A DNA stretch of 64,000 nucleotides, from positions 24,427-88,426 of the forward strand of contig CAVYHV010000015.1 of NCBI GenBank assembly GCA_963768425.1, written 5' to 3'. Below, one piece after another: positions 1 through 64,000 of this stretch. The notes under the pieces are model-generated. The model was not told where the DNA came from. It worked only from the letters and a program-made list of their open reading frames with translations, and did not search any database. Both the position numbers and the translations under genes were made by a program. Source of the DNA: Candidatus Bathyarchaeota archaeon (lineage in GTDB: Archaea > Thermoproteota > Bathyarchaeia > Bathyarchaeales > Bathycorpusculaceae). Numbering within the stretch: position 1 is the first letter of the stretch; every line of letters starts with the position of its first letter.

Positions 1-1
1 C

Positions 2-310
2 ATGATGCTTGCTGCAGATGAACAACATCAAGAATTCGGAGTTTTACGTGCTATCGGTGCCAAACCACGCTTTGTTGTGTCAGTTTTGGCGCTTCAAAGT
101 GCAGTTTTGCTTCTTTCAAGCTTCGGAATTGGAATATCTCTTGGAACTATCATAACTATTCTTATTTTGATACAGCAACCCATAGTCACAAGTTTCATGA
201 TTCTGGAAATAACGGGACTACTTTTCGTCGCGCTGGCAGGAATCCTGCTCTTGAGCCTTTACCCGGCGTTCAAGTTGGCGAGAGCTTCAGTTTTGAAAAT
301 TATCACCTAG
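2..310 (+). CDS. ABC transporter permease (FtsX-like) C-terminal part, 5'-truncated by window edge
   Basis: EFGVLRAIGAKPRFV motif followed by hydrophobic helices and a C-terminal LYPAFKLAR. Confidence 0.75.
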   Translation: MMLAADEQHQEFGVLRAIGAKPRFVVSVLALQSAVLLLSSFGIGISLGTIITILILIQQPIVTSFMILEITGLLFVALAGILLLSLYPAFKLARASVLKIIT

Positions 311-1000
311 CTTTTGGAAGGTCCTGTGGAAAAACTTGACGTTTTCTGTGTATATAGATAGTTGGTCTAGGAAGTTTTGCAGCTGCAATATGGGAATTAT
401 CGGGACTTCATAGTAAAATTTGAATGCACTGGGTACAAGCGACAAGACCGCAGGCATAAGCTTAGCTTCGCTCCAACATGCGCATTCAAGTTTTAACGCC
501 GGGTTAGGCAATGAATCTGCCAACGCGCGGGTGCGATTTACCTGCAAATCAACAATTCTCTTCAAAGCCGACGTCGCTATAGAGTGTTGCCAATGTTTGC
601 AGTCGATGCAGACAACCAAAGGTTTCTTGCAGCCAACGATATCCATTTCCCATCGTCTACCTGAACCCTTGAAATGAACGTTATTCGAAACAGCGTACCC
701 GTTCTTTTTTAGAGCGTAAGCCGCAATTTCTTCGAACTCTTGCCAACAAAGCATGTTGCTGATATACTCGATATCTGCACCTAATGACAGTGCTTTGACT
801 GCCATTTTAAGCCTGCTGCCTAGTTCTGGTTCAACACTGCCCTGTTTCAAATAAACAAGGCCTTCGTCTTGAAGTTTACATAGCAATTTTATCATGATAC
901 TTGTAGGCAGATGTGCTTCATTTTTGACAAGTTCAGTTAAAACAGGCCCTTCTTTCGTCAGTTTTAGAAGAGAAATTATCAGATTACGCTCAACACTCAC
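287..1000 (-). CDS. Mrr-like PD-(D/E)xK restriction endonuclease domain protein with N-terminal winged helix
   Basis: WQEFEEIAAYAL...EMDIVG...CIDCKHW catalytic-type motifs; 3' end overlaps the convergent permease. Confidence 0.7.
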   Translation of the reverse strand: MSVERNLIISLLKLTKEGPVLTELVKNEAHLPTSIMIKLLCKLQDEGLVYLKQGSVEPELGSRLKMAVKALSLGADIEYISNMLCWQEFEEIAAYALKKNGYAVSNNVHFKGSGRRWEMDIVGCKKPLVVCIDCKHWQHSIATSALKRIVDLQVNRTRALADSLPNPALKLECACWSEAKLMPAVLSLVPSAFKFYYEVPIIPILQLQNFLDQLSIYTENVKFFHRTFQKLGDNFQN

Positions 1001-1823
1001 AGTTAACCCTCAACAGATTTAACACAAAGCAATCAAAAAACAACAGATTGTTAGCGCAACAGTCCAAATCGGCAAGGCAACTTCCGAGATCGTATACAAA
1101 AGCATCAACAACCCCCACTTTCTAACCCCCAATCAACAAAAGCCATCAGACACAGTCGCCCTTTGGTCATCAACTTTCACTTTTTCTCCTTTTTTGCCGT
1201 GTGCTGGAGAACTGCACTCACTAATTGAAATACTTTCTTTATCCTCTGCAGAAACCGAGGAGAGGGAGCCTTCGCCTAACGAAGAGTTCAGTAGGGAGCT
1301 AAGGCATGGAGCAATTAACAGATTAATGCTTTTTTGGCAAACAAGCACTTCAAATTTTTAACTTTTATATTTAAAAAATACCCATTCGCTTGTTTTTCGC
1401 TAGTTAAAAAAGAGAGTGACAGGGAGAAGCCAGTAATTTTCGTGTAACAGTCGTCCAACAAACCACTAATGGATGCCGTTTTCGTCCCAAAACTGTTTAA
1501 CTTGCTGAAAATAATACCTCAAGGGTCGGCTATTGATCAGCCCAACGCATTTGACGATCAGTTTAACCATCTGCATTCAGTTTTTCAGCTGCTCAGGGCT
1601 GTTTGCTTCCTAATTGCGGTTTCCAAGTTTCACGTATATTTAAGGTTCGCGGATTTTCGATGAAACTGACTGTTTCAAGCAGTTTGAAAAAATAAGCTCA
1701 GGTTGAAAAAATGTGTTTTGGTGATGCTTTTGTATACCGGTAGGTAAAATAGTGACGTAGAACGTGAATTTTATCCTTTAAGAGAAATCAGAAATAAGAA
1801 AAGTGATAGTTTGGTCCAGTTGT

Positions 1824-2024
1824 TTATTTTTCTTTTTCGTGGATTTCGCATTGAAGTTTCTTTATGATTTCGTCAACTCTGAGTGGTTCAATCTTCAGCG
1901 TATAAAGTTGGCGAGGCGTGCGAAGCTTCAACTTAACGTTGTCTTTTAGTCTCTGCACTGAGCAGTATTTTGCTTTGGCGCTCATGGCGACAAACTTATC
2001 AACATCAGTAATTTCAGTTGGCAT
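1824..2024 (-). CDS. rpl38e: 50S ribosomal protein L38e
   Basis: MPTEITDVDKF...VKLKLRTPRQLYTL pattern typical of L38e; 66 aa. Confidence 0.85.
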   Translation of the reverse strand: MPTEITDVDKFVAMSAKAKYCSVQRLKDNVKLKLRTPRQLYTLKIEPLRVDEIIKKLQCEIHEKEK

Positions 2025-2159
2025 ACCCGTTTCCTCAACAGTAGCCTTGAGGATGCAAAGTCGAGTTTTTATTTGTTTTGGTCAGCATATGCCAAGAGAC
2101 AAAATCGAAAACGAAATGACTTTAAAGAAAAGGGATTTTGATTAGATAAGCACTCTTGC

Positions 2160-2360
2160 TTATGGTTTCTTTGATTTGATACCAAGCTTAAGGTTAACTT
2201 CGACGGTGTATTCTTTGTCGCTTTTTCCCACGGCGAAATTCCAGTCTTTCACTTCGACTTCCATGTCTTTGAATTGATTTACAACGGCGTCTTTGTATTC
2301 TTGGGCGGTTTGACCTATCTTCTGCAGTTTCTCAGTTATGTTAATAGATGTTTCAGGCAT
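2160..2360 (-). CDS. small hypothetical protein
   Basis: 66-aa ATG ORF with GGAGGTG upstream; natural-looking composition. Confidence 0.6.
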   Translation of the reverse strand: MPETSINITEKLQKIGQTAQEYKDAVVNQFKDMEVEVKDWNFAVGKSDKEYTVEVNLKLGIKSKKP

Positions 2361-2548
2361 AAATTACACCTCCCAAAAACAGTAGGGTTGTGCTAAAGGC
2401 ATTGAGCGTTAACTGCTTTTAAAAATTTGTGGTTGTGCAGCCACAACAGCAATAACAGTCATTTTTTCTTGGCAAATCTGGAAGCTCATGCGGGGGTCCC
2501 ATTTGATTTTGGTCAGTCCAAAAGCGTTTTCCTAATACAAGCTTGATT

Positions 2549-2866
2549 TTAATGTTCTGGGTGCGTGTGGTTGAAGCCATAGTAAATGGCAACTATAAAC
2601 AAGGCAAGGAAGATGACTTCGATTATGGCTGCGATGATAACTGCTGTTTGGAAGCTTTGTCGTTCTTGGTTTGTGAGATTAATTTGTACAGTTGGCGATC
2701 CTTGGGTTGGATTGGTCCCTGGAATTATGTATTTATAAATTGAGTTATTCGCCGATAAAACTACGATGGCTGGAGGTATTGTCAAAGCTACGATCAGAAA
2801 GACTGCTGCAAGCGCAAAAACACGTTTTCTATGCATAAAAATCCAATATTTATAATTCTTTTTCAA
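2549..2866 (-). CDS. small two-helix membrane protein
   Basis: N- and C-terminal hydrophobic segments. Confidence 0.55.
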   Translation of the reverse strand: MKKNYKYWIFMHRKRVFALAAVFLIVALTIPPAIVVLSANNSIYKYIIPGTNPTQGSPTVQINLTNQERQSFQTAVIIAAIIEVIFLALFIVAIYYGFNHTHPEH

Positions 2867-2956
2867 GGTAATAAGCGTTAGGCTCGGGTGATACTGTTAA
2901 GTCTTTTTGTCATGAATCCTTTTAAGTAGTTTTGGGGGAACTTCTCTTTGAAAATG

Positions 2957-3310
2957 TTAATGACGCCACACTACCTCTAGTATCTGCCACAAAATTGTTA
3001 CGAAAATTATCGCAATACCAAGGTTCATCATAAAAGCAATTGCGATACCCCAAGGGATGCCCGCAAGCGGAAACGATGGCACAGGTCCCGAACTTGGACC
3101 AGTAAAGGAATATTGAATATATGTGTACACTACCTTTCCGAGGAAAGTGACGACGAACCCTTGCGACCAAGTGGAATTTCCTGCACCCGTATCCGTCACC
3201 GTAAATATGTTGTGGCACCCTGCTGGAACCCCCAAGGAAGTCATCGGTAAAGCTAATATTATCCCTACAAGCAAAACGAAAACGAAAGCTCTCATTCTCG
3301 CCCAGACCAA
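2957..3310 (-). CDS. small secreted or membrane-anchored protein
   Basis: signal-like N-terminus and C-terminal TM helix. Confidence 0.5.
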   Translation of the reverse strand: MVWARMRAFVFVLLVGIILALPMTSLGVPAGCHNIFTVTDTGAGNSTWSQGFVVTFLGKVVYTYIQYSFTGPSSGPVPSFPLAGIPWGIAIAFMMNLGIAIIFVTILWQILEVVWRH

Positions 3311-3684
3311 GACTGTCAGTAGTTTTCCAGAGAATAGTTAAACGGCATCCAATAAAGATTTTACGATCATCAACCGAATATTCAGATGAACGCTATTTCA
3401 ACCGAGAACTTCACAGAACCGGCTCGGGTTGATTGCAATCCAATCAGGTTTGCCATCTCTGATAGGTCGGTTAAGACATTTGCTTTTTGAATACTTCGGT
3501 ATGTCCGGGTACAATGACTTTAAGAAAAGTCGTTTTCTAGGTTGGTATGCCTGCTGAATCGATCTAGATCCTGCTTTAACTCAGACGAAATCAAACCAAT
3601 GTACCACGTGTTTGAATGCAGGTTCAAAAAGCATGAATTTTCTTTTGAGACGTGGCGGCTGACCGTAATTCGGAGTAAGTGGAT

Positions 3685-3761
3685 TGGTGGGCCGTACCGG
3701 ATTTGAACCGGTGATCTTCGCCGCGTGAGGGCGACGTCCTAGCCAGCTAGACTAACGGCCC
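3685..3761 (-). tRNA. tRNA-Val(CAC), CCA encoded
   Basis: GGGCCGT/ACGGCCC acceptor, TCGCC-CTCACGC-GGCGA anticodon arm, GGTTCAAATCC T-arm, ACCA end. Confidence 0.95.
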
Positions 3762-3791
3762 AGATGCTGAATTCAAAATACAGAGTTTCCT

Positions 3792-3799
3792 TTCATAAA
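3792..3799 (-). promoter_or_regulatory. candidate TATA box of tRNA-Val
   Basis: TTTATGAA about 31-38 nt upstream of the tRNA 5' end, preceded by a purine-rich BRE-like stretch. Confidence 0.4.
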
Positions 3800-4127
3800 G
3801 CCTTTCCCCTCACAGAGACAATCGATAAGAGGTAACAAAAAAATGCAAGAAAATTTGATGATTTCGTAGACAGACATGAAGGATCCCTAATTTTTGCATG
3901 TTTTTTGGCAAGTGCCACGTTAGGCTACGTTTTAATGCACATTACTAAACTTCATTCATAAACCAACGTTGCATGGGCGTCCAAAAATACTTTGGAGCGC
4001 AATCTGCTTATGCCTTCGATGCTATAGCACAAGCAGATTTCGAGTGTTTTCGTAAAAAGATAATTAATATTTCTGAGGAAACGTTAAATGATTAGGCTCT
4101 CCCATATCCGAGGTCATCCAAAAGAGT

Positions 4128-4201
4128 GCCGAGGTAGCTCAGCCTGGGAGAGCGCTCGGCTGAAGACCGAGTCGTCGCAGGTTCAAACCCTGCCCTCGGC
4201 A
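4128..4201 (+). tRNA. tRNA-Phe(GAA), no encoded CCA; left anchor of the island
   Basis: GCCGAGG/CCTCGGC acceptor, CTCGG-CTGAAGA-CCGAG anticodon arm, GCAGG-TTCAAAC-CCTGC T-arm. Confidence 0.95.
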
Positions 4202-4322
4202 CATTTTTGCTTATTTTCTGCTTGTTTCTTTCCAATTTCTTGGTTCTTCGCAAAGAAAGGGAAAAATACATTCGCTTTGGCTGTTCAAACCTCCAGGACC
4301 ATAATGTGGTCTGAACTCTGCG
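4192..4322 (+). repeat. conserved unit left arm, copy 1 (interrupted by IS1182; resumes at 5959 to about 5985)
   Basis: >90% identical by eye to 28055-28184 and clearly homologous to 19155-19306. Confidence 0.9.
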
Positions 4323-5958
4323 GAGACTGTGTGAAAAGTCTCTTTCTCTGCTGGCTATTTACCGTTAACCTTAAATCTAGACTAGCTTTAGAGCAACAGA
4401 AAGAGCTGAAAAGCCATGAGCGAACACGTAACAGGCCACCACAGAAATCAGTCAGTTCTCTTCCCAAACACCATCGACGATTACGTCGACAAGGAAAACC
4501 CAGTACGATTCATTGACGCTTTTATAGATAGCCTCAACTTAGAGAAGCTCGGATTCAAGCATTCAGTACTCGCAGACACAGGAAGACCATCTTATAATCC
4601 CTCAGACCTTCTCAAACTCTACGTTTACGGCTACCTCAACCAGGTGAGATCAAGCCGAAAATTGGAGAAAGAATGCCACCGCAACGTTGAGGTCATGTGG
4701 CTGATGAAAAAGCTAGCTCCGGACTTCAAAACCATCGCTGACTTCAGAAAAGACAACGTGGACTGCATCAAAGGCGTATTCAAAGAATTCGTTTACCTCT
4801 GCAGGAGCCTGGATCTTTACGGTGCTCAACTGGTAGCGATTGATGGCACCAAATTCAAAGCGGTAAACTCCAAGAGCAACAACCTCAACGAGAAAACAGT
4901 CGCTTTGAGGCTCAAACAAACAGAAGAAAAGATAGCAGAGTACCTCAAAGAAATGGACCAAAACGATACGGCTGATTCAGCTGAAGATGAAAGCGTCAAT
5001 GCCGATGAGCTCAAGGAGAAAATATGCAAGCTTGAAGAGGAAAAGCAACGATACGAGCAGATTCAAGACCAAATGAAGGCAACAGGCCAGAAGGAGGTTT
5101 CACTTGTGGATCCAGATAGCCGTTTGATGCGGGTAGACAGTCAAAGGCTTGAAGTCTGCTACAACATTCAGACATCTGTGGATGCGAAGCAGCATTTAAT
5201 CGTGGATTACGATGTCATCAATAATTCGACTGATCATCACCAGCTAGCGACCGATGCTAAGGCTGCAAAACAGATGCTTGGCGTTGATCAGCTGGAAGTT
5301 TTGAGTGACAAAGGATTCTATGTTGCAAATGACCTCGTTGAATGTGAGGAAGCTGGGATAACGGTGTTTATGCCGATTCCAGCTTTCAATCCTACTAAGA
5401 ATGTAGGGGTGCCGGAGCCCGAGTTTTGCTCTGACAAGTTTGTCTATATGTTGAGCGAGATGCTTATGTTTGTCCTGGCGGGAGTGAGTTGGAGCTTTTG
5501 AGGCGTAGTTATCGAGGAAAAGAGCAATGTTGGGGTGGTCTTTATGGGACGAAATTCTGTCTGTCTTGTTCTTTCAGGAGTAGGTGCACTAGAAACAAGC
5601 GTGGCAGACGCATGTTCAGGCGGAGTATCAAGATGCTGTGGATAGGTTAAGGGCGAGAGTTAGCAGTTCAGATGGAAGAGCGAAGTTCGTTTGAGGCGTG
5701 AAATAGCGGAGCATCCGTTTGGAACTATTAAGCGAGCGTTCAATCAGGGTTATTTGCTTTTGAAAGGGTTACGGAAGGTTAAGGGAGAAGTCGGATTTAC
5801 TATGCTGGCTTATAACATGAGAAGGGCGATCAATATTCTTGGAGTTGGCACGTTAATGGCTTTGATTAAGGCGTAAAAAAGATAGTAAAGAACAAACGCA
5901 TCTAAGAGCTTGGGTGGGCAAATAATGAGGCTTTAGCTATGAGTTTTGACACAGTCTG
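4323..5958 (+). mobile_element. IS1182-family insertion sequence, 1636 bp
   Basis: TIRs GAGACTGTGTGAAAAGT / revcomp CAGACTGTGTCAAAACT; 4-bp TSD TGCG (4319-4322, 5959-5962); empty site seen at 28174-28191. Confidence 0.9.
4416..5876 (+). pseudogene. IS1182 transposase, split by about three 1-nt deletions (near 5447, 5620, 5683)
   Basis: GRPSYNPSDLLKLYVYGY, APDFKTIADFR, AIDGTKFKA, DKG, EHPFGTIK motifs; reading frames rejoin with single-base additions. Confidence 0.85.
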
Positions 5959-6061
5959 TGCGGGGTTCAAAACCCATAGAGACCTGAACCGTTATGGCAC
6001 GAAAACTTTTGGATTCGACCCTAGCGCGAAGAGGCTTAGGAAAAAGCCTGCCCATTTTGCC

Positions 6062-6616
6062 TCAGAGTCCTAACTCAATCAATTTGAGCAAACTGCCGAT
6101 TTGTATAGCGTCACTTCCGGTCACCAATTGCGAAAACGTCGGTTTCGCATTCAAACCAATAGTGACCACCTTGCCACCTCCATAAGAGATAGTAACGGTT
6201 AATCCTTTGTCCCTCAATTCCTCAGCAACTTTTCTTGCTTGGCTTAAGCTGCTCCACAATGATGCTCTGCCATTCCCCAACCCGCTTAGCACCTTCTTGA
6301 CGAAGTGTTTGTCGATTAAATCAAGGCTGAATTCTTTGTTTTCCGCCTTAAGTTGCAGAGTTTCCCGTCCATTTATCGTGACTGCTAGTTCGCCTTTCCT
6401 AAAAACGTGTCCCAGCAAATTCGGCAACTTCAGGTCCGAGCCAGGTTTTTTCTCTTTGACGATAGCGAGATCGAGGACAACGAAGCCATCGAGCTTGGTT
6501 TTCAATGTGCCCGCTTCAAGGGTTAGGTCGTGAAAGGTCACCTTAAAGTCGGATTCTTTTCCTGCAAGTTTGTCCATGAATTTCATGAATGTGGTGCTGA
6601 AATTTTCTGTTGCCAC
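6062..6616 (-). CDS. hypothetical protein
   Basis: 184-aa ORF with natural composition; function not recognised. Confidence 0.6.
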   Translation of the reverse strand: MATENFSTTFMKFMDKLAGKESDFKVTFHDLTLEAGTLKTKLDGFVVLDLAIVKEKKPGSDLKLPNLLGHVFRKGELAVTINGRETLQLKAENKEFSLDLIDKHFVKKVLSGLGNGRASLWSSLSQARKVAEELRDKGLTVTISYGGGKVVTIGLNAKPTFSQLVTGSDAIQIGSLLKLIELGL

Positions 6617-7155
6617 AGCCGAACACTATCTAAGCAAGATGTTAAAGTAACAATAAATTAAATTTATGAATCGTCCATTCATGAAAATCATGGCATGGGT
6701 AAGATACAGATTGTTCCAGCAATGCGTTTGTTATAGCAATCAATGAGATTAATGGTTTAGCTATGTCGTTTTCAGAGATATATTTCAGTCTATAGCAACA
6801 AAGTCAAAAGACAATACGCTGCAGTTCAATTTCTTCGGAGATATTTCAGATTTTTCTTCTATTAATTAAGCTTTACAAGGACATTCTCAAGGCGACTTCT
6901 TCTGAAAATACTCAGCTAAATCCCGCATTCGAACCAAAACAGAAATTGCTGCCTACAACAAACACTTTGCAACAAAGGCAGCGCCTTTCTAGGCATAAAT
7001 CTTATTCAAACCCACTATGTTTTATATTATTTCATCTTGATCATAAATTAAGTAACACAAAGGTTTTTTACGCCTTGTTTTTTGCGCCGTACTCGTCTTC
7101 AAGAATCAGCGCTCACTAGAAATTCTTCGATTAGAAAACAATGCGGGATGTCAAT

Positions 7156-7380
7156 TTAGAACATTCGCCCATTTCTTGTTTTGTTAACGTAATCTATCAA
7201 ACTGAATTCCAAAACGCCGCCGAAGCAGTTGGCTATCAACCATGTCCAAGCTCCAAAAGTGTTGAAGGCAAGCCAAAAAATAACGGTGCCTACCAGAAAT
7301 GTTATCGTGCCAACAAGATTATACTTAACGAATCGTAAAACCAAGTTACCTACCCTGTTGTGCAAAGCAAAATTGATCAT
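7156..7380 (-). CDS. GtrA-like small membrane protein
   Basis: RFVKYNLVG...WLIAN...FSL pattern; likely start at ATG 7380. Confidence 0.5.
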   Translation of the reverse strand: MINFALHNRVGNLVLRFVKYNLVGTITFLVGTVIFWLAFNTFGAWTWLIANCFGGVLEFSLIDYVNKTRNGRMF

Positions 7381-8107
7381 CCTTTTCTTAAAGCTCAAAC
7401 GGTCGCACAACACATTGCTGTCGCATATATTAACTGTCACGATATATTACCAAGATAGTAATATATCAAAACCTAAACATAACCTTTTCAATGAGCGATG
7501 AAAACAACTGTTGTACACCTGGTCATTAAAATATAGACAAGATAAGCATTCTGAAGGAAAAAAACCATCAAATTTAACTGAAAAGTGCAAAAGCTAGGCA
7601 GTAGTCGCGTTGTACAATAAGATGAGACTAAACCTTTCTCGGCGTCTTCGTAGTGGTGAATTACCCCCGCGAGGATTTTGTGTTTGGATTCGTTGATGCA
7701 ACGGTTGGTTCAATTGAATTATCAATTGTGGCAAAATTTTTTTTCGTTGATCTTTAGGTTTTCTTGCCTACTTTTTACAGATGTTACTACGTCCAAGAAC
7801 ATGGCTAAACGATCACCCATGCCCAACTCTTAAGATGAGTATCTAAACTTCCCACCGACCATCTTATCACAGCCATCGATAGGTATAGTGTACGAGCACT
7901 AACGCTGCAGAAAAAAGTTGTGAAAAGAAATGGAAAAAATCGGCGTTATCCACGCCAAATCAACGGTCATTCATAACGAATACTAAATAATTTTAGGCTG
8001 CAAATGAAGTGGGCTACTTTTTTTGAGTTTCGGCATAATACTGACGCTAAATACATAAGACATAAGGGCTTCTTAAATTCAACGATTCCATAGATGACTC
8101 TGGAAAA

Positions 8108-8473
8108 ATGGGGCCCAAGAACGAACATATAACTTTGTGGATATTGGATCAAGACCGCAAAGAAAATCGAGAACGCAGAAAAGCAGAAAATGCTCAAAAA
8201 AATCAGATGGATGCTGTTGAAGGCAAAAACCATTGTTCCAAGTGCAAGAAGACTTTTGACGAACCCAAGATAGTCCTAGTTTGCCCTCATTGCTTGAGCA
8301 AAATAGAAGAAAAAGGCAAAACAGGCTGCCAATACTGGTTGGGTTTTCTGAACCAAAAAGAAAAGACCGAATCAATCCCACAGGAATGTGTTGAATGTCC
8401 AAGAGTTTTGGAGTGCATGCTTAGCCAAGAAAAATCTGCAAGCGCAGTTTCAGAAATTCGTAAATGGTACTGA
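8108..8473 (+). CDS. Cys-rich zinc-finger protein
   Basis: CSKC, CPHC, GCQYWLG and CVEC...C motifs. Confidence 0.65.
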   Translation: MGPKNEHITLWILDQDRKENRERRKAENAQKNQMDAVEGKNHCSKCKKTFDEPKIVLVCPHCLSKIEEKGKTGCQYWLGFLNQKEKTESIPQECVECPRVLECMLSQEKSASAVSEIRKWY

Positions 8474-8519
8474 GTTGCCAAGATTTGCAGATATCCGGCT
8501 CATTTACGCCTTTGCTGTT

Positions 8520-8723
8520 TTACCCAGATGCCACCGAAACTACGCGACCCATGAGATCTTCGTCTTGCTTTAAGTTTAGATACTTATCGATACCTTTAAT
8601 CTCTAAAGACAACTCTTCTCTACCGTGCCCTAACATCTCAACAGCCGCATTGTTAACGTCAATAAAGTTTTCTTAAAGATCGATGACCCATATGGATTCA
8701 TCCATGCCTTTAATCAGCTTCTT
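8520..8723 (-). pseudogene. degenerate extra PAS domain downstream of the TrmB-PAS gene stop
   Basis: translates as KLIKGMDESIWVIDL*ENFIDVNNAAVEMLG..., paralogous to NLVNGMTETIWIIDFEGNFIDVNDAAVKTLG inside the gene; frameshift plus in-frame stop. Confidence 0.65.
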
Positions 8724-11700
8724 TTAAGTTGCCTCACTTTCTCTTAAAGCTGCCTCTTTTTTCTTGTCGACTGAAATATCTCTTGCAGTGATTAGCGAAA
8801 GTTCTTCATTATTAGTTTCAAGCAAAGAAACGGAAAATAGAACGGGAAAAATTTCCCCATTTTTTCGCCTAAAATATGATTCTTTGTTTCTTACTTTTCC
8901 TTCTTTGTTTAACATCAAAGTAATCCTTTCTCTATCAGAAGGGTCCGCCCAAATGTTAAGCTCTAAAGCACACTTACCAATAACTTCTTGCCTGGAGTAG
9001 CCAAACATTTCCAAAAAAATATCATTACACTCAACTATTAAGGAACCTCTTAATGTAGTAATCATAAAAGCATCTAGACTGGTTGAAAATGCTGTCCTAA
9101 GCCTTTCTTCACTTTCAATTAACGCTTGTTCAGCCTTCTTGCGTTCAGTGGTGTTTCGGGCTATGCTTAGAACTGCCCGCTTTCCACCGTATGTTATGAG
9201 ACTTGAGCTAATCTCCACCGGAATTTCTTGTCCATCCTTAGTAACGTGAATTGTTTCAAAAACCCGATTCCTAACAGAAGGAATTTCACCAAGCCTTTTT
9301 CTAATTTGCTCTGGGCTCATGATCTTATCAATGCCGCTAACACCAATACGCATCAACTCTTCTTTAGAATAGCCCAATGTTTTAACCGCGGCATCATTCA
9401 CATCAATAAAGTTTCCCTCAAAATCAATAATCCAGATAGTTTCAGTCATGCCGTTAACTAAATTTCTATAATTTGCCTCGCTCTCCGCTAAGGCTTCTTC
9501 AGTTTTTTTGCGTGTGGTAATGTCGTGAGCGACAACGAAAGCGCAATCAAGTTCGTTGTTTGTGTATTTCAATTTCGCATTCAAGGTTGCCCAAATGGAA
9601 CGACCGTCTTTCGTTATTACTCCAAATTCAACGTTTGGGTCTATTTTTTCTCCAGTTATGCTTTTTCTAAATATTTCTCGGAAGCGTTCTTTGCTCTCAG
9701 CGTTAAGAAGGTCAAAAGGACTCATAGAAAGCAATTCTTTTTCCGAGTAACCCGACAGAGCGCACATATAGTCGTTAACACTTTTGAACTGGAGACTCTT
9801 GCAGTCGATTTCATAGATAGCGGCTGGAGCGTATTCTGCAAGATGGCTGTATTTTTCGTCTTCTTCCCGCAGCTTCTCCTCTGCCAAAGTTTTGGACAAA
9901 GCCAAAGCCAAATGGTCAGCTATCCTTTCCCACATCTGAATAGCTTCGAGAGAAAACATGTTCTTCCGCTTACTATTTAACTGAAGCAACCCCAATCGAT
10001 TGTTACCGACATGCAACGCAAGCAACGCAACCGACTCATAGCCTTCTCCGTTGCAACGGTTGCGAGTTCGAATTTGACGGTCCGCATCAGATGTTGTAGC
10101 AAGAAGCCGCGCGGTATCGTTTGACCAAAAGCTTCCCTTTTCAGTAAAGAATTTTTTTGAAGGGTCGAATCTTCCGCACAAAATGTTTTCACACATGCAT
10201 TCGATAACTGGGTCACCTTTCAAGTCTCGAATTAAATTGCCAGCAGCGTCCCTAGCGACAAAGTTTGTCCTCTAAGTAAGACGTGTTCAGGAGGAAAGCC
10301 TCTAGTTTCATAATAAGGATAATCATCTCCGTCTTTGAGCCTAATTCCTACCCCCTCGCAACCTGATTGTTTTTGGAAGAACTCAAGGGAAGCAGTAATC
10401 AAATCCCTGGTACCAAAGTTGCATTAGTGATTTTCAGAAACTGGATCATTATCTCGCGTTCAGTTTCAGCTTTTTTGCGTTCAGTTATATCGATGATTGA
10501 TCCTTCCAGTATTCCCTCTTCAGGATAAAGCTTCAAAGCCGTAAGACAGAGTCTAGCTTCGCTTTGCTTGTTTAGCATTTTGCATTCGAAATCTTCGACA
10601 AAGCCATTGGCTTTTAGTCGGTTAACCATGTCTATTCTTTCAACTGGGTTAGCCCAAAGAGTAAGCGATGATTTACCTATTATTTCGTTCCGCCTGCGGC
10701 CAAAAATGCGGAGAAACTTTTCGTTGCAGTCAAGAATTTCAGATCCATCTAACTTGGTCCTAAACATTCCTGCTTCGGAGTTTTCGAAAATACTCCTATA
10801 CTTTACTTCACTTTTCCTCAGTCCTTCCTCAGCTTTCTTGCGTTCAGTAATGTCATTCGCGTAAATGTTTACGTAGCCTTCGACAATGACAGGTGCAAAT
10901 AACATCGAAAATACTTTTGCGCCATAGATCTGTTCACGCTCAATTTTAATGTTGGATTTTAGACAGTCAGCAACAAGTTGATTTATGTCGTCAGGTGCAC
11001 GTTCGCCAACTTTGATATTCCACTCGTTCAACAATAAAAGTGCAGCTGCATTTCCATAAAGAATTGTGCCTTCTCCTTTAATACGAAGCACGGGCAAAGG
11101 ATTCTCAGAAGGAAACTTTGATAAACTTTTGATTTTGTCTTCTTGTCGCTTAAGTTCAGTTATATCATCAAAGATTGAAACGAAATACCCGTTTTCTGGG
11201 CTATAGGTAAGTATGGAAAAACATCTTTCTGAACCTTGAAAGCAATATTCGAACCTTGCTGATTTACCATGGGAGATTATTGGCCAATATGTTGCAAGTA
11301 AATCTGTAAGATTCTTCGTGATTCCGCCAGGGAAAACATTTGTGCCTCGTTCTCCTAAGACGTTTTTCTCTATTCCAGTGATTCTTTTAAATGCAAGGTT
11401 TGTTTCCAATATAATAAAATCGATTGGTTTTCTATCTAATCCAAAAATTATTTTGTTGTAAGAAAAACCGCTATTTAGGTTAGCAAATAAGTAATCAAAT
11501 TGTCGTCGATCCCGTCTAAACGCCTTATTTTGGGGAATACTCGCCAAGAACCACGCTGCATTAAAATAGCTTTGAGCTAATTCTACCAAGCAAGGATTAT
11601 TTGAAAAAACCGCATCACTCTTGCTTTCCACAAGTTTCATTGAGGTCGTGAGAAGAATTTCTTTGTCATCGTATAGTCTAAGCCAAACTTCAAGTGGGGT

Positions 11701-12315
11701 AATAGCGTATCGGTGTTCAAAATTGGGGAATCTTTCTAATGTTTGGAGTACCCTCGAATGATTTGGTCCATGAAATTCTTCTGTGATAATTCGTATGGTT
11801 ACCTTTCGTTTCAAAGCGCTTTGGATGCTAAAGTTGTTAATGGCGATCCATCTGAGCAATCTTTCCAAAGAAACCATAATACAAATTTTGTCTTTGGCGT
11901 TTTCAAGATGTTTTTGTAGCTCAAGTTCAAGTGCGTCTCCTCGGATTAAAACGAGTTGATTGCTTTCGGAGTCAGATTTTGTATTTTCCTTCTCTTTCAG
12001 TTTCTCAATTATTTTGTTTGCTTTTTTGTCCAGATCTATGCTTTCTTTGGTTCTTCTCAGCATCAAAATGCCAACGGCGTCATTTATGGACAGAGGCTTA
12101 TACTTGGTTGGAACAGTAACTATTTTTTCAACTAGTCCAGCTTCTAGTAAGTCAATAATTGCTCTATAAGTGTCGGGGCGGGCTACTTTTGAAACATTAG
12201 CGATTTCGCTAATAGATCCCAAGCCTATCCGAAGGAGACCAAGATACGACTTTGCTTGTGTACCACTAAGACCGAGATCAACTAATGTTTTGATGTTTTC
12301 ATCAAGGGCACTCAA
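8724..12315 (-). CDS. TrmB-type HTH + PLD-like + multi-PAS + GAF sensor-regulator; ORFs 10399-12315 and 8724-10223 joined by about three 1-nt insertions
   Basis: N-terminal LVDLGLSGTQAKSYLGL wHTH; repeated DITERKKAE PAS ends; gap 10224-10420 decodes to GAF text (SLEFFQKQSGCEGVGIRLKDGDDYPYYETRGFP). Confidence 0.8.
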
Positions 12316-12514
12316 GATGCATTGCCTTCTACTCTTTGCAAATTGAGCAGTATTGTTCTGTTCTAGCGTATGTAGTCTTTAAGCTTTGGCGAATTCCACC
12401 CGATTTCGCTTAATTCAATTCAAAACTTTCAGAACAATATCCTGTTGGATGACCTTCCACCAACAACGGCTTATTACCTAAACAGTCTCTATAGACTACG
12501 GGGATGATTGTATT

Positions 12515-13015
12515 ATGGCTCTAGACGATTTGGATAGAAAAATAATACAATATCTAAGCTCCGGAACAAACTCCTATCAAGAACTTGCCCGAACATGCAA
12601 CGTTACAAGGAATACCATTTACCGGAGAGTTGCTGCCCTTGAAAAAGAAGGAATAATTAAGAATACCCTTCACTGCATCGTAAACTTGGAACAAATGGAC
12701 CTCGTTCCTGTAACGATTGGAGTAAGAATTCATCAAAGTGACCAAGATAGAGCGATCAATCTGCTGACAACAAACAGGAACGTGAGATTTCTGTGGCGAA
12801 CCTATGGAGAGCACAACCTGATGCTCGTTGCTTTTTGTCCCAAAGGCAAAGAAGGCGAAATAATCCAAGATATCAAAGCTGCCCTTGAAGAACTAAACTC
12901 AGAACACATATGTGTATCTGTTGGTTACGTGTGGGAAAAGATGAGCTATTCGCCGTTTGATGACCAAACGGAATTTGAAACGAAAATAGCGCAGATAATA
13001 GAAAATAGATATTGA
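12515..13015 (+). CDS. Lrp/AsnC family transcriptional regulator
   Basis: LDDLDRKII...ELAR...TIYRRV HTH plus RAM domain (TYGEHNL). Confidence 0.9.
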   Translation: MALDDLDRKIIQYLSSGTNSYQELARTCNVTRNTIYRRVAALEKEGIIKNTLHCIVNLEQMDLVPVTIGVRIHQSDQDRAINLLTTNRNVRFLWRTYGEHNLMLVAFCPKGKEGEIIQDIKAALEELNSEHICVSVGYVWEKMSYSPFDDQTEFETKIAQIIENRY

Positions 13016-13110
13016 TATTTACCAAAAACAGTAATCAGGCGTAACTATGTTTGTTTGATTCGAGAATGAAAGGAACAAATCTGTTTATTTGCTGAAATCG
13101 TAAGAGAAAC

Positions 13111-13552
13111 TCAGATTGCTGTTGACGAGCAACTAACCTTTCTGTTCTCGGATTGAAGCAGGCTTTGTTTTAGATCCAGCAGGACAAAGCTTCGCAGAGC
13201 ACTTATCGCTGCAAACTTGGCTATAACGTCTAGAAACAAGTCTGGAAATGTCTCTAGCCACTTCCGGTAAGATACCCTGATGGAAACATCAGTGGTGCCT
13301 AATTGATTTGCAAGCTCATTTTGCTTCTTAATAGCATCATATCGGTAACTTAGAAGATAGAATAAGCCTCCAACAATGGACTTGGAGCTTTTACCGCTAA
13401 AAAATACAAATTTTCTGTGCATAAGTCTGATTAAGGATTTGCATAGTCTCGGAGGTTACTGTGTCAGCAATTGATTTATCATACCAGACAGCATGTGCCG
13501 CAAAAGAGATTTCATCCAGAGGTATACGTCTTAGCAAACTCAATCTTTTCAC
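13111..13552 (-). CDS. small TFIIB C-terminal (cyclin-fold)-like protein, one frameshift near 13420
   Basis: SGKSSKSIVGGLFYL...QNELANQLGTTDVSIRVSYRK resembles the TFB C-terminal repeat; an upstream frame from GTG 13552 joins on removing one base. Confidence 0.55.
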
Positions 13553-13763
13553 TTCGTCTGTTAATCAAGATAAGTCAGCTCCTGACAGGGTTATCATTAC
13601 CGCCCTACGCAAAAGAAACGTTTTTGTCATTTTTTTTGCACAAATTTATCTATTCAATGGAAATAGTGCATTATGTCGAGAAGAACTGACTATTAAGATT
13701 GCTTTGCCATGAGTTCATAAAGGCTATTAACAGTTCACTCGTTTTCAGAATAAAGGTAACAAA

Positions 13764-16397
13764 ATGAGTATTAGAAATGCTTCAGCTGCGTCCAAGGTTC
13801 AAATTGCAGAAGATGAAAGTTCTCGACCCATTTTCAGCTTAGGTTCTTCTGTCCAAGAAGAAGCCTTGCATATTTTGCATGTTGATGATGACGCTGTCGC
13901 TCTTGCAAGTTTCGAAAATGATTCTGGAGACTGAAAACAACTTCTTGATTGACGTGGCAATTTCTGTTGATGATGCTTTAAAAAAATTGCGAATGCACAA
14001 TCCTACGATGCGATTGTTTCAGACTATGAAATGCCCCTGAAAAACGGATTAGAATTCTTGAAAGAACTCAGGGACCAAAACAATCAAATTCCTTTCATCC
14101 TGTTTACGGGCAAAGGCAGAGAAGATGTTGCGGTCAAAGCTTTGAATTTGGGCGCTGACAGCTACATCAACAAAAACGGTTCTCCAGAAACAGTCTACTG
14201 CGAATTGGCAGATGCCATAAACAAGACTGTAGACCGCAAGAAGTCAAAGCAACTGCTTGTCGAGTCAGAGATGAAGTATCGCACGCTGGTTGAAAAATCG
14301 CTTCAGGGAATACTGATTACTCAAACTTCTCCGCTGCAACTGGTTTTTGCCAACGAGTCCATGGGAAACATTTTGGGCTATACTAATGACGAGTTGAAGT
14401 CACTTTCACCTTTAGAAATTGCAGGACTAATATATGACGAGGACAAAGCCGTTTTCTTTAGCCGCTTAGAAAGCCGCATACATGGGGAACCATCGGACTC
14501 AAGCCTTGAGTTTAGAGCAGTACGAAAAGACGGATCGATAGTTTGGCTGGAAGCATTCTCAAGCCGCATTGAATATATGGGGCAACCAGCGGTGCAGGGC
14601 ATGTTTCTGGACATTGATGAACGCAAGAAGGTCAGCGAGATTTTGCGTGAAAGCGAACAAAGATATCGGGAACTGGCAAATTCTCTGCCGAACATTGTTT
14701 ATGAATCTGACACAACTGGAAAGCTGGAATTTGTCAATGAGAAGGCACATGAGATTTCGGGCTATTCTCAGGGGAAGCTTGAAAAAGGGATGAATGTTCT
14801 GCAGTTCATTGTTCCTGAAGACAGAGAAAGAGCAATGAAAAATATGGAGCGGTTGTTAGCGGGAGGCAGTTATGTTCCTGCTGAGTACCTTTTCTTGCGG
14901 AAAGACGGAACCACTTTCCCAGCACTTATCACGACAACTCTTCGTATTTCCAAAGACAAGGTGACAGGGCTTAGAGGCTTGGTAATTGACATTACTGAAC
15001 CCAAAAAAATGGAGCAAGAATTTAGGGACTTGGCGAAATTTCCTTCCGAAAATCCTAATCCTATCTTGCGCGTCTCAAAAGACAACCTGGTCTTGTATGT
15101 AAACCAAGCTGCAAAGTTATTGTTAAAGGAGATGAACATTGAAATCGGACAACCTACGCCCCTCTTCTTGAATCAGTCTATTGCCACGACTCTGAATTCA
15201 GGTTTTAGTCAGGAGGCTGAGTTTGAGCAAAACCAGCGAACGTACTTGTTTACAATAGCTCCGATAAAAGACGCTTCTTATGTCAACGTGTATGGACTAG
15301 AAATCACCGAACGCAAGAAAGCTGAAGAGGCTCTTAGGCAAGAGCGGGATATGCTTGAGTCAGTTACGTCAGCCAGCGGTGCTGGTTGGGTAATTGTCAG
15401 TAAAGACTACCATGTGTTATGGGCAAACGATTTTATAAAACGATACAAAGGTGACACCATAGGAAAATTATGTTATGCAACGCTCAACAGTTTAGATACG
15501 CCTTGCCATGATTGCGGGGTCGCAAAAATTTTTGCGGGAAAAACAACATTTGACTCCCACGAATATTTCTCTACGACTGTTGATGGCAACCCGTACTGGG
15601 TTGAAATTGTCGCTACCCCCTGTACGGATGGGAATGGAAACGTTACGTCCGCAGTGGAGATTTGTGTAGATATAACAGAACGCAAGAAAAACGACGAGAA
15701 ACTAAGAGAAAGCATTCATAAAAACGAATTAATCAATGAGAAACTCAGCGTTGTTGGCAGTTTAACTAGGCATGACGTGGGCAACAAACTCACGGTTGTA
15801 AAATCCAATATTTATTTGCTCAAGAAACAAATTGGCGACAATCCAAAATTAGCTAAGTACCTTGAAGGCATCGACTCTGCAATTAACCTGTCAGATGAGA
15901 TGTTTGAGTTTAGCCGTTCCTACGAGAAAATTGGAGTAGAAAAACCTTCAAAAATAGATGTTGCCGAATGCTTTAATCAAGCTATCGCAATTTTGCCTAA
16001 TTTGTGCACAATAAAAATCATCAATGATTGCCAAGGGCTAGAGGTAATGGCTGATTCGCTGCTTAAGAAACTTTTCTACAACTTACTCGACAACTCGCTA
16101 AAGTACGGGGAAAAAGTCAGGCAGATTCAACTGCACTTCAGTAAAGAAGATGAAGGGATAAAGCTGTTCTACGAAGACAACGGAGTCGGAATACCCGAAG
16201 CTAACAAGCAAAAACTCTTTACAGAAGGTTTCACCACAGGAAAAAGCGCAGGGCTTGGGCTGTTCCTGATAAAGAAAATGGTCGAAGTCTACGGCTGGAC
16301 AATAACTGAAGAAGGAGAACCAGCCAAAGGAGCAAAATTTGTAATAACAATTCCTAGGCTAAATAAAAATGGGAAAGAGAACTTTCAAATTGCGTAA
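13764..16397 (+). CDS. hybrid sensor kinase REC-PAS(n)-HisKA/HATPase; REC domain split by two indels before 14031
   Basis: LHILHVDDD and YDAIVSDYEMP in upstream frames; LTRHDVGNKL H-box, NLLDNSLKYG N-box, EDNGVG and GLGL G-boxes. Confidence 0.85.
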
Positions 16398-16419
16398 CAA
16401 GTTAAGGTAGTGTTTAACT

Positions 16420-16788
16420 ATGACAATAGAAAATACTCAAAAACAAGTAGAGTTTGCAGTGACGACTGACGCATCAGGAATACATGCGACTTTTGTGAAA
16501 GTCGCCAAAACGACCGATATCCCATTGGGAAAGATGAGGCACCTGGAAGTTGATGGGCAAGCGGTACTTATTGCTAACGTCAAAGGTAAGTTTTATGCTG
16601 TCTGCGACATATGCCCTCATCTGAGTGCTATGCTATCCAAGGGAACTCTGAATGACTCAATCGTTATTTGCCCTCGCCATTTTTCAAGCTTCGACGTGAC
16701 AACAGGAAGAGCAATTTCTGGAACGCGCAGCCGCTTGCGAACTTACGAACTGAAAGTGGACGGCAACGACTTGCTTATTGAAAGCTGA
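16420..16788 (+). CDS. Rieske [2Fe-2S] ferredoxin
   Basis: CPHLSAML...CPRHFSSFD (CxH...CxxH). Confidence 0.85.
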   Translation: MTIENTQKQVEFAVTTDASGIHATFVKVAKTTDIPLGKMRHLEVDGQAVLIANVKGKFYAVCDICPHLSAMLSKGTLNDSIVICPRHFSSFDVTTGRAISGTRSRLRTYELKVDGNDLLIES

Positions 16789-16912
16789 GTAACAAGTGAA
16801 AAACACTTTTTTGTTTATTTTCGAGGAATGATGCCATGAAATTCACCCAAAATACCTCACCTTGACTGTTTTTGAGAAAAAAAGCTTACTGGTGATGTCA
16901 CCAATAGTCAGA

Positions 16913-16970
16913 GGTTCAAATCACACTAACACGTTCGGTTCAAATCACACTAACACGTTCGGTTCAAATC
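16913..16970 (+). repeat. 24-bp tandem repeat (2 units plus 10 bp) running into a tRNA-3'-like tail
   Basis: GGTTCAAATCACACTAACACGTTC x2, then GGTTCAAATCCCATCGGATCCGCAC. Confidence 0.9.
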
Positions 16971-17121
16971 CCATCGGATCCGCACGTAAATTCATCAAAT
17001 TAGTTTTAGTGGTAAATTGGCGTCAAAATCCCCCGCCTGATACGCGCACGCTTTCTTGCCCAGATGGGAATCTCGCACACCGTTTAGGTCGAATTTAAAA
17101 AACTTGCTTATGTGATAAAGA

Positions 17122-18821
17122 CTATTGCCTTAAATTTTTGTTTTTTCTAAAGAACTGAAAGAGCGTAGCTATCATAGCGAGGCTGACTATTGCTCCAAGG
17201 GCTATTCCTTCCAGCACTTCGGTAGGGTCAATCGCGTTTTTTGGAGAACTGCTAAGGTCTACGATGATTTGGTGGGTACAGAGGTGGTATGAGAAGGTCA
17301 GTATCCAAGAATCAGCATTTGACGAAACCGTGAAGCTTTCCGCGTTTCCGTCGATATACGCTTTGATGTTTGATGTTTCGTTAACAAGCGACTTTGCGAT
17401 GTAAACGTCGGCGTAGCCTCTTGTCCCGTTTAGTCCACTCACTGTGAAACTAAGCTGCCCGCTTGTCGAGTTGAACGCCAAGTCAGTCACTGTCGAATTC
17501 GACGCTACAGAGAATGCGTCCTGCGCGTCCGCGGAGTTGTAGGGGGTAACCACAAAGTTAACTATGTGCTTGTTCCAGAGAAAACTGCGTTGCCCGCATA
17601 GGTGGCGTTGATGACGTAGTATCCAGTGACTGCAGGCAGCCACTCCGCTAAGAAGCCGCCGTTGGAATCTGTCTCGATTGTGGTTAGATTCAGCCAGGAG
17701 CCGCCTCCTGTTACGCTGTACGCGAGCAGAATCGGAGCTTCAGGGACACCCGGCCGTTGTAGGTTAAGCTGCCGTTGATTTCAACCATGAAGTTGGATAG
17801 TGTTGTAGAGCTTTGGCATGAAACGGCAAGAGTCGGCTTAAGCGACGAAGGATATGACAGATTAGCCGGTTTTGAATTCACAGTCAAGGTGTATGCTGCT
17901 TGCCCGTTTGCCGTTAGCACGTCCACAATTAACGGGTCCCCTAGGTTAATGTTCCAAGGTCCTGTTCCGTTAACACTTAAATCTGAACCGAAGCCACCTA
18001 AGACTATTTGGTGGTCAGACCAATTTACCAGGTCAATACCAATCGGGCATTCGATATCGTCTCTGGCAGCCTGCTTCCCAGCTGTCAAAGCCCTCTTCGT
18101 CGTATATTCTTATGACGGGAGTTGTGCCTCCGGCTACGGTGTCAATTGACCCATCGGACATGTTTGTAACCTGCGGCTGGATGTTGCCGAATCCGTTGCC
18201 GTCTATTATGATGGTTTGGTTTCGAGCTGCGGCTATGGGACTGACATAAGTTATGGCTGTGGGTTCTGCGACGCTAGACGGAGCATTAGGACCTACACTA
18301 ACAGTGTACACTGCTTGCCCGTAAATAGTAAGTACGGCTATCAGCAGGGGATCTCCTGCCGCAATACTCCATTGAGTTTGATTGTTTGAGCCGCCGGAAC
18401 CAAGTGCTGAGCCGAATCCACCCAAAACTATTTTGTCATTTGACCAAGCCTTTAAGATAACGCCTATCGAATCTGCGCCGGAACCTGGGGAATCTTGAAC
18501 GCCAGCTTCCCAGCTGTTTGGTGGTTGCCCTAAATCGTAAATCCTGATGACTGGTGTGTCTCCTCCGCCAACGGTGTCGACGGAGCCGTCGCCTAAACTC
18601 AAAAGTTGAGGCTGAACGTTCCCGAAGTTGGTGCCGACTATAGTTATAGTCTGCTGTGTAGTTGCGGTTACTGGGGTTACTGAAGAAATTGAAGGTGACA
18701 CTTCACCAGGCGCCCCAGCGGATGTTATGCTCTGGGATGAGCCTAACTGTAAACTTCCAGCTAACAATAATCCACCAACCATCAAAACTATCAACAGCGC
18801 ACTCCGAAGTATCGCCTTCAT
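17122..18821 (-). CDS. cell-surface protein with two IPT/TIG-like repeats and a C-terminal TM anchor, split into three or more frames
   Basis: signal peptide MKAILRS...; repeated QTI.I.G.NFGN.QPQ...GS.DTV.GG.TPVIRIYD...SWEAG; C-terminal TM helix plus basic tail. Confidence 0.7.
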
Positions 18822-19127
18822 GGTTACACCATATTTCCACCGTACCATCCGTAGCCTTATAAGCGGTCGCTTTTAATCATGGATCTTTAAGAAACCAAAA
18901 AAATTTCACCTTCAGCATTCTTGCCGAAGAATCAACGGCTTAAGCCTTCAAAAACTTCAATAACGGTGTAACTTTGTATTTTAAGGGCAAAATTGAACCT
19001 TTAAATAGCACATACATTAGCTTTCACCGCCGTTTTGTGTTCACTGGTGTTGTCAGCCTCAACACTTAAAACAGATGCCCAGAATTCGGCTGATTGGCGC
19101 TTATACACATAGTCAAAATATCCTAGT

Positions 19128-19165
19128 GACGGTTTAAACGACGGCGTCAAGCTAGCCCTCGGCAC
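19128..19165 (+). repeat. att-like site R1
   Basis: GACGGTTTAAACGACGGCGTCAAGCTAGCCCTCGGCAC; last 11 nt equal tRNA-Phe 4192-4202. Confidence 0.9.
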
Positions 19166-19306
19166 TTTTGCTTATTTTATGCTTGTTTCTTGACAATTTC
19201 TTGGTTCTTCGCAAAGAAAGGGAAAAGTACACTCGCTTTGGCTGTTCAAACCTCCCGGACCATAATGCAGTTAGAACTCTGCAGGGTTCAAAACCCGTAG
19301 AGTCCC
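19155..19306 (+). repeat. conserved unit left arm, copy 2
   Basis: homologous to 4192-4322 plus 5959-5985 and to 28055-28208. Confidence 0.85.
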
Positions 19307-19479
19307 AAACTCGAAGCCTGATACAATCCCCTTAAATAATTATTCATCTGAATTCCAATCCTCTCTTGATGCTCAGAAGGCCGAGACCGTCTGGCCTCCA
19401 CCCAACCTACTTTAAAAGACCTTGGCCATGTTGTCTAAAAAAAGACAATGCAGAATTGCCTTCAGAGAATTTAGAGTTT

Positions 19480-19588
19480 GCTGAGGCTCTGGAAACTAAG
19501 GAAGAAAAGTTTTTTCTTTAGGAGAATAAAGAAAAATGCAAATTCTTCAATTGCAGCTAATTTGAAATGTAACCAGAGCCTTCTCGGC
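19480..19588. repeat. about 105-bp inverted-repeat-bounded element, copy A
   Basis: GCTGAGGCTCTGG...CCAGAGCCTTCTCGGC; homologous to 23671-23776 and 33351-33455. Confidence 0.8.
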
Positions 19589-19672
19589 GCCCATTCTTTT
19601 ATCGCTCCATTTTCTCATGGTTTTAAAGGACTAAAAAAAGGAAAAAAGGAATTTTGTGTTGGTTTTTGTTGT

Positions 19673-22393
19673 TTACGGGTGTTTTCTTGTGACGAGGAGT
19701 GCGAGTACCGCGCCGATTACGATTATGATGATGGCAATTGCTATAATTCCGTATTCGACTGTGGCGTTTGACGCTAAACCTGTAGTTGGTGTTGATGTTG
19801 GTGCTGCTGTTGCTGCTGCGTTTTGTACAGGAATGGCGGTTTCTGCGCTTGAACCCCAGTAACCATTAGTGCCTGAGAAGGTTGCAGTAACAACGTATTT
19901 GCCTGGAATACTTGGAGGCGCCCACATGTAGCTGAATGCGCCTTTTGAATCAGTTGTTGCGGTGCCAAGAGTAATGAAGTTGCCGTTCGGGTCTGTGGCA
20001 GTCAACGTTACTGTAACGCCTGTGAAATTAGTTGGTTCTGGCTGCTGCTGATAAACGTAGCCCATCCAAGCCTTCATGCTTGTTTCAGAGCAAACTGGGA
20101 CTCCATATGGAAAGTCTGCTTTCTGTTCTGTTTGCTGTGTGCCAGCGGAAGTATCTATCACCGTGCCCTGAATAATTACGCTGTTGCCTGCTGTGACAGT
20201 AGTCAGTGGCGCCTGTACAGTAGTAGCACTAGGTCCTCTGCCTACAACGTAGATTGAATTGTCATAACCGTTAAACCATGTATTATAGCCATCAGCCATA
20301 GCATAGCTCATCTGCCCGAACTCGGCGGTTACGCCAGAAATAGTCCATATCTCCTGACCTGTAGTAGCGTTAATAGCCCGTGCTTCCGCGCCCTTGTAAA
20401 TCGGCGTTGTCCAAGTATGTGCACTGGTAACTGTGTAAACTATTCCGTTGCCAATAGCTTGCAGCTGGGTTGGATAAACACCATAAGGATAGTTTAAGCC
20501 GGCGTTAGTACTGTTGCCTGCGCCGCCATTGCCATAAGTCCACAATAGCTTTCCAGTCAAATCGTTGTAGCAATAGACTGTTCCTCCGTATGCGCTGCTG
20601 TAAAGATGACCATAAGCTACCGCGCCAGGTAATGTGCCTTCCGATGTACTGCCATAGTAATCAATAGCTTGTTGTGGTGGAGCCGTCCATAAATAGCTAC
20701 CGTCAGTTAAGCTGTATCCAACCCATTGGACACCTTCTTTGTAATCCTGCATAAAGACGCGAGTGCTCCAATCGACTGGGCCTTGCACGACTGTGTAGTT
20801 ATTTGCTGGCGCTTGAAGTGTTTTCCACCATAGGACCGAACCGATTGCCCCCTTAGATGCGTTGAGGTTAACAAAGAAGTACGTGTAGGGAGCTGAGCTT
20901 ACCCAACTGTAAAGCGCGTTTTGGCCGTTTGAAGGCATAGTACCGTTCATACAAAGTAACCCATCATTGTAGTTAGCTGAAACAACGATAAATGGCGCGG
21001 TCATGGTGTTGATATATGGTGTCGAAACGTTCCAGTCATAATAGCTTCCGCTGCCCCCATCAATTGTGCCCGTTGGGCCTCCCGGCGCTGGCCAAAGGTT
21101 CCATGCAAACAACAGAGATGAGTTCCACTCAGCAAGATTCCAATTTGGTTTCGCTGTTGTTCCTGCGTTTGCAAAGACATAGTCTAAGTAATTACCGTCT
21201 GGCCCCATTGCCCTTGCAGAGCCCTCAAGGAACGGACTAGGTGGACTTCCTAACTGTGCATTGGTGTATACGGGAATGTTAGTTACATTTAACAAAGACT
21301 GCCCTGTGTCACCGTCATAAATCAGCCAACTTGAACCAATTACAGCAACTATCATTGGCGGAGTAACTCCGTGCTCGTTCACTGTGTCAACTGATTGGAC
21401 GTACCCAAATGATAAAGGCGGTATGTTAGAGTTGCTCCAAATTTGCTGTCCTGTCCGCAGGTCGACGCAAACAGTAGGTCCGTAAGCGAATGTAAATCCA
21501 AACGGTATGGTGTTCCAATAACCTGCACCTTCAAAGCCTACTGGTTCAGTATAGTAAATCATTCCATCCAGAATTATCGGATTGTTGTATCTAATCAAAT
21601 ACGCAGATCCGTCGAAGTAAGTGTCCGCCGGAATGGCAACATTGTTTCCTCCAACTACTCCTCCAGATTGAAGCGACTTAGTCCACATAACATGGCTAGT
21701 TTGAGATCCTACAGCATCTCCAGGTGCAATCTGCATGAAGGTATTAGGTCCAGAGAGAGCATCCTGACCAGTATTCATATAGCCGCCATAGTTTGGTGCA
21801 CCGATACCTAGCCAGTTTGATGCAATCGTGTACCAGTTGGTGTTTTCGCCGTATATTGGTCGCGTCCAATAAGCGGTTGGAAGTGGGGCACCAGTCAAAA
21901 CATTAGCTACGGGTGTGCTCGAAACAGTAACCGACGTTGATGCTGAAGCAGGTGCAAATGAATCGTTAGTGTACGGGTCATCCGCTGTGATTGTTTCTCC
22001 CGGGTAAGAAAAGGTCAGGTTGTAAACGCCGAGTTGGTCAGGAACAAAGCTTGTGTGTTGATTTGAGGTTGTGTCGAAGACAGTAGGAAAATTCTGCGTT
22101 GTTACTGCACCATTAGGGGCGGTAATAGTAAGTTTATAGTTGTGGAATCTAAGGTTGTTACTTATCGATGCTCCGGGGTATGTATTGGTTAGCCACAGAT
22201 AAACTGATATTGTCTGACCGACACCGTCTGGGTTAGGCGAAGCCCAAATGTATGCGTAGGTTGGAATTTGCCATGCTGGCGTGTGTGCGTTAGCGTTTGG
22301 TATTATTATCAGTGAAGCTGTCATCAAAAATGTTAAAAGTACTGCAATAAAAACTGCCATTGTTTTACTTTTCATTTTTTTCATTTTTTTCAC
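19673..22393 (-). CDS. secreted PQQ-like beta-propeller surface protein with C-terminal TM anchor, paralog 1
   Basis: signal peptide ending ANAHTP; repeated DxxTGxxxW blades; Thr/Ala/Pro linker, TM helix, RKHP end. Confidence 0.85.
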   Translation of the reverse strand: MKKMKKMKSKTMAVFIAVLLTFLMTASLIIIPNANAHTPAWQIPTYAYIWASPNPDGVGQTISVYLWLTNTYPGASISNNLRFHNYKLTITAPNGAVTTQNFPTVFDTTSNQHTSFVPDQLGVYNLTFSYPGETITADDPYTNDSFAPASASTSVTVSSTPVANVLTGAPLPTAYWTRPIYGENTNWYTIASNWLGIGAPNYGGYMNTGQDALSGPNTFMQIAPGDAVGSQTSHVMWTKSLQSGGVVGGNNVAIPADTYFDGSAYLIRYNNPIILDGMIYYTEPVGFEGAGYWNTIPFGFTFAYGPTVCVDLRTGQQIWSNSNIPPLSFGYVQSVDTVNEHGVTPPMIVAVIGSSWLIYDGDTGQSLLNVTNIPVYTNAQLGSPPSPFLEGSARAMGPDGNYLDYVFANAGTTAKPNWNLAEWNSSLLFAWNLWPAPGGPTGTIDGGSGSYYDWNVSTPYINTMTAPFIVVSANYNDGLLCMNGTMPSNGQNALYSWVSSAPYTYFFVNLNASKGAIGSVLWWKTLQAPANNYTVVQGPVDWSTRVFMQDYKEGVQWVGYSLTDGSYLWTAPPQQAIDYYGSTSEGTLPGAVAYGHLYSSAYGGTVYCYNDLTGKLLWTYGNGGAGNSTNAGLNYPYGVYPTQLQAIGNGIVYTVTSAHTWTTPIYKGAEARAINATTGQEIWTISGVTAEFGQMSYAMADGYNTWFNGYDNSIYVVGRGPSATTVQAPLTTVTAGNSVIIQGTVIDTSAGTQQTEQKADFPYGVPVCSETSMKAWMGYVYQQQPEPTNFTGVTVTLTATDPNGNFITLGTATTDSKGAFSYMWAPPSIPGKYVVTATFSGTNGYWGSSAETAIPVQNAAATAAPTSTPTTGLASNATVEYGIIAIAIIIIVIGAVLALLVTRKHP

Positions 22394-22554
22394 TGAATTG
22401 CTTATTTATCGATCGCCTTATATGCCTTTGTTGTATAACGCAAAATAATGGACAAAACTCTTGAAATCCCACCTTTTGACTGAATATTTCACGTTTTTAG
22501 TTAATAAAGGAGAAGCATCACCAAAAAACGTCACAATTCAGTTTATGTAGCACC
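22385..22554. promoter_or_regulatory. divergent promoter block, duplicated at 26874-27044
   Basis: colinear about 170-bp similarity ending in GTTTATGTAGCACC in both copies. Confidence 0.75.
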
Positions 22555-22572
22555 TCAGGTAACAGTGTTTGC

Positions 22573-23538
22573 ATGAAAGAGCTTGAGCAGATAGATATCA
22601 AGATTCTCAAAATGCTTCTCAAAGACGGTCGAAGAAGCTTTTTAGAAATAGCTACACAATGCCACACCTCAAAAAATGTCATCTGGGCACATTACAAAGA
22701 ACTCAAGAAGGCAGGCATAATTGTTGGCGCGACTATTCAATTTAACTATCAAAAATTTGGCTACCATGGCTTAGCGACCATAATGATGAATGTAGAATCG
22801 CAAAATCTTGCAAATGTTTTCAGTCGCATTAGCGAAATCCCTGAGATGCATATGTTTCGCTACTATAATTCTGTCTATAATATCGCTGCAATCTCCACTC
22901 TGAAAAACATGAGTGATTTAGAACACGTGAAACAAGTCATAAACAAAAACAACAAAATAAATGAGTTCAAAACTTATCTTTGGGTCGATGTTCGAAACAT
23001 ACCTGAAAACATTTTGTCTGATCCTTCTGACCATCAAGATGATTATGTTTGCCCTCCAGTAAATAATCAAGAAAATTTCCAAAAAATTGATGAAATCGAC
23101 CTACAAATAATCGATGCGCTCACTTTAAATGGGCGCTTGCCATTCCGACAAATCGCTCAACAGATTGGGGCATCAACCACCACAATAACTAGAAGATACG
23201 AACGGCTTAAGAAAAATAATCTAATCAAGGTCTCGATTCAAATTAATGCGTTGAAATTGGGTTTCCAAAGCATTCTGGAAGTTAGCTTAGCATTAGCTGA
23301 TCAAAATGAGATAAACGAAGTGGCAAACAAGCTATCTAGAATCGCAGGAGTATCATATCTTGTAAAAATAAGCGGAAATTATGACTTGTCAGTCGTTGTT
23401 TTAGTAAAGGACTGTAATAACGTGGTTAAAATTAATGACGCAATCTTACAAATACCGAACATCAAAAAGATGGAAGCAACATTAAGGACACTTCCCGCCA
23501 CTTGGTCTGGGAAACGTCAATATATATCTACGTTTTGA
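22573..23538 (+). CDS. tandem (double) Lrp/AsnC regulator
   Basis: two HTH-RAM units (IDIKILKML.DGR.SF..IA and IDLQIIDAL..NGRLPF..IA). Confidence 0.85.
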   Translation: MKELEQIDIKILKMLLKDGRRSFLEIATQCHTSKNVIWAHYKELKKAGIIVGATIQFNYQKFGYHGLATIMMNVESQNLANVFSRISEIPEMHMFRYYNSVYNIAAISTLKNMSDLEHVKQVINKNNKINEFKTYLWVDVRNIPENILSDPSDHQDDYVCPPVNNQENFQKIDEIDLQIIDALTLNGRLPFRQIAQQIGASTTTITRRYERLKKNNLIKVSIQINALKLGFQSILEVSLALADQNEINEVANKLSRIAGVSYLVKISGNYDLSVVVLVKDCNNVVKINDAILQIPNIKKMEATLRTLPATWSGKRQYISTF

Positions 23539-23670
23539 TAAATTGAAAAGGAATTGTCATTTTCTTGAATAAAAACACTATTAATAGCAGATTATGGTTC
23601 GAATCCCTCCTCAGTGTGAACTTAATAAAAACAAGGAAAACAAATGATTTTTTTGAAAAAATTGGGGTTT

Positions 23671-23776
23671 GCTGAGGCTCTGGAAACTAAGGAAGAAATT
23701 TTCTTTTTTAAGGAGAAAAAGAAAATGAACATTCTTCAAGTGCAGCTATTTCGAACATGACCAGAGCCTTCTCAGC
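23671..23776. repeat. about 105-bp inverted-repeat-bounded element, copy B
   Basis: GCTGAGGCTCTGG...CCAGAGCCTTCTCAGC. Confidence 0.8.
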
Positions 23777-23851
23777 CATTTATCTTTTCATCTCTTCTTG
23801 TTTTTTGGGGACTAAAAAAAGGGAAAGGGAGTTGTGTTAAGCACTTTTAAT

Positions 23852-26800
23852 TTATGGATGTTTTCTTGTGACAAGGAGTGCTATTACTGCGATTCCCACG
23901 ATTATGACGATGATGATTGCGATACCTACGTATTCGATTGTTGATTGGGTTGCAATTCCGGTAAGAGGTGTCGCTGTTGGTGCTGCTGTTGCTGCGGGAG
24001 AGCCGGCATAGACGAAAGTTTCAGCCGCCGATGAGTAGTAGCCATTAGTTCCTGCAAAAGTTGCAAATATAGTGTAGTTACCTGTTATGCTTGGAGTCCA
24101 TGTTAATCTGTAGCTGCCGCTCTGATCAGTCGTGGCGTAACCTATGGGGTAGTGGTTTCCATTAGAGTCTAAAACAGCCAATTGCACTTGAACACCTGTG
24201 AAGTTAGTTGGTTCAGCCTGATCCTGGTAGACGTAGCCCATCCATGATTGCATGCTTGCGTCAGATGCACATGGAACCCCGTGTGGAAAGTCTGCTGCCT
24301 GTTGACTTTGGGTCGTGCCAGATGATATGTCCATCACTGTGCCGGTGATCGTTACCGGTGTAGCTGTCGTCACTCCTAGGTTAGGTGCTGAAACAGTGGT
24401 AGCACTGGGGCCTCTGCCAATACTGTATATTTGGTTGACGTAGCCGTTCATGCAGGTTATGTATCCATCCGCCGTAGCCCATTGTGGAGCAGCACTGGAA
24501 GTCCACTCGCTCGGGTATTCTGAGAGTGCCCATATTTGTTGTCCTGTTGTGGCGTTAACAGCGGTTGCTTCAGCGCCTTTGTACAGCGGGTCAGGAATGG
24601 TGTGCTCATCAGTAGCCAAGTATACTACTCCGTTAGCAATGGATTGTATCTGGGTTGGGTAAACTCCGTATGGTGTGTTTAAGCCAGCATAAGTGCTGTT
24701 ACCTTCACCACCGTTGCCCCAAGTATAGACTAGTTGTCCAGTTACGTCGTTGAAGCAGTAGAGTATTCCTCCGAATCCATCGACATAGAGGTTCCCGTAA
24801 GCAACTACTCCTGGAGGGGGTTGCCCTGGGTCGTAATAGTAATTAAAGGCGGCTGCGGTTGGAGTTGTCCATAGTAGTTGGCCCGTGTTTAGACTGTATC
24901 CTTGGAATTGTATAGTTTCCAGCGAATAAAGTGTGAAGACGCCGGTTTGGAAGTCGACTGCACTCTGTAAGAGAGTGACGTTGCCTGCTGGCGGATTATA
25001 CGTCTTCATCCACAGGATTGAACCGATTGCACCGACAGATGAGTTAAGGTTGACGGCGAAGTATGTGTAAGGAAGTTGCGGGTATCCTGCTTTAGTCGCG
25101 CCGAAACCAACGGGTAGAGAGCCGTTTCTGCAAAGCATTACATCGCCATATTTTACTGCGAGTATCGACACGGGGTTTGATCCAGTTGGCGGTTGCACTA
25201 TTTGTCCTGTGACGGCGCTGGGTGTTGCAGGTGGCGGCGGCATGGTGTTAAGCCATGGTAGTGAAATGTTCCAGTCATAAGTTGTTAATGAGCCGGAATT
25301 GATGCTTTTTATGGGAGCAGTGGTTCCAGGTGCAGCGGCATTGGAGTTAAGAGGTATGTTTGCATTCACCGTAATTGAGGAGCCGCGTGGAACGAATGTT
25401 GTAAGGCCAGTTTGGTAGATAACCCATTTCACCTACAGCTGGAATAGGGATCGTTGGAAGAAGGACTCCGTTGGATGCATTTACTGGGTCTGGTGATAAA
25501 CTTCCACCGCCGGTGTACGGATTAATGTCGTACTGCCAAAGTTTAGACATGTTCCATTCAGACATGTACCAATTTGGATTAGCAGCAGTGCCAATGTTGG
25601 TTATGACGTACTTTAATTCTTCACCGCTCGGACCCAAGATGTTATTGCTTACAACAGTATTCGGGAAGGCTACAACGCTTGGGGGGGATGTAGCTATAGG
25701 TACGACGTATGAAGTGCTTGCGGGAAGATTAGTTACGTTGAACAGCGAGTCTCCTGTGTATGCATCATAAAGCTGCCACTGGCCTGTAATTGAGTTTGGT
25801 GAGACTAAGATTGGCGGGTAAACACCATGTTGGTCGGGGTCCCAGAGGCTGTAGATGTAGCCGAATGAAATTGGGGGTATGTTTGGGTTACTCCAGAGTT
25901 GTTGTCCTGTGCGGAGGTTAATTGCTACGGTGGGTCCGCTGCCGGGGCCAGTGAATGACGCTGGTTGTGTGTAGAATAGTACTCCGTCCATTATTATCGG
26001 ATTGCTGAATCTTGGCTGATATGCAGATCCTTCGTAATAGGATGCTCCCTGAACAGCACCGCTGGGATTTGAGCCGCCGGCTGAAAACATGTTGCCTCCA
26101 ACCACTCCTCCAAATTGAAGCGGCAAAGTCCACATAAGATGAGAAGTTAAAGGTCCTACGGCATCTGTATGATACAGTGCTGCGTTTGCAGTGGCGCCAT
26201 ATCCTTCTGGCGGTCCCGAACCTGAGCCTAGCCAGTTTGACGAAAGTGGCCACCAGTTAGAGTCTGCACCGTATACTGGTTCTTGCCAGTAGCTTGTCGG
26301 TAGGGGTTCACTAGTTATAGCGCTGGAAATTGGTGCTGTTTGCACGGTGAGCGTTGTTGTTGCATTGCTAGGAAGATATGTATCGTTCACCATCGGTGAT
26401 TGGGCGTAGCCGTTGCCATTTGCGCCGTACACTTGTCCTGGATAATAAAAGCTGAAAGTGTAGGTACCAACAGCGGTAGGAGTAAAGGATGTTTCCTGAT
26501 TTGATGTTGTATCAGAGATGATTGGAAAAGTCGTTGTTGTTTTTGCCCCATCCGGTGCAGTTACGGTAAGCTGATAGCCTAGGAATCTATAGTTGTTTGA
26601 AAGTAAGGCTGCGCTCGCTGTGTAACCGTTCGTTCCGACAGCGGCAGTTGTTCCACCGGGTGCTCCGTAAACTTCAGTAAGCCACATGTAAACGTTTATT
26701 GTTTGACCGACACCTATAGGATTAGGTTCGGCAACAATGTAGGCTTGTGTTGGAATTTGCCACACAGGTGTATGTGCGTTAACGCTTGGTATTATCATTA

Positions 26801-26873
26801 GTGAAGCTGTCATCGAAAATGTTAAAAGTACAGCAATAAGAATAGCCATTGTTTTGCTTTTCAGTTTTTTCAT
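23852..26873 (-). CDS. beta-propeller surface protein paralog 2, one frameshift near 25425
   Basis: ORFs 25347-26873 and 23852-25432 join on removing one G from a GGG run; colinear with paralogs 1 and 4. Confidence 0.85.
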
Positions 26874-27044
26874 TTTTTTCCCTGAATGGCTTATTTATCG
26901 ATCTCCTTATATGCCTTTGGTGCCTAACGCGAAAAAATGGACAAAACTATAGAAATCCAGTCTTTTGACTGAATATTTCTCGTCTTTAGCTAAAAAATGG
27001 GAAGCATTATCAAAAAAACAGGATAATTCAGTTTATGTAGCACC
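26874..27044. promoter_or_regulatory. second copy of the promoter block, with no Lrp gene behind it
   Basis: matches 22385-22554, then switches abruptly to unrelated sequence at 27045. Confidence 0.75.
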
Positions 27045-27300
27045 ATCTCCAGCTTTATCCCACATCTCAAGCTTCTCATATTTCATTGCCGCCTCCTCAT
27101 ATCGCCCAGCTCTTTCAAGATTTCTGGCTTCTTCCATTATACATTCTCGTGGCGGAGGCGGAGGGACTGATAAATCTGTTCAATCTTTTCTAAACTTTAT
27201 ACGGCAACGTGGACACCAAAAGACATCTGCGAAGGTATTGGTCGGATTTCGAAAGACGAGCTTTTGTTAAAATCATGGGGATATCTTGACGCCAGTTATT
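27033..27300 (-). pseudogene. remnant of a Zn-ribbon/TPR-like protein gene truncated at the promoter-block junction
   Basis: WCPRC...*...MEEARNLERAGRYEEAAMKYEKLEMWDKAG; internal stops; boundaries approximate. Confidence 0.45.
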
Positions 27301-27403
27301 ACCATTTAATTGAGCTGATTTTTGTGTAAATTATTCTGGTGTTCTATGGTAGAATTGAAATTTGCAAAAGACCTTTTAAGGTATATTTCGTAAGCTTGCC
27401 CAA

Positions 27404-27664
27404 ATGTTTCTTCAGGTTTTGGCTGCTGTAGTTCATAACCAATTTGAAGTCATTCACCCCTTCCAAGATGGCAACGGGAGAGTCGGGCGACTATTGCTAA
27501 ATAACATATTACTAAAACATAATCTGCCACCCTTAAACATCGAATTAAAAAATCGAGCCCAATACTTCGCCGCCCTACAAGCATACGAAAAAGAAAACAA
27601 AATACGCCCAACGTTGGAGCTCATGCTAAAAGAATACCATGCCCTCAAAAAAATCATCAAATAG
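27404..27664 (+). pseudogene. Fic-domain C-terminal fragment
   Basis: canonical HPFQDGNGRVGR motif with no N-terminal part upstream. Confidence 0.75.
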
Positions 27665-27694
27665 GTGACTACAAAAAACGGAAATGTAGTCACC
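27664..27694. terminator. perfect 10-bp stem-loop after the Fic fragment
   Basis: GGTGACTACA-11nt-TGTAGTCACC. Confidence 0.5.
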
Positions 27695-27709
27695 CAGAAT
27701 TCCTGGCGG

Positions 27710-27755
27710 CTGTTTGACGTGCAGAAAGTCGCTGGCCTGAATCTGGTCCGACCTA
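27710..27755 (+). other. degenerate 3' half of a tRNA-Val(GAC)-like gene
   Basis: CTGT-TTGACGT-GCAG, variable loop AAGTC, GCTGG-CCTGAAT-CTGGT, CCGACCT-A. Confidence 0.5.
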
Positions 27756-27841
27756 CTCCCGCGTAGAAATGCTCCATTTGACTGTTTTTAAAGTATTTTG
27801 TTATTCTTGCTCCTTTAGCTCTTTGTGGTTTGAACCCGACA

Positions 27842-27971
27842 GAGGCTGTGTAAAAACTCAAATCGAGTTCAAAAAATTGCCTCAAATGTGCATTGAAATT
27901 TTTTTTAGGCCAGCATTATTTGCATGAAGCCAGCAATTTTCTGAGATCAAGAATAGTTTTTACATAGTCTG
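27842..27971 (-). mobile_element. 130-bp MITE with IS1182-type ends, copy 1
   Basis: TIRs GAGGCTGTGTAAAAACT / AGTTTTTACATAGTCTG; TSD GACA (27838-27841, 27972-27975). Confidence 0.85.
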
Positions 27972-28027
27972 GACACGGGTCAAATCCCGCCCGACCCACT
28001 CCCAAGGCACACATTTAAGGTTCTAAC

Positions 28028-28065
28028 GACGGTTTAAACGACGGCTTCAAGTTAGCCCTCGGCAC
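28028..28065 (+). repeat. att-like site R2
   Basis: GACGGTTTAAACGACGGCTTCAAGTTAGCCCTCGGCAC. Confidence 0.9.
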
Positions 28066-28208
28066 ATTTTTGCTTATTTTCTGCTTGTTTCTTGGCAATT
28101 TCTTGTTTCTTCGCAAAGAAAGGAAAAAGTACATTCGCTTCGGCTGTTCAAACTCCCGGACCATAATGTGGTTTGAACTCTGCGGGGTTCAAAAACCAAT
28201 CGAGACCC
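28055..28208 (+). repeat. conserved unit left arm, copy 3 (contains the empty IS target hairpin)
   Basis: TGAACTC-TGCG-GGGTTCA at 28174-28191. Confidence 0.9.
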
Positions 28209-28291
28209 AAACCGCTTCAGGCTCGAATCCAATCATAAAATTCTCATCTTATTTGCCCTGATCCCTTGAGATAAATAAACATGAAGAAACT

Positions 28292-28742
28292 TCACTTGGC
28301 TTCGTCTGAAAAGAGTTGCTTTCCTTTTTCTGTGATTTCGATGGCACCTACTTGCTTGAAAATATTAACGTTGTCAGTAACGTTCCAGTATTCTGCGAGT
28401 TTGCCATTAACTATACGATAGATGTCAACAGCCTCAGCTCTTATCTTCTTTCCAGTAGGACTTAGTCCCATAAATTCGCCTTTTGTGGGTCCCAGTATAG
28501 GAAAGGCGAACCCACACCTTGTTCCCTTCAGCGATGATGTCTTCAATAGATTCATGCCAATCAGGAAATGCGTTAAGACCCATAATAAATAATTGTTTGA
28601 GACCTTCTCGACCGACATTCTTGGAGCGGTCGATATAATCTGGTGCCACAAAATCGTCTATTAATTTCAAATAGTCCACGTTTCGATTATTATAGGCTTC
28701 AATAAATCTGCGAACAATCGCTTTATTCTCTTCTAAAGACAA
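28292..28742 (-). CDS. SnoaL-like ester cyclase, one frameshift in an A-run near 28485
   Basis: LEENKAIVRRF...AFPDWHESIEDIIAEGNKVWVR..YTGTHK|GEFMGLSPTGKKI; likely TTG start at 28742. Confidence 0.85.
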
Positions 28743-28907
28743 AAAATCACCAGTAAATTCTATTCTCTTTTTGAGATTTAAGCGTGTTGTGAAGTGCAAG
28801 TTTTAGACTTTAGGGCTTATCCACTTCTTTGCAGTCTATCAAAGACTCCAAGAGTAACCGTTTCCCAACGTCATTTTTAGATACTTTTCTTGTCGCATTC
28901 AAATCTC

Positions 28908-29723
28908 TTAAGTAATATCAACACGTTTTGAAGACTCGGCACTATGATCAAGAAAAAGAGCTATTAAATTCAATGTGTTGTCAGTTATCAGCTCGCGCGA
29001 TAAACCACTTTTAATTCCCATTTGATTCAAAGTCGTTCGTCTTAATTCCATCTCAGAAAGCAGACCATTCATAAGCATAGTTACATATTGAACGATAATA
29101 CTTTCTTTCATATCATTCTTTATTGTTTTATCTTTCTTGCCTTTTCTAACTGCTTTTGACCAAAACTCACCATTTCTCAACATCTGAATAAAGAATTCAA
29201 TGAAATGGGGCTCTTCAAAATATTTCTCAAATTCAAAATCTTCTAATGGCGAGAGGTCTTCAGTCAACTTGTTCAGGGTAGACTGTCCTACTTTGTTGAC
29301 GATAAGTTCAATTATGGATTCAGGCATTAAGTTCATGTTTTTAATGTGCTCAAAAGTGTCATTGGTGATCTTTAGTACTATTGGGTTGTCGATGCCATCT
29401 TTGAGTGTTTTTGCGCAAAGGAATAGAACCTGTTCTTTTCCGGATACGTCAGTTGGTAGAGTGGCAATCATGGTTTCATTGAGTTCTTTGAAGACTTTTT
29501 TTCCGACGGCAAAAAAAACATCGTTTTTGTTTTTAAAATAATTATATATTGTTGTGCGACTTACAAACGCTGCTTCGGCAATATCTTCTAGAAGGACCTC
29601 ATTTATAGGTTTTTTAGAGTAAAATTTTTCCGCTACGGCGAGAATTTCTTCTTTTGTTCTCTCTTTCTTTCTGTCGCGCAATTGTTTTTTTTCTTTGGAG
29701 GCATTGTTTTGAGTTAGTTTCAT
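28908..29723 (-). CDS. TetR/AcrR family regulator
   Basis: RTKEEILAVAEKF...LEDIAEAAFVSRTTIYNYFKNK. Confidence 0.9.
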   Translation of the reverse strand: MKLTQNNASKEKKQLRDRKKERTKEEILAVAEKFYSKKPINEVLLEDIAEAAFVSRTTIYNYFKNKNDVFFAVGKKVFKELNETMIATLPTDVSGKEQVLFLCAKTLKDGIDNPIVLKITNDTFEHIKNMNLMPESIIELIVNKVGQSTLNKLTEDLSPLEDFEFEKYFEEPHFIEFFIQMLRNGEFWSKAVRKGKKDKTIKNDMKESIIVQYVTMLMNGLLSEMELRRTTLNQMGIKSGLSRELITDNTLNLIALFLDHSAESSKRVDIT

Positions 29724-29780
29724 GACGTGAAAACATAATTGGCATCGCTGTTTATAAATATTTTACAGCTAATACATAAT

Positions 29781-29795
29781 TTTACACCGTGTAAA
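29781..29795. promoter_or_regulatory. candidate TetR operator
   Basis: perfect palindrome TTTACAC-C-GTGTAAA in the divergent intergenic gap. Confidence 0.55.
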
Positions 29796-29832
29796 TATTT
29801 ATATGCGACGTGTACTATAGTAATTAAATGTC

Positions 29833-30543
29833 GTGTTTTGTATGTCAACTGAAGAAGAAAATTTTTTGAGCAAAGAAAAGAGCGTTTTGCGATGGAGCGG
29901 TCTGGCTGGTATTCTGGCTGGAGTCTTTTTTATTTGCACCATCGTCACGCTAATTAATTTTGGGAATTCGACAACAGCCAACGTTGCGGATTTGATCACA
30001 AAGTTTCCAGATCACAGAATGGACCTTGCGGTGGGAAATGTCTTCTACTTTTTGGTCAGCGTCTCGTTAGTTGGTCTCGCGCTTGGCCTGTATCAGGCTC
30101 TTCGAAGGGCGAGCATTGGACTCCCGCTCTTCGGGACTGTTCTATTCGTTCTAGGTCTAGGAGTAACCTTTATTGAAGATACTACGCAGATCGCTTTCGA
30201 CCCGATCTCCAAACTCTATAATGCTGCCGCAGCGACCTCCACGGACAAAGCTACACTCACCCTCATATGGCAGGCAACACAGGGTATGTTCAATCAGTTT
30301 GACGTCGGAGCAACACTCCTCCTCTCCACAGGGTTAATCGTTCTTGGAGCAGCCATGATCAGGGTACCAGCTTTTGGCAAAATCTTCGGCGGGCTAAGTA
30401 TTGCAATCGGAGCGGCTCAGATCGTAGGGATATCTTTCCTTTCAACCAATTCTGCCGCATACGCACCATTCGCCCTCCTAGCCTTCTTAATCTTCCCAGT
30501 CGTCTTCGGATGGAAACTCTACAGTCTATCAAGGAAGCCATAA
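29833..30543 (+). CDS. DUF4386-like multi-pass membrane protein
   Basis: LRWSGLAGILAG start; about six hydrophobic helices. Confidence 0.65.
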   Translation: MFCMSTEEENFLSKEKSVLRWSGLAGILAGVFFICTIVTLINFGNSTTANVADLITKFPDHRMDLAVGNVFYFLVSVSLVGLALGLYQALRRASIGLPLFGTVLFVLGLGVTFIEDTTQIAFDPISKLYNAAAATSTDKATLTLIWQATQGMFNQFDVGATLLLSTGLIVLGAAMIRVPAFGKIFGGLSIAIGAAQIVGISFLSTNSAAYAPFALLAFLIFPVVFGWKLYSLSRKP

Positions 30544-30725
30544 GAAATCTTGGAATTGTTCTTGGGGGACTCCTTTTACGGAGTCTTTCAACACAATAAA
30601 CTGTGTTGGAATCCCAACGGGCCGCCATAAGAATTTTTTAAGAAGAATTGAGGATTCGCTTAGCGCGCGCTAAAGTGTTTTCAAACGCGCTTGACGCTTT
30701 TAGGCGATTGGACCTGACCCCATTT

Positions 30726-30855
30726 GAGACTGTGTAAAAACTATTTTTAATTTCAGAAAATTGCTGGTTTTATCTAAATAATGTTGGTTTAAAAAAGGAT
30801 TCAAAACATATTTGAAGCAATTTTTTGGGCTTGATTTGAGTTTTTACACAGCCTG
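30726..30855 (+). mobile_element. 130-bp MITE with IS1182-type ends, copy 2 (opposite orientation to copy 1)
   Basis: TSD ATTT (30722-30725, 30856-30859); 107/130 ungapped identity to the reverse complement of copy 1 by manual count. Confidence 0.85.
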
Positions 30856-30900
30856 ATTTGGGGTCAAATCCCACCGGACTCGCACCTTTAAAGTTCTAGC

Positions 30901-30938
30901 GACGGTTTAAACGACGGCTTCAAGCTTGCCCTCGGCAC
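30901..30938 (+). repeat. att-like site R3
   Basis: GACGGTTTAAACGACGGCTTCAAGCTTGCCCTCGGCAC. Confidence 0.9.
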
Positions 30939-31098
30939 TTTTGAGTTCAATAGAAGCTTGTTTTAACAATAAAGTCACACTTTGGAATAATTTGCCTACA
31001 ACTCAGGGATTCGTGAAATATTGAAAATGAGATGAATAGAGTCAAATTGTAGAAATCTTTTTACTTCTTGTTGCTCATAAGGACATAGGCGACTAAAA

Positions 31099-31308
31099 GT
31101 GACCCTAACAATCAATAGCGATGAACTGAAAACTGTCCTTGATAAACTAGATACGGTGAAACTTGAACTTTTACGATTGAGAGCAATGTTGTTGCCAGAA
31201 GAGGAGGCTACGGAACAAGAAAAGAAAGAGATCAAAAAAGCGAAACAAGAACTATCAAAAGGGTCAAGGATAAACCTTAAAGAGTTTATTGATGAACTGG
31301 GCTGCTGA
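31099..31308 (+). CDS. archaeal RelB-like antitoxin
   Basis: 69 aa, acidic LPEEEATEQEKKEI...INLKEF tail, directly upstream of relE. Confidence 0.7.
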   Translation: MTLTINSDELKTVLDKLDTVKLELLRLRAMLLPEEEATEQEKKEIKKAKQELSKGSRINLKEFIDELGC

Positions 31309-31315
31309 CTTCTAA

Positions 31316-31577
31316 TTGTTTGACATCACTGTTGCTCAACGAGCCCAGAAGAGTCCAAGAAGCTGCCTGAACACCTCAAACGCAGAATTGTCGAACTTCT
31401 TTTAATCTTACGGGAAAACCCAGTCCCAGCAGAATACTATGATGTAAAGAAACTGAAGGGACTGGCAGACACATATAGAATTAGAATCGGTGATTTCAGA
31501 ATTATCTATGAAATTTCTTGGGACAAAGCGGCGGTGAATATATTATATATTGGGTCCGGGAAAACGCGTATTCTTGA
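31316..31577 (+). CDS. relE: RelE/ParE toxin (missed by the ORF track; about two 1-nt indels)
   Basis: LPEHLKRRIVELL...DVKKLKGLADTYRIRIGDFRIIYEI; a repaired end reads IG.RENAYS*. Confidence 0.8.
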
Positions 31578-31580
31578 ATC

Positions 31581-31619
31581 GACGGTTTAAACGACGACAT
31601 GAAGCTAGTCCCTCGGCAC
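31581..31619 (+). repeat. att-like site R4 (followed by CA, giving GGCACCA)
   Basis: GACGGTTTAAACGACGACATGAAGCTAGTCCCTCGGCAC. Confidence 0.9.
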
Positions 31620-31839
31620 CAAATATCCTTAATTTAAGGTTATTTTGCAATATTGGGCATAAATTACAACATTATATGCGCTCTGCAAGCAGGGTAATGA
31701 GATATGAAAGAGGGAACGTTTCTACTCATAGACTTTACCGGAAAAGCAAAATATTGATTGAAGCAAACAATACTGCTTCACGATTGGAGGTAACAGATTG
31801 ATTTCGGGGACAAGGGGTCTCCAGATATTTTTATAAATG

Positions 31840-32109
31840 TTAGAGCATTTTTGAAAAGTCATCGTACACTTTGCTTCTATGGCCGACAAAAAGAATGACT
31901 ACTTGGTTTTTGTTTTGGTCTATCTCGTAGATAACTCTGTAGTCGCCTACTCGTAGACTCCAGAAATCTGATTGTTTTAGGGGTTTTCCTGTTTTGTCGG
32001 GGTTTTCACGCAGTTGCTTTGCGCTCTCGACTATTCTTGTTCGGACGTGTTTTTCAGTTTTTTGGAGTTCTTTTGCTGCTTTAGGGTGCAGAAGTACTTT
32101 GAAAGTCAC
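31840..32109 (-). CDS. relE: RelE/ParE toxin
   Basis: FKVLLHPKAAKEL...GKPLKQSDFWSLRVGDYRVIYEID...VGHRSKVY. Confidence 0.9.
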   Translation of the reverse strand: MTFKVLLHPKAAKELQKTEKHVRTRIVESAKQLRENPDKTGKPLKQSDFWSLRVGDYRVIYEIDQNKNQVVILFVGHRSKVYDDFSKML

Positions 32110-32327
32110 TCTAGTTCCTCTATAGGAATGAGGGATTCTGGGCGTTGTTTTGCTTCTTCGCTACGTTCCATGAGTGTGTTGAAGAAGTTGCATGTTTTTT
32201 CGCGTTCTTGATAGTAGGTGATGATTGATTTTATGGCGTCGCTTCGGTTTTTGAAGCGGCCTTCTGCTACCCATCCATCTATTTCCTCGAGGGTTTTTTG
32301 TGGAAGACGTAGTTGTACTTGAGCCAA
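32106..32327 (-). CDS. ribbon-helix-helix antitoxin
   Basis: QVQLRLPQKTLEEIDGWVAEGRFKNRSDAIK; 4-bp overlap with relE. Confidence 0.85.
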   Translation of the reverse strand: MAQVQLRLPQKTLEEIDGWVAEGRFKNRSDAIKSIITYYQEREKTCNFFNTLMERSEEAKQRPESLIPIEELE

Positions 32328-32426
32328 ATATGTCGCCGTAAACAGTACTGTTTACAACTCACTTAAACGTTTCCTAAACAACCATCCGAGTCCCGACCCA
32401 CTCTGTCTTGCGGATAATGGTGCAAC

Positions 32427-32464
32427 GAAGGTTTAAACGACGACATGAAGCTAGCCCTCTGCAC
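32427..32464 (+). repeat. att-like site R5, right boundary of the island (followed by CA, giving GCACCA)
   Basis: GAAGGTTTAAACGACGACATGAAGCTAGCCCTCTGCAC. Confidence 0.85.
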
Positions 32465-33350
32465 CAACTATACTTTTAAGAAAAAAGAGCTCTCGGTGAG
32501 AGAAAATGGCTTTGAGCTTGTTCTGATGCACCGAGTTTCCACGTAGTCTAATATGCTTGATCGTGTTTGTTCTGTGGCTTTTGTAAGGTTTATGGCTCTG
32601 TTTCTGGCTTTTCATTCTTTCGTCTTTCTGGTTTTCTCCATTTCTCAAAATGGTTCAGACTTTTTAATGCCACAAACAAGAGCCCGAGCACATTGGATTA
32701 TAAAGCGTACAACTGGAAGGTTTCCCGGTTGATACCGGGCACTATGCGAAAACATCTGTAGAAGGTTAGTGTTTTGAAATAATGCGTTCAAAACCAAAAA
32801 TTTTATTGGGTTAATTAGCTTGGCTTCTACCGATCCTTTCATTTCATCTGACTGGAAGAGGATAGAGAAAAGATATCAAACTCTATGAATATGTCTAAAA
32901 GGATGCGACGAGAGTAGGCTCAGCTAGATGTAGGATTATTCAGATGGAACAGTGTGCTAATTTTATTGGTTTTGATCGCTTAGAATTTCTCTCAGGAACG
33001 TCCCAATCACTGCATATTTTTTCTAACGTTAAAGCAATGGGTTGATAGGATTCATATGGCGTTTCTTTGACACCTAACATTATCTTATATGCCAAGATAT
33101 AATATAGTTATTTCATTGGCTGTAATATTACGGTTTTCGACATAAGGCTAAAATCAACAAAGATATTCATATTCTAAGTTTTGGCTAACAAGTCTTCTCA
33201 AAAAGTCTTCAATCCCGCTTTATCATAGATTTCTGTAAATGCTTTGATGATTTGAGGCTTTGCTCAGTTAAGTCTTGATTTTCTTGTGGCTTTTAGAGAG
33301 TCTATTGAAACTTGGTCAAATTGATCCAAAATTCGCACGATGTAGAGTTT

Positions 33351-33455
33351 ACTTAGGCTCTGGAAAATTAAAGAAGAATTTCTTCATAGTTAGTCGAAAA
33401 AAAATCTGCATCGCTGCCTTGCAGCAATTCGTGACGCTATCAGAGCATTCTGAGC
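33351..33455. repeat. about 105-bp inverted-repeat-bounded element, copy C (diverged)
   Basis: ACTTAGGCTCTGGAAA...TCAGAGCATTCTGAGC, followed by the same GGxCTAAAAAAAGGAAA tract as copies A and B. Confidence 0.65.
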
Positions 33456-33543
33456 CATTTCTCTATTTCAGCTAATCTCAATGTTTTTTAGGGGCTAAAA
33501 AAAGGAAAAGGGAATTTTGATTTTTTATCATGGTTGCTTTTGC

Positions 33544-36213
33544 TTATGGACGTTTTCTTGTGACGAGTAACGCGATTACGGCGCCGATTATGATAATGAC
33601 GATGATGATTGCGATGCCCATGTATTCGAGTGCGTTTTGTGTTGCTAAACCGCTGAGCGGTGTTGATGTTGGTGCTTGTGTTGGTGCTGGGGCGCTGGCA
33701 TAGAAAGCGGTTTGAGCGGAAGAACCATAGTATGCTGGTGTACCTGCGAAGGTAGCTGTGACGGTGTAGTTGCCTTTGATGTCAGGTGTCCAATTTAAGC
33801 TGTAGAAGCCGTTTGCGTCAGTTGTGGTTGTTCCGATTGAGCGGTAGTTGTTGTTGCTGTCTAAGACGTATAGTGTGACTGGAACTCCCGTTATGTTGGT
33901 CGGCATTGGCTCCTGTTCATAAACAGCTTCCATAAACTGCTCCATGCTAGCGTCAGAAACACAAGGCAAGCCATTGGGGAAGTTTGCTGCTACTGCTTGT
34001 TGCTGTGAACCTGAAGATATGTCAGTGACCATTCCTGAGATGGTTATTGGAGTAGTTGTTGATACGCCGACGGAAGGTGCGCTAACTGTTGTTTTTGTGG
34101 GGCCTACGCCATATGAGTATATCTGGTTGTCGTATGCATTGAAAGTCAAGAGTTGCCCGTCGACTACTGCTGGACATGAACCTGTGTCAAAGTTGATTAT
34201 GCTCCAGACAAGTTTTCCTGTCGTTGCGTTGATTGCGTAAAGTTTTGCTCCGCTGAATAGTGGCGGACCGTAGCAGTGTCCAGATTCGGCAAAGAGCATG
34301 CCGCCTGCAAGTGTGGCTTCGTAGTCGCCGATGATCCAGAAGGGATTGACACCGTAGGGTGTGTTTTCTCCAGCTGTTCCGTCAGTAAAGCTCCAAATGA
34401 GGTTGCCGTTGGTAATGTTATATTTGTAGATCCATCCGCCGAATGTCCATGCGTATAAAGCTCCGCCTGCACATACGCCGCTTGTTTGGTCGTAGTAGCC
34501 TAAAGGATTCTGGAAGGGAGTTGTTGGACCCCACACTTGTTGTCCTGTGGTTGTGCTGTAACCGGAAAATGTTGTCGTTTCTTTGGTATATTCAACGTAG
34601 ACTCCATCGTTAGCTCCTGGTATGGCCATGACTGTTGAATAGGGGGTTTCGGTTTGGTTCTTTATCCAAAGTTGCGCTCCAGTGTTAAGGTTATAGGCTG
34701 CTCGCATAACCCAGCCTGTGGCAAATGAGTACATGGAATACTCACCAGCGCCTGCTCCTAAGATGGCTATGTTGTTGTCTGGATCTATTACTGCGTGTCC
34801 AACTTCGTCAAGTATCCAGCTAACTCCTGGAGGGAAAGCAGTCCCTTGATAGCTGTTTGGCAGTGGTACTGACCAGACTACTCCTTTAGAGTAGGCAGTT
34901 ACAGAGTTTTGGTTTAGCGTCGAGAAGCCTAAATCAACTCCTCCGCCTATTAGGCAAACGCTGGAGTTCCAGAAGTTCAGGAATTGAGTTCCAGTGGCGT
35001 TGGTACTGGTGTAGTACTGCAACAGAATGCCGTTGCTTCCTTCAATGTTTGTAACGCCGAATGATCCTGAGGGTCCTGAGCCGTTAATGCTTAGTATATA
35101 GTTTCCGGTTGCTGCGTCAAATAGGTCAAGGTAGTTTATTCCGTTTGTCGTTCTAGTTGCCCAGAGGTAGCTTTGTCCGCCGTAAGTGTTCGGTGATTTA
35201 TACACGTATACTTGTCCGCACATCAGAAGATCATATGAACCTGGAGCAAAGTAGTCTCGATAGTTCTTGGTCCAAAGAATTTGTCCTGATCTTAGGTCTC
35301 TGGCAACCCACCCTTGGTAGGCTCCACCACTTGAATAGGTTGGGACAGCATCATAGTAAAGAACTCCGTTGATGATTATCGGTGAAAACTTAGGTTGATA
35401 CTGGAACCCTGAGTAGTAGTTGCCTTGCTCGCTGGCACCGAATTCGCCGCCCATTTGACCGCCTGGTGAGCCAGGAACTAGTGGAGTAGTCCAAAGTATG
35501 TGTGCAGAGGTTGGTGCTGTGGTGTATGGGTTGTAGTTGCCGGTGACTGCGTAGTCTCCAGTGTTTGCGAATTCTACATCTCCTAATCCGAACCAGTTGC
35601 CGTCTAATACATACCAATTGTGATTGAACGCTTCGACAGGGTTCGTCCAGTAACTAGTTGGCAGCGGATTCTCCGAAATAGTGCTTGCGGGAGTTTGCGT
35701 AACCGAGATGGTCTCAGCTGCACTGGTAGAAGCACCAAAAACGTCGCCTATTGCCTGGGTATTGGAAAACGTCATGCCGCCCGGGTTTCCTTGGTCACCT
35801 GTCAGAGTCTCTCCAGGGAAGCTAAAGACTGCAGTGTAGTTGCCTAGTTCGGTCGGAGTAAATGTCGCGGTGTAGCCGCCTGCGTCATCAGATTGGAATG
35901 GTCCCAGGACTACTTGTTTACCGTCTGGCTGCGTAATTGTGACAGAAAGGCCTACCCATCGGTCACCTAACGGCCCGAAGGCAGTAGTTGGAGGTTTGTC
36001 AACCCACATTACAAGGAAAACGTTCTGACCTATGCCTACTTGCTGAGGGACAGCTTGAAGATACGCGTAAGTTGCAATTGTTCCTTGAATATCACGCGCT
36101 TTGGTGCTTGGTACGATTGCGATTGCTGCAGAAATTGAGAGGACTAATATCAAAGCAATTGACAGAGTTTTTTGGTTTTCATTTGATAATTGCATTTTTC
36201 TTTTTTTCTCCAT
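33544..36213 (-). CDS. beta-propeller surface protein paralog 3 (intact)
   Basis: same architecture as paralog 1; RKRP end. Confidence 0.85.
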   Translation of the reverse strand: MEKKRKMQLSNENQKTLSIALILVLSISAAIAIVPSTKARDIQGTIATYAYLQAVPQQVGIGQNVFLVMWVDKPPTTAFGPLGDRWVGLSVTITQPDGKQVVLGPFQSDDAGGYTATFTPTELGNYTAVFSFPGETLTGDQGNPGGMTFSNTQAIGDVFGASTSAAETISVTQTPASTISENPLPTSYWTNPVEAFNHNWYVLDGNWFGLGDVEFANTGDYAVTGNYNPYTTAPTSAHILWTTPLVPGSPGGQMGGEFGASEQGNYYSGFQYQPKFSPIIINGVLYYDAVPTYSSGGAYQGWVARDLRSGQILWTKNYRDYFAPGSYDLLMCGQVYVYKSPNTYGGQSYLWATRTTNGINYLDLFDAATGNYILSINGSGPSGSFGVTNIEGSNGILLQYYTSTNATGTQFLNFWNSSVCLIGGGVDLGFSTLNQNSVTAYSKGVVWSVPLPNSYQGTAFPPGVSWILDEVGHAVIDPDNNIAILGAGAGEYSMYSFATGWVMRAAYNLNTGAQLWIKNQTETPYSTVMAIPGANDGVYVEYTKETTTFSGYSTTTGQQVWGPTTPFQNPLGYYDQTSGVCAGGALYAWTFGGWIYKYNITNGNLIWSFTDGTAGENTPYGVNPFWIIGDYEATLAGGMLFAESGHCYGPPLFSGAKLYAINATTGKLVWSIINFDTGSCPAVVDGQLLTFNAYDNQIYSYGVGPTKTTVSAPSVGVSTTTPITISGMVTDISSGSQQQAVAANFPNGLPCVSDASMEQFMEAVYEQEPMPTNITGVPVTLYVLDSNNNYRSIGTTTTDANGFYSLNWTPDIKGNYTVTATFAGTPAYYGSSAQTAFYASAPAPTQAPTSTPLSGLATQNALEYMGIAIIIVIIIIGAVIALLVTRKRP

Positions 36214-36594
36214 TCAGTTTTGTTTTTCTATTGAGCAAAAGGCACAGACAAGATGGAGAATAGATATGTTCGCCACTTGCCCGCCGCTTGCCCATTGGCT
36301 TATCACAAAAATTTATATTTAATACTTTGCAAGACTGAGAAAAACAAATCGACAAAATTGCATTTTCGTACAAAAAAAGGCAACAATGAATGTTCATCCA
36401 AGGAAGCCCAAATTTGCAAGAGCAAGAAGAAATGAAGATTTGCGGAAGAGATCACCAATCGCTTTTAGTCCAAACCTTGTCTTCGGCACCGCTATGTCTA
36501 TTTTTTTGAGAAAGCATGCATTTTGGCGATATGGATTTAATGTTTCTATCAAGTTTATATCTGAATTCTCAAATGTTACTTTTGGTGTTTAGTT

Positions 36595-37148
36595 ATGGAA
36601 CTTGATGATTGCATTAAGGGTAGAAGAAGCGTCAGAAGCTTTACCGATGAACCCGTGTCAAAAGAGGAAGTCCAAGCGATATTGGAAGCAGGCACGTGGG
36701 CGCCCACAGGAATGAACAGGCAGCCTTGGAAGTTCATTATCATCGAAAACAAGAAAGTAATCCAGCTCGTCTCTGAAGAACCAAGGTTTTAGTTAGACAA
36801 AACATGCCGCCGCTGGCAAAGCAATACTCCACAGAACAAGACGTTATCTGCTACGACACACCCATGCTTATCCTAATATGCGCGGAAAAAGACAAGCAAT
36901 GGGAAAACCTCAACCTGCTCGACTCAGTGCTTGCTGCCCAGAACATGTTTTTGAAAGCGTATGAACTAGGGCTTGGAACATGCTATATGGGTTTCGTCAC
37001 TTTGCTCAATAGCAAGCCGGAAGTGCTCAAAAAGATCGGCGTGCCGGAAAACTACCGGATGATGGTGCCATTCATTTTGGGACACCCGAAAACAAAACAG
37101 GGCAAAGGGAAGAGAAACAAGCCCGAAATCAAAGAATGGCTAAAGTAA
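36595..37148 (+). CDS. nitroreductase family protein, 1-nt deletion near 36780
   Basis: RRSVRSF...APTGMNRQPW; GLGTCYMG; adding one A gives EETKVLVRQNMPPL. Confidence 0.9.
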
Positions 37149-37444
37149 AACACTTAAATTTTTGCCTTGACCGAAAGTCAAGTGCTTTTTTTCTTCGAGA
37201 ATCTATTGTTTTTTCTATAAGTCGAAATGAGTTTAGGCTTTGCGAATATCTGGCGAACAGCTTCTTCGTTGTTGCTAATTAATATTATAAGTTAAGATTT
37301 CAAGATCGTTCTCTTCATATGGTTTTCTTTTGATGGTTTATGGGTAGATTATGGGAAATCCTTAAGAAAGACGGCGAAGAGGGCAAATGCTATGATTACT
37401 CGGGAAAGGTAGCTTCGGAAGGTTTGTTGATAAGAGCTGGTTAG

Positions 37445-40400
37445 ATGGCAAGGTCGTTTTTTGATTCACTGAATCATTTCATTCGAAGACGTTACAGGTG
37501 GGTTATAGCTGCTTGGGTAGTTGCGGTTGTGCTTTCGCTTTTCCTTATCCCAAGTTTCTTCTCATCTGTCTCCTACGACCTTACAGGAGGGTTCGGAGCT
37601 CCAGCTAATACAATGTCGGAAAAGGCAGCCAACATCATCCAAGCCGAGTTTCCCGACGGCAACCTTAGCGATGCCAGCATTATTGTTCTTGTCCAGAACA
37701 CTTCAGTTTATTCAGATGCTCTAAAGCAGGTTGTTCTGGCTCTAAACCAAACTTTGTCTGATGATTCAAACGTGGGCAACTTCACGGGTGAACAGACTCT
37801 CTATTCAAGTGAAGCAAATGTTCTCAACGGCTCCCTCCCGGCGATAATTAACCAGACAGCTGCACTTCAACCCAATATAGTCCTGATCAACCAAGGCTTG
37901 TATTCATTGACTGGAAACCTGTCGTTGCTTAGCCAAAACCTGTTCCAAATGCAGGATGGAATCAACCAAACAGCGCAACTTGTATGGGGAGTTCCAGCGG
38001 CATTTGTTAATGTTTGGCAGGGCGTATCTCAGCAGTTCGTTGGGTCGGGTGACACTAACCCCTTCGACGCCAACGCGCAAGCCAACACGTCCACGCTTAA
38101 CGTAACAAGCAATTTCGGAGGCAACACCCAATCCATAGGATACTACATTGCTTTCTTCAACGCTTGGAACTCCAGTTTCTTGACTCTTCCACCGAGCACA
38201 TCTGTGTCTGATAGGGAAGCCTACGCTGTCGGCCAAGCTGTCACCGGATTCTTGAGCAACCCTCAGATTGATACCCAAACAGGCCAGATGATCGGCCTCG
38301 TCGCTTCCGGCTTAACCAGCGTAAATTGGAACCAAGCCGCTGCAGTTGAGAACTTAACGATTACAAGCATGGTTTCTGACATTCCGTCGAGTCTTGCATC
38401 TTCTCTTGGCGCTTCACCGTTAAGCGTCGTGAATGAACTATACAATCTCGGACGGTCGCCTTCAAACTCAACCATTGAAAACTACTCCATTACTCTATTA
38501 GAAAAAAGCTACAGCAACATGTCAACGGCAGATGCAGGCTTTTCTGTTTCTGACTTAATGCACTCCGCCTACGATTTAGGCTCATCACCGACCAACCTGC
38601 AGACATGGAACCTTGCGTGTGAATTAACATCAAACGCGACTCAAACTGCTATGGTCGATTCTCCTCTCTTCAGCGTAAACACCGACTCATTCACCAGTCT
38701 TCTCGAATCGCTCTCGCCAAACGCAACCGCCAATGATATCACTCAAGCAATTAACAACGAAGTTGCAACCAAATCCTGCATAGGCTACCCATTTGTGCTA
38801 ACCTCAGCGTTGACACACAACTTTGTTAACTCACAAAACAACACCATGATGGTCGTCTTCAGTTTCGCGTCCACTCCAGACGATAACACGATTGCCCATG
38901 TGAAGGCCGCTGTGCAAAACTCTGGGATTCAAAGTTACGGAACCGTCTTCGTCACTGGCGGTGCAGTATTGACTTCTGATGTCGCGAAAGCATTCATACC
39001 CGCCTTAGAAGTCACTATAGGTCCTGGAATAGCAATCTCACTATTGATAGTCGGACTGCTCTTTCTGGCGCCGATGGCTGCTCTCATCCCCGTCATGCTG
39101 GGAGGCGTTTCGATTTCCGTCGCGCTTGCCTCCATCTACGAAGGATTCGTGAAAATTGGCCATGGAAACCTCACTTTTCTCACTCCAACCCTGACTATAC
39201 TTCTCATGCTAGGTTTGGCCGTGGACTACTCGGTTTTGCAGCTTAGACGCACAAGGGAAGAACGGCTGAAAGGCAAAACAATCGAAGAAAGCGTAGGAAT
39301 CTCCATCAAATGGGCAGGCCAAGCTGTATTGACCGCAGGCATAACCGTCATCGTAGCTTACATCGTCATGGCGGTTGCAAACGTGCCCATATTCAGCGAC
39401 GTTGGAACAGCAATAGCCTTAGGAGTCGCAATCTTGCTCGCGGCGTCTTTGACTTTGCTGCCTGCTTTGGAAATTGCCTTAGGCGATAAGATCTTCTGGC
39501 CAGGGCTGAAGGGAAAAATCAACGCAAAGTCTGACCCCAACAAAAACGTGCTTAGACGTTTGGCTCATTGTACGCTTAAAAGGAAAGTGCCCGTTGTCGT
39601 AATCATCAGTGTCATTGCGCTAAGCGCTTTTATCGTTATGTATAGCACTCCAACAAGCGAGGAGTTCCTTAGGCTGATTCCGAACTTCCCGAGCAACCAG
39701 GGACTGACTGCTTTAGCCAACGATTTTGGAAGCGGAACCTTAGGGCCGACATCAATCGTCGTCACGACTGCGACGCCGATAACTTATGGAGAGAACCAGT
39801 TTAACCAGACGCTGCTTAACCAAATTGACGCCATCACAAATTCTGCTGCAGATTCCAAAGGCGTCGATTCAGCTTCGGGCACAACTAGACCCTATGGAGA
39901 TGCCTTCAACTACGCTTCGATCGGTAACATGTCTGTTCCAATTCAGCAGCAGTACGAAAGCCAAATGTTCTCAACCATCGGTAAAGATAACAAAACCGCA
40001 GTGATCACCGTTAACCTGGCGGATTCAGGCTTTAGCCCCGCCGCTATCAACTCGCTCAAAGGTGTCGAAAAGAACATCAGCAAACTGTCTCTACTGGCAG
40101 GAGTGAAAATTTACTATGGCGGAGAAACCCAGTCCATCTATGATGGTCAAACATTCATGACGAATTTGATTCCTGAAGTCGTGGCTATCCTTGCAGCGGC
40201 AGTCTACGTGATCTTATTCTTCCAGCTAAAATCCGCTTTTACCCCGGTTCGACTTATAGTTACGATTCTCTGCAGCGTCGTTTGCTCATTAGCAATCGTT
40301 TGCTTCGTCTTTTACTATGCCCTAAACCTGCCCATCCTTAACTTCGCGCCGCTCTTCGTTGTGGTAACCATGCTTGGCGTAGGAATAGACTACGACATAT

Positions 40401-40717
40401 TCTTCATAACCCGCATAAGAGAAGAAGTCCTCAACGGAAAAACAGACAATGACGCAATAGTAGAAGCCATCGACAAAGTCTGGGTAACAATCCTCGGCTT
40501 AGGCCTGGTCCTTGCAACCGTCTTCCTGTCACTGGTAATAACCAACATTGCCGTGCTTGAAGAAATCGCACTAGCCGTTGCCGCCGCAATCCTGATCGAC
40601 GTAACCGTAGTAATCCTCTTCTTCGTACCTTCACTAATGGGTTTGGCGCAGAAATTCAACTGGTGGCCCTACCGATTCACAAAAAACAAAAAAGCTGAAA
40701 ACAACAAGCATGTTTAG
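37445..40717 (+). CDS. MMPL/RND family transporter
   Basis: two TM bundles with GLAVDYS and GVGIDYDIF motifs and a large extracellular insert. Confidence 0.9.
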   Translation: MARSFFDSLNHFIRRRYRWVIAAWVVAVVLSLFLIPSFFSSVSYDLTGGFGAPANTMSEKAANIIQAEFPDGNLSDASIIVLVQNTSVYSDALKQVVLALNQTLSDDSNVGNFTGEQTLYSSEANVLNGSLPAIINQTAALQPNIVLINQGLYSLTGNLSLLSQNLFQMQDGINQTAQLVWGVPAAFVNVWQGVSQQFVGSGDTNPFDANAQANTSTLNVTSNFGGNTQSIGYYIAFFNAWNSSFLTLPPSTSVSDREAYAVGQAVTGFLSNPQIDTQTGQMIGLVASGLTSVNWNQAAAVENLTITSMVSDIPSSLASSLGASPLSVVNELYNLGRSPSNSTIENYSITLLEKSYSNMSTADAGFSVSDLMHSAYDLGSSPTNLQTWNLACELTSNATQTAMVDSPLFSVNTDSFTSLLESLSPNATANDITQAINNEVATKSCIGYPFVLTSALTHNFVNSQNNTMMVVFSFASTPDDNTIAHVKAAVQNSGIQSYGTVFVTGGAVLTSDVAKAFIPALEVTIGPGIAISLLIVGLLFLAPMAALIPVMLGGVSISVALASIYEGFVKIGHGNLTFLTPTLTILLMLGLAVDYSVLQLRRTREERLKGKTIEESVGISIKWAGQAVLTAGITVIVAYIVMAVANVPIFSDVGTAIALGVAILLAASLTLLPALEIALGDKIFWPGLKGKINAKSDPNKNVLRRLAHCTLKRKVPVVVIISVIALSAFIVMYSTPTSEEFLRLIPNFPSNQGLTALANDFGSGTLGPTSIVVTTATPITYGENQFNQTLLNQIDAITNSAADSKGVDSASGTTRPYGDAFNYASIGNMSVPIQQQYESQMFSTIGKDNKTAVITVNLADSGFSPAAINSLKGVEKNISKLSLLAGVKIYYGGETQSIYDGQTFMTNLIPEVVAILAAAVYVILFFQLKSAFTPVRLIVTILCSVVCSLAIVCFVFYYALNLPILNFAPLFVVVTMLGVGIDYDIFFITRIREEVLNGKTDNDAIVEAIDKVWVTILGLGLVLATVFLSLVITNIAVLEEIALAVAAAILIDVTVVILFFVPSLMGLAQKFNWWPYRFTKNKKAENNKHV

Positions 40718-41045
40718 GTCGATTTATTTAGTTTGCTATCAGTAACAAGTTTTTCGGTTTGCTTCGATGAGTTAAATCAATTGCGCCTTAATGCGCTGTT
40801 AATTTAATAAACAAGCTAACTTAAAACACGCCCATGCCATTTACAGCCTAAAACAAGGCTACAGTGCCAGACTCCGCCTATTCTGTAAATTAGGGTATTT
40901 AATTAAATGGGTCTTCAAAAAAATTTGGAAATAATTTTGAAATTTTGGGGCTTAACAAAAATCGTGCCTTTTAAGGGGCTAATTATTCAGCCATTACAAT
41001 AGCAAAAATAAAATATAGTTGTTCTAACTGTATTTCGGTGGTTGT

Positions 41046-41516
41046 TTGGGCATGAGAGTGATTGATGCAACTCTTATTGGGCTTGCTTTAATTTCTCTAA
41101 TCTTTGTTGGAATGGTCTTTTTGATTGTTGACTTACTGATTTTCAATTCTGTTAACCCTGTCTCAATTGAGATAGCAGATTTGGGCATGTTTTTAGGTTT
41201 AGCTTTTGGGTTGTTTGCAGGGAATTGGTATACTAAGCAACAACTGAGCATTTTATCCGAAAAGATTGAGTTTAGCAGTTTGGGTTCCAAGGGATTGTAC
41301 TATGCCTTGTTTTCTGGGTTGGCGATATTTCTTGTTTGTTCGTTCTTTGTTATTTTTTATAACGAGATCGTTTTCGCAGAGGGTTTGATTACCTTCGTTA
41401 TTTCAGCAACTTTTGCTTTGTACGTAATAAGGTTAATTGTTGTCTATTCATGGGAAAAGAGAGTAAGAAAAATAATGATGATGGAGTGGAACAAATTTTA
41501 TGCTATACCAAAATAA
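41046..41516 (+). CDS. four-helix membrane protein
   Basis: four hydrophobic segments. Confidence 0.6.
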   Translation: MGMRVIDATLIGLALISLIFVGMVFLIVDLLIFNSVNPVSIEIADLGMFLGLAFGLFAGNWYTKQQLSILSEKIEFSSLGSKGLYYALFSGLAIFLVCSFFVIFYNEIVFAEGLITFVISATFALYVIRLIVVYSWEKRVRKIMMMEWNKFYAIPK

Positions 41517-41583
41517 TCAGGTTTTAAGTTTTTCCATCGCTTGCTTTGGGTTTTAACTCTTAGAACTAACAATCAACCTTCGA

Positions 41584-41973
41584 TCAAAGCGTTTTCAACC
41601 AATCATCAAGTTGCTTCTCTTTTAAGCCCACGCCGAATCTTCCGTCAAGACGTTTGGAGACTTTGCCTTTTTCAAAGAATATAATGGTTGGAACAGCCTC
41701 AACGTCGTATATATCCCACAACTCATTGTCGTAGTCATCAAGCATGACGTGAATGATTTCTCCGTCGTTGAATATGCCTGTTTTCTTTTGGAAAACCGGA
41801 ACAAAACTCCTGCAGTAAGGACACCATGAAGCATGAAAAAGTGCAAGAACTTTCTCGTTCTTCTTCAATTCCTGATTTAGGCCTTGTTCACTATCAACTT
41901 TGATCATAAGTATCATTCTAAATCGTTTTGCGTTGTTCATAAACGTGCCGTTCCTGCTCCAACAAACGCACAT
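41584..41973 (-). CDS. thioredoxin family protein (true start probably about 20 codons downstream)
   Basis: WCPYC active site, VPT cis-Pro motif. Confidence 0.9.
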   Translation of the reverse strand: MCVCWSRNGTFMNNAKRFRMILMIKVDSEQGLNQELKKNEKVLALFHASWCPYCRSFVPVFQKKTGIFNDGEIIHVMLDDYDNELWDIYDVEAVPTIIFFEKGKVSKRLDGRFGVGLKEKQLDDWLKTL

Positions 41974-42167
41974 TTATAAAATTTCTCTTGACTAGACATA
42001 GTAGATATTTCTTAAGGATAGAGGGTTCTCACTTGAAGAGAACAAGGGTTACTTTGTTATCTTTTAAGGCGCAAACGGGAGACGTTTTCCATGGAAACCG
42101 ACATTAGCAATCATCCCAACTTTAAGGAAAGCTAAATAGATTAATCCATATCAAATAGCTGAACACG

Positions 42168-42890
42168 ATGTCACGTAAAGCTTATCGAAGAGGATATCCA
42201 GTTGCAGTTTTAATCGGAATAGAGAGTGACCATGCTGCCTTATGGCAAATTTTCAGCCAAGTAGCCAAGCAACAACAAACTTTATCCCTAGCTGGGAACC
42301 GAAGCGACACAAAAAACCTGTACTGCTTTCACGAAGCAGTCATAAACGCAATTCGGCCGACTTTGAAGGAAGGAGTCAGAAGCATCGTAATAGCAGCGCC
42401 TCCGCGGACCAATTATGCACAGGAATTCCAAAATCACATTAAGGCACATCACAGCTGGCTTCTTTCAGGAACCAACAAAGCCACATTCTCCACCATCACA
42501 GGTTCAGCAAGCACACCCACCCAAGTTGCCGCCATTACAAAAACAGCAGCCTTCAAACAATCAATCAGCGAAACAACAACGGAAGAAGCAGAAAACCTTC
42601 TTGAAATCCTCGAAAAAAAGCTAAGCTCCCCTGAAAACTCGGTGCTTTTTTCTCTGCAAGACGCGGAACATTTTATTCTCGGAACGCAAACAGAGGGGAA
42701 GCCTAAGCCTGAATACCTCATGCTTACAGATGAGTTCCTTTCGAAGAGTCGGCAAAAATACCGAATTCAAAAGCTCATGCAGATTGCGGCAAACAAAGGA
42801 GTAAAAACCCGAGTAATAAGTGCGGAGTCAACTGCTGGAAAACGGCTAACGCAGTTTGGCGGAATTGTTTGTTTGGCAAAACGTGATTAG
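42168..42890 (+). CDS. Pelota/eRF1-like protein (domains 2-3 only)
   Basis: IVIAAP...AQEF domain-2 pattern; C-terminal SAESTAGKRLTQFGGIVCL. Confidence 0.65.
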   Translation: MSRKAYRRGYPVAVLIGIESDHAALWQIFSQVAKQQQTLSLAGNRSDTKNLYCFHEAVINAIRPTLKEGVRSIVIAAPPRTNYAQEFQNHIKAHHSWLLSGTNKATFSTITGSASTPTQVAAITKTAAFKQSISETTTEEAENLLEILEKKLSSPENSVLFSLQDAEHFILGTQTEGKPKPEYLMLTDEFLSKSRQKYRIQKLMQIAANKGVKTRVISAESTAGKRLTQFGGIVCLAKRD

Positions 42891-42895
42891 CCAAC

Positions 42896-43627
42896 CTAAA
42901 GAAATCCATTATCCTTAAGTTGCCCAATTGATATTTTGCCAGAATGCAAAGAAGTAGCCACCAACGCCCCTGAAATACCAGTATCCCGCAGCTCAAGCAA
43001 ATCACTGATGTCTCTGACGCCGCCTCCAACGTACAGATTCAACGGCACTTCTGCAAGCACTTTTTTCATAAAATCCATGTTCACTCCTTCGCCGCTGCCT
43101 ACCCGCGCCAAATCCAAAACAATGACTTGTGAAACGCCCATGACCTTGAACTCGTTTAGAAGGCAAATTGGATTCGTGCATCCATTGAATCCCAACTTGA
43201 CAAGGACCTTGTCGCCTCTCAAATCCAAGCTTACAATGACGCGGTCGCTTCCAAACGCTTTTACCGCTTCGCCGACGAAGCTTTTGTTTTGGAGTGTTTC
43301 GGTTCCGATGACAAGTTTTGAAACCCCGTTCTCAAGCAATTTCTCGGCTCGTTCCATTGAGGTCACGCCTGCATCGATCATCAGGTTAAGACCCGTTGCG
43401 TCAGAGATACGTTGGAAAACTTGAAAGTTGGCGGAGCAATCGATTATGGCATCTAAATCAGCAATATACAACTCGCTAAAACCGAGCTTTTTGAAGTCCT
43501 TTGCAACTTCAACTGGGTCGACTGAATTGGACAAGCTGCTTTGAAGGGGTTTATACTCGCTTCTCTTGCCCCTGATAGCATGGACCACGACGCCGTTTAA
43601 AATGTCGATCACTGGTATTGCTTTCAA
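42896..43627 (-). CDS. HisA/HisF-related TIM-barrel protein of C1/methanofuran gene clusters
   Basis: IPVIDILNGVVVHA, LYIADLDAI, LDLARVGSGEG, GGGVR. Confidence 0.8.
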   Translation of the reverse strand: MKAIPVIDILNGVVVHAIRGKRSEYKPLQSSLSNSVDPVEVAKDFKKLGFSELYIADLDAIIDCSANFQVFQRISDATGLNLMIDAGVTSMERAEKLLENGVSKLVIGTETLQNKSFVGEAVKAFGSDRVIVSLDLRGDKVLVKLGFNGCTNPICLLNEFKVMGVSQVIVLDLARVGSGEGVNMDFMKKVLAEVPLNLYVGGGVRDISDLLELRDTGISGALVATSLHSGKISIGQLKDNGFL

Positions 43628-43730
43628 TCTTGCTCGCTAACTGGAATTATTCGTTGCAAATAGAAAAACCTAGCCTTCGTTGAGCAAAACTTTTAAAGCC
43701 TTCATTAATGCGCTTGATTACTGACAACGA

Positions 43731-44471
43731 TTGAAGCTACTAATTAGCCCCGTAAACGCACAAGAAGCCGCCGAAGCTATTGCTGGAGGCGCCACCATAA
43801 TTGACGTCAAAAACCCTCAAGAAGGCGCCTTAGGAGCCAATTTTCCATGGGTCATCAAGCAGATAAAGGAGCTTGCACCGAAAAACGTTCAAGTTAGTTG
43901 CGCTTTAGGCGACATCCCGAATCTTCCTGGTTCTGTGTCGCTTGCAGCCTTGGGTGCAGCTTCGTTGGGGGTTGATTACGTCAAGGTAAGTCTTTATGGG
44001 TGCAAAACAGTTGAGGAAGCACTGTATCTCCTTCAAAACGTTAACAGAGCTGCTAAGGAATGCAACCCCAAAATCAAGGTGGCTGCCGTTGGTTACGCTG
44101 ACGCAAAAAAAACTAATTTGCTAGATCCAAGGCAGGTTCCCGAAGTAGCAGCCAAAGCGCACGTTGAGGTAGCCATGCTTGACACGCAGTTTAAAGACGG
44201 AAAGACCCTCTTCTTCCACCTCTCGGCGGAGCAACTTAAGAAATTCGTTGATCGTAGCCATCAACTGGGTCTTGAAGTGGCGTTGGCTGGGTCACTGCGG
44301 AAGGAAGATTTGCCTGTAGTTTACCGTTTGGGCGCCGATATAGTAGGTTTGCGTGGAGCAGCCTGCACAAACAGAGACCGAGTCAAGGGAGAAATGAAGA
44401 GAGCTCTCGTGGGCGAACTTGTGGAAGTTATCAGTCAAACTGAATTGCAAGCTAACAAGCCGAGGGTTTAA
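43731..44471 (+). CDS. mfnB: (5-formylfuran-3-yl)methyl phosphate synthase
   Basis: MKLLISP..EA..A..GGA.IIDVKNP.EGALGA, MLDT..KDG, LAGSL, GLRGAAC. Confidence 0.9.
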   Translation: MKLLISPVNAQEAAEAIAGGATIIDVKNPQEGALGANFPWVIKQIKELAPKNVQVSCALGDIPNLPGSVSLAALGAASLGVDYVKVSLYGCKTVEEALYLLQNVNRAAKECNPKIKVAAVGYADAKKTNLLDPRQVPEVAAKAHVEVAMLDTQFKDGKTLFFHLSAEQLKKFVDRSHQLGLEVALAGSLRKEDLPVVYRLGADIVGLRGAACTNRDRVKGEMKRALVGELVEVISQTELQANKPRV

Positions 44472-44473
44472 CC

Positions 44474-45613
44474 TTGCATGCAGGCGGCTTAAGCAGGAAA
44501 CTGGTGCTGGCTGAAATTAAAAAAGTCCGGCACTTAGACCAGCGCTACGATGACGGTAAGGTTTTGTGTTCCATGTGTACAAAGCCGCATCCGACGGCGG
44601 AGAAAGCTTACAAGCTCTTTTTGAATTCTAACTTAGGCGACCCTGGACTATTTCCAGGGAGCGTACAGCTTGAACAAGAAGTTGTACATGAATTAGCGAC
44701 CCTCCTTCATGGCGAAAACGGCATTGGACACGTAGTTTCAGGGGGAACCGAAGCTAATTTGATGGCACTTTTAGCCGCAAGAAACACGGCAAATGTCAGC
44801 GCTCCCGAAATCGTTTTGCCTGAATCGGCTCATTTCTCATTCACCAAAGTCTGCAATGTCCTAAAAATAAAGTCAGTGTACGTCAAATTAGACAGCTCTT
44901 TCAGAGTTGACCCAGTTCAGGTTGTGAAATCTATCAGCGAAAACACTATCGCAATCGTCGGGACTGCTGGAACTTCGGAACTGGGTGTGGTCGATCCAAT
45001 CGAGGAACTTTCACGAATTGCGCTAGAGCGCAAGGTTTGGTTACATGTTGATGCAGCCTTCGGAGGCTTAGTTATTCCGTTCTTAGATGGCGACAAACCT
45101 AAGTTTGATTTCTCATTGGAGGCAGTGAAATCTATGACAGTTGACCCTCACAAGATGGGAATGGCTGCCATTCCAGCAGGCGGAATCCTCTTCAGACACC
45201 AAGAAGCCTTGGATTGTCTCAAAACTGAAACGCCTTACTTAACCGATCGATACCAGTACACGTTTGTCGGAACACGAACAGGTGCTGCAGCTGCTTCAGC
45301 ATGGGCAGCTTTTAAGTCGCTAGGCATTGAAGGGTACAGGAAAATCGTCGGCAAATGCATGAAGAATACCCAGCTAATCGCTGACGGACTGGTAGATGAG
45401 GGTTGCAGCCTTGTCGTGCAGCCATCCCTGAACATCGTGGCGTTCCGCAGCAACGGTGGCACTAAACGCATGTCAGAGAGACTTCGACAGAAAGGCTGGC
45501 TTATCTCTTACGTGCCACGGTACGATTGCATAAGAATCGTTGTCATGCCGCACGTTAAGAAGAAGCATGCCGAAGTTTTTTTGAAGGACGTCGCCGGAAT
45601 CGAAAAGCTTTAA
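44474..45613 (+). CDS. mfnA: PLP-dependent tyrosine/aspartate decarboxylase
   Basis: SMCT.PHP, NLGDPGLFPG, SGGTEAN, HVDAAFGG, DPHKMG. Confidence 0.9.
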   Translation: MHAGGLSRKLVLAEIKKVRHLDQRYDDGKVLCSMCTKPHPTAEKAYKLFLNSNLGDPGLFPGSVQLEQEVVHELATLLHGENGIGHVVSGGTEANLMALLAARNTANVSAPEIVLPESAHFSFTKVCNVLKIKSVYVKLDSSFRVDPVQVVKSISENTIAIVGTAGTSELGVVDPIEELSRIALERKVWLHVDAAFGGLVIPFLDGDKPKFDFSLEAVKSMTVDPHKMGMAAIPAGGILFRHQEALDCLKTETPYLTDRYQYTFVGTRTGAAAASAWAAFKSLGIEGYRKIVGKCMKNTQLIADGLVDEGCSLVVQPSLNIVAFRSNGGTKRMSERLRQKGWLISYVPRYDCIRIVVMPHVKKKHAEVFLKDVAGIEKL

Positions 45614-45654
45614 GGTTACGCAGGGTTTCCATCGAATCTTAAAGGGACAATGCT

Positions 45655-46887
45655 TTGAAGATTTTGCTTTACGAGCATGTTTCAGGCGGCGGATACGCAG
45701 GAAAACCACTGGACCAAAGCGTTTTATCAGAAGGGTTCGGTATGCTACGCTGCCTCGCCCAAGATTTCAAAGCTGCAGGAAACGAAGTAACAGTTTTACT
45801 TGATGAACGCATCGCAAAAATGAAGCCGCCTCTCTCAGCTAAAAGCACAGTTCCAGTTTTTCAAGCCCAAGAAGTCGAAAAATCTCTGGTTAACGCTGCT
45901 AAAACTAACGATGCTGTCTACGTTATTGCGCCTGAAACAGGACAGATCCTGCAGTCACTGGTCACTCTCGTTGGGAAAACATCGAAAGTGGCTCTTAATT
46001 GCGAAGCCAGCGCTATTGGCAACGTTGCGGATAAGGCGGTTCTCTACGAGACCCTCAGGAACAACGATTTATACACTCCTGAAACGGTCATCTTTGACGT
46101 TGAGAATGACTTAGCCCAAGTTGAGCGAGAAATCAGAAGTCGACTGAGTTACCCTGTCGTCGTTAAGCCTGTGGATGGTGTTAGCTGCGGAGGATTAAGC
46201 ATCATCCACGAAGACCGTCTATTAGAAACTGCAATCGAGAAAATAAAGTCGACATCATCCGCAAAAAGTTTCATTGCACAAGAGTTCATTTGCGGCGAAA
46301 ACGCGAGCGTAAGCCTGATTTGCAAGGAAGATAAAGCGTTATCAGCTAGCCTGAATAAACAGATCGTTAATCTTTCCGAACCAGAAGGAGCTTCAAGCTA
46401 TGAAGGCGGCGCGGTTCCTTTTGATCATGCGCTAAAGACTGAAGCGTTCAAAGCGGCGGAAAAGGTTGCATCGTGTTTTGTTGGATTGCGAGGCTACGTC
46501 GGGGTTGACTTCGTTTTGGCGCAAGGCAGGGCATTTGTTGTGGATATTAATCCTAGATTAACGACGTCTTATGTTGGTTTGAGCAAAGTTGCTGGTTTTA
46601 ACGTGGCAGAGGCAATGGTTCATGCCGTACTTGATAACAAGTTTCTAGTACAGCAGGAAAACAAGGGGTTCGTTTATTTTTCTAAAGTTCGATTGCCCAA
46701 GCCTTCAATTGATGTCTTCTCTAAGGTCGCTCAAATAGACGGGGTTATTTCACCGCCTTTCCCCGTTGACGGCGAGTCAGAAGCGATTTCGCTGGTGGCT
46801 GCTAATGGCGAATCCATGTCTGACGCGGAGCTGCGGTTCGAAGAAGCTAAAAAGCGGCTGCTCAAGTTATCAGTGGGAGAAAGATAG
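45655..46887 (+). CDS. mfnD: tyramine--L-glutamate ligase (ATP-grasp)
   Basis: YEHVSGGG, EGFGML, IAPE, VKPVDG, GYVGVD, DINPRLTTSY; operon context. Confidence 0.8.
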   Translation: MKILLYEHVSGGGYAGKPLDQSVLSEGFGMLRCLAQDFKAAGNEVTVLLDERIAKMKPPLSAKSTVPVFQAQEVEKSLVNAAKTNDAVYVIAPETGQILQSLVTLVGKTSKVALNCEASAIGNVADKAVLYETLRNNDLYTPETVIFDVENDLAQVEREIRSRLSYPVVVKPVDGVSCGGLSIIHEDRLLETAIEKIKSTSSAKSFIAQEFICGENASVSLICKEDKALSASLNKQIVNLSEPEGASSYEGGAVPFDHALKTEAFKAAEKVASCFVGLRGYVGVDFVLAQGRAFVVDINPRLTTSYVGLSKVAGFNVAEAMVHAVLDNKFLVQQENKGFVYFSKVRLPKPSIDVFSKVAQIDGVISPPFPVDGESEAISLVAANGESMSDAELRFEEAKKRLLKLSVGER

Positions 46888-46888
46888 C

Positions 46889-47959
46889 GTGGTAGACGTG
46901 TTAGGATTTGACATCGGGGGCGCGAACACCAAAGCTGTACTAGTTCGTACGCAAAACGGTAGACTAAAAGACATAAAGCTTGACATCGAGTATTTCCCGA
47001 TTTGGAAAGAACCACAAAAACTCTCAAAAGTCCTCTTGAAGTTGAAGCAACGACTGGGTGCCGAAAGACTCGATGGATTAGGGGTTACAATGACCGCTGA
47101 ATTATCGGATGCTTACCAAACCAAACGTGAAGGAGTTCACAGCGTTATAGCCGGAGTTAAAGAATCGTTTCCTGACACGCCTATCCACGTGCTAAATACA
47201 GATTGCGAGTTGGAGTCGACAGCCAAGGCAGAATTGGCGCCACTTGGGGTAGCGGCTGCAAATTGGGTTGCTACAGGATGGTTGGTTGCCCAGCGAATAG
47301 CCAACTGCGTGATAGCTGACGTCGGAAGCACAAGCACCAGTATAATTCCAGTCGCTTCAGGGAAAGTGGCTGCACTGGGCAAAACGGATTTGGACAAACT
47401 AATTTGTGGAGAGCTTGTTTACACGGGAGGTTTAAGGACAAATGTCGCGGCAATTGTCCAATCCATTCCTGTCAGAGGCGGAGTAGCCAGCGTGGCATCT
47501 GAAATGTTTGCGCTATCCGCAGATGTCCACATAATCTTAGGCCACATCACAGAAGCGCAGTACACTAGTGAGACTGCGGACGGACGCGGCAAGACGTTAC
47601 GTGAAGCCTATGCAAGGTTAGCTAGGGTAGTTTGCGCTGATACAGACATGTTGACGAATCAGGAAATATTTGAGATGGCAAAATACATCTACCTCAGCCA
47701 ACTTTTGCAAGTTACCCAAGGCTTAACCAAAGTCTACTCACACGTTAAAAAGCAAGCGAAAAACGAAGTTTCAATCGTGGTCACGGGTCTCGGTAAAGAT
47801 TTTATCGCAAGAAAAGCAGCTGAAAAAATCGGCGCTGACTCTATCTTCGATTTGGGAACCTTTCTGCCAAAAGAAATGTCGATGGCGACGCCTGCTTTCG
47901 CAGTTGCATTGATGACAGCGAACAAGATTGAGGGGGAGACAATCTGTTGGACGCAGTAA
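46889..47959 (+). CDS. mfnF: methanofuran ether-forming synthase (hydantoinase-A-like)
   Basis: GFDIGGANTK, TMTAELSDAY.TKREGV, DVGSTST, ELVYTG.LRT; GTG start after the mfnD stop. Confidence 0.85.
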   Translation: MVDVLGFDIGGANTKAVLVRTQNGRLKDIKLDIEYFPIWKEPQKLSKVLLKLKQRLGAERLDGLGVTMTAELSDAYQTKREGVHSVIAGVKESFPDTPIHVLNTDCELESTAKAELAPLGVAAANWVATGWLVAQRIANCVIADVGSTSTSIIPVASGKVAALGKTDLDKLICGELVYTGGLRTNVAAIVQSIPVRGGVASVASEMFALSADVHIILGHITEAQYTSETADGRGKTLREAYARLARVVCADTDMLTNQEIFEMAKYIYLSQLLQVTQGLTKVYSHVKKQAKNEVSIVVTGLGKDFIARKAAEKIGADSIFDLGTFLPKEMSMATPAFAVALMTANKIEGETICWTQ

Positions 47960-48624
47960 TGGTCAAAGTCGGCGGAAGCCTTGCATTGCAACCGGATAAA
48001 CTGAGAAGCTTATGCGGAAAATTGACCGAGTTTTCTTATGCACACAAATTAGTTATATTGCCGGGAGGCGGCGAATTTGCCGACGCGGTCAGAAACTTAG
48101 ATGAGCGATTCCATTTGTCGCCTAAGATTTCTCATCGCATGGCGATTTTAGGGATGGATCAATATGGGTTGCTGCTGTCTAACCTGCTGGCGGGTTCAAA
48201 GCTTGTTTATGAGCTTGATGATCTGCAAGAAATCCTCAATTCAGGTGAGTTGCCAGTTTTTTTGCCGTCGGCTTTCTTGTTTTCTAAAGATGCACTTGAG
48301 AACTCGTGGGATGTTACTTCTGACACTATCGCCGTCTATATTGCAAGCCAACTGGGCTTATCCAAAGTTGTCTTAGTGACTGATGTTGATGGAGTCTACT
48401 CCAGTGACCCTAAGAAGTTTTTAAATGCAAAATTGATCAGGAAGTTGTCCGCTTCCAAGCTCCTAAAAATGAGCGAGAGAACGAGCGTTGATAAGTTCTT
48501 GCCAAAACTAATCTTGCAGTCCCAGCTTGAATGTTTCGTCGTAAATGGGCTACATTCCCAGCGCATCAAGGCAATCTTAACTGGAAAAGAAACAGTTTGC
48601 ACCAAAATAACCCGAAATCCATAG
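47947..48624 (+). CDS. mfnE: [5-(aminomethyl)furan-3-yl]methyl phosphate kinase (amino-acid kinase fold)
   Basis: VKVGGSL, PGGGEFAD, HRMAILGMDQYG, SWDVTSD, TDVDG. Confidence 0.85.
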   Translation: MDAVMVKVGGSLALQPDKLRSLCGKLTEFSYAHKLVILPGGGEFADAVRNLDERFHLSPKISHRMAILGMDQYGLLLSNLLAGSKLVYELDDLQEILNSGELPVFLPSAFLFSKDALENSWDVTSDTIAVYIASQLGLSKVVLVTDVDGVYSSDPKKFLNAKLIRKLSASKLLKMSERTSVDKFLPKLILQSQLECFVVNGLHSQRIKAILTGKETVCTKITRNP

Positions 48625-48780
48625 AAATCTTCTAACGAGTTCCTTTAAAAGCACAAAGATATTTGGAATTGTTCAACAGCCATCTTTAAAAATTAATTTA
48701 TGCAGCACCTGCATGAATTCTTTCAAATAGGTGAAAGGATAAAATAGAAAAAATAAAAAAAGGATATTGGAAGTTGCCGT

Positions 48781-48945
48781 TTAGATCTTTTTCTTATCCA
48801 CGACTTCTCGGAAGGTTTTGTCGCAGCACTTGTAAAGAGCAATGGTCAATTGTGTGCGTTTTCCTTTTTTGTCTGGTTTGCCAGCCATCTTCCAAGTTTT
48901 GGTTGCATTTTTTACTTCTTTTCCACAAGTTGGGCATTTTGCCAT
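48781..48945 (-). CDS. Cren7-like Zn-ribbon chromatin protein, 54 aa (not in the ORF track)
   Basis: MAKCPTCGKEVKNATKTWKMAGKPDKKGKRTQLTIALYKCCDKTFREVVDKKKI; AGGG upstream. Confidence 0.75.
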   Translation of the reverse strand: MAKCPTCGKEVKNATKTWKMAGKPDKKGKRTQLTIALYKCCDKTFREVVDKKKI

Positions 48946-49172
48946 GATTATCCCTACGCTTGAATGTTATCATATGGATCAGCATAAAACACTTGTGGTA
49001 CATGCACTTAAAAATGGCTAAAAAGGCTTTCTTATAGCGTGAAAAACATGGAAAATGCAACCGTTTTATTGAAAAAACGGCGCTAACTCACTACATTGCG
49101 GGGCGCCATAAGAAATGTTCCTAAACCAAGTTCTTAAGAAAATGGAGGAAAGTAAAAGAATTATTAGCTCAA

Positions 49173-49781
49173 GTGATGAAGCTAAGTCTGGAGAACCAGA
49201 TGATTGTCGGTTTAGATTTGGCAGGCGTCGAAACACGACCAACCGGCGTCTGCATCCTTACAGGAATGAACGCTCAAACTTGCCTGATGTATACGGACAC
49301 GGAAATCCTCGCAAAAATCAAGGCAATTAATCCTGCCGTTGTAGCCATCGACGCGCCTTTAAGCCTGCCTCCTGGACGGAAATCCCTTGAAGATAGAACT
49401 GGTGTTCACCTTAGAGAATGCGACAGGGAACTCTTGAAAAGGCACATAAAGTTTTTTCCAATTACGCTGGGTCCTATGCGAAAACTGACCATACGCGGAA
49501 TAAACCTGAGACATGCTTTAGAGGCGGAACGATTGGTTGTGATTGAGGCGTATCCAGGCGGTGCACAAGACGTTCGTGGAATCCTCCGAAAGCAGAAAGG
49601 GCTCGAAAAACTAAAGTCTGGTCTTGAGAGCTTAGGCATAAAAGGGCTGAAGAACGAATTAAGCGACCATGAACTTGATGCAGTAACTTGTGCATATGTG
49701 GGCAAACTCTTTCTAGAGGGCAAATCTGTAACTTATGGAGCCCCAGAAGGAATAGTTATGCCGAAAGGTACAAAACCCTGA
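49173..49781 (+). CDS. DUF429-family predicted RNase H-like nuclease
   Basis: VGLDLAG, AIDAPLS, IEAYP, HELDAVTCA. Confidence 0.8.
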   Translation: MMKLSLENQMIVGLDLAGVETRPTGVCILTGMNAQTCLMYTDTEILAKIKAINPAVVAIDAPLSLPPGRKSLEDRTGVHLRECDRELLKRHIKFFPITLGPMRKLTIRGINLRHALEAERLVVIEAYPGGAQDVRGILRKQKGLEKLKSGLESLGIKGLKNELSDHELDAVTCAYVGKLFLEGKSVTYGAPEGIVMPKGTKP

Positions 49782-50005
49782 TTATGAAACAGAGTTCTTT
49801 TCAGAAAATCCACAATTAGGAGTGGCTCAATTGTTAGTAAATTAATTAGTTCTAACGCTTTGATTAATCTTTTAAGAGGTTTTCTTGAAAAGAGCAGGAG
49901 TGTCTAATCTGACGTGCAAGGGTCAAAAGAACAGTAAATAATGAAACAAGTGGGTCTCTTCAAAATATCCTTTACTTGAAGAGAAAAAAGAAGGGAGATT
50001 TGACT

Positions 50006-50530
50006 TTACGCAGAAGGAGCCGGTGGAGGTGGAGATGCCATTGGAGATGGCGCAGAAGATTGAAATACTTGTTTTATTTGAGCAACGGTTGTTCCCGCCC
50101 AGCGATCGGTCAATTTTTGGCGCTTGTCATTTCCAGCTGTGACAACTGCTATCAACCAGTCCAGGAAAAGGAAAAGCGCGAAGATCTTGCTTATATTGCG
50201 TATGAATGATTTCCCAAATGATATCCGTCCGCCTTTTTCCAGCTGCACCTCTAAACCCATGACTCTTTTTCCAACTGTTCCTCCCCAGACGACGTCCAAT
50301 ATGATGAAATAAAGTATTGAAAGCAGCCCAAAAAGCCCAAAAGTTAGCCAAATTCCGCCGTAGAAAAGCACCGAAGAGCCTGAAGCTATGGCAGCAACAG
50401 CTATCACCGCTACTATAATGCCCAGTATTGTTGTTACTATGAAGATTATTATTGCGTCGATGATGTAAGCGATTAAGCGTATAACCCAATGCGTAAAGTC
50501 AATCTGTCCACTATTGTTGCTACTTGTCAT
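50006..50530 (-). CDS. RDD family membrane protein
   Basis: RLIAYIID, TVGKRVMGL, IRN, Q.LTD.WAGT. Confidence 0.9.
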   Translation of the reverse strand: MTSSNNSGQIDFTHWVIRLIAYIIDAIIIFIVTTILGIIVAVIAVAAIASGSSVLFYGGIWLTFGLFGLLSILYFIILDVVWGGTVGKRVMGLEVQLEKGGRISFGKSFIRNISKIFALFLFLDWLIAVVTAGNDKRQKLTDRWAGTTVAQIKQVFQSSAPSPMASPPPPAPSA

Positions 50531-50616
50531 TTGCTAAAAACCTCTAACTAGATTGTTGTATAAGCGCCTTATTATCGTTTTCGATTTATCGATTAAACTC
50601 TAAAAAGAAGTATGTT

Positions 50617-51264
50617 TCAAGGCTTGAAACCTATCAAGAGCGCCATTTCCATCCATTTCCAGTAACAGTCAACGTCAGCGAAACCAATCTGTCTTAAGAA
50701 TTTAAGCTGCGTTTCAACATCCAAAAGTCTGTTAGATGGGTCTTCTGTTTTGGGAACTCCTGATAGCTCCAAGAATTTCAGGTGAACGTTCTCTGTCGAA
50801 GAAGCAACGCGGTCAAGATTGCAGAACACGCCTTTTGGATTTAGTAGACCGAAAACTTCTTTGTACAGTTGCCTTTTTCTGGGATGCTCAAGGTGATGGA
50901 TCGCCAAACTGGAGACTACGGCGTCAAAACATCCGAGTTGCTTAGCCGGAAGGGGTCGTCTTAAATCATGTTTAAACACAGTTACGCTCGTTTCTTTCGT
51001 GAAGCGTTCTTCGGCGCGTTCAAGCATAGGCTCGGAAAAGTCCAATGCCACACCTTGTGCGTCTGGCTTGTTCAGCTTAACCAAGGCCATTAATCTGCCG
51101 TTACCTGTTCCCAAATCCAAAATCCGCTTGGTGTGTTTAGGGATTTGTTCAAGCAGCACTCTTTCCCCTTCTGTTCTATGGGGAAGTTTATCTGCTCTTG
51201 CCAAGTACGCAAGGACATGATCAATTCTTTGCCATTCGCTCTTAGGTACATCTTCTTTTTCCAA
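50617..51264 (-). CDS. class I SAM-dependent methyltransferase
   Basis: ILDLGTGNG, DFSEPML, VSSLAIHHL. Confidence 0.9.
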   Translation of the reverse strand: MEKEDVPKSEWQRIDHVLAYLARADKLPHRTEGERVLLEQIPKHTKRILDLGTGNGRLMALVKLNKPDAQGVALDFSEPMLERAEERFTKETSVTVFKHDLRRPLPAKQLGCFDAVVSSLAIHHLEHPRKRQLYKEVFGLLNPKGVFCNLDRVASSTENVHLKFLELSGVPKTEDPSNRLLDVETQLKFLRQIGFADVDCYWKWMEMALLIGFKP

Positions 51265-51445
51265 AGTCCATCCCTCCTCTATAACAAGCGGCAGGATATT
51301 TTTAATTTGCGTCGTTTACTTACGGAATTGGAGGGCTCAAAGCGGCAAAACTTTTCTCTCGACCTGAAAATACTCTTCCTAAGCTAACAATCCTTATATT
51401 GTGTTGATTCCTTTGAAAGGGGAATATTAAAAGGGGTTTCTGTTT

Positions 51446-51787
51446 ATGGAGTTTTGCCCAACTTGCGGCGTTCGTCTTGAGCCGAAGAAATCTGATGGTG
51501 CAATAGCACTTGTTTGCTCAAAATGCGGCTTCACCAAGCAGGCATCATGCAGCCGTGAGCAAGCTAAAGTAGTGAAAGTTATTCAGCCTAAATCCCAGCC
51601 GTTTATGACCGTCATAAGCGAAGAGGAACAAAAAGTCAAAACCATGCCGACAATACGCATGAAATGCGAGAAGTGCGGAAACAACATGGTTTACGTTTGG
51701 CAAGTACAAACTCGAGGCGGGGACGAAGCGTCAACCCAATTCATGCGCTGCACCAAATGCGGACACACCTTCAGAGAATACTCATAG
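51446..51787 (+). CDS. tfs: transcription factor S (RpoM/TFS)
   Basis: N-terminal FCPTC...CSKC; C-terminal CEKC...QTRGGDEAST.F.RCTKCGH.FRE. Confidence 0.9.
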   Translation: MEFCPTCGVRLEPKKSDGAIALVCSKCGFTKQASCSREQAKVVKVIQPKSQPFMTVISEEEQKVKTMPTIRMKCEKCGNNMVYVWQVQTRGGDEASTQFMRCTKCGHTFREYS

Positions 51788-52117
51788 AAATGTTTTCCTT
51801 GATCTCAAAAAAGCGTCTTTTCATATGGTGAAGAACCCGTCGAGAAGCAAATTACGTACGCTATTTGAACCCCGCTTACCATGTCAGTTTTTTGGCAAAG
51901 TGTTGGTTAGAGTTTACGTGAAGCTTAAGGTTATTGACTTACGGTTTGAAGCAAACGAAGAAAAGTAAAATTTCCAAGGACAGCAACATAACAAACTATG
52001 CTTGAACCCGTCCGCTTATTGTCAAGTATAAACAGGTGTGCGAAAACGGTTCTTTTCATATTTCATACGCAAAAATTAAGGGTGAAAAAAAGGACAGTTT
52101 TTCCTTCTTTTGAAGTT

Positions 52118-52207
52118 TTAAGTTTGAGTTTTGCTCTTTTTCTCTTTTCGTGCTTTTCTTTTCGCGTCTCGTTCTTTTTTGGTTAGTGGTTTTTCTTTTT
52201 TCGGCAT
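52118..52207 (-). CDS. 29-aa highly basic peptide (not in the ORF track)
   Basis: MPKKEKPLTKKERDAKRKARKEKKSKTQT; GGAG upstream, T-rich tract downstream. Confidence 0.5.
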   Translation of the reverse strand: MPKKEKPLTKKERDAKRKARKEKKSKTQT

Positions 52208-52399
52208 GTTTTATCTCCGGGTGTAATGATATGCAAGTTAGCACTTTAATAATTTTCGACAAAACCCCGTTGCCACAACTGCTACATTATGGGAAATCTG
52301 CAATAATAGACAATCATTACAATTCACACGTTTCAAAATTTGAGTACTAAATTAATAAAAAGAAAAGTGTTAATTGAGTTAAGATGTTAGCTTAAAAGC

Positions 52400-52543
52400 T
52401 TAATATCTTCTTGGTGGTCTGCGTTTAGAATAGCATTCTCGGCAATATACTGGCCTGCTTCCGTCTGGCTTGAAAGGAACTTCACATTCTTTTCCACAGT
52501 CAGCGCAGGTTGCCTTGTGCATTTCTTTGTTACCGTATGACAT
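52400..52543 (-). CDS. CxxC-x17-CxxC domain protein, 47 aa (not in the ORF track)
   Basis: MSYGNKEMHKATCADCGKECEVPFKPDGSRPVYCRECYSKRRPPRRY. Confidence 0.85.
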   Translation of the reverse strand: MSYGNKEMHKATCADCGKECEVPFKPDGSRPVYCRECYSKRRPPRRY

Positions 52544-52647
52544 TTTCGTTTTTCACTTCCTATTACATTTCTTTTGCAAATCACTTTGCAAGCATGCCTA
52601 AGGTTGAACTTACTATAAAATCTATCCGTTGCAGAAGGCTAAGAGGG

Positions 52648-52812
52648 TTATTCGCCCCGTGTATCGTTGCGGTTGCACTCCGCTTTTGGCCTGTACTCTA
52701 CCTTCTTTGTCCGCGCCTTATGGTGTCTTTCACATTCTTTTATTCGAACAAGCATCCACTCGTTTTCTTCGTAAACGCAACCGCAAACCAAAGTTTTAGT
52801 CGTCAAAACCAT
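52648..52812 (-). CDS. 54-aa hypothetical Cys/His protein (not in the ORF track)
   Basis: MVLTTKTLVCGCVYEENEWMLVRIKECERHHKAR... Confidence 0.4.
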   Translation of the reverse strand: MVLTTKTLVCGCVYEENEWMLVRIKECERHHKARTKKVEYRPKAECNRNDTRGE

Positions 52813-52944
52813 TCATCTCTAAACTGCTCGCCAGTCAAATAAGAAATAACTGCAGTACCTCATAACGATTCCTCTTAGCCGCCCTTTAATCGCATGGTTT
52901 GCTACACAACCTAAATAAACTAATTTTCTTATCCAACATTCACC

Positions 52945-53478
52945 TTGAACTTTGAAAACGTAACGTTGACTGATTCTGTCTTTTTCCGATGCATGTGCTG
53001 CGGTATTTGTTGCCGTATGCAGCCACCCGACGTTGACGACGCCGAGCGGAAACGGATAGAGGCAAAAGGATTCAAAGATTTCTTAGAGCGCCCTGACGAA
53101 GGCGGAATTCGTTGGATCCGCAGAAAAAAAGATGCCAGCTGCCATTTCCTTACAAAAAACAACAAGTGCGCCATCTACAACGTGCGCCCAGCGGCTTGCA
53201 GATTGGAACCATTCACAATAGCCGACTACGACTCCGAGAAAAACCGAATAGAAGTAGAACTGAACTTCCCTTTTTCAAGCTGCTGTGTGGGAACCTGCGA
53301 AGAAAAAGAAATGGGGTCTTTTCAGGAAATCGCGAAAGCCGCTCAAGTAATGTTGCGGAAGATTTTAGCTGTAACTGCGAAAGACTTAGAGCTTCCCATA
53401 AAGGATAAGAGGGTTCGCGCTGAAACTCGGTCAAGAATTCTTCGAAGAAAAATAGAAGCCGCCGACCTACAACTATAA
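52945..53478 (+). CDS. YkgJ family cysteine-cluster protein
   Basis: FRCMCCGICC...C.FL..NNKCAIY..RP.ACR..PF. Confidence 0.9.
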   Translation: MNFENVTLTDSVFFRCMCCGICCRMQPPDVDDAERKRIEAKGFKDFLERPDEGGIRWIRRKKDASCHFLTKNNKCAIYNVRPAACRLEPFTIADYDSEKNRIEVELNFPFSSCCVGTCEEKEMGSFQEIAKAAQVMLRKILAVTAKDLELPIKDKRVRAETRSRILRRKIEAADLQL

Positions 53479-53492
53479 CCTATTTTAAGCTG

Positions 53493-53903
53493 CTAAAACT
53501 CCGGCAGGATGTCCCCTTCTGACTTTTCCGCAGGCATGGGAGAGACGTTGGCAGCTTGCGCCTTCTCAGCCATCTTCTTTGCGACGGCAATTTGTCTTTT
53601 AACGTCATCCACTCCTGACTGTAATGATTGCAACGCAATAACTTCCCATGTGTTTTGGCTCCAGAACGGTAAACTATTCATTGTCTTGCTCAATTCTTCA
53701 GCAGACGGAGATTCAATAATCATTACTCCAGCTCTTTGACCTGCGAACAATCCTCCGATTATTATTTTTTTGTCTTCCCAATCCTTCAACATTTGTATGC
53801 TTGGCAAAATCATGTGTTCCGCAGCCATTGTGAAATCCGCTGGGTTAACAGGACCGCCATAGTCAATTCCTCTGCCTATCACTAAAAACCTCAAAAAATT
53901 CAC
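53493..53903 (-). CDS. muconolactone-isomerase-like dimeric alpha/beta barrel protein
   Basis: GLFAGQRAGVMIIESPSAEEL...SLPFW..NTWEVIAL. Confidence 0.6.
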   Translation of the reverse strand: MNFLRFLVIGRGIDYGGPVNPADFTMAAEHMILPSIQMLKDWEDKKIIIGGLFAGQRAGVMIIESPSAEELSKTMNSLPFWSQNTWEVIALQSLQSGVDDVKRQIAVAKKMAEKAQAANVSPMPAEKSEGDILPEF

Positions 53904-54159
53904 CTAACAAGAAAGAACAATTCCTTCTCCCTTAAGTATATGTGATTGTCAAAAAACAGCAACAACAGAAAATCGAGCCTTATTTGACTTTTCATTTAAT
54001 CAAATTGCGTTGCACTGTCAAGCGCTAACGTTCGCAAAGCTTTTTAGCTTGCTCGCTTAACCCTTATGGTGCGGGAGAAGTGACTTCTATCTTAAAGCGC
54101 TTTATCTGCTCTAATTTACGGCTAATTTCTCGAAGCTACTTCTTCCAAAAAAACTAAAA

Positions 54160-57106
54160 ATGAGGAAAACAAAAATGCAAAAACCAATTAGTAAATCTGT
54201 GACTATTATTTTCGCAATACTTTTTTCGATTTCAATGGCAGCTTCAATTATAATGATACCAAACGCTAACGCGCATACGCCATCTTGGAGTATTCCAGAA
54301 TATGCCTACATTTTCGCTGCGCCAAGCCCTATAGGGGTAGGTCAGACAACGCACGTTTACATGTGGCTTGACAGTGTTTTCGGTGCAGCAGGCACTGCAA
54401 CCGTTGGTACAAGTGAAGCATTGCTTTCAAACAATTACAGATTCCACAACTTTCAGCTCATCATTACTTCACCTTCCGGTACAAACACAACGGAAACCTT
54501 TGCTATCGTCTCAGACCCAACATCGTCACAACCCTATTCCTTTACTCCCAGCGCAACCGGCACGTACACCTTAACATTTAATTTTCCAGGACAAGGTTAT
54601 GCAGAATACGCTGGCCAGTATAATCCCACTTCAAATCTGGTTGGCGATACTTATCTGCCTTGCAGCGCGTCAACAACAATTACTGTTCAGTCAACGCCAA
54701 TAACAGGTACACCCGGTGCCCCGTTACCGACAGCTTACTGGTCATATCCAATATACGGTTCAAACTATGACTGGTACACGATTTCGTCAAACTGGCTAGG
54801 TTTTGGTGTAGGACTTTCCGCTTCTGTGCCCCCACAACCCTCAGGCTACACTAGCACTTCATTGTACTCCGGTGATGGCATAGGGCCGCTAACTTCACAC
54901 ATTATGTGGACAACGCAGACTCAAATTGGCGGGGAAGTCGGAGGAAACATGTTTACCAACGATCAGTCAGTCGGCTACTTCGAAGGCTCATCATATGCAC
55001 CCAGATTCCAAAACCCGATAATAATAGACGGATACCTATACTACACAGTAGTCGCATCATTCACTGGTTCGCCTCTCTTGGGCGGAAGTCGCTACCGGAC
55101 CAACCGTCTGCGTTAATCTTCAAACAGGAAAGCAGCTCTGGAGCAACCAGAATATTCCACAACTATTAATGGGCATGACACCGGACGTTTACGACCCTGA
55201 CCAACACGGAGTTTATCCGCCAATTCTAGTTGCAAGCGTTACTGCACCTGACGGTTCAACAACTTGGGAACTGTTTGATGGTTTCACGGGAGATGCACTA
55301 TTCAACGTAACCGACGTTCCTTCAGGCGCAGCAGCATGGGGTCCACAAGGTGAGTACCTGCAGTATATCCTCACTAATGATGGCACGCCGACAGCTCCAC
55401 AATGGTATTTGTCTGAATGGAACTCCTCCAGGCTTTGGTTATACGACATCAATCCATACACTGGCAGTGGAAGCGTCTCGCCGTCAATCCTAATTCAACC
55501 CGGCAACGGTTTCCTGGGCTTTCCTTTTAGCAGTGTGCTTCCTATTCCAATCACAGGCGAAGATGTGTTTTACCCAACCGGAGCAGTAGGATTCGTACCT
55601 TACGGTTCAGCACTTAATGTCAACGGAAACATCGGCATCGCGCAAGGCCATGCTATATCTGCATTTAATTCGCCAACAACTTATGACTGGAACATTTCGT
55701 TATCATACCTAAACGCACTACCAGTACCACCCCTCGTTATAACTCCCATCGGCCCCATGGGCGGCGTTCCCATAACGATCGGCGCAGTAGACTACGGAGA
55801 TATGATGCTTGCCTACACTACGCTCCCAACAGGTTACGCAGCAGACGGCGGAGGCGTCCCACAACCCCCATCATGGACAATGTACGGCATAAACCTCAAC
55901 TCATCTGTAGGCGCGGTCGGTTCTGTACTTTGGAGCAAGACGATTACAACGCCACCGGGAAATCTGACTATCTCATTTAGCGGAGCTGACTGGCAGACCC
56001 GTACCTTTGAAATGAACTATGAAGAAACTATGCAATGGACAGGATTCAGTCTAACAAATGGCGCACAGCTCTGGGGACCAACTCCATCTCAAACAGCCCT
56101 CGACTACTACGGCACACCGGGATCTCCCCCATTGCAAGCCTTCCTTGCCTACGGCACACTCTACAGCAGTTCATACGGCGGAATATGCTACGCCTATAAC
56201 GATCAAACTGGAAAACTATTATGGACATGGGGCAACGGTGGACCATCTCAACCAGACAACAGCACCTACGCAGGCTTTAACGGACCTTACGGTGTCTATC
56301 CAACCCAAATACAAGCTATTGATAAAGGCGTCGTATACCTAGCTACAGATGAACACACTGTAACCAACCCAATTTACGTGGGCGCAACGATAGTCGCCAT
56401 TAACGCCACCACAGGACAGCAAATATGGAGGCTTTCAGGATACCCAAGCGAATGGGCCGGGACTGGTAGCGCATGGGCTGTCGCAGCTGGCTACTTGACA
56501 TTCTTTAACGGGTACGACGGCCAAATCTACTCTGTAGGCAGAGGGCCCAGCGCAACAACAGTACAGGCACCATTGACCTCTACAACAGCCGGAGCCAACG
56601 TAGCCATACAGGGCACAGTGATCGACACTTCAACAGGCACACAGCAATCAACGCAGAAGGCTGATTTTCCCTACGGTGTTCCATGCGCATCTGACACAAG
56701 CATGCAGGCGTGGATGGGCCACGTTTACCAGCAAATGCCAGAACCGACCGATTTCACAGGCGTTACTGTAACGTTGACCGCTCTTGATCCAAACAACAAC
56801 ACTGTTCCCATCGGCCAAGCCACAACCAACGCTTATGGTCTATACAACTACCAGTGGACGCCACCAAATGTTCCAGGCAAGTACACCGTTACCGCAACAT
56901 TCTCAGGCACAAATGGTTACTATCCATCAAGTGCACAAACAACTATGATCGTAGGCTCGCCAGCAGCAACAGCCGCGCCAACAGCAACACCACTTAGCGG
57001 CGTCGCCACACAGGCTACACTCGAATACATAGGCATCGCAATCATAATCGTGATAATCATCATCGGTGCAGTACTCGCACTGCTGATGATGAGAAAACAC
57101 GCATAA
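54160..57106 (+). CDS. beta-propeller surface protein paralog 4, 1-nt insertion near 55091
   Basis: removing one base gives GGSATGPTVCVNLQTGKQLWSN, joining both ORFs; RKHA end. Confidence 0.85.
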
Positions 57107-57113
57107 AACAACC

Positions 57114-57150
57114 AAGGGAAAAAACCCATTTCCCCTTTCTTTTTATTTAA
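57114..57150 (+). terminator. hairpin plus T-tract after paralog 4
   Basis: AAGGGAAA...TTTCCC stem followed by a T-rich run. Confidence 0.45.
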
Positions 57151-57365
57151 CTTTTAAGTCAGAATTTTTCAAATCGTTCAAATCTTGAAATTGATTTATC
57201 GGCAAGGCTATCCCTCAAGAATAATAGTACACGTTGCTTCACGACTCGAAGTGTAAGATTAAATCATGAAACAAGCTTCGTGCACTCATCGATTTGAAGA
57301 AAAATATGTAGTTGTAAGTTTTTAGAGGGCATTTTTTGTCTTTTGCTGTCAGGTAACTTATTTAT

Positions 57366-57959
57366 TTGATGTTTTTCTATCGTATATCAGTATTCAATGT
57401 TGAATGCTTCTTGCACGTGAAAATTAAATATCCAAAACTCTCGTTGTTCATAATAAGTGTAATCTTAGTGTACTTCCTTTTTTCTGGATTAGCATACAAA
57501 CCCTTGCATGATGCCCTTATTTTCATGGGGTATTTTGGAACTTTTCTTGCGGGTTTACTGTATCCCTATGCATTAACTTCGTCGGCGGGTACAGCGATAT
57601 TGCTGATTCTCGCTAAAGATCAAAACTTCCTCTTAGCAGGAGTTATAGCTGGAGGCGGCGCTTTGATAAGTGACATGGTTATCTTCCTTTTTGTTAAACA
57701 TGGCTTTAATGATGAGGTACAAAAACTCTCAAAAGAAAAAGTTGTTCAAACTATTAATCGATGGATACCTGATTCCATTAGAGTCTACTTGCTTGCGACT
57801 TTTGCCAGTATTCTAATTGCATCGCCGCTTCCAACTGAAATTGGTATTATGCTAATGACATCAATAAAGAACATGTCTACCAAGAAATTCGTAATAATTG
57901 TGTATATCCTGCATGCAAGCGCAATCTTCATAATTCTTCTAATTGGCCGCATTGTATAA
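57366..57959 (+). CDS. multi-pass membrane protein (start possibly at GTG about 57417)
   Basis: several hydrophobic helices, SPLPTEIG motif. Confidence 0.65.
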   Translation: MMFFYRISVFNVECFLHVKIKYPKLSLFIISVILVYFLFSGLAYKPLHDALIFMGYFGTFLAGLLYPYALTSSAGTAILLILAKDQNFLLAGVIAGGGALISDMVIFLFVKHGFNDEVQKLSKEKVVQTINRWIPDSIRVYLLATFASILIASPLPTEIGIMLMTSIKNMSTKKFVIIVYILHASAIFIILLIGRIV

Positions 57960-58234
57960 TTTGGAGAGTCAAGACTTTTTTTGCTTAAGGGTAACAAAGT
58001 CAGGCCTTTTAATGTGTTTTTCTATAAGAGATAGTTTGAGTAAAGACGCCTCGTGCAGCGTCATATGTGCTTTTTGACTGCGCCAAACCCCGCTTGTGCC
58101 TTATAGCACCTAAAGATCTCTTAGCCAGGTTTTCACTTAAACGCTTTCAATTCACTTTGCCTTTGTCGTCTAAAAACTGATAAGTAACATATCCTCTATA
58201 CCATTAAGGCAAAAATGGAGGATGAGAAAATAAA

Positions 58235-58366
58235 ATGCCAAAATTAACCTTTACCGTAAGCCATGAAAACGACAAACGATTAAGAGAAAAAGTGCTTAAC
58301 AGAGGCGACCTATCCTGCATAATAAACGACGCATTAGACCAATACTTCAAGAAAGCGGAACAATAA
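58235..58366 (+). CDS. 43-aa ribbon-helix-helix protein (not in the ORF track)
   Basis: MPKLTFTVSHENDKRLREKVLNRGDLSCIINDALDQYFKKAEQ; alternating beta-strand then two helices. Confidence 0.65.
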   Translation: MPKLTFTVSHENDKRLREKVLNRGDLSCIINDALDQYFKKAEQ

Positions 58367-58642
58367 CAAAGAAACAACAATGACAGAAGCTCCGTAAACC
58401 TTGGAAAAAGAACGATTCACAGTCAAAAAACCCAGTTGAGGAAGTTCAAAAAGTTACTAATTGTCAAGTCTATATTACGTAGAAATAAAAGCCTTCATAA
58501 ATTCATTCGACATAGTCTGATAAAATAATTGCTCCACCGCAAACCGGACATCCTACTTAATTACGTCTTCTTAAATTTTAAAGATGTAAGTTATGAAGGG
58601 TTGCATAAATTATTAGAACAACTTGTTACACATATGTTTACT

Positions 58643-58891
58643 ATGAACAAATCAGAAGCTTTAGCGGTGTTGGGCGAGATTCGAGATGCCCTAAAAAACT
58701 CAGAGGTCTTAAGCTGCGTTTCCCTCGATGGCTCGCAGGTTTCTCACGTATCAACTGGTGGGTATGAAATAAAGATGAAATGCGAATTAGACAGCGTCTC
58801 AAAGGACGCAATAAACGGCGTACTGAAAAGAAATGAACTATACATGAAAGAACAAAACGGCTATGTAATTTTCCGTTCTCTTAAAGACTAA
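58643..58891 (+). CDS. small hypothetical protein, probable paralog of 60421-60666
   Basis: MNKSEALAVL.EI...Y.IK...L...N.L...E..GY.IF pattern shared with the paralog. Confidence 0.55.
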   Translation: MNKSEALAVLGEIRDALKNSEVLSCVSLDGSQVSHVSTGGYEIKMKCELDSVSKDAINGVLKRNELYMKEQNGYVIFRSLKD

Positions 58892-59230
58892 CATGACGTG
58901 ATTAGCATCCTCGTTTTTCTAATCATATGACACTAGTCACGCCACTTCTATGAAATGCTGTCTTTTGATTGCTCACTGTGCGTATGCTCTAAAGAGATTA
59001 CATGTTTTGTTTTGACTCATCTTTCTATGCTTGATATTTGAGAGATGCCCAAGATGCTGTGACACCGATTAGCGATTCCTTTGCAAGCTTTTTTCAAAAG
59101 ACAAAGAAAGCGAAGTAAGCGCGCACTTAAGTAACATGGAAAGGGGTAAGGGAGTTTGCAATATTAAGATTTGAGGTTTACAAAAGCAAATAAAGTTATG
59201 CAACACAATCCACTGTGAGGGAGAAGGCAA

Positions 59231-59461
59231 ATGCAAGAGCCATCGCACACGTGGATTCCTAGAACAGGCAGACAATTGTTCATGAGGTGTGTCGATATCA
59301 TGTGCCTCTTCGGAATAGCCGGTTATGCTTTAAAACTTCCGACATTCTTTAACAACTGGGTTTACTATCCGTTGTCGCCGAACCTCGGGGACAGCTTATT
59401 CCTATTAGTCTGCGTTGCATGGTTTGTAGTGAGATTACGAAAGCTCTATGTCTGCAATTAA
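59231..59461 (+). CDS. possible small membrane protein
   Basis: two hydrophobic segments; weak support. Confidence 0.3.
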   Translation: MQEPSHTWIPRTGRQLFMRCVDIMCLFGIAGYALKLPTFFNNWVYYPLSPNLGDSLFLLVCVAWFVVRLRKLYVCN

Positions 59462-59503
59462 AAAGCAATAAGTACGCGCTTTGCGGTATTATATCGGCCT
59501 TTT

Positions 59504-59716
59504 TCAAACACTTTTATCAACATTGTAATTTTCCACGCGCTCCATTATCCCCCAATCTACACTTTCTAAAACCACCACACTAAGTTCTTTATCCTTATTT
59601 ACTCTTAATTCTGTTCCACAGCTAGGGCATTGAATTATTTCTCCAACTTCAGCATACTTTAAGAAATCTGCTTTATTTGAGAAATCATATCCACATTCAG
59701 GACATTTTGCACTCAT
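59504..59716 (-). CDS. LysW/ArgW-like Zn-finger carrier protein with a non-canonical C-terminus
   Basis: CPECG...EVGEIIQCPSCGTELRV...ESVDWG; canonical end is EDWGE. Confidence 0.6.
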   Translation of the reverse strand: MSAKCPECGYDFSNKADFLKYAEVGEIIQCPSCGTELRVNKDKELSVVVLESVDWGIMERVENYNVDKSV

Positions 59717-60420
59717 GTGTTATACACCTCACAAGCTATGAAGCCGCGTCAATAGCCGCCTGGAAGTCGGCAGCACTAGAACCCGTTAAAACATTACGCA
59801 TGTTGTACGCCAAATAATAATTTGGTTTTGAATTATTAGATTTTATGAATTTCTGATAAGCGTTCGTGGTTAGATAACAATAACTCTGGACAGTAGTTGG
59901 TAGGCTGGAACTTTGGGTTTGAATGTCTGTTTTTCTCGTCAGCATTCTCTGTTAATAGACGCGGACGTTTGCGGAGTAAGGCTGTCGCCATTACTCTTAA
60001 TTTCTTGGCAGGCTTTCTTTCCTGAAGAAAAGGGAAGCGGAGCAAACAAGCGGGGGCGATGCAAAAAGAGCACGCGTTCGATCTTAATCTGAACGAGAAA
60101 AGCGATTACTTTATTATTTTTTGGTTTAGAAAAGTTATTTTACTATTTTGAATTTGCTTTTGCATTCATTACAAGTGTAGCCCTCAATTACGAAATAGCT
60201 GTTCTGTAAAAGCGTTTGAGGCTTTGAAACTTCTTTGTGACAGTTAGGACATTCAGCCACTTAGATCAACTCTCTCCGTACGTTACAGTACTATATGATA
60301 TATTAAGTTATGATGTAACATCATGTGACAACACATCAACAATCAAAAATATAGATTAATTATTCAGCTATTTGGCTTCGATCTCGAGTTTCTTTGAAAA
60401 TTGCATAAAGTTTATTAAAT

Positions 60421-60666
60421 TTGTACGTTCTCAAGGGGCTGAGGGGTAACTTGTTCGATAGGAAAGAAGCTGTTGCTTTATTAAGAGAGTTAGGTTTAGA
60501 GCATTTAATACAACCTTCTTTCGTCATCCTCAAACAAAGAACACCTAACAGTTACCAATTAGAGATTAAAGGCGAATATGACCACGAAGAAATTGAGGTC
60601 TTTCTAAAGAAAAGAAACTTAACATATCAAGAGAAGAAAGACTATTTAGTTATTTTTAAGCCATAA
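60421..60666 (+). CDS. small hypothetical protein, probable paralog of 58643-58891
   Basis: DRKEAVALLREL...YQLEIKG...RNLTYQEKKDYLVIFKP. Confidence 0.6.
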   Translation: MYVLKGLRGNLFDRKEAVALLRELGLEHLIQPSFVILKQRTPNSYQLEIKGEYDHEEIEVFLKKRNLTYQEKKDYLVIFKP

Positions 60667-60686
60667 GGAAAAATGATAATAAGTCG

Positions 60687-60812
60687 TTATCTAGTAACTT
60701 TGAAACAGCAGTTACAGTTCATACATGTGTAGGCTTCGACACGGAAAAGCTGAGTTTCCAACATTTTGTTAGGTTCTGCAACTTCTTCGCCACAGTTAGG
60801 GCATTTAGCCAT
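60687..60812 (-). CDS. 41-aa Zn-ribbon protein
   Basis: MAKCPNCGEEVAEPNK...YTCMNCNCCFK; same N-terminus as the Cren7-like gene. Confidence 0.6.
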   Translation of the reverse strand: MAKCPNCGEEVAEPNKMLETQLFRVEAYTCMNCNCCFKVTR

Positions 60813-61175
60813 TTTGATCTCTCGGTACGGTACAATGCCTTCCAATAGAGGAACAACTATTACTTGAAAATATGTTGGCACACTTTGATACAACAAACAA
60901 CCAGAACCAGGAGTGTGCGTTTTTTCTCTGCGCTCTTAATAATTTTTGCTTATTGTTTTCTTTATCTGTAGGAAAAAAACACTATAGGTCTCAAGAGGTC
61001 TTACTATGCAGTACTCAACATGCGAAATAAGTCGTCTCTTAAATGCAAGTTTTGGATATCATTTTTCTTAAAACCAAGCGTTTATACTATAAAACGATGA
61101 CACTTCTTTTTGGTTTACAGTTTGCTTTGCAATACAAGACCTTGATCGCAAGGTCGTCTATCTGTCGTCTATCTG

Positions 61176-61691
61176 TTAATAGAGCGAAGCCACGATTGCA
61201 GTTGTGATCTCTTGAATTTGTGGAACCTCTGTTTGTATTTGAGAAATAAGTAGCTGCAGGTCTTTGTTATCGCTAGTTTTTACCGCGCATATTAGGTCGT
61301 AGGGTCCGAAGACCGTATCAGCCGACAAGACTTTAGGTATACCTTGAAGCTTTTCTTGGACTAGTTCAAGATTTCTAGGTTGAGTATGCAGGAGTAGGAA
61401 AGCATACGGTTCCTCAGCAAAAGATTTGCCTTCTGAGATTACAATAAGGGTTTCCGTCTTGTCAATCATTGCTCCTTGAGCAGAAATTGTTCTAATTGGG
61501 TCGAACCATTTGCTGATAAATTCGTCAAGGTTTTTTAATCCGCGTAGTTGGATAAGAACTTCAGCAGGACCAAGAAGCAAGTATATATCTTTCTTGGATA
61601 GACCAATTTTAATCAACTCATCCAAAACTTTGGTTTTAGCGCCCACTTTGCAAGATAACGTATTGCAAGATAATATCATATATACCTTCAT
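61176..61691 (-). CDS. stand-alone tandem Lrp/AsnC ligand-binding (RAM) domains, no HTH
   Basis: two LLGPAEV / VFGPYDL RAM motifs. Confidence 0.75.
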   Translation of the reverse strand: MKVYMILSCNTLSCKVGAKTKVLDELIKIGLSKKDIYLLLGPAEVLIQLRGLKNLDEFISKWFDPIRTISAQGAMIDKTETLIVISEGKSFAEEPYAFLLLHTQPRNLELVQEKLQGIPKVLSADTVFGPYDLICAVKTSDNKDLQLLISQIQTEVPQIQEITTAIVASLY

Positions 61692-61811
61692 AAAGTGGTC
61701 AATAGTATATTGACATAATCAGCTTGATAAGCCTAACGTAATTTTGACTTTAAGAAAGACAAGATAGCACACTTATTCTTGCCAATACGAATGTAATGTC
61801 CGAGTTGGACT

Positions 61812-61836
61812 TTTGGGCTGGTGTGTTGGTTGTAAC
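61812..61836 (-). repeat. 25-bp exact duplicate of the RNase P RNA 3' end
   Basis: TTTGGGCTGGTGTGTTGGTTGTAAC identical to 63690-63714; 4 of the next 6 nt also match. Confidence 0.9.
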
Positions 61837-62297
61837 ACACCTATTTTGGCGAAATTGCCACAGTTTCCCCCTCTTTTTACTCTTGACCAACTAAAAGATA
61901 GTTCTTAATGGAAGCTTTTTCTTTAATGATTTCAACATCCCCTCTTTTACTCGTTTTTTTCGGGCTACTTGTTGACTATCTTAAGCACACGATAGGATAC
62001 TCTCCTCGGTCAGAACTATGATAATTGAGGGTCAAGCGCGCGCAACGAAGACTTGATAGAACTATAACTAAATTTAGGGAACTCAAATAAATACAATGAC
62101 ATTTTTCAACGTTGAGCTCCTAAAGGAGTTTTAGCGAAACATTACACACCCTCAAAGAGTTAGGAAGTTACATGAAATCTATGACTAGGCAAATTTCAGA
62201 TTACGCGATTAATAATATCTTTTTTTAGAAAACATGTTGCGCCTAATTCAGTCAACAAAAAGCTTAAGTAGTTATTCAAAACAAAAGGGACTAAATA

Positions 62298-62717
62298 GTG
62301 TTCAAGATGACTAATCCTACACCTTTAATAAGTGATTCAAACAGATTAAAATCACAAGGGGCAGCACAGATTTTATCAATCGCCATATTCATAGCAGTGA
62401 TTGTCTTCTCTTTAGCCGCATACTATTATATTAAACGCCCTTTTTGGGTTGCCATCTCCGCCGGTGCCTTAGGCGGATTAGTGCACGAAATGGTTCAAAG
62501 CGGCGGTAAGTATGTTCTTCCAAACACTGACGAAAATGGAGACTTCATGTTGGGTGGCTTAGTTGGATTACTTGCAGGAGGAATAGCTGGAGTGTTAACA
62601 TATGAAGCACTTCTAGGAACGACTCCCATTCCATTTCCGGCAATAGCTGTTACCGCCTTCTTGGCTGGAGCAGCAGTAAAAGGAATAGCAGATGCGGCAA
62701 ATCCTCCAAAAAAATAG
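62298..62717 (+). CDS. small Gly/Ala-rich membrane protein
   Basis: four hydrophobic segments, AGALGGLVHE motif. Confidence 0.65.
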   Translation: MFKMTNPTPLISDSNRLKSQGAAQILSIAIFIAVIVFSLAAYYYIKRPFWVAISAGALGGLVHEMVQSGGKYVLPNTDENGDFMLGGLVGLLAGGIAGVLTYEALLGTTPIPFPAIAVTAFLAGAAVKGIADAANPPKK

Positions 62718-62997
62718 AGCGTTTACTAGTTAAGCATTACAAAACACAAGAGCTCAAACTGCCTTCTGCAAACTGCACTATGTGTCATCTTAAGTCTGCA
62801 GTTGACTCTTTTAATAACCGATTTTTCCATGAGGAATTACCGCATTATTTTTAGTTTAAAGAACTTGTAAAGTCCAAATCAACAAAATATTAATGTTTGA
62901 GTCCAAAAAGTTTTCCAACAATTTTTAGCGTCACCATATCCCAGGGTGGGAAAGCTTTTATGCTATTCAAAACAAGATAAAATATAGGGGTTTTGAA

Positions 62998-63552
62998 ATG
63001 TCTGTAGAGTCGGGAAAAAATTTGGGCGGCATCGGTTCCATATTCTTGGTGATACCAATTCCATTTCTGAGCATCGTTGGCATAATACTAGTCCTTTTTG
63101 GAATGAACAACTTATCTAAAGCGTACAACGACCCAAGCATTTGGCAAAACACGCTCTATGCTGTGGTCTTCGGAATAATAGGAATAATTGCAGCTGGCTT
63201 AACTCTTGTCTCGCTGTTTTTCGGAGGGATTTTCGCTAGCGGTGTTTTTGTAGCGGGCACAGGATTAGCAGGATTTTTTGCAGGACTCATCGTATTTCTG
63301 GTGGTAGCTTTCATATTCTATATACTTGAAGCTATCTATATCAGAAGAGCATTTGATTCTCTCGCAAACAAATCTGGAGTTGGGTTATTTAGAACTGGAG
63401 GATTGCTTTTGCTAATCGGTGCGGTTCTTACAATAGTTTTGGTTGGTTTGTTCTTAATTTTCATCGCGTGGATACTGATACTTGTAGCTTTCTTCCAGAT
63501 ACCAACAAGTTCAATGCCTCCGCAGTCTCAGATGCCACCGCCACCAATGTAG
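62998..63552 (+). CDS. DUF996 family membrane protein
   Basis: LGGIGSI...IVG.ILV..G...LS..Y....I.QN; F.TGGLLLLIGAVL.I..VG....IAWIL..VAFF. Confidence 0.8.
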   Translation: MSVESGKNLGGIGSIFLVIPIPFLSIVGIILVLFGMNNLSKAYNDPSIWQNTLYAVVFGIIGIIAAGLTLVSLFFGGIFASGVFVAGTGLAGFFAGLIVFLVVAFIFYILEAIYIRRAFDSLANKSGVGLFRTGGLLLLIGAVLTIVLVGLFLIFIAWILILVAFFQIPTSSMPPQSQMPPPPM

Positions 63553-63694
63553 TGACCTAAATTTTCTTTTTTTTCTTCCATGTTCTTAGTCGTTAATTTT
63601 TCTTGTGTTAGAGCGCACTAAAAAGAGTTGTTTGGCTTTTGCGTTTGGTGCGTTGGGTTTTTGAAAACCTCTGTTGTTTACAACAAAGATTTGG

Positions 63695-64000
63695 GCTGGT
63701 GTGTTGGTTGTAACCCGCCTTCTGTTGTCTGTGGCATTCGGCTAATCGGGCTACCCGCGCCTTGGGTAGAGTCCTCATTGGCGACTGTTTGCCCTTTCCA
63801 CTTGCAGGACGGCCGTTTCACCGGTTCCATGTTGGCGCACTCGACCTCACTAAGGCGTCATCGACAAGTCCAACTGGACGTTTCGTTTCTGCTCCGTTGC
63901 TAACGCTCTCGCGTTGCTCCTTTTGGGGAGCTGCAATTCTACACGTGGGCGGAGTTTCCTCAGACCCATCATTTCTTGGGTCCGAAAGCCACACACCAAC
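63695..64000 (-). ncRNA. rnpB: archaeal RNase P RNA (5' end at or just past the window edge)
   Basis: minus strand: GAGGAAACTCCGCCC (63947-63961) pairs with ACAGAAGGCGGGTTA (63711-63725) as P4; CGGTGAAACGGCCGTCC motif; P1 GTTGGTGTGTGG / CCAACACACCAGC. Confidence 0.92.

Follow-up and report, generated by a model that had tools for sequence, protein, structure and literature searches.

The window, which is the whole 64,000-nucleotide stretch of DNA analyzed here, lies on a 127.6-kb contig of a 33-contig, 91%-complete metagenome-assembled genome (MAG) of a peat/soil member of the Bathyarchaeia (G000). The tRNA-Phe gene of this window, in which the CCA is not encoded, is separated from its usual neighbor gene by 32 kb of accessory genes, and these form six units with copies of the tRNA 3' end between them (Table 1). 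Five of the six units terminate in one and the same 42-nucleotide (nt) type of site (type II). Upstream of the tRNA are a gene for a NERD/Mrr-like nuclease and small open reading frames (ORFs) of no known identity.

Table 1. Features of the tRNA-Phe region, with positions counted in the window
Feature	Position	Strand	Description
tRNA-Phe(GAA)	4128..4202	+	Last 11 nt (4192-4202) are the core common to all sites
Unit 1	4203..19165		14.96 kb; left arm A at 4203-4322 and 5956-5989, with an IS1182-family element between
IS1182-family insertion sequence	4323..5955	+	Interrupts arm A; transposase 4416-5501, DUF772 plus DDE
Site R1	19124..19165	+	42-nt type II site: arm plus 11-nt tRNA-Phe core
Unit 2	19166..28065		8.90 kb; arm A at 19166-19310
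Site R2	28024..28065	+	42-nt type II site
Unit 3	28066..30938		2.87 kb; arm A at 28066-28212
Site R3	30897..30938	+	42-nt type II site
Unit 4	30939..31619	+	0.68 kb; single toxin-antitoxin pair
Site R4	31577..31619	+	One additional T between arm and core; then CCA and arm B
Unit 5	31620..32464	-	0.85 kb; arm B, then ParE toxin 31840-32109 and RHH antitoxin 32106-32327 (minus strand)
Site R5	32423..32464	+	Single mismatch in arm and single mismatch in core (G>T); CCA next
Unit 6	32465..36490		4.0 kb; right boundary is the older type I site
Site R6	36425..36490 (about)	+	Degenerate type I attR
Nitroreductase-like gene	36595..37148	+	Frameshifted here; conserved right-hand chromosomal neighbor of tRNA-Phe

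The units differ widely in size and cargo. Unit 1 carries genes for PAS sensor kinases, a TrmB-PAS regulator, an HTH regulator, a Rieske protein, and an IPT/TIG protein. Unit 2 encodes two paralogous PQQ-like beta-propeller surface proteins, the second of which is split into two ORFs, together with a double AsnC-type regulator, a Fic fragment (27404-27664), and a MITE (about 27842-27971), and unit 3 combines a SnoaL-like protein, a TetR regulator, and a DUF4386 membrane protein with a further MITE (about 30726-30868). The pair in unit 4 comprises an antitoxin candidate (31099-31308) and a ParE/RelE toxin (31324-31590), and unit 6 encodes a PQQ-like/Ig-like surface protein (33544-36213, minus strand). 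Broken cargo genes (the Fic fragment and the split propeller gene) occur in the array, as do IS and MITE insertions. A preliminary description of this DNA had called the cargo unrelated from unit to unit and had stated that no gene spans a site. The first statement does not hold throughout, as paralogues of the unit 2 propeller proteins are encoded in unit 6 and again at about 54-57 kb, and the second needs correction, since the stop codon of the unit 4 toxin sits in the TTTAAA of the R4 arm.

The arm GACGGTTTAAACGACG is found five times in the window (at 19128, 28028, 30901, 31581, and 32427), always on the plus strand and with at most one mismatch, against 0.02 copies expected by chance; five copies were reached in none of 100 shuffles, and CCCTCGGCAC begins 12 to 13 nt after each of them. 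The five same-orientation sites first reported after tRNA-Phe, each consisting of a conserved arm and a tRNA end, are thus confirmed. Their length, given then as 38 to 39 bp, is in fact 42 nt: in an information profile of 139 unique copies, values above 1.4 bits are confined to positions -42 to -2. Outside these 42 nt there is no conservation, and a nearly invariant site is set between unrelated flanks. In this site, two phased AACGACGG repeats are arranged around TTTAAA, and a CAAGCTA box and 11 nt copied from the tRNA end (R-CCC-NNN-GCAC) complete the sequence; the repeats of the arm are direct, not inverted. The arm at the left end of each unit belongs to a small recurrent set (A, B, C, or F), and the homology of arm A runs about 150 bp past the core at the tRNA, R1, and R2, with 89 to 93% identity. 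At least 139 nonidentical copies of the 42-nt site were collected, nearly all from Bathyarchaeia; pattern searches gave 51 matches in 185,579 species genomes (48 of them Bathyarchaeia), 87 in metagenome contigs, and none in viral contigs.

The array had been described as five units ending at 32464, but a degenerate sixth site at about 36425-36490 moves its end to that point. In R6, the 3' part of tRNA-Phe is retained from the T-loop onward, over about 21 nt (17 of 21 positions match), and its arm is the one typical of the integrase-bearing tRNA-Phe elements of the genus. These elements, inserted at the same tRNA, have a different attR (type I) with a longer tRNA overlap (about 21 nt, versus 11 nt in units 1 to 5). 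Unit 6 with R6 is the remnant of an integrase-bearing element family distinct from units 1 to 5. Other elements of relatives do carry an integrase of their own next to an att site (L032, L041, and L046), and contig C14 of the host genome bears a 25-kb integrase-bearing element of the ordinary tRNA-integrating kind.

We then compared the locus with those of relatives, all of them represented by MAGs. In two congeners (G091, locus L037; G089, locus L044) only 70 to 71 bp separate tRNA-Phe from the nitroreductase-like gene, compared with 32.4 kb here, and thus an empty site exists; this allele is precise to the tRNA end, and the tRNA-Phe gene there ends in GCACCA. In other species, the occupancy of tRNA-Phe ranges from 0.3 to 18 kb. 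The distal repeats and the exact empty site uphold the original reading of the layout as repeated site-specific insertion at a tRNA 3' end. Individual units recur as well. A unit like unit 1 follows tRNA-Phe in G095 (L024), the SnoaL part of unit 3 is 81% identical to a unit in the tRNA-Leu array of G084 (L020), and unit 4 is 90.4% identical to a unit adjoining tRNA-Phe in G002 (L017, 9379-10093). Copies of unit 5 with 92 to 94% identity occupy other array positions in G060, G045, G022, and G080, and the unit with both of its sites is 91% identical in L094. A stretch like unit 6 (95% identity) lies on metagenome contig L180, where it follows a type II site and has a different upstream unit. 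Across five other species, copies of units 4 and 5 are 90 to 94% identical, versus 64 to 75% for flanking genes (70 to 75% for the nitroreductase-like gene and 64 to 67% for the region at 43-48 kb). These toxin-antitoxin units are carried by other species at other positions beside other neighbors, and a single unit can differ in both neighbors and ordinal position between genomes. Empty and alternative alleles with variable content and order, which the preliminary description had expected among relatives, are therefore present.

The central triplet of the core corresponds to the 3' end of tRNA-Phe, tRNA-Leu(CAG/TAG), or tRNA-Ser(CGA) and varies with the tRNA beside which the array sits. Beyond this locus, the motif is not scattered but linked to further tRNAs whose ends agree with its cores, and neither this check nor that of content and order refutes the preliminary description; the proposal of loading at one tRNA has to be abandoned, since the same site is used at tRNA-Phe, tRNA-Leu, and tRNA-Ser(CGA). 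Four of the 34 tRNAs of G000 end in CCCNNNGCAC, and all four are occupied, with unit-type arms next to each; three of them also have a type II or degenerate type II site. There are cores that mismatch the local tRNA, namely, Phe-type cores in the tRNA-Leu arrays of G012 and G002 and a GTG core adjoining a GCA-type tRNA-Ser in G000, and these are not predicted by a strictly homology-dependent model.

No integrase had been visible in the window, and a search for the tyrosine recombinase family (PF00589) extends this result to the whole 127.6-kb contig. Tyrosine recombinases are nevertheless encoded elsewhere in G000 (seven PF00589 matches genome-wide), but none could be tied to the 42-nt site; no obvious XerA was recognized among the seven matches in this 91%-complete MAG, and neither a serine recombinase nor Cas1 was found in the genome. 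The target of the array is a tRNA end and not a dif-like palindrome, such as serves IMEX elements, which integrate through host XerA or XerC/D. The claim that the units are recombinase-free holds for the class, as none of 28 complete type II units contains an integrase, intact or degraded. Pfam families seen at least twice in such units (96 ORFs, 27 of the 28 complete units) are all ordinary cargo, and no recombinase family is enriched near the sites. Two candidates for the enzyme acting on the site were set aside. The int84-type family is found in 65 of 81 genomes regardless of site presence and is absent at E ≤ 1e-30 from G012, a 95%-complete genome with sites; an int84-like gene lies within 8 kb upstream of only 2 of 141 sites, in one case degraded and in the other not linked to a tRNA. 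The other candidate is a 454-amino-acid integrase encoded on contig C28 beside a truncated arm; only one other genome has a close homolog, with no arm beside that copy. No autonomous element with the 42-nt arm was found among the 139 to 141 sites, nor was a circular contig encountered. The enzyme that would move the units is most likely a tyrosine recombinase whose gene lies outside the array, either on another integrated element or on an unbinned episome; it may also be host encoded (e.g., Xer-like).

We favor, with a probability of roughly 0.6, the reading that these are nonautonomous att-flanked units that have accreted at tRNA 3' ends and are moved by a tyrosine recombinase in trans; the circular intermediate, the class of the recombinase, its action in trans, and any present-day activity of the units are what we infer. 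Ancestrally, the nitroreductase-like gene would have lain directly downstream of tRNA-Phe. An integrase-bearing element of the common family of the genus would then have entered the tRNA 3' end and decayed to unit 6 and R6, and five nonautonomous units would have inserted successively at the regenerated tRNA end or an existing site. Each insertion would proceed from a circle, whose joined right-arm/core/left-arm sequence would recombine with a resident site or with a tRNA end of the form CCC-NNN-GCAC, regenerating the tRNA and displacing older units distally. The cargo of the units is accessory (sensor kinases, regulators, surface proteins, redox enzymes, and transporters), and the smallest of them, ParE/RelE toxin-antitoxin pairs alone, may stabilize the array. 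The earlier interpretation as a whole is partly supported.

A bolder proposal, which we advance tentatively and with less confidence, is that of a dedicated archaeal gene-capture platform that evolved apart from integrons, with a 42-nt double-stranded site retargeted through its triplet and a recombinase that is never cassette linked. If so, a triplet swap would redirect the site to any tRNA ending in CCC-NNN-GCAC; the recombinase would be a domesticated or host enzyme or would be borne by an episome, with no autonomous parent element; the ends of tRNA-Phe, tRNA-Leu, and tRNA-Ser would act as genus-wide exchange points for cassettes ranging from a single operon to 15 kb; and the toxin-antitoxin cassettes would be stabilizers.

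It is unlikely, though it is the most serious of the competing explanations, that the units are passive fossils, i.e., autonomous tRNA-integrating elements that decayed and lost their integrase, leaving a graveyard in which nothing moves today. Tandem integration followed by integrase loss is documented in archaeal and bacterial islands (PMC8371274; PMC5704250; tycheposon islands), unit 6 with R6 is precisely such a remnant, degraded integrase fragments adjoin some sites in relatives, and several cargo genes are broken here, with Fic reduced to a fragment, a propeller gene split, and IS and MITE copies inserted. Decay of this kind accounts poorly for the lack of any intact or degraded integrase in the 28 complete units and its rarity upstream (2 of 141 sites within 8 kb), for integrase-bearing elements of the genus that differ in attR arm and tRNA overlap, for a site that is nearly invariant despite unrelated flanks, and for units 4 and 5 being far closer between species than the genes around them.

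Improbable, too, is the notion that the 42-nt block is a regulatory or RNA element (a TTTAAA promoter, a terminator, or a tRNA-like 3' module) and that the array grew by duplication or homologous recombination. TTTAAA does resemble an archaeal TATA box and the repeated arm A of about 150 bp could support homologous exchange, but an Rfam search left the block without a match and no fold signal was detected, the core triplet follows the identity of the adjoining tRNA, and the empty-site allele is exact to the tRNA end; the unrelated contents of the units further argue that they are not duplications. A true integron-type system, with folded single-stranded attC-like sites and an IntI-like integrase beside the platform, is largely refuted and very improbable. 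It would fit the small, promoter-less-looking cassettes, each closed at its 3' end by a conserved site, the toxin-antitoxin-only cassettes, which occur in chromosomal integrons too, and the occasional mismatch between core and local tRNA, as though a short crossover point sufficed. Against it stand the absence of a tyrosine recombinase, intI included, from the 127.6-kb contig, units of up to 15 kb with genes on both strands and regulators of their own, and an anchor that is a tRNA 3' end rather than an attI beside intI. Moreover, when the five sites were folded as DNA, with one site folded on the opposite strand as well, and compared with shuffles, no hairpin or inverted-repeat potential was obtained on either strand (z-scores of -0.3 to +1.0), in agreement with the initial view that these are nonintegron sites. 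Misjoining of contigs at a short shared repeat is hardly credible, for while the source is a 33-contig MAG and contigs L008, L022, and L024 of relatives end exactly at a site, arrays of two to four sites lie inside 0.4- to 2.7-Mb contigs of independent MAGs (G045, G002, and G084), and a unit with both its sites recurs in independent assemblies.

Since five units share one site and none contains a recombinase, the tRNA-Phe region looks like an archaeal counterpart of trans-mobilized island or cassette arrays. In the SCC/psi-SCC islands at the 3' end of rlmH (orfX) in staphylococci, tandem units with accessory-gene cargo are separated by short direct repeats of the target gene end, and some of the units, devoid of recombinase genes, depend on Ccr acting in trans for their excision. 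The array shares with them the tandem recombinase-less units, the target-end direct repeats, and the accessory cargo. The Ccr proteins are serine recombinases acting at a single site in a protein gene of a bacterial host, whereas no serine recombinase was found in G000 and the array is anchored at a tRNA in an archaeon.

Bacteria are already known to accrete att-flanked units that have no integrase, in the form of CIMEs (cis-mobilizable elements, e.g., ICESt1/ICESt3 relatives in Streptococcus thermophilus; PMC5704250), and tandem integration and integrase loss are known in archaea (PMC8371274). Like CIMEs, our units retain attL and attR, lack integration and transfer genes, and follow one another in tandem from the 3' end of a conserved gene or tRNA; they would also depend on the recombinase of another element for their mobilization. 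CIMEs differ in that they share their att sites with a known autonomous ICE by whose decay they arose; among the 139 to 141 sites we found no identifiable autonomous element with the 42-nt arm from which the units could descend, the attR of the local integrase-bearing elements is a different one, our host is archaeal, and a single arm serves several tRNAs via a swapped core triplet. Tycheposons of Prochlorococcus likewise form flexible-gene islands by successive integrations at tRNA genes, with partial tRNAs between elements, newer elements pushing older ones distally, and ecologically relevant cargo (10.1101/2020.12.28.424599). The array resembles these islands in its successive tRNA integrations and partial-tRNA separators; however, possession of a tyrosine recombinase is what defines a tycheposon, and pieces of tycheposons without an integrase are taken for remnants (10.1101/2020.12.28.424599), whereas here the integrase-less state is the rule across the whole site family. 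Archaeal elements of the pNOB8 type, with a nonsplit tyrosine integrase, also duplicate a tRNA 3'-end target as a direct repeat in tandem order, and tandem integrations and "gene capture" have been described for them (PMC8371274). Unit 6 with R6 and the 25-kb element on C14 are ordinary members of this kind, from which units 1 to 5 are set apart by having no integrase, a different and far more conserved arm, and the shorter tRNA overlap. Viewed as islands in the Islander sense, the array units have the distal direct repeat of the tRNA 3' end and a regenerated tRNA but no tyrosine integrase of their own adjoining one att site.

With integrons, the array has in common promoter-poor cassettes, each with one conserved distal site, a recombinase outside the cassettes, toxin-antitoxin-only cassettes, and cassettes common to several species in varying order. 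It differs in its anchor (a regenerated tRNA 3' end), in having neither an adjacent intI nor a folded attC, in its multigene bidirectional units of up to 15 kb, and in direct arm-type repeats like those of complex attP sites. A split-integrase element of the SSV type was rejected, as no ORF of at least 60 amino acids crosses the reconstituted R1 and R2 junctions on either strand; in-frame stops flank the site at these junctions, and the arms differ by indels. A casposon was discarded because no Cas1 was found in the genome and none of the left arms reads as the right arm in reverse complement. Nor are the units themselves IS elements or MITEs: they lack terminal inverted repeats, and within them the IS1182-family element and its MITEs represent insertions of their own. 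Copies of this IS family with 74 to 83% identity adjoin such sites in five other genomes.

The 16-mer GACGGTTTAAACGACG occurs five times in the window, on the plus strand only and at the positions given in the preliminary description, where 0.02 copies would be expected by chance, and each copy has the final bases of tRNA-Phe downstream of it. Thus, the five arm copies announced in the preliminary description, each leading into the tRNA-Phe end, are real; they mark the sites R1 to R5, each of which ends a unit (units 1 to 5). That description had made the right arm, i.e., the conserved non-tRNA part of the site, too short; the actual arm is longer and contains the repeat AACGACGG-TTT-AAACGACGG. 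It had also passed over a left arm (arm A), a homology of ~150 bp following the core (the 11-nt copy of the tRNA 3' end) at the tRNA, R1, and R2, which is 89 to 93% identical among the three, contains 11-bp GCTTR repeats, and is broken at the tRNA by an IS1182-family element. Further, it had missed a sixth, degenerate site (R6), which ends unit 6, and the position of the unit 4 toxin stop codon inside the R4 arm. Rfam searches at the gathering threshold matched two tRNAs and an RNase P RNA and nothing else, and a permissive Rfam scan of 27.7 to 32.7 kb gave matches at chance level only. Features of the window and of other contigs of the same genome are collected in the table.

Coordinates and contents of the features of the array, its surroundings, and related loci of the same genome
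Feature	Sequence	Position	Strand	Basis or remark
tRNA-Val	window	3685-3761	minus	ARAGORN, Rfam
tRNA-Phe(GAA)	window	4128-4202	plus	ARAGORN, Rfam
IS1182-family element	window	4323-5955		
Unit 1 cargo: PAS sensor kinases, TrmB-PAS regulator, Rieske protein, IPT/TIG protein	window			Pfam
Unit 2 cargo: PQQ-like propeller surface proteins, double AsnC regulator, Fic fragment	window			Pfam
PQQ-like/Ig-like paralogue	window	19673-22393		unit 2
PQQ-like/Ig-like paralogue	window	23852-26873		unit 2, second copy; two overlapping ORFs
MITE-like copy	window	about 27842-27971		~50 bp upstream of R2
Unit 3 cargo: SnoaL-like protein, TetR regulator, DUF4386	window			Pfam
MITE-like copy	window	about 30726-30868		~50 bp upstream of R3
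Unit 4 and unit 5 cargo: a single ParE/RelE toxin-antitoxin pair in each	window			Pfam
Unit 6 cargo: a further propeller/Ig surface protein	window			Pfam
PQQ-like/Ig-like paralogue	window	33544-36213		unit 6
R6, degenerate site	window	about 36425-36490		
Nitroreductase-like gene	window	36595-37148		ORFs 36595-36792 and 36804-37148, in two frames
PQQ-like/Ig-like paralogue	window	about 54171-57147		outside the array
RNase P RNA gene, archaeal	window	63699-64000		Rfam, 180 bits; truncated by window end
tRNA-Ser(CGA), empty unit, and type II site (L194)	contig C24	5965-6509		
Type I-like element (left end covered by L192)	contig C14	260.3-285.6 kb		
Recombinase and IS91-type gene	contig C30	about 143.4-145 kb		contig end

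A profile search of all fetched sequence recovered 139 to 141 nonidentical sites. Information exceeds 1.4 bits only between positions -42 and -2 from the core end and is about zero on either side, which delimits a 42-nt (type II) site with the consensus A.CGACGG TTTAAA CGACGG .. T.AAGCTA, then R-CCC-NNN-GCAC. What follows a site is variable: recurrent left arms (A, n = 18; B, n = 21; C, n = 12; F, n = 8), the left ends of integrase-bearing elements (ten sites), or diverse sequence (70 sites). When one genome per species was searched (185,579 species), the arm pattern was found in 51 stretches, 48 of them from Bathyarchaeia of peat, bog, and soil, as judged by record title; two further stretches come from metagenome-assembled genomes (MAGs, as are all of the genomes compared here) labeled Hadarchaeota and Methanobacteriota. 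The pattern had 87 matches in JGI metagenome contigs and none in viral contigs. Within the genus, the site or its arm A was matched in 26 of 81 species genomes, and the 16-nt arm motif was absent from the 16 genomes that represent other families of this order. Single-strand folding of the site gave no hairpin above shuffled controls. A tRNA-like minihelix or T-arm within the arm was rejected, as most variants disrupt the apparent GGCT/AGCC pairing and the base preceding CCC is part of the tRNA-identical core. Separately, type II-like sites with a CCGGCCGCAC core lie on Methanobacteriota- and Hadarchaeota-labeled MAG contigs (L095 and L099, the latter with two sites 1.3 kb apart); either the family extends past Bathyarchaeia or these contigs are misbinned.

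The core varies with the array and equals the 3' end of tRNA-Phe, tRNA-Leu(CAG/TAG), or tRNA-Ser(CGA) variants. Only 4 of the 34 tRNAs detected in the genome of the window end in CCCNNNGCAC, namely, those for Phe, Leu(TAG), Leu(GAG), and Ser(CGA). None of the four genes encodes CCA, and a unit-type arm comes immediately after each; a type II or degenerate site is also present downstream of Phe, Ser, and Leu(TAG), and the contig ends 1.9 kb from tRNA-Leu(GAG). At a few sites the core is mismatched to the local tRNA. Phe-type cores occur within tRNA-Leu(CAG) arrays of two other genomes (G012 contig C12, L014; G002 contig C4, L016), and on contig C24 of the window's genome a 423-bp "empty" unit lies between an intron-containing tRNA-Ser(CGA) and a type II site whose core triplet is GTG. 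The tRNA itself has GCA, which pairs properly with the 5' acceptor strand. Such mismatches may arise if the triplet is carried along by the right arm, with crossover in or after GCAC; alternatively, segments may have been exchanged between arrays. The Leu and Phe arrays of G002 lie ~403 kb apart on one contig in inverted orientation, and for this reason site-to-site recombination may rearrange the chromosome as well.

Several units have close relatives in other species. Unit 4 matches a unit adjoining tRNA-Phe in G002 at 90.4% identity across 732 nt, and unit 5 is 92 to 94% identical to copies in G060, G045, G022, and G080; in these same five genomes the nitroreductase-like gene is 70 to 75% identical and the 43- to 48-kb region 64 to 67% identical. 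Unit 5, the fifth in the window, is the last of the array in G045, where it adjoins the nitroreductase-like gene, and is preceded by a degraded integrase in G022. A stretch resembling unit 6 (95% identity) lies behind a type II site on a metagenome contig, with another unit upstream, and clustering of both flanks of 68 sites showed one right end joined to differing downstream partners. These identities, positions, and partners refute an identical content and order in relatives, the outcome that the preliminary description had set against its own proposal. Such a pattern is hard to explain unless whole units have moved horizontally in recent time.

To the right of the array, conserved genes begin with the nitroreductase-like gene. 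In G091 and G089 it lies 70 to 71 bp from a tRNA-Phe gene that ends in CCA, an empty site; elsewhere among the species compared, 0.3 to 18 kb separate the two. The two frames of this gene in the window reflect a frameshift or, alternatively, an error of assembly, and its orthologs in relatives look intact. Three species carry, right behind tRNA-Phe, an element with an integrase of roughly 400 to 450 aa whose 3' end faces the tRNA. Two of these species, along with G055, show at the right boundary a type I attR, which comprises ~21 nt of the tRNA from the T-loop on and an arm quite unlike that of the 42-nt site. Since R6 aligns with these type I attR sites, unit 6 is the remnant of an integrase-bearing type I element. 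An intact type I-like element of roughly 25 kb is present on contig C14 at a tRNA gene that contains an intron and ends in CCCCCGGCACCA, with a type I-like attR 25 kb from its integrase. The latter (453 aa, with a Zn-ribbon) is 60% identical to the integrase adjoining a tRNA-Leu array of G084 and belongs to a family of which genomes of the genus have as many as 11 copies each.

The type II units appear to carry no such enzyme. We delimited 28 complete units, each of which runs from a site or a tRNA to a site and measures between 235 bp and 15 kb; 27 of them yielded 96 ORFs of at least 110 aa that were scanned with Pfam, the 423-bp unit of contig C24 being left out. Every family with at least two ORFs among the 25 commonest listed is cargo (alcohol dehydrogenases, PAS kinases, DUF4386, HTH regulators, flavodoxins, SnoaL, SDRs, and an ABC ATPase recur), a tally with which a lone match to the tyrosine recombinase family PF00589 would be compatible. 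Unbiased clustering of the 1,461 ORFs that lie no more than 8 kb from a site revealed no recombinase-like family, the large clusters being cargo or IS. The integrase screens were based on Pfam and a panel of five integrases; tblastn with this panel showed only 2 of 141 sites to have a gene of the Zn-ribbon tyrosine integrase (int84-like) family in the 8 kb upstream, one degraded and the other without a tRNA link. Otherwise, int84-like genes near sites lie downstream, at the start of the next, different element. PF00589 has no match on the whole 127.6-kb contig, and we found no episomal form, either as a viral-contig match or as a contig with terminal overlap.

The target is a tRNA end that shares an identical 11-nt core with the site, and both the right arm and arm A have phased direct repeats similar to the arm-type sites of a complex attP. 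For these reasons, a tyrosine recombinase acting in trans is the likeliest enzyme class for the site. The genome of the window has seven PF00589 matches (the C14 integrase, two short paralogs on C30, a 454-aa integrase on C28, one with an IS91-like gene, and two fragments) and no serine recombinase or Cas1; none of the seven could be tied to the 42-nt site. The int84-type family occurs in 65 of 81 genomes whether or not the site is present; hence, phyletic pattern is uninformative and does not single it out as the helper. The C28 integrase lies beside a truncated arm, and its type is rare; its only close homolog, in G084, has no adjoining arm, so it was rejected as a dedicated enzyme. The integrase on contig C65 of G084 was rejected too, being part of an element that sits at a different tRNA and on the opposite strand. 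An integrase 7 kb upstream of a site in L128 has no tRNA link, and a split SSV-type integrase is dismissed because no ORF spans the junctions. As a side observation, a tyrosine recombinase at the end of C30 is followed by the N terminus of an IS91-type Zn-binding transposase; this stretch, of seemingly unusually high G+C for the genome as judged by eye, may stem from contaminating bacterial DNA or have been transferred recently.

In peat, soil, and sediment, Bathyarchaeia rank with the most abundant archaea. The literature that we found concerns their viruses and proviruses or archaeal integrases in general, rather than the assembly of their flexible genome. The array is not an integron, because it has neither intI nor a folded attC. 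Tandem integration and integrase loss are already known in archaea (PMC8371274), successive integrations build tRNA islands in Prochlorococcus (10.1101/2020.12.28.424599), and integrase-less, att-flanked cis-mobilizable elements (CIMEs) accrete with helpers in streptococci (PMC5704250). In contrast to these islands and CIMEs, the present family of at least 139 sites has no autonomous member, its one-sided site hardly varies, the core triplet can be swapped so that several tRNAs are served, the smallest cassettes are single toxin-antitoxin operons, and the host is an archaeon. The locus can be described as a sequence-defined exchange point with a 42-nt site, a simple target rule (a tRNA with CCC-NNN-GCAC at its end), an empty allele, and cassettes nearly unchanged across species. 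If a recombinase indeed acts in trans, this would be the archaeal counterpart to CIME, psi-SCC, or integron logic and, with its programmable core, a compact recombination system. Even on a conservative reading, the site is a precise metagenome marker of accessory-gene flux in peatland archaea.

Cargo was assigned from Pfam scans (table). The four PQQ-like/Ig-like paralogs share conserved 3'-flanking segments (64 to 83% identical). The two MITE-like copies are mutually inverted and 82% identical over 142 nt. At least five other genomes (L012, L015, L024, L025, and L027) also have copies of the IS1182-family element (74 to 83% identical) within a few hundred base pairs of type II sites, which suggests a target preference for junction regions.

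Follow-up and report, generated by a model that had tools for sequence, protein, structure and literature searches.

Apparent homing of an IS1182-family insertion sequence and its MITEs to tRNA-derived quasi-palindromes at cassette ends in Bathyarchaeota

Elements that choose palindromes or the neighbourhood of tRNA genes

Within the IS1182 family, IS1272 targets hairpins (Furi 2016, PMC4923244; Wan 2017, PMC5678879), and palindrome targeting has been noted for members of the family (Siguier 2015, as cited in PMC4923244 and PMC5678879), for which, according to PMC5678879, no detailed data have been published. The palindrome preference that the original prediction took as its background thus holds in both papers, each of which cites Siguier 2015 for it. 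A duplication of the loop alone (pathway c) is drawn in PMC5678879 as a hypothetical route only. The elements studied here lie in a stretch of 64,000 nucleotides from a Candidatus Bathyarchaeota archaeon, which we call the window. They resemble IS1272 and TnSha1 of staphylococci in that they belong to the same family and have inverted-repeat or hairpin targets, often intergenic and used in either orientation (PMC4923244, PMC5678879). With the palindrome-targeting IS1182 members they share the general preference for palindromes (Siguier et al. 2015, as cited in the same two papers). IS1272 has no sequence consensus, makes no target site duplication (TSD) and deletes part of the stem, whereas the elements here have a conserved consensus of about 28 bp, a 4-bp TSD that is identical to the spacer, intact arms and an archaeal host. 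A T-arm-like half-site, a link to tRNA remnants and cassette ends, and matching MITEs are undescribed for IS1182 members in the literature that was searched. What we describe is real and is a specific form of a behaviour known for IS1182, the targeting of hairpins, and the homing recurs across the genus.

Similar habits are found further away. IS1397 and ISKpn1 insert into the loops of REP/BIME palindromes, and IS30 has a 24-bp palindromic hot spot; these DDE elements likewise insert in the middle of palindromes that are repeated in the host, but they belong to other IS families and have other targets, and the bacterial REP sequences are not tRNA-derived modules. The Ty3 and Dictyostelium TRE retrotransposons land beside tRNA genes as safe havens, guided by Pol III factors, so that the function of a tRNA-adjacent landing is similar, but they are unrelated elements and are not directed by DNA sequence. 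The IS1111-attC elements and group IIC-attC introns home, as here, to imperfect palindromes at cassette boundaries and collect in arrays (PMC11187229, PMC3001079). The former use a DEDD transposase with a guide RNA and the latter are retro-homing introns, while the transposase here is of the DDE IS1182 type. In comparison with integrons, the arrays here are linked to tRNA genes and have tRNA-like att sites instead of attC, and the palindrome that is hit is 44-120 nt away from the presumed crossover. Membership in the IS1111-attC type was considered and rejected because of the DDE IS1182-type transposase and the lack of attC, and the analogy is one of lifestyle only.

The insertion sequence, the MITEs and their target sites

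The cassette array of the window begins at the 3' end of a tRNA-Phe (GAA) gene (4128-4202, plus strand; ARAGORN, Rfam tRNA 65.6 bits). The IS1182-family insertion sequence, read directly from the sequence, occupies 4323-5958 on the plus strand (1636 bp) and has imperfect terminal inverted repeats of about 17 nt (GAGACTGTGTGAAAAGT on the left and, as reverse complement, CAGACTGTGTCAAAACT on the right) with one transposase gene between them, a layout that fits the IS1182 length of about 1.3-1.95 kb; other copies are 1627-1805 bp long. The transposase gene is a pseudogene (4416-5877, plus strand; Pfam DUF772 with 68 bits and part of DDE_Tnp_1), in which an ORF of 361 codons (4416-5501) goes on only via frameshifts. 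An intact copy at G000:C14:276692-278328 shares 92.8% identity with the IS, and three 1-nt deletions relative to that copy, near 5447, 5620 and 5685, break the frame. The window copy is a defective member of the family, with an interrupted transposase. Intact copies are present on contigs C14, C19 and C6 of the same genome, and the intact 487-aa transposase at L001:593-2053 scores 378.8 bits on the IS1182-family model NF033551 of NCBIfam, the cut-off of which is 270.

The left arm of the IS target (GTGGTCTGAACTC, 4306-4318, plus strand, with the palindrome part TGAACTC at 4312-4318) comes after a degenerate tRNA 3' end (...CCAGGACCA) plus TAAT, and the same left-arm motif, TAATGYGGTYYGAACYC, occurs behind tRNA 3' ends elsewhere in the genome. 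On the plus strand the sequence reads TGCG at 4319-4322 and again at 5959-5962 as the left and right TSD, and the latter is followed by the right arm with its T-arm-like tail (GGGTTCAAAACCCATAGAGACC, 5963-5984, plus strand; arm GGGTTCA at 5963-5969). TGAACCG, which is similar to a left arm, stands directly after this tail, and an equivalent chain of tail and arm is the IS target in locus L009. The repeat of about 150 nt that the IS interrupts (families D3 and D15) has two uninserted paralogues on the plus strand, both foreseen in the original prediction and both confirmed by sequence, with a single TGCA or TGCG where the IS site has the duplicate. The first, AGAACTC-TGCA-GGGTTCA with its tail (19273-19305; palindrome 19273-19290), lies about 110 nt into cassette 2 and has A as its first base where the IS target has T; it folds at -7.9 kcal/mol (z -3.8, as ssDNA), but via an alternative T-arm-like pairing. 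The second, TGAACTC-TGCG-GGGTTCA with its tail (28174-28206; palindrome 28174-28191), lies about 110 nt into cassette 3 and folds as the predicted hairpin with TGCG in the loop (-6.8 kcal/mol, z -3.3).

The two MITEs, MITE1 (27842-27971, plus strand) and MITE2 (30726-30855, minus strand), are 130 bp each, 83.6% identical and, as had been claimed, opposite in orientation. Short and non-coding, with terminal repeats that match those of the IS, they have the characteristics of MITEs; their interiors are unrelated to the IS, and MITE1 shares just the terminal inverted repeat of about 17 nt with it. The source genome holds six MITE copies, which have the target of the IS, and the two in the window have TSDs of the IS length but of different sequence. 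MITE1 is preceded by the left arm TGAACCC and the TSD GACA (27831-27841, plus strand; TSD 27838-27841) and followed by the second GACA (27972-27975), the right arm and a tRNA-Ala-like 3' end (CGGGTCAAATCCCGCCCGACCCA, together 27972-27998, plus strand). Its arms TGAACCC and CGGGTCA are imperfect, and a better pairing is that of TTTGA(A)CCCG with CGGGTCAAA, with one bulge. An empty homologue of this module in another species (L119) reads TGTGGTTTGAACCC-ATTT-CGGTTCAAATCCCGCCCGACC and has an att-like site about 50 nt further on. MITE2 stands between the left arm TGACCCC with the TSD ATTT (30715-30725, plus strand; TSD 30722-30725) and the second ATTT (30856-30859) with the right arm and a tRNA-Arg-like 3' end (GGGGTCAAATCCCACCGGACTCGCA, together 30856-30884, plus strand), and its arms TGACCCC and GGGGTCA pair perfectly over 7 bp. 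All three elements are thus centred in related palindromes with the 4-nt spacer as TSD, at the coordinates and with the sequences first proposed.

The tRNA T-arm-like tails that had been noticed are present at all three sites, to a different extent. The best match for the tail of the MITE1 site is with tRNA-Ala(CGC), at score 17, and for that of the MITE2 site with tRNA-Arg(TCT), at score 20, where shuffles reach at most 12; both matches lie at the tRNA 3' end and run through the acceptor arm, whereas the IS-site tail is T-arm-like only, with no match through the acceptor arm. Among the rebuilt sites the tails of M1, M2 and M6, together with several empty sites, match tRNAs from T-arm to acceptor with scores of 15-20 against the same maximum of 12; an Rfam search found no partial tRNA hit in the target tails. 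All three window elements also have G at both plus-strand ends, as predicted, but the terminal bases of 54 elements vary (C..G in 33, C..C in 10, G..G in 7 and G..C in 4), and the shared G is therefore not a rule of the family.

It could be argued that the arms are part of the element, being an extension of its inverted repeats or a footprint made by the IS, and not a pre-existing target. The reverse-complement 4-mers that often flank one other clade (the C9 copy, L038-L042 and L048) would agree with this, but the flanking 4-mers are direct, non-palindromic repeats, identical on both sides, in 39 of the 54 elements, intact empty sites with both arms are found in the window, in the rest of the genome and in other species, and the left arm runs on into a conserved TAATGYGG that is not palindromic. 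We find this explanation very improbable. The composition of the TSDs is 78% A/T, and the flanking 4-mers are non-identical in about 28% of the copies.

Sequence specificity of the target

With at most one mismatch, the motif of the original prediction has three matches in the window where 0.11 are expected, and none of 100 shuffles reaches three. Within this genome as well as in other species, most other copies of the subfamily have a target of this kind, and the original prediction thereby withstands the refutation that it named. MITE copies use this target as well, in seven or more other species of the genus. The IS copies in other Bathyarchaeia assemblies have identical 4-bp TSDs in 24 of 34 cases, and the flank consensus of these 34 copies is GGATTCGAACCC-N4-GGGT.TGAATCCC. 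Over the whole family the target consists of GGATTCGAACCC, an A/T-rich spacer of 4 nt and GGGTTCGAATCCC, often with a tRNA 3' end as its continuation. Identity reaches no more than 93% between IS copies and is 84% between the two MITEs, and the copies are consequently old.

A position weight matrix trained solely on the flanks of the 34 IS copies from other Bathyarchaeia genomes was used to score 13 rebuilt empty sites, nine of which belong to this subfamily and the MITEs and four to the C and D clades, which have different targets. The sites A1, A3, the tandem A4+B1, M1, M2, M3 and M6 score 16-29 and rank within about 5e-6 of the genome positions, while A2 and B2 are weak matches that rank near 1e-4. 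The empty paralogue at 28174 scores 19.0, and just one of the 230 other, unoccupied CCC-N4-GGG sites in the genome scores above 12. The targeting pattern is far beyond chance. A random insertion followed by selection, where copies persist only in harmless non-coding tRNA remnants and so mimic targeting, would be in keeping with every site being intergenic and in accessory regions. Selection can however not place the junction at the same nucleotide each time, and in nearly all of 50 tabulated sites the TSD abuts the start of the G-rich arm (GGG or a one-base variant), at the dyad centre, with site scores that reach the top 1e-6 of the genome positions; such an origin of the pattern is hardly credible.

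A more serious alternative is that the targeting is purely structure-guided, towards whatever short-looped hairpin or cruciform is extruded, and that the T-arm-like sequence merely reflects which hairpins are available. IS1272 targets hairpins without a sequence consensus (PMC4923244, PMC5678879), and the empty sites here fold as hairpins of -6 to -8 kcal/mol and include compensated arm variants, e.g. TGACCCC/GGGGTCA and CAGACCC/GGGTCTG. Complementary bases stand at 74% of the mirrored positions. Permuting the partner arms among sites lowers this share to 66%, and none of 2000 permutations reaches the observed value, which means that there is some site-specific complementarity beyond plain conservation, as a structure-based model also predicts. 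Against structure alone stands the sequence conservation of the arms from species to species, over about 12 nt on each side, even if this extended conservation could partly mirror a limited set of modules and not a requirement of the transposase. The regular 4-bp TSD, with no part of the stem deleted, is also unlike IS1272, and 121 other CC-N4-GG palindromes in which 6 or all 7 of the arm positions pair stand empty in this genome, among them six near-identical 18-nt copies of TTGAACC-TGCA-GGTTCAA with fully paired arms (7 bp) and 4-nt loops. Every transposase clade has moreover its own palindrome: a clade that is 60-63% identical targets GGATTCGCTTAA-N4-TTAAGCGAATCC, another that is 68% identical at the DNA level targets GTCAAG-GTTT-CTTGAC, and bacterial relatives with 40-46% identity have 4-bp TSDs inside GCRAAAWT-CWWG-AWTTTYGC. 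With palindromes that change from clade to clade of the transposase, the choice looks specific for sequence and symmetry, and not merely structural. Judged from these comparisons, recognition of two symmetric half-sites would fit no worse than recognition of a hairpin, and we think that guidance by structure only is unlikely. From the original prediction of a structure-guided targeting of cassette arms the targeted insertion stands, while conserved arms and clade-specific palindromes leave guidance by structure not established.

For the C9 copy, L038-L042, L048 and certain MITEs (L095 and L114, for example), the 4-mer on one side is often the reverse complement of that on the other (TGTT/AACA). 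These copies adjoin flanks rich in GCGCGC, and their true ends may be further out.

Cassette ends, tRNA genes and a proposed mechanism

The cassettes behind tRNA-Phe have conserved end regions, and the target palindromes sit within these. A left end, conserved over about 150 nt, holds the module that follows tRNA-Phe, and a right end, conserved over about 170 nt, holds the module that precedes an att-like site. The att-like site R2 (28027-28065, plus strand), which is the boundary of cassettes 2 and 3, starts 55 nt past the end of MITE1 and is made up of CGACGGTTTAAACGACGG, a T-arm-like part and then the acceptor end of tRNA-Phe; this site is conserved in 19 of the 61 genus genomes searched, the source genome counted. 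R3 (30900-30938, plus strand), the boundary of cassettes 3 and 4, starts 44 nt past the end of MITE2. The palindrome centre is not the recombination junction, as the homology of the cassette ends continues through the palindrome on both sides, and a clear integrated element of 25 kb on C14 has no such arm at its attR.

The elements are clustered. In this genome 8 of 11 are within 300 bp of an independent tRNA gene, an att-like site or a further target, compared to 1.8% of random positions, and about 6 of 16-18 modules adjoining an att-like site (about a third) are occupied in a sample that was picked by att-like site and not by IS. No real tRNA gene is restored at any of 53 rebuilt sites, three of which stand 21 nt downstream of an intact tRNA gene. 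The distance of 44-120 nt from the sites to att-like sites or the tRNA gene might suggest that the elements were placed by the site-specific recombinase that moves the cassettes and not by transposition. The inverted repeats however match those of the IS1182 transposase gene, varied 4-bp TSDs are the mark of DDE transposition, and the same IS occupies equivalent palindromes far from any att-like site. A PF00589 integrase is missing from the contig, in an assembly of 33 contigs with an estimated contamination of 4.75%. Placement by a recombinase is in our opinion next to inconceivable.

The most reasonable explanation, and in our judgement a probable one, is that transposases of this IS1182 clade insert the IS, and 130-bp MITEs moved in trans, site-specifically into a tRNA-derived quasi-palindrome at cassette ends. 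The target is about 28 bp, with half-sites that resemble tRNA T-arm DNA, GGWTYYGAACCC and GGGTTCRAATCC, on either side of a 4-nt A/T-rich spacer, and strand transfer would be staggered by 4 bp over the dyad centre, which would turn the spacer into a TSD on both sides and separate the arms. The full two-arm motif is almost confined to non-coding tRNA-derived modules, in each of which the conserved arm motif comes after a tRNA 3' end and is followed by the spacer and by another tRNA 3'-end copy, and such modules lie just behind some tRNA genes and inside the left and right cassette ends at tRNA-Phe and other tRNA-type att-like sites. The motif being so limited, the elements gather at cassette ends and never in real tRNA genes. 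A symmetric transposase complex may read both half-sites, and the intact copies on C14, C19 and C6 presumably mobilise the MITEs and the defective IS of the window. The sites would be harmless landing places and may also travel with the cassettes, and the IS might, as the original prediction supposed, ride on cassettes or disable them.

A bolder idea, which we regard as possible but doubtful, is that this IS1182 lineage and its MITEs have co-evolved with integrase-less cassettes that integrate at tRNA genes, homing to palindromic modules within the conserved arms to either side of att, and that their insertion both lets them hitch-hike with mobile cassettes and separates the arms from the crossover site, which would freeze the cassettes. 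If true, they would play in archaea the part that the attC-targeting elements play in integrons, and would help to shape the arrays.

The earlier picture of the IS1182 family was a vague preference for palindromes plus the atypical IS1272 only, and the elements described here are a clear example of sequence-specific target choice in the family. The target is unusual in that two tRNA T-arm-like half-sites face each other in inverted orientation, within non-coding modules derived from tRNA but not within tRNA genes, and it accounts for the gathering of IS and MITEs at the ends of cassettes that are stacked behind tRNA genes in these archaea. Occupied and empty modules are markers for tracing the history of the cassettes, and if an insertion blocks the movement of a cassette, it would be a mechanism for fixing acquired genes.

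Insertion target of the IS and the MITEs

The IS1182-family element of the window (A1, 4323-5958) has TGCG on both sides, between the arms TGAACTC and GGGTTCA. The two MITEs, M1 (27842-27971) and M2 (30726-30855), are flanked by two copies of GACA and of ATTT, respectively; they are 84% identical and lie in opposite orientation, and the terminal ~17 nt are the only sequence they share with the IS. A1 interrupts a ~150-nt repeat, two unbroken copies of which contain the palindrome with a single spacer (19273-19290 and 28174-28191), and this identifies the 4-bp repeats as true target duplications. Every coordinate, duplication and arm in the original prediction is present in the sequence, and the target motif that it proposed has three occurrences in the window where 0.11 would be expected. 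The frame of the A1 transposase is broken by three 1-nt deletions, as seen against a copy of 92.8% identity whose 487-aa gene is intact. The protein of this intact copy scores 378.8 bits against the IS1182-family model (cut-off 270), and is clearly an IS1182-family transposase. Its 38 closest relatives are all from assemblies labelled Bathyarchaeota or Bathyarchaeia, except one labelled only 'archaeon', which, with the archaeal RNase P RNA of the window, makes a Bathyarchaeia archaeon the most likely host.

That all three elements begin and end with G, which had also been pointed out, is a coincidence of three copies. Family-wide, the terminal bases of 54 elements are C..G in 33, C..C in 10, G..G in only 7 and G..C in 4. 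The outermost base of the inverted repeats is always G or C (window 4323, 5958, 27842, 27971, 30726 and 30855, and all family copies), complementarity between the ends is not maintained, and M1 and M2 differ in this base at homologous ends. A 5-bp duplication that includes the variable terminal G or C was rejected, as it does not fit.

A survey of the genome under study (G000; 2.96 Mb in 33 contigs, 44% G+C) with BLAST and an inverted-repeat scan detected ten IS copies, which fall into four sequence groups, as well as six MITEs and some fragments. In the group that comprises A1 and its relatives at 76% identity, the 4-bp duplications are identical for A1, A2 and B2, and A3 has perfect 8-bp arms inside 22-nt inverted flanks but unequal flanking 4-mers. 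A4 (1805 bp) and B1 (1627 bp) share ~76% identity and are arranged head to tail in a single palindrome 21 nt 3' of a tRNA-Pro(TGG) gene (G000:C8:199592-203123, locus L003). Between them is nothing but the 4 nt GAAA, and their outer 4-mers, TTTC to the left and GAAA to the right, are reverse complements of each other. A second tRNA-Pro gene has the same palindrome, empty, and the tRNA-Pro site is occupied in another species too, with different 4-mers (L036). Among the MITEs, M1, M2 and M6 have identical duplications within palindromes, and 36 nt separate M4, on contig C13, from another att-like site. Of the 11 elements in the genome, eight are at most 300 bp from an independent tRNA gene, att-like site or second target, compared with 1.8% of random positions.

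A transposase search returned 79 loci, and inverted repeats could be paired in 34 IS copies of other Bathyarchaeia assemblies, 24 of them with identical 4-bp duplications. The consensus of their flanks is GGATTCGAACCC, four A/T-rich nucleotides and GGGT.TGAATCCC, and its right side often extends as a tRNA acceptor end, at times up to CCA. We trained a weight matrix solely on these flanks and ran it over every position of G000. The rebuilt empty sites of A1, A3, A4+B1, M1, M2, M3 and M6 score 16-29, which at most ~5e-6 of all positions reach, and those of A2 and B2 rank near 1e-4. MITEs of at least seven other species in the genus use the same target with 4-bp duplications, and identical duplications, with an A/T content of 78%, are found in 39/54 elements. 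Copies elsewhere do thus not lie mostly in unrelated targets, the outcome that would have refuted the prediction. This confirms the observation, and the pattern is strongly non-random.

The flanking 4-mers are unequal in the other 15/54. In at least one pair of copies on one contig (L032 and L033, CAWHDT010000001.1), inverted and ~436 kb apart, the 4-mers are swapped reciprocally, ATTC/ATAA and ATAA/ATTC, a hallmark of homologous recombination between the two, which would imply a large inversion in that genome. Unequal 4-mers also occur in copies between two tails (A3, L044, L008, L105) or two left arms (M3), and the same cause would fit these.

A tRNA-like module and its proposed recognition

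Going by its sequence, each arm of the target is tRNA T-arm DNA, with one copy inverted. The right arm commonly runs on as a copy of a tRNA 3' end, and the left arm belongs to a conserved motif, TAATGYGGTYYGAACYC, located 0-10 nt after a real or vestigial tRNA 3' end. In direct comparison, the tails of M1, M2, M6 and several empty sites match real tRNAs of the genome through the acceptor arm, and the tail at the A1 site is T-arm-like only. Rfam, at a permissive threshold over 27700-32600, recognised no partial tRNA in the tails, and what it did match was at chance level (E above 3), so the tRNA likeness rests on the comparison with the genome's own tRNAs. A single T-arm is evidently insufficient as target, since reconstruction of 53 empty sites brings back a tRNA gene in none of them; three sites lie 21 nt 3' of an intact one. 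The tail is 3' of the transposase gene in ~22 IS copies and 5' in ~9, as judged by eye, and MITEs are found both ways, so any orientation bias is weak at most.

At 5985-5995 in the window a tail is directly followed by a further arm-spacer(-tail) unit, TGAACCG-TTAT..., and at 28201-28232 by CAAACCG-CTTC-AGGCTCGAATCC, so that modules are linked into chains. A unit of the second type is itself an IS target in locus L009.

The original prediction held that insertion is guided by structure. Empty sites can form hairpins of -6 to -8 kcal/mol, and 74% of mirrored positions are paired compared with 66% when partner arms are permuted among sites, a value that 0/2000 permutations reach. Recognition of an extruded cruciform by the transposase is conceivable. 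Most of the target signal, however, is plain sequence conservation. The palindrome is GGATTCGCTTAA-N4-TTAAGCGAATCC in a 60-63% identical clade and MITE M6, GTCAAG-GTTT-CTTGAC in a clade 68% identical in DNA, and GCRAAAWT-CWWG-AWTTTYGC in bacterial relatives. In G000, none of 230 other CCC-N4-GGG sites is occupied, nor any of 121 CC-N4-GG palindromes with at least 6/7 arm pairs. Because sequence conservation dominates, the clades differ in their palindromes and other palindromes are left unoccupied, we favour a transposase that would recognise two symmetric half-sites at fixed spacing and carry out strand transfer with a 4-bp stagger over the dyad. The targeting and its location at cassette ends stand, whereas structure guidance is not established. 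That the IS would ride on mobile cassettes or disable them, as was also proposed, is a hypothesis.

Six near-identical copies of an 18-nt palindrome, TTGAACCTGCAGGTTCAA, which are among these unoccupied palindromes, lie in A/T-rich intergenic DNA of the genome (C6:226222, C6:303277, C9:173208, C9:275219, C17:223987 and C30:131419), all empty of IS and MITEs. Their arms are fully paired in 6/6, one has CCCA instead of TGCA, and the palindrome may be a regulator binding site. An IS clade of 53-55% identity (G000:C9:236281-237914; L038-L042, L048) and its own 130-bp MITEs (such as L093, L095, L098 and L114) have GCGCGC-rich flanks (GGCTGGCGCGC) and 4-mers that often are reverse complements (TGTT/AACA). 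Either the true ends are further out, or this clade follows another target logic.

Cassette ends and att-like sites

The window (G000:C15:24427-88426), which also holds an archaeal RNase P RNA, has behind its tRNA-Phe gene (4128-4202) successive stretches of 15, 8.9, 2.9, 0.7 and 0.8 kb. The same att-like site closes each of them. It consists of CGACGGTTTAAACGACGG followed by a T-arm-like segment and then the tRNA-Phe acceptor end. The ~150-nt repeat that opens stretches 1-3 is the same in all three. A second sample took the att-like site as its starting point; of the 61 genus genomes searched, 19 conserve this site, G000 counted. The site often has an arm-spacer-tail module 25-55 nt upstream; ~10-12 of these modules are empty, among them L119, the empty homologue of the M1 site, and six have an IS or MITE end. 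No orthologous empty M2 site was found among 100 genus genomes searched with the left flank of M2, and the homology of this flank ends ~110 nt short of the MITE, where there is another tRNA-like remnant.

Homology among cassette ends extends past the palindrome on both sides, so the palindrome is internal to the conserved end regions, which measure ~170 nt at the right cassette end and ~150 nt at the left, and is not a junction. Palindrome and tail as an att core (C-O-B'), with the spacer as crossover, was rejected as a general reading, because homology continues through the palindrome and because the attR of the C14 element has no such arm. A palindrome 44-120 nt away from the presumed crossover, on either side of it, would be in keeping with accessory (arm-type) attP binding sites. 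The C14 element is a probable integrated element of 25 kb (G000:C14:260232-285610). It starts at a tRNA missed by ARAGORN, ending ...GGGTTCAAGTCCCACCCCCGGCACCA at 260356 and adjoined by the gene of a 431-aa tyrosine integrase (260424-261719, minus strand), and has a repeat of the tRNA 3' end near 285580-285610 (pattern match C14:285594). The intact IS copy A2 (276692-278328) sits within it.

A tRNA-Leu(TAG) gene (G000:C30:76813-76898) is followed by the same TTTTTGCTTATTTTCTGC... sequence as the cassette starts behind tRNA-Phe, and tRNA-Leu acceptor sequence terminates att-like sites of other species (L144, L145), so one cassette family seems to use several tRNA genes. A 449-aa integrase is a candidate recombinase for the cassette att-like sites; 70 nt separate its gene (G000:C28:17802-19151) from a CGACGGTTTAAACGA-like site (region G000:C28:17380-19151; locus L085:3380-5164). 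Upstream, there is an empty target palindrome with a high score (C28:17465), along with two more tRNA 3' remnants. Another such remnant (GGAATCCCAACGGGCCGCCA, 30605-30630) follows the last gene of cassette 3 in the window. Since the homology of this gene with its counterpart in another species (L151) stops inside the remnant, it hints that tRNA 3' remnants may mark recombination boundaries.

Relation to known insertion systems

IS1272, a member of the IS1182 family, inserts into hairpins without a sequence consensus and without duplication, and part of the stem is lost in the process (Furi et al. 2016, PMC4923244; Wan et al. 2017, PMC5678879), and Siguier et al. (2015), as cited in these two papers, state that some members of the family target palindromes. 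Wan et al. drew, as a hypothetical route, one with duplication of the loop alone, and the present case realises it. It differs from IS1272 in its ~28-bp consensus, its archaeal host, in being common to MITEs and in its tie to tRNA-derived modules at cassette ends. From what is described of the IS1111-attC elements and the group IIC-attC introns of integrons, the lifestyle is alike and the enzymes are unrelated. We found in the literature searched no report of such a target, nor of any IS or MITE targets in Bathyarchaeia. The targeting of hairpins or palindromes is known for the IS1182 family, and the target described here is a new variant of it.

Follow-up and report, generated by a model that had tools for sequence, protein, structure and literature searches.

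Organization of the locus behind tRNA-Phe

The window (the whole 64,000-nucleotide stretch analysed, from a Candidatus Bathyarchaeota archaeon) contains an intact tRNA-Phe gene. The region behind this gene, from 4203 to ~36535, holds at least six inserted units without an integrase of their own, five of which end in a repeated block, termed R. The features are as follows.

4128..4201, + strand: tRNA-Phe(GAA), intact (ARAGORN; Rfam tRNA 65.6 bits)
4203..19165, + strand: unit 1, 15.0 kb; closing site R1
19127-19165, + strand: R1, reads GACGGCGTCAAG
19166..28065, + strand: unit 2, 8.9 kb; long left arm 19166-19310; closing site R2
28027-28065, + strand: R2, reads GACGGCTTCAAG
28066..30938, + strand: unit 3, 2.9 kb; long left arm 28066-28211; closing site R3
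30900-30938, + strand: R3, reads GACGGCTTCAAG
30939..31619, + strand: unit 4, 0.68 kb; short, different left arm; closing site R4
31580-31619, + strand: R4, reads GACGACATGAAG
31620..32464, + strand: unit 5, 0.85 kb; own left arm; closing site R5
32426-32464, + strand: R5, reads GACGACATGAAG
32465..36489, + strand: unit 6, 4.0 kb; third left-arm type; closing site R6
36467-36489, + strand: R6, decayed true T-arm copy of the tRNA-Phe 3' end; 18/27 positions match
36536..37148, + strand: native right flank; spacer 36536-36594, then nitroreductase gene (ATG at 36595)

The core shared by the tRNA gene and the R sites, CCCTCGGCAC, occupies 4193-4202 (the last 10 nt of tRNA-Phe and the next base), and the island begins at the first base past 4202. 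The left flank of tRNA-Phe comprises tRNA-Val and small ORFs without an integrase domain, and is conserved in genomes that lack arrays (G016). At the distal end, the spacer is homologous to the sequence located right behind tRNA-Phe in empty-site relatives. The nitroreductase gene that follows it appears frameshifted in the window.

Units 1 to 3 each span several genes, and both strands encode regulators. The left arm of unit 1 (4203-4323 and 5958-5989) is interrupted by an IS1182-family element (4324-5957), and its cargo includes PAS/TrmB regulators, a PAS histidine kinase, a Rieske protein and a TIG-domain protein. Unit 2 carries PQQ/beta-propeller surface protein genes and a double AsnC/Lrp regulator, with a MITE (27842-27970) ahead of a tRNA-like fragment. 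SnoaL-like, TetR and DUF4386 genes and a MITE (30726-30854) are found in unit 3. Unit 4 is composed of a 69-aa candidate antitoxin (31099-31308) and a ParE/RelE-family toxin frame (31324-31590), the TAA stop of which falls within GTTTAAAC of R4. Unit 5 encodes an RHH antitoxin (32106-32327) and a RelE/ParE toxin (31840-32109), both on the minus strand. Unit 6 encodes an 889-aa PQQ/Ig-domain surface protein (33544-36213, minus strand). The propeller genes of units 2 and 6 are paralogous.

Taken alone, the sequence of R6 is weak, as one chance site elsewhere in the window also reaches 18/27. Two further observations led to its acceptance: it lies, in the expected orientation, immediately ahead of the native spacer, and homologous units from other genera terminate in a copy of tRNA-Phe. 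A unit 6-like arm lies behind tRNA-Phe in three genomes (G031, G065 and G021), where the far end is marked by a 30-nt tRNA-Phe copy.

The R block is a conserved junction

R1 to R5 measure 39-40 bp each and fall into two subtypes within the window; every statement that the sequence-only reading made about their letters holds. The block consists of two direct CGACGG repeats, spaced 12 bp from each other with TTTAAA between them, then a brief variable segment, AAGCTAG and finally the core. In each site, GTTTAAAC lies between direct CGACGG / CGACG repeats, with the exception of R5, in which the first repeat is CGAAGG. The 3' end of each site is formed by the last 10-11 nt of tRNA-Phe, (G)CCCTCGGCAC, and all sites are oriented as the tRNA is. 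R4 contains one additional T immediately 5' of the tRNA core, and the core of R5 has a single substitution (G>T). Site decay increases with distance from the tRNA: R1 to R3 are intact, R4 and R5 each have a single lesion, and R6 has decayed heavily.

The sites greatly exceed what chance would produce. The 8-mer by itself says little (6 found versus 1.9 expected). The 21-22-nt R pattern, in contrast, is strong evidence: it has 7 matches in the genome to which the window belongs, versus 0 for a reversed control, and ~95 matches in 52 of 332 family genomes, versus 3 control matches. Across 51 distinct R sites, a 41-nt block is conserved; its conservation breaks off abruptly at ...GCAC, which is what a crossover boundary would produce. 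The non-tRNA part of the block, a module of ~30 nt, is joined to the ends of three different tRNAs among the family genomes, namely tRNA-Phe, tRNA-Leu(TAG/CAG) and a third tRNA ending in ...CCCGCAGCA (own-genome C24). At E <= 1, Rfam recognizes only two tRNAs, and no known RNA in the arms and sites.

The R repeats mark where successive site-specific insertions were joined, a process that is known in itself and occurs here in an unusual and little-described form. Each site forms the right-end junction of one integrase-less unit in the stack at the tRNA-Phe 3' end. That the sites mark successive insertions at this gene had already been proposed from the window. It is very unlikely that the repeats are instead relics of local segmental duplication or by-products of IS1182 and MITEs. 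The paralogous propeller genes of units 2 and 6, with their similar 3' flanks, fit such an origin, as does the IS1182 copy or MITE found 50-400 bp upstream of many R sites. However, one and the same R block flanks cargo of unrelated kinds in 52 genomes, the inverted repeats of the IS are unrelated to R, the IS makes its own target duplication, and the empty sites described below are clean. Clustering of ORFs within 1.5 kb of 30 R sites returned the IS1182 transposase as the only common gene.

Toxin-antitoxin cassettes are typical of integron arrays, and both toxin-antitoxin units here are small and compact, with one site apiece. The R sites might on this basis be folded single-strand sites of the attC type, at which a dedicated integrase at the primary site captures promoterless cassettes. 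Archaea, too, are reported to carry integrons (PMC9668308). Against the integron reading, the DNA folds of R1 to R5 are no better than those of shuffled sequences (z from -1.04 to +1.03), units 1 to 3 are multi-gene with regulators on both strands, and the core is a tRNA end. No integrase is located beside tRNA-Phe, and the left flank is that of array-free genomes. The integron-like reading is close to refuted, and we assign it a very small probability.

Left arms and units in related genomes

An arm of ~150 bp is located directly after the tRNA (in the two segments of unit 1), after R1 (19166-19310) and after R2 (28066-28211), with 91-94% identity, so that units 1 to 3 have a common left arm as first described; it is absent after R3, R4 and R5. 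The arms are otherwise diverse. No general left-arm motif was found, and a doubled GCTTATTTT-like word occurs at only 10 of 51 sites.

Units bearing the long arm close with the GACGG class in all cases (8/8 units, 5 genomes), and mini and toxin-antitoxin units close with the GACGA class in 5/7. The proposed association of site subtype with cargo class is retained in part: the RHH-RelE cassette of unit 5 is closed by four different R subtypes elsewhere. The division into two cassette lineages is not retained, since the R hexamer has 14 variants, and the commonest, GTGTCA, is missing from the window. A cassette and its R subtype thus tend to move together, but the subtypes number at least 14, not two.

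Several units recur in other genomes. A copy of unit 4 in G199 is 91% identical from end to end and includes a one-letter variant of R4; this joint recurrence indicates that an R site is part of the unit to its left, as the right end of that unit. The body of unit 5 is 94-95% identical in G185, G155 and G159, and 91% identical in G190. In the genomes that carry these 91-95% identical units 4 and 5, the adjacent nitroreductase gene is only 70-74% identical. Unit 6 is 95% identical in G127 (C36), where a GGCTTC-type R precedes it. The flanks of the G127 locus are 95% identical to those of the island described here, and the two have unit 6 in common with a different neighbouring unit. In G099, one hybrid unit combines a Leu-type core at its left end with a Phe-type core at its right end. 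To explain it, the crossover must have fallen 3' of the bases that differ, or two arrays must have undergone homologous recombination.

Homologous recombination after DNA uptake could also have built and shuffled the whole array in place of site-specific recombination, the R blocks and 150-bp arms being mere patches of homology. Such shuffling is consistent with arms that are 91-94% identical between units and between genomes, with the G099 hybrid, and with array contents that differ between the window and G127 despite their 95% identical flanks. It is at odds with conservation that stops exactly at the tRNA core, with cores that fit three different tRNA ends, and with left arms that are unrelated in many units; moreover, a first insertion into a clean empty site has no homology past 10-11 nt. 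We consider this explanation unlikely.

Empty sites and the encoded CCA

A truly empty site is present in five genomes of the same genus, in which tRNA-Phe is followed by CCA, 69-116 bp and the nitroreductase gene. G016 was rejected as an empty site, as its locus still contains 2.9 kb with a histidine-kinase gene. CCA is encoded at 5/5 empty sites and at 27/32 loci of the genus, which supports the earlier suggestion that the ancestral tRNA-Phe gene ended in an encoded CCA. In the window, the live tRNA-Phe gene runs into CAT, not CCA, and R4 and R5 run into CCA, also as noted before. The left arm of unit 5 starts with CAAATATCC, which together with the last C of the core yields CCA, and most element arms likewise provide CCA. 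An encoded CCA is therefore no mark of the "original" tRNA end. R5 had been taken for that displaced end; the sequence behind it is instead the left arm of unit 6, followed by the decayed R6, and a search of relatives for tRNA-Phe followed by CCAACTATAC found none.

The toxin-antitoxin units had likewise been ranked as the oldest and unit 1 as the newest. The distal rise in site decay fits the notion that distal units are older. The order is nevertheless not secure, because G127 has unit 6 beside a different unit.

Candidate recombinases

No recombinase was detected in the island with Pfam across all large ORFs. Tyrosine recombinase matches (PF00589) in the same genome, which is 91% complete, are located on C8, C14, C28 and C30 only, with none on the island contig, and serine recombinase (PF00239) has no match in this genome. 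Neither tRNA-Phe nor tRNA-Leu(TAG) has an integrase gene beside it there, and the sole full-length relative of the integrase described below is located at tRNA-Leu(TAA) on another contig.

A tyrosine integrase with a Zn-ribbon is present in 101 of 120 genomes of the genus. It lies immediately behind tRNA-Phe in at least nine of them and behind tRNA-Leu in many. Among 30 loci inspected, the 3' end of the integrase gene points toward the 3' end of a tRNA in 25 and toward an R-type or bare copy of a tRNA end in 2 further loci. In most of these 30 loci, the tRNA junction adjoins a full-length copy of the candidate integrase, not one split into N and C parts as in the SSV type (type I). The enzyme has a XerA-like catalytic domain.

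In G131, an R-type array is located between tRNA-Leu and an integrase-bearing element, and an integrase-bearing stretch in G194 terminates in R-type sites, the only such case seen. The complete integrase-bearing elements examined (G130 and own-genome C14) terminate in a true T-arm tRNA copy instead of an R block, so that R and the integrase are connected by shared targets and one composite case. Integrases on the same contigs as R sites in G099, G131 and G173 were dropped as partners, being 6-50 kb away or at other tRNAs. The likely mover of the units is this very abundant Zn-ribbon tyrosine integrase, acting in trans.

A model for growth of the island

The locus is probably an accretion island, in which site-specific recombination stacked at least six non-autonomous units, moved in trans, one after another into the tRNA-Phe 3' end. 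With every insertion, the 10-11-nt core would restore the tRNA, and a junction would remain where the unit ends distally. The R block would then be the right-end recombination site borne by each unit, and the sequence after the core would belong to the next one. Lacking a recombinase, the units may be mobilised in trans in the manner of cis-mobilizable elements or satellites, by Zn-ribbon integrases that are abundant in the genus and insert into the same tRNA ends. The CGACGG repeats may serve as integrase binding sites, with the crossover presumably inside the core or just 3' of it. The public contigs on the locus are short and of low depth; one spans R3 unchanged, and none contains a unit-skipping junction or an excised or circular form. 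The best public read sets share at most 0.15 of sampled words with the locus.

A wider reading is plausible but, in our judgement, somewhat likelier to fail than to hold. The R block would be a portable site that, together with 10-11 nt of tRNA end, allows integrase-less cassettes to be captured, exchanged between species and re-targeted among at least three tRNA genes, served in trans by Zn-ribbon integrases encoded by the host or by elements. With cassettes as small as one toxin-antitoxin pair, such a system would parallel the integron cassette system in archaea, with a tRNA as its anchor; no account of it was found in the literature searched.

Discussion

Bathyarchaeia are abundant, uncultured sediment archaea. 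The present results indicate that their tRNA genes seed fast-changing islands of non-autonomous cassettes, as the contents of the window and G127 arrays already differ, and that cassettes pass between species in which the flanking nitroreductase gene is only 70-74% identical. The R block offers a simple sequence tag for mapping cassettes in metagenomes and a defined substrate for testing an abundant, unstudied family of archaeal integrases.

Among the closest parallels are the CIMEs of Firmicutes and their tandem accretion at the att sites of ICEs/IMEs (Pavlovic 2004, Bellanger 2011, reviewed in PMC5704250). All six units keep both att junctions, being bounded by core copies, and carry no recombinase, as CIME-type elements do. 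CIMEs are likewise integrase-less and stacked into a regenerated target; their autonomous relatives use that target too, as the Zn-ribbon integrase elements may do here. The units described here differ from that account in their archaeal host, in the lack of conjugation genes, in units of 0.68 kb with a toxin-antitoxin pair only, and in a right-end site composed of a conserved non-tRNA module with only 10-11 nt of tRNA; they are known from sequence.

The tRNA/tmRNA islands identified by Islander (PMC4383910) also insert at tRNA 3' ends and regenerate the tRNA, with the displaced fragment distal and newer islands nearer to the gene. The locus has the intact tRNA and the distal repeat of its 3' end that typify such islands, with empty sites in relatives, and no element-encoded integrase. 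Islander islands each have an integrase and a longer tRNA fragment, whereas here six units lack an integrase and five have a non-tRNA site module. By the Islander criteria, arrays of at least three occurred only 4 times in 2168 genomes (PMC4383910).

The tycheposons of Prochlorococcus (bioRxiv 10.1101/2020.12.28.424599) resemble the island in tRNA-anchored growth by repeated insertion, with older material pushed inward, in their adaptive cargo and in remnants with partial tRNAs. Unlike the units here, they are bacterial, have their own recombinase and replication modules, and use a plain partial-tRNA att. Among archaea, integrated elements with non-partitioning tyrosine integrases (pNOB8-type, type II) and the cryptic integrated elements of Thaumarchaeota (PMC6563490) are similar in that the candidate integrase, XerA-like in its catalytic domain, lies intact by the tRNA junction and targets tRNA 3' ends; according to that paper, such elements can form arrays. 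Those elements are defined by their integrase, whereas the present cassettes have none. In the literature searched, no description was found of the integrase family with an N-terminal Zn-ribbon, nor of integrase-less R-site cassettes. Functionally, the island resembles integrons (PMC9668308) in that small cassettes, toxin-antitoxin pairs among them, are kept in order at a single anchor site and can be exchanged; it differs from them in having no IntI by the array, no attC-type fold, an anchor formed by a tRNA end, and many multi-gene units.

R sites behind tRNA-Phe share one conserved module

Within the window (C15:24427-88426 of a 2.96-Mb genome), the last bases of tRNA-Phe, CCCTCGGCAC, recur five times downstream of the gene, all in tRNA orientation. 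Each copy, the core, is preceded in order by CGACGG, TTTAAA, CGACG, a short variable stretch and AAGCTAG. The resulting sites, R1 to R5, close units 1 to 5 at their right ends. The sequence-only reading had described two R subtypes, a palindrome with direct repeats in each site, an approximately 150-bp arm (the long arm) common to the positions after the tRNA, R1 and R2, and CCA after R4 and R5 versus CAT after the tRNA; all are present as stated.

Features of the locus (window positions; R1 to R5 in tRNA orientation)
4128-4201, tRNA-Phe(GAA)
4324-5957, IS1182-family element with its own inverted repeats, splitting the arm of unit 1
19127-19165, R1
28027-28065, R2
30900-30938, R3
31580-31619, R4
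32426-32464, R5
32465-36489, unit 6, with an 889-aa propeller/Ig surface protein as cargo

The R sites exceed chance. A 21-nt R pattern matches seven times in the own genome, compared with zero for the reversed control. A 22-nt pattern gives approximately 95 matches in 52 of the 332 family genomes against three control matches; it occurs in 38 of the 119 other genomes of the genus, with further matches in four other genera. Over 51 distinct R sites a 41-nt block is conserved, sharp on both sides and stopping exactly at ...GCAC. Three kinds of 10-nt core are fused to this R block in the family: the acceptor ends of tRNA-Phe, of tRNA-Leu(TAG/CAG) and of a third tRNA, whose own-genome gene ends ...CCCGCAGCA at C24:6397 with a small R-bounded unit directly behind it. 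The long arm is also found behind tRNA-Leu(TAG) on C30 of the own genome. A single conserved module found at the ends of several tRNA genes, and in each case tRNA-oriented, is the hallmark of integrative-element att junctions.

Further sites were observed in the own genome. At C30:73200-76900, in a small array behind tRNA-Leu(TAG), the long arm begins right after the gene, and a second site lies 3.4 kb further. The unit behind the tRNA ending CCCGCAGCA (C24:5900-6400) is approximately 400 bp long and its closing R has two core changes, and C13:102100-102200 holds one R at the contig end. About half of the relatives' R sites have a T-arm-like piece and CCCTGTTTTTTAGATAATGTTGTAACGAC upstream of the R block. 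Fragments resembling the 3´ ends of other tRNAs, namely tRNA-Ala(CGC) and tRNA-Arg(TCT), lie 25–45 nt upstream of R2, R3 and R5 (27976-28001, 30860-30886 and 32386-32403). The IS1182-family element and two MITEs of approximately 130 bp (27842-27970 and 30726-30854) have matching ends, and each is followed within a few bases on its 3´ side by a T-arm-like hairpin (GGTTCAAAACCC or GGGTCAAATCCC). In four relatives (G173, G185, G155 and G127), the same IS or MITE end stands 5–8 nt before T-arm-like sequence adjoining an R site. This placement suggests that the elements prefer tRNA-like hairpins as targets.

Empty sites delimit the island and reveal a sixth unit

A clean empty site is present in five genomes of the genus (G191, G150, G122, G164 and G171), where tRNA-Phe is followed by CCA and then by 69–116 bp to the nitroreductase start (36595 in the window). 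The G191 and G150 spacers align with window positions ~36536 to 36594; therefore, the inserted DNA spans 4203 to ~36535 and ends 4 kb past the originally noted feature. In the nitroreductase gene itself (36595-37148), the ATG at 36595 is out of frame with a 114-aa ORF (36804-37148), which reflects either a frameshift or an assembly error.

R5 had been proposed to hold the displaced original tRNA end, but what follows R5 is the unit 6 left arm rather than native flank, and no relative has CCAACTATAC, the sequence expected at empty loci, behind its tRNA-Phe. G127 carries a 95% identical copy of unit 6, with a GGCTTC-type R before it and no toxin-antitoxin (TA) units. In other genera (G031, G065 and G021), a homologue of the unit 6 arm comes immediately after tRNA-Phe, and the element there terminates at its far end in a true copy, 30 nt long, of the 3´ part of tRNA-Phe. 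The site closing unit 6, R6 (36467-36489), is a decayed copy with 18/27 matches, weak alone and right in position and orientation.

An encoded CCA stands after tRNA-Phe at 27 of the 32 genus loci, among them all five empty sites, and is thus the ancestral state. This part of the earlier CCA claim holds; the CCA after R5 belongs to the arm of unit 6 and not to the original end, and that after R4 to the arm of unit 5. Encoded CCA also comes with many different element arms, because most arms start with CA after the final C of the core. The long-arm lineage starts with (A)TTTT, which eliminates the encoded CCA; by this, the crossover would have to lie at or before the final C of the core.

Decay rises with distance from the tRNA: the R1 to R3 cores are perfect, R4 has one inserted T, R5 one substitution and R6 many changes. 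This gradient fits the usual rule, stated for tycheposons (bioRxiv 10.1101/2020.12.28.424599), that the newest insertions adjoin the tRNA gene. The suggestion that the TA units are the oldest is wrong, as unit 6 lies farther out. According to the G127 comparison, units are also gained or lost internally.

Cassettes carry varied cargo and move with their sites

No recombinase domain was found in the large ORFs of the island and no serine recombinase match in the own genome, whose six PF00589 matches all lie outside the window contig. TrmB/AsnC regulators and XerA-like recombinases are consistent with an archaeal genome. An integron model for the locus fails: no integrase adjoins the array, and the folding of the sites also speaks against it.

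Cargo of units 1 to 5 and copies of the TA units in other genomes
Units 1-3, sensor and regulator genes; propeller surface proteins; Rieske protein; SnoaL, TetR and DUF4386 genes
Unit 4, TA pair of a small ORF and a ParE/RelE-family frame; 91% identical over its whole length in G199
Unit 5, TA pair of an RHH gene and a RelE/ParE gene; body 94–95% identical in G185, G155 and G159, unit 91% identical in G190

Downstream of the preceding stop, the ParE/RelE-family frame of unit 4 (31324-31590) lacks an ATG, GTG or TTG start, and it ends at a TAA within the palindrome GTTTAAAC of R4; the G199 copy ends likewise. Three paralogous genes for propeller surface proteins, of which unit 2 has two and unit 6 has one, are each followed downstream by a conserved stretch of approximately 350 bp (19468-19818, 23659-23997 and 33347-33689).

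The adjacent nitroreductase gene of the genomes sharing units 4 and 5 is only 70–74% identical to that of the window. The G127 flanks are 95% identical to those of the window and unit 6 is common to both, with other units beside it in G127 and a relative of unit 1 that is only 72–83% identical. These comparisons show that cassettes have moved between species and that arrays turn over quickly.

Among units with both ends known, which are related copies and give non-independent counts, all eight long-arm units (five genomes) close with the GACGG class and five of seven mini or TA units with the GACGA class. In G199, unit 4 has retained its R apart from a single changed letter. The R site therefore travels with its unit. 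Two subtypes co-segregating with cargo, as first read, describe the two classes seen here; overall, 14 hexamer variants of the R site exist, and four genomes each close the unit-5 cassette with a different one. Behind tRNA-Leu(CAG) in another genome (locus L089, G099:C38, 6324-9720), a 3.3-kb long-arm unit has a Leu left core and a closing R with a tRNA-Phe core, followed by another long arm, which indicates either cross-site recombination or exchange between arrays.

A Zn-ribbon integrase is a candidate recombinase

G131 encodes a 460-aa protein immediately after the final R of a tRNA-Leu array; it combines a Zn-ribbon at the N-terminus with a XerA-like tyrosine recombinase domain. Of the 120 genus genomes, 101 contain relatives, with at most 13 matches per genome. 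In 25 of 30 loci inspected, the 3´ end of the integrase gene faces the 3´ end of a tRNA (Leu-TAG, Leu-CAG, Leu-TAA, Cys or Arg-CCT), and in two more it faces an R-type or bare copy of a tRNA end. An arm motif ending GGCGA is common to all these loci. By coordinates, the integrase lies directly behind tRNA-Phe in at least nine genus genomes and in five other genera. Integration leaves the gene unsplit, so the enzyme is of the non-partitioning archaeal type in the established classification.

The own genome has one full-length Zn-ribbon integrase, on C14 behind an intron-bearing tRNA-Leu(TAA) that ARAGORN missed (C14:260330-291320). Approximately 30 kb further along lies a partial tRNA-Leu copy with a 52-aa integrase remnant behind it; the arrangement looks like an integrase-bearing element beside an older remnant.

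Four points link R sites to this integrase: the target cores are the same, the G131 array is wedged between tRNA and integrase element, an integrase-arm remnant in G130 is closed by an R site, and a 37-kb integrase-bearing stretch in G194 ends in R-type sites. Two complete integrase elements (G130 and own C14) end in plain tRNA copies, not R. Because of these two elements and the indirect link, the chances that the Zn-ribbon integrase acts on R sites seem evenly balanced.

Relation to known systems

The feature is real, and its mechanism is known in kind and unusual in form; the observation was confirmed, and its first interpretation was partly right. In an incomplete coverage of the literature, no publication was found that reports cassettes lacking an integrase but bearing a site of this kind, either in Bathyarchaeia or elsewhere among the archaea. 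A similar way of working is known from tRNA islands with integrases (PMC4383910), tycheposons and archaeal cryptic integrated elements (PMC6563490), but these encode an integrase of their own and rely on plain fragments of tRNA. Of the known concepts, the CIME with tandem accretion (PMC5704250) comes nearest.

Follow-up and report, generated by a model that had tools for sequence, protein, structure and literature searches.

Toxin-antitoxin units of less than one kilobase between attachment sites downstream of an archaeal tRNA-Phe gene: candidate integrase-less mini-elements

The window analysed here, a 64,000-nucleotide (64-kb) stretch of the genome of a Candidatus Bathyarchaeota archaeon (G000), contains a tRNA-Phe(GAA) gene (4128-4202, plus strand; ARAGORN, Rfam and alignment) that anchors an array of repeated sites and forms its attL side. 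Five copies of a site of approximately 40 nt were identified by pattern match and alignment, all 3' of this gene and on the plus strand, namely R1 (19127-19165), R2 (28027-28065, with the architecture of R1), R3 (30900-30938), R4 (31580-31619, running on into CCA) and R5 (32426-32464, with the core CCCTCTGCAC followed by CA). Matches to GGTTTAAACGACGRCWTSAAGCT are located at 19131, 28031, 30904, 31584 and 32430, with none found in 100 shuffles versus these five real same-strand copies, and two further copies of the site are present in the same genome outside the array. Each site consists of a conserved arm of approximately 30 nt, in which two CGACGG repeats surround GTTTAAAC, followed by a core of 11 nt equal to the 3' end of the tRNA-Phe; these last 11 nt of the tRNA (GCCCTCGGCAC) are present in every site of the array. 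R1 is followed by a left arm of 150 nt, which is also found 3' of the tRNA-Phe. Units 1-3 of the array are islands of 3-15 kb with many genes each, R3 is the left boundary of unit 4, R4 is the junction of units 4 and 5, and R5 is the right boundary of unit 5. A search of the window against Rfam returned two tRNAs and RNase P RNA only. Hairpins of 130 nt upstream of R2 and R3, which lie outside the site proper, were considered as tRNA-like or structured RNAs and rejected, being inverted-repeat elements akin to the IS1182-type element at 4323-5958. A GGC...GCC covariation within the arm, inspected by eye only, was unconvincing.

The original prediction of two toxin-antitoxin (TA) pairs forming discrete units bounded by these sites was borne out, with the intervals of 642 and 807 bp holding TA genes as their only ORFs and no integrase remnant. 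Unit 4 (30939-31580, 642 bp), of which a type II TA operon is the sole content, begins with a non-coding leader (30939-31098, plus strand; defined by alignment) whose first ~35 nt are similar to the start of the long left arm. An intact gene for a predicted aRelB-like antitoxin of 69 aa follows (31099-31308, plus strand), which is kept in the related genome G002; its best PDB match is aRelB PHS014 (1wmi_B), a weak one (E=0.006), and no match to Pfam or NCBIfam was obtained. The adjoining frame (31316-31577, plus strand) was identified as an aRelE-type toxin pseudogene by PF05016 (RelE/ParE-type, 5e-8) and by comparison with G002; it is without an in-frame start and its C-terminus is shifted. 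Three length differences of 1 nt separate it from the G002 copy (about 31338, 31353 and 31558), at least two of which disrupt relE in this genome (1-nt deletions near 31353 and 31558), with frameshifts near 31349-31353 and 31558 and with the C-terminal RENAYS replaced by GKTRILESTV. On a metagenome contig of a relative an extra A is found behind 31348. When the C-terminal shift is mended the frame ends with a TGA at 31575-31577, 2-3 nt before the site, agreeing with the expectation that a repaired relE stop would lie ~3 bp before R4. The intact toxin of G002 matches aRelE PHS013 (1wmi_A) at 5.6e-14, so that the pair resembles the aRelE-aRelB of Pyrococcus horikoshii (PDB 1WMI), with the antitoxin weakly similar; unlike that system, the toxin of unit 4 is frameshifted in this genome, and both pairs of the array are predictions from sequence. 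As read from these frames, unit 4 has lost its toxin and retains the antitoxin only. A suggested role of unit 4 in stabilising the array at present is ruled out, because its toxin is dead. The genomes of the genus compared yielded no larger relative of unit 4, and direct repeats flanking the TA module inside the unit were not above chance.

Unit 5 (31620-32426, 807 bp) has an intact RHH-RelE pair on the minus strand as its sole content, in line with the predicted RHH antitoxin and relE in opposite orientation, for which profile matches were obtained. The putative RelE-family toxin (31840-32109, minus strand, 89 aa, intact) was matched by PF05016 (6e-14, 52.8 bits with a cut-off of 23), by TIGR02385 RelE_StbE (29.1 bits with a cut-off of 27.9) and by the PDB entries 2khe, 9g12, 3g5o_B and 1wmi_A (E down to 2e-11). 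The predicted RHH antitoxin (32106-32327, minus strand, 73 aa) lies directly upstream and overlaps the toxin start by 4 nt; its match to RHH_1 (6e-4, 20.1 bits) is slightly below the Pfam cut-off of 20.5, and it matches the N-terminus of CdrS RHH at 7e-8 and the ParD type at 1e-3. In family and gene order the pair is like bacterial and archaeal RelE/StbE-RHH pairs, with an RHH antitoxin upstream of a toxin of the RelE/StbE family. A perfect 18-nt palindrome, GTAAACAGTACTGTTTAC (32338-32355), adjoins a TTTAAG box on the minus strand (32362-32367) and is conserved ahead of most of the homologous TA pairs that relatives carry; together these may be the operator and promoter of the RHH-relE operon. 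Unit 5 is a candidate for a working TA pair. Its left-arm module (31620-31704, plus strand) was defined by comparison with relatives, with a recurrent breakpoint at 31704/31705, the end of the module. Approximately 95 nt of this left arm were found after the tRNA-Phe or a site in G010, G107, G080, G012, G070 and G083, where other cargo comes after the shared arm.

A model of the site was matched by 48 of the 101 genomes of the genus, and most of the copies examined occur as same-strand clusters just downstream of tRNA-Phe; the pattern was absent from 16 genomes of other genera in the order. The variable 11-nt cores were found to be three real tRNA ends, those of Phe (GCCCTCGGCAC), Leu(TAG) (ACCCCCTGCAC) and Ser(CGA) (GCCCGCAGCAC). 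In related genomes, elements with a tyrosine integrase directly 3' of the tRNA terminate on their right at this site. In G022, tRNA-Phe is followed by an integrase (PF00589, 1e-15), a unit 5-type RHH-RelE pair and the site, over 3.8 kb in total, while in G104 tRNA-Leu(TAG) is followed by an integrase, 26.9 kb of DNA and a site with the Leu core. An integrase is located immediately after the last site in G084, C-terminal integrase remnants follow the terminal sites of G107, G070 and G022, and the same integrase family was identified directly 3' of tRNA-Phe in at least nine genomes. Integration of the SSV type, with attP inside the integrase gene, was considered and rejected, as the integrase ORF is not split and stops short of the att core (by ~35-60 nt in G022, G084 and G104). 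A spacing of 24 kb between some sites and integrases in G107 and G045 was traced to another family of elements, which is located at tRNA-Leu(CAG) and whose repeat is a true tRNA half. The site-adjacent integrases of G022 and G084 are only ~52% identical, although the arm is well conserved, and this site is not the terminus of most integrase-bearing members of the family at tRNA-Phe.

No integrase was identified in the array of the window using PF00589 (searched over the whole contig), tblastn (E up to 10) or a C-terminal HMM, in a search for remnants that covered the DNA after tRNA-Phe and after each site, and no close cognate integrase was seen in the assembly, which is 91% complete. In its present state, the array may thus be immobile. 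No joints representing excision products, empty junctions or circular forms were present in the public contigs examined, and none of the public runs contains more than 18% of the sampled words of the source population.

Comparison with relatives revealed both units at other array positions. Unit 4 with both its sites is present in G002 at 90% identity, where the site to its left is the same as R3 and the R4 arm subtype accompanies it. Units of the unit 5 type were found in G022, G045, G060 and G080 at 92-94% identity and on one metagenome contig at 97%, with the unit 5 end and an R5-like site also in G022. By comparison, housekeeping DNA (the methanofuran operon) is only 65-70% identical between those species, the flanks beyond the units do not align, and the neighbours differ from species to species. 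The high identity of the units, set against that of the housekeeping DNA and the unrelated neighbours, indicates that already reduced units were transferred. A reduced form in which the left arm is joined straight to the TA pair is common to this genome, G045 and G060, while in G080 these parts and the site recur with 3.7 kb of additional cargo in between. Among the relatives, none was found in which the two TA pairs occupy this position and the sites are lacking, the case that would have spoken against the original prediction. A scan of metagenomes using the exact Phe-type site yielded 29 contigs, one of which adds a unit 5 TA pair beside the site and none of which adds unit 4. The two units had been proposed as the smallest of the system, which did not hold, with a gene-less unit of 186 bp identified in G002 and a unit of 714 bp without TA genes in G013. 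Small size is therefore not tied to TA content.

These observations are probably best explained by units 4 and 5 being integrase-less, att-bounded mini-elements resembling CIMEs, moved in trans or by accretion. They would be members of an integrative element family that targets the 3' end of tRNA-Phe within one genus of Bathyarchaeia, with sister elements targeting tRNA-Leu(TAG) and tRNA-Ser(CGA). The site would be the right-end attachment arm of full elements, which would have a tyrosine integrase at the left end, read towards the tRNA, and repeated integration at one tRNA would build a tandem stack of elements. Integrase-less members would keep both arms, and may be excised or carried by a related integrase in trans, or via accretion beside an incoming element. 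Each of units 4 and 5 would have been pared down to both arms and one type II TA operon, which probably persists and spreads as the addictive, selfish part. Weighing against this account are the missing junctions in the public contigs, the divergence of the site-adjacent integrases, the different ends of most related integrase-bearing elements, the small units without TA genes and the unit 5 TA module found outside site arrays. A bolder version, which we put forward tentatively and consider doubtful, is that the arm and an exchangeable 11-nt tRNA core make up a retargetable cassette system with the integrase acting in trans. TA operons of less than one kilobase would then be autonomous cassettes and the smallest transferable units, captured at tRNA-Phe, tRNA-Leu(TAG) or tRNA-Ser(CGA) in any integrase-bearing genome, and the system, with its ordinary att sites, would be functionally analogous to integrons.

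It might instead be supposed that the units are fossils that never move, made in place by deletion within a larger element, with the TA genes kept since their loss is lethal. Larger versions are indeed known (G022 with an integrase and G080 with its 3.7 kb of cargo), the array is without an integrase, the relE of unit 4 is decaying, and a distal position suits the oldest elements (PMC7563491). However, these reduced forms recur with matching internal joints and bounding sites at 90-94% identity among unrelated neighbours in species with 65-70% identity in housekeeping DNA, and such an origin is considered unlikely. A further possibility places mobility in the TA module of unit 5 itself (about 31820-32392, ~570 bp), which would have entered a gene-less, att-bounded unit already in place through another process, one that makes or exploits long target duplications; its position between sites would then be secondary. 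Elsewhere in the genus, outside site arrays, the unit 5 module was found between long direct repeats of other kinds. In G066 these are 77-nt copies of the end of a Cas4-like gene, and G061 has a module at apparently this locus too, without recovery of the upstream repeat. In G059 and G054 the repeats are 35-36 nt long and derive from the end of a membrane-anchor gene, and in G051 they comprise 63 nt of the 3' half of tRNA-Ser(GCT). A membrane-anchor-like fragment also lies between module and site in G045 and G080, and a gene-less unit is known from G002. Within unit 5, however, no direct repeat above chance surrounds the module (20 of 200 shuffles scored as well), several species share the left arm, TA pair and site as one block, and the repeats around the module elsewhere resemble the usual att duplications made by other integrases. 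This account of unit 5 is thus judged quite improbable, although its occurrence outside arrays means that the module may have a route of spread independent of this site.

The analogy with integrons drawn at the outset was not upheld, the structure of the site not being attC-like and no integrase being found in its neighbourhood. A true integron-like platform, in which cassettes with promoters would be captured by a dedicated recombinase at one fixed position by tRNA-Phe and reshuffled on demand, would agree with an ordered same-strand array of five sites, with the varying order of units among species, with TA cassettes being typical of chromosomal integrons, and with the occurrence of integrons in Archaea (PMC9668308). 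Against this, R3, R4 and R5 showed no single-stranded DNA folding on either strand (z-scores of +1.0 to -0.6 versus shuffles), PF00589 was not matched anywhere on the contig, and the site-linked integrases of relatives score far below IntI cut-offs. Furthermore, the units occur in both gene orientations with promoters of their own, units 1-3 are multi-gene islands, and the site terminates ordinary integrase-bearing elements, leaving such a platform very unlikely. Least probable, to the point of being nearly discounted, is a regulatory or other non-recombination role of the repeat, such as a promoter with a TTTAAA box, recurring by chance between genes. The TATA-like GTTTAAAC inside the site and the direction of the unit 4 genes, which point away from R3, would suit such a role, but 11 nt of the site co-vary with three different tRNA 3' ends, the site clusters downstream of those tRNAs, homology with relatives begins and ends exactly at the sites, and the genes of unit 5 run in the opposite direction.

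The reading of units 4 and 5 as integrase-less mini-elements follows a logic already published for CIMEs and microCIMEs, in which the most decayed units are furthest from the target gene (PMC7563491); CIMEs and tandem site-specific accretion have been described at the 3' ends of tRNA and protein genes in streptococci (PMC7563491; reviewed in PMC5704250). In common with these, units 4 and 5 lie between direct att sites without integrase or transfer genes, related elements form a tandem stack at a single target gene, decay is again greatest in the units furthest from the target, and the gene-less unit of G002 is comparable to a microCIME. Unlike the streptococcal CIMEs, the host is an archaeon with no conjugation module in sight, no partner with an integrase resides in the array, exactly one TA operon is all that is left in two of the units, and one conserved arm is combined with the 11-nt cores of three tRNAs. 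A survey of Thaumarchaeota described arrays at tRNA genes involving tyrosine recombinases, whose elements carry an integrase and are at smallest 2.6 kb (PMC6563490). Integration at tRNA 3' ends, reuse of sites and TA genes in the cargo are shared with that system, in contrast to the size of units 4 and 5 (0.64 and 0.81 kb) and their lack of an integrase. For chromosomal integrons and CALINs, including archaeal integrons, TA gene cassettes have been reported, with a proposed part in keeping arrays stable (PMC9668308). Small TA units split by a repeated recombination site, and an integrase that may be missing from the cluster, are points of likeness; in contrast, the site described here lacks the folding of an attC, a tRNA 3' end serves as the anchor of the array, units with their own promoters occur in either orientation, and the recombinase linked to the site is the integrase of ordinary elements.

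With nearly identical copies in distantly related species, units 4 and 5 look like minimal hitch-hiking mobile units, of a kind known in bacteria and hardly described in archaea. If true, this would provide a testable route by which TA systems spread between archaeal species without a mobility gene, using two short arms and a borrowed integrase, and would widen the concept of CIMEs and accretion from streptococci to Archaea. The combination of one arm with three tRNA cores would also represent a natural experiment on target switching by a family of integrative elements. In the genome under study, a Ser-like site was identified on contig C24, approximately 390 nt after tRNA-Ser(CGA), with a core that differs at 2 nt.

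Five copies (R1-R5) of a site of approximately 40 nt, CGACGGTTTAAACGACGRnnTnAAGCTAGCCCTCGGCAC, were identified downstream of tRNA-Phe(GAA) (4128-4202) by pattern search and alignment. All lie on the forward strand, with the GGTTTAAAC part starting at 19131, 28031, 30904, 31584 and 32430, and the site was matched in 0 of 100 dinucleotide-preserving shuffles. The tRNA gene ends in GCCCTCGGCAC, the same 11 nt as the sites, and the 150 nt that follow it (the left arm) are repeated behind the first two sites; the region can therefore be described as a tRNA-anchored array of five units, with sizes in order of ~14.9, 8.9, 2.8, 0.64 and 0.81 kb. The window is derived from contig C15 of an assembly (G000) of 2.96 Mb in 33 contigs. 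The original prediction of two small toxin-antitoxin (TA) units, each between copies of the site, was borne out by intervals of 642 and 807 bp, namely unit 4 (30939-31580) between R3 and R4 and unit 5 (31620-32426) between R4 and R5.

A sequence model of the site found matches in 48 of the 101 genomes of the genus, with one to eight copies per genome, most of those examined forming same-strand clusters just downstream of tRNA-Phe. The site pattern was not found in 16 genomes belonging to other genera of the same order. Conservation is found in the first ~30 nt of the site (the arm), in which two CGACGG repeats surround GTTTAAAC. The final 11 nt differ among copies, every variant being identical to a real tRNA 3' end (GCCCTCGGCAC for tRNA-Phe, ACCCCCTGCAC for tRNA-Leu(TAG) and GCCCGCAGCAC for tRNA-Ser(CGA)), and many copies continue into CCA. 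Identification of the site as an integron attC was rejected, as neither strand folds better than shuffled sequence. R4 and R5 were observed to have an identical GACGACATGAAGCTAG block (31594-31607 and 32440-32453), while the same unit end in the related genome G022 has GACGGTGTCAAGCTAG at the position of the R5 block, which suggests either that neighbouring sites have undergone gene conversion or that a crossover point lies within the arm.

No match to PF00589 was found on the whole contig of the window, and no integrase remnants were found behind any site of its array. Among relatives, G022 encodes a tyrosine recombinase (PF00589, 1e-15; N-terminal part frameshifted) directly after tRNA-Phe on the opposite strand; ~2 kb further on there is an RHH-RelE pair like that of unit 5 and then a site, and the element measures 3.8 kb in all. 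G104 has an intact integrase behind tRNA-Leu(TAG) and then, after 26.9 kb, a site carrying the Leu core; a Leu-type array in G084 has an integrase behind its final site. C-terminal remnants of integrases were also identified behind terminal sites in G107, G070 and G022. From these sites, which bound integrase-bearing elements or adjoin integrases and their remnants, the site was concluded to be the attachment arm at the right end of elements belonging to this family of integrases. The integrase stop lies ~35-60 nt from the core, so that the gene is left unsplit by integration, in contrast to SSV-type elements, in which it is split. The family was found in 93 of the 101 genomes, and in at least nine its gene lies immediately 3' of tRNA-Phe. 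Its homologues in G000 were found only on contigs other than that of the window; the closest shares 63% identity with the G084 enzyme and is located beside another tRNA.

The TA genes of unit 5 are encoded on the minus strand. The toxin (31840-32109) is an intact RelE/StbE protein of 89 aa (PF05016, 6e-14; TIGR02385 above cut-off) with RelE matches in the PDB as strong as 2e-11. The antitoxin (32106-32327) is of the RHH type, matching RHH_1 at 6e-4, just under the Pfam cut-off, and a CdrS RHH model at 7e-8. Upstream of the pair lies a perfect palindrome of 18 nt (32338-32355) with a TTTAAG box; both are kept in most homologous pairs of relatives, and presumably serve as operator and promoter.

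Unit 4 consists of a 160-nt leader, an intact ORF of 69 aa (31099-31308) and a relE frame. The 69-aa ORF had no match in Pfam or NCBIfam; its top match among solved structures was the antitoxin aRelB PHS014 of Pyrococcus horikoshii (1wmi_B, a weak match at E=0.006). The frame behind it is of the RelE/ParE type (PF05016, 5e-8), has no in-frame start in G000 and is shifted at its C-terminus. A copy of the unit in G002, with 90% identity, has an open toxin frame of 86 aa that matches aRelE PHS013 (1wmi_A) at 5.6e-14, and differs from that of G000 by three single-base indels. One base is missing from G000 near 31353 and another near 31558, the latter changing the C-terminal ...IGSRENAYS to ...IGSGKTRILESTV, while at the third indel, near 31338, G002 seems to have gained a base. 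On a metagenome contig of a relative, the relE frame stays open owing to an extra A behind 31348. A C-terminal arginine is reportedly required for toxin activity in aRelE. From these frame disruptions, relE of unit 4 was concluded to be a putative pseudogene in this assembly, and, with a dead toxin, the unit would no longer serve as an addiction module.

Both units were found in other species at different array positions. Unit 4, the fourth of five units in G000, lies between two sites in G002 as the second and last unit behind tRNA-Phe, following a gene-less unit of 186 bp. Unit 5 was found at 92-94% identity in G045, G060, G022 and G080, and at 97% on one metagenome contig; it is the third of three units in G045, and in G060 it lies on a contig other than the one with tRNA-Phe. 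In their methanofuran operon, these genomes share only 65-70% identity with G000, and outside the units the array of G000 did not align to those of relatives at all. The homologous stretches are bounded by the sites or by a single recurrent joint within the unit (31704/31705). Unit 5 opens with a left-arm module of ~95 nt, also found behind tRNA-Phe or a site before other cargo (G010, G107, G080, G012, G070 and G083). In G080, 3.7 kb separates the left arm from the TA pair; the reduced form, with the two joined directly, is common to G000, G045 and G060 and therefore must have spread after reduction. Separate formation of each unit in place is disfavoured by this shared, already reduced form, which, together with the identities and boundaries, points to transfer of the units as small site-bounded pieces.

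On a less likely reading, the TA module of unit 5 has its own way of moving, as further copies are present in the genus away from site arrays (83-89% or ~70% identity, with no site within 1.5 kb). Several of these copies are inserts of ~580-615 bp between long direct repeats of their target: 77-nt repeats of a Cas4-like gene end in G066 (L042), 35-36-nt repeats of a membrane-anchor gene end in G059 (L046) and G054 (L040), and 63-nt repeats of the tRNA-Ser(GCT) 3' half in G051 (L051), with G061 (L044) belonging to the same TA-only group. Within unit 5, however, no above-chance repeat flanks the module. The long direct repeats resemble att duplications produced by other integrases, with the same minimal cargo between them, and such TA-only inserts at other attachment sites would generalise the idea of TA pairs as minimal mobile units. 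Small units may also be gene-less (186 bp in G002) or carry other genes (714 bp in G013, 1.4 kb in G111), and TA content is therefore no rule for them.

Units 4 and 5 are thus best read as mini-elements that resemble cis-mobilizable elements (CIMEs) and that belong, within one archaeal genus, to an integrase family targeting tRNA genes; each has apparently been cut down to a single TA operon and has recently passed between species. Mobilisation would occur in trans, and the TA units may have some stabilising role. The layout of the G000 array matches that of streptococcal CIMEs, gene-less microCIMEs and tandem accretion, including the position of the most decayed units farthest from the target gene (PMC7563491). 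In archaea, tRNA genes are known to host arrays of elements that carry integrases, the smallest element in a survey of Thaumarchaeota being 2.6 kb (PMC6563490). TA cassettes are common in integrons, archaeal ones included (PMC9668308); the defining integron features were tested and not found here, and an integron identity of the array was rejected. The original observation was confirmed and its interpretation supported in part: the site-bounded, transferred TA unit was retained, but not the analogy with integrons.

Signs of two further arrays were seen in G000: a Ser-like-core site (2 nt different) ~390 nt behind tRNA-Ser(CGA) (C24:5960-6509), with two more Ser-core sites near a contig end (C13:100595-102165), and a 150-nt left arm behind tRNA-Leu(TAG) (C30:73342-76898). 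On C14 (260200-291400), an intact integrase of the same family, with an open frame of 453 aa, lies behind an intron-containing tRNA, and the tRNA 3' end is repeated at ~285.6 and 291.1 kb, both times with a C-terminal integrase remnant behind the repeat; integrations are thus stacked at a second site, where true tRNA-half repeats take the place of the arm. In G107 (C6:14100-25034), a 10.7-kb integrase-bearing element at tRNA-Leu(CAG) has a true tRNA repeat of 30 nt at its end, behind which lies the 150-nt left arm; the element appears to have integrated ahead of an older arm-and-site unit.

An IS1182-type element (DUF772 and DDE transposase) lies at 4323-5958, with 130-nt hairpin derivatives at 27842-27971 and 30725-30855. 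In at least five genomes (also in the arrays of G045, G060, G108 and G095), such copies or hairpins precede sites by a few tens of nt to ~300 nt, which suggests that the region ahead of the att arm is a preferred target. The methanofuran operon (42896-48624) is also near the tRNA-Phe array in G045, G002, G080 and G022; in G000 its orientation to tRNA-Phe is opposite to that in relatives and it is 10 kb more distant, so an inversion or a further insertion behind R5 is indicated.
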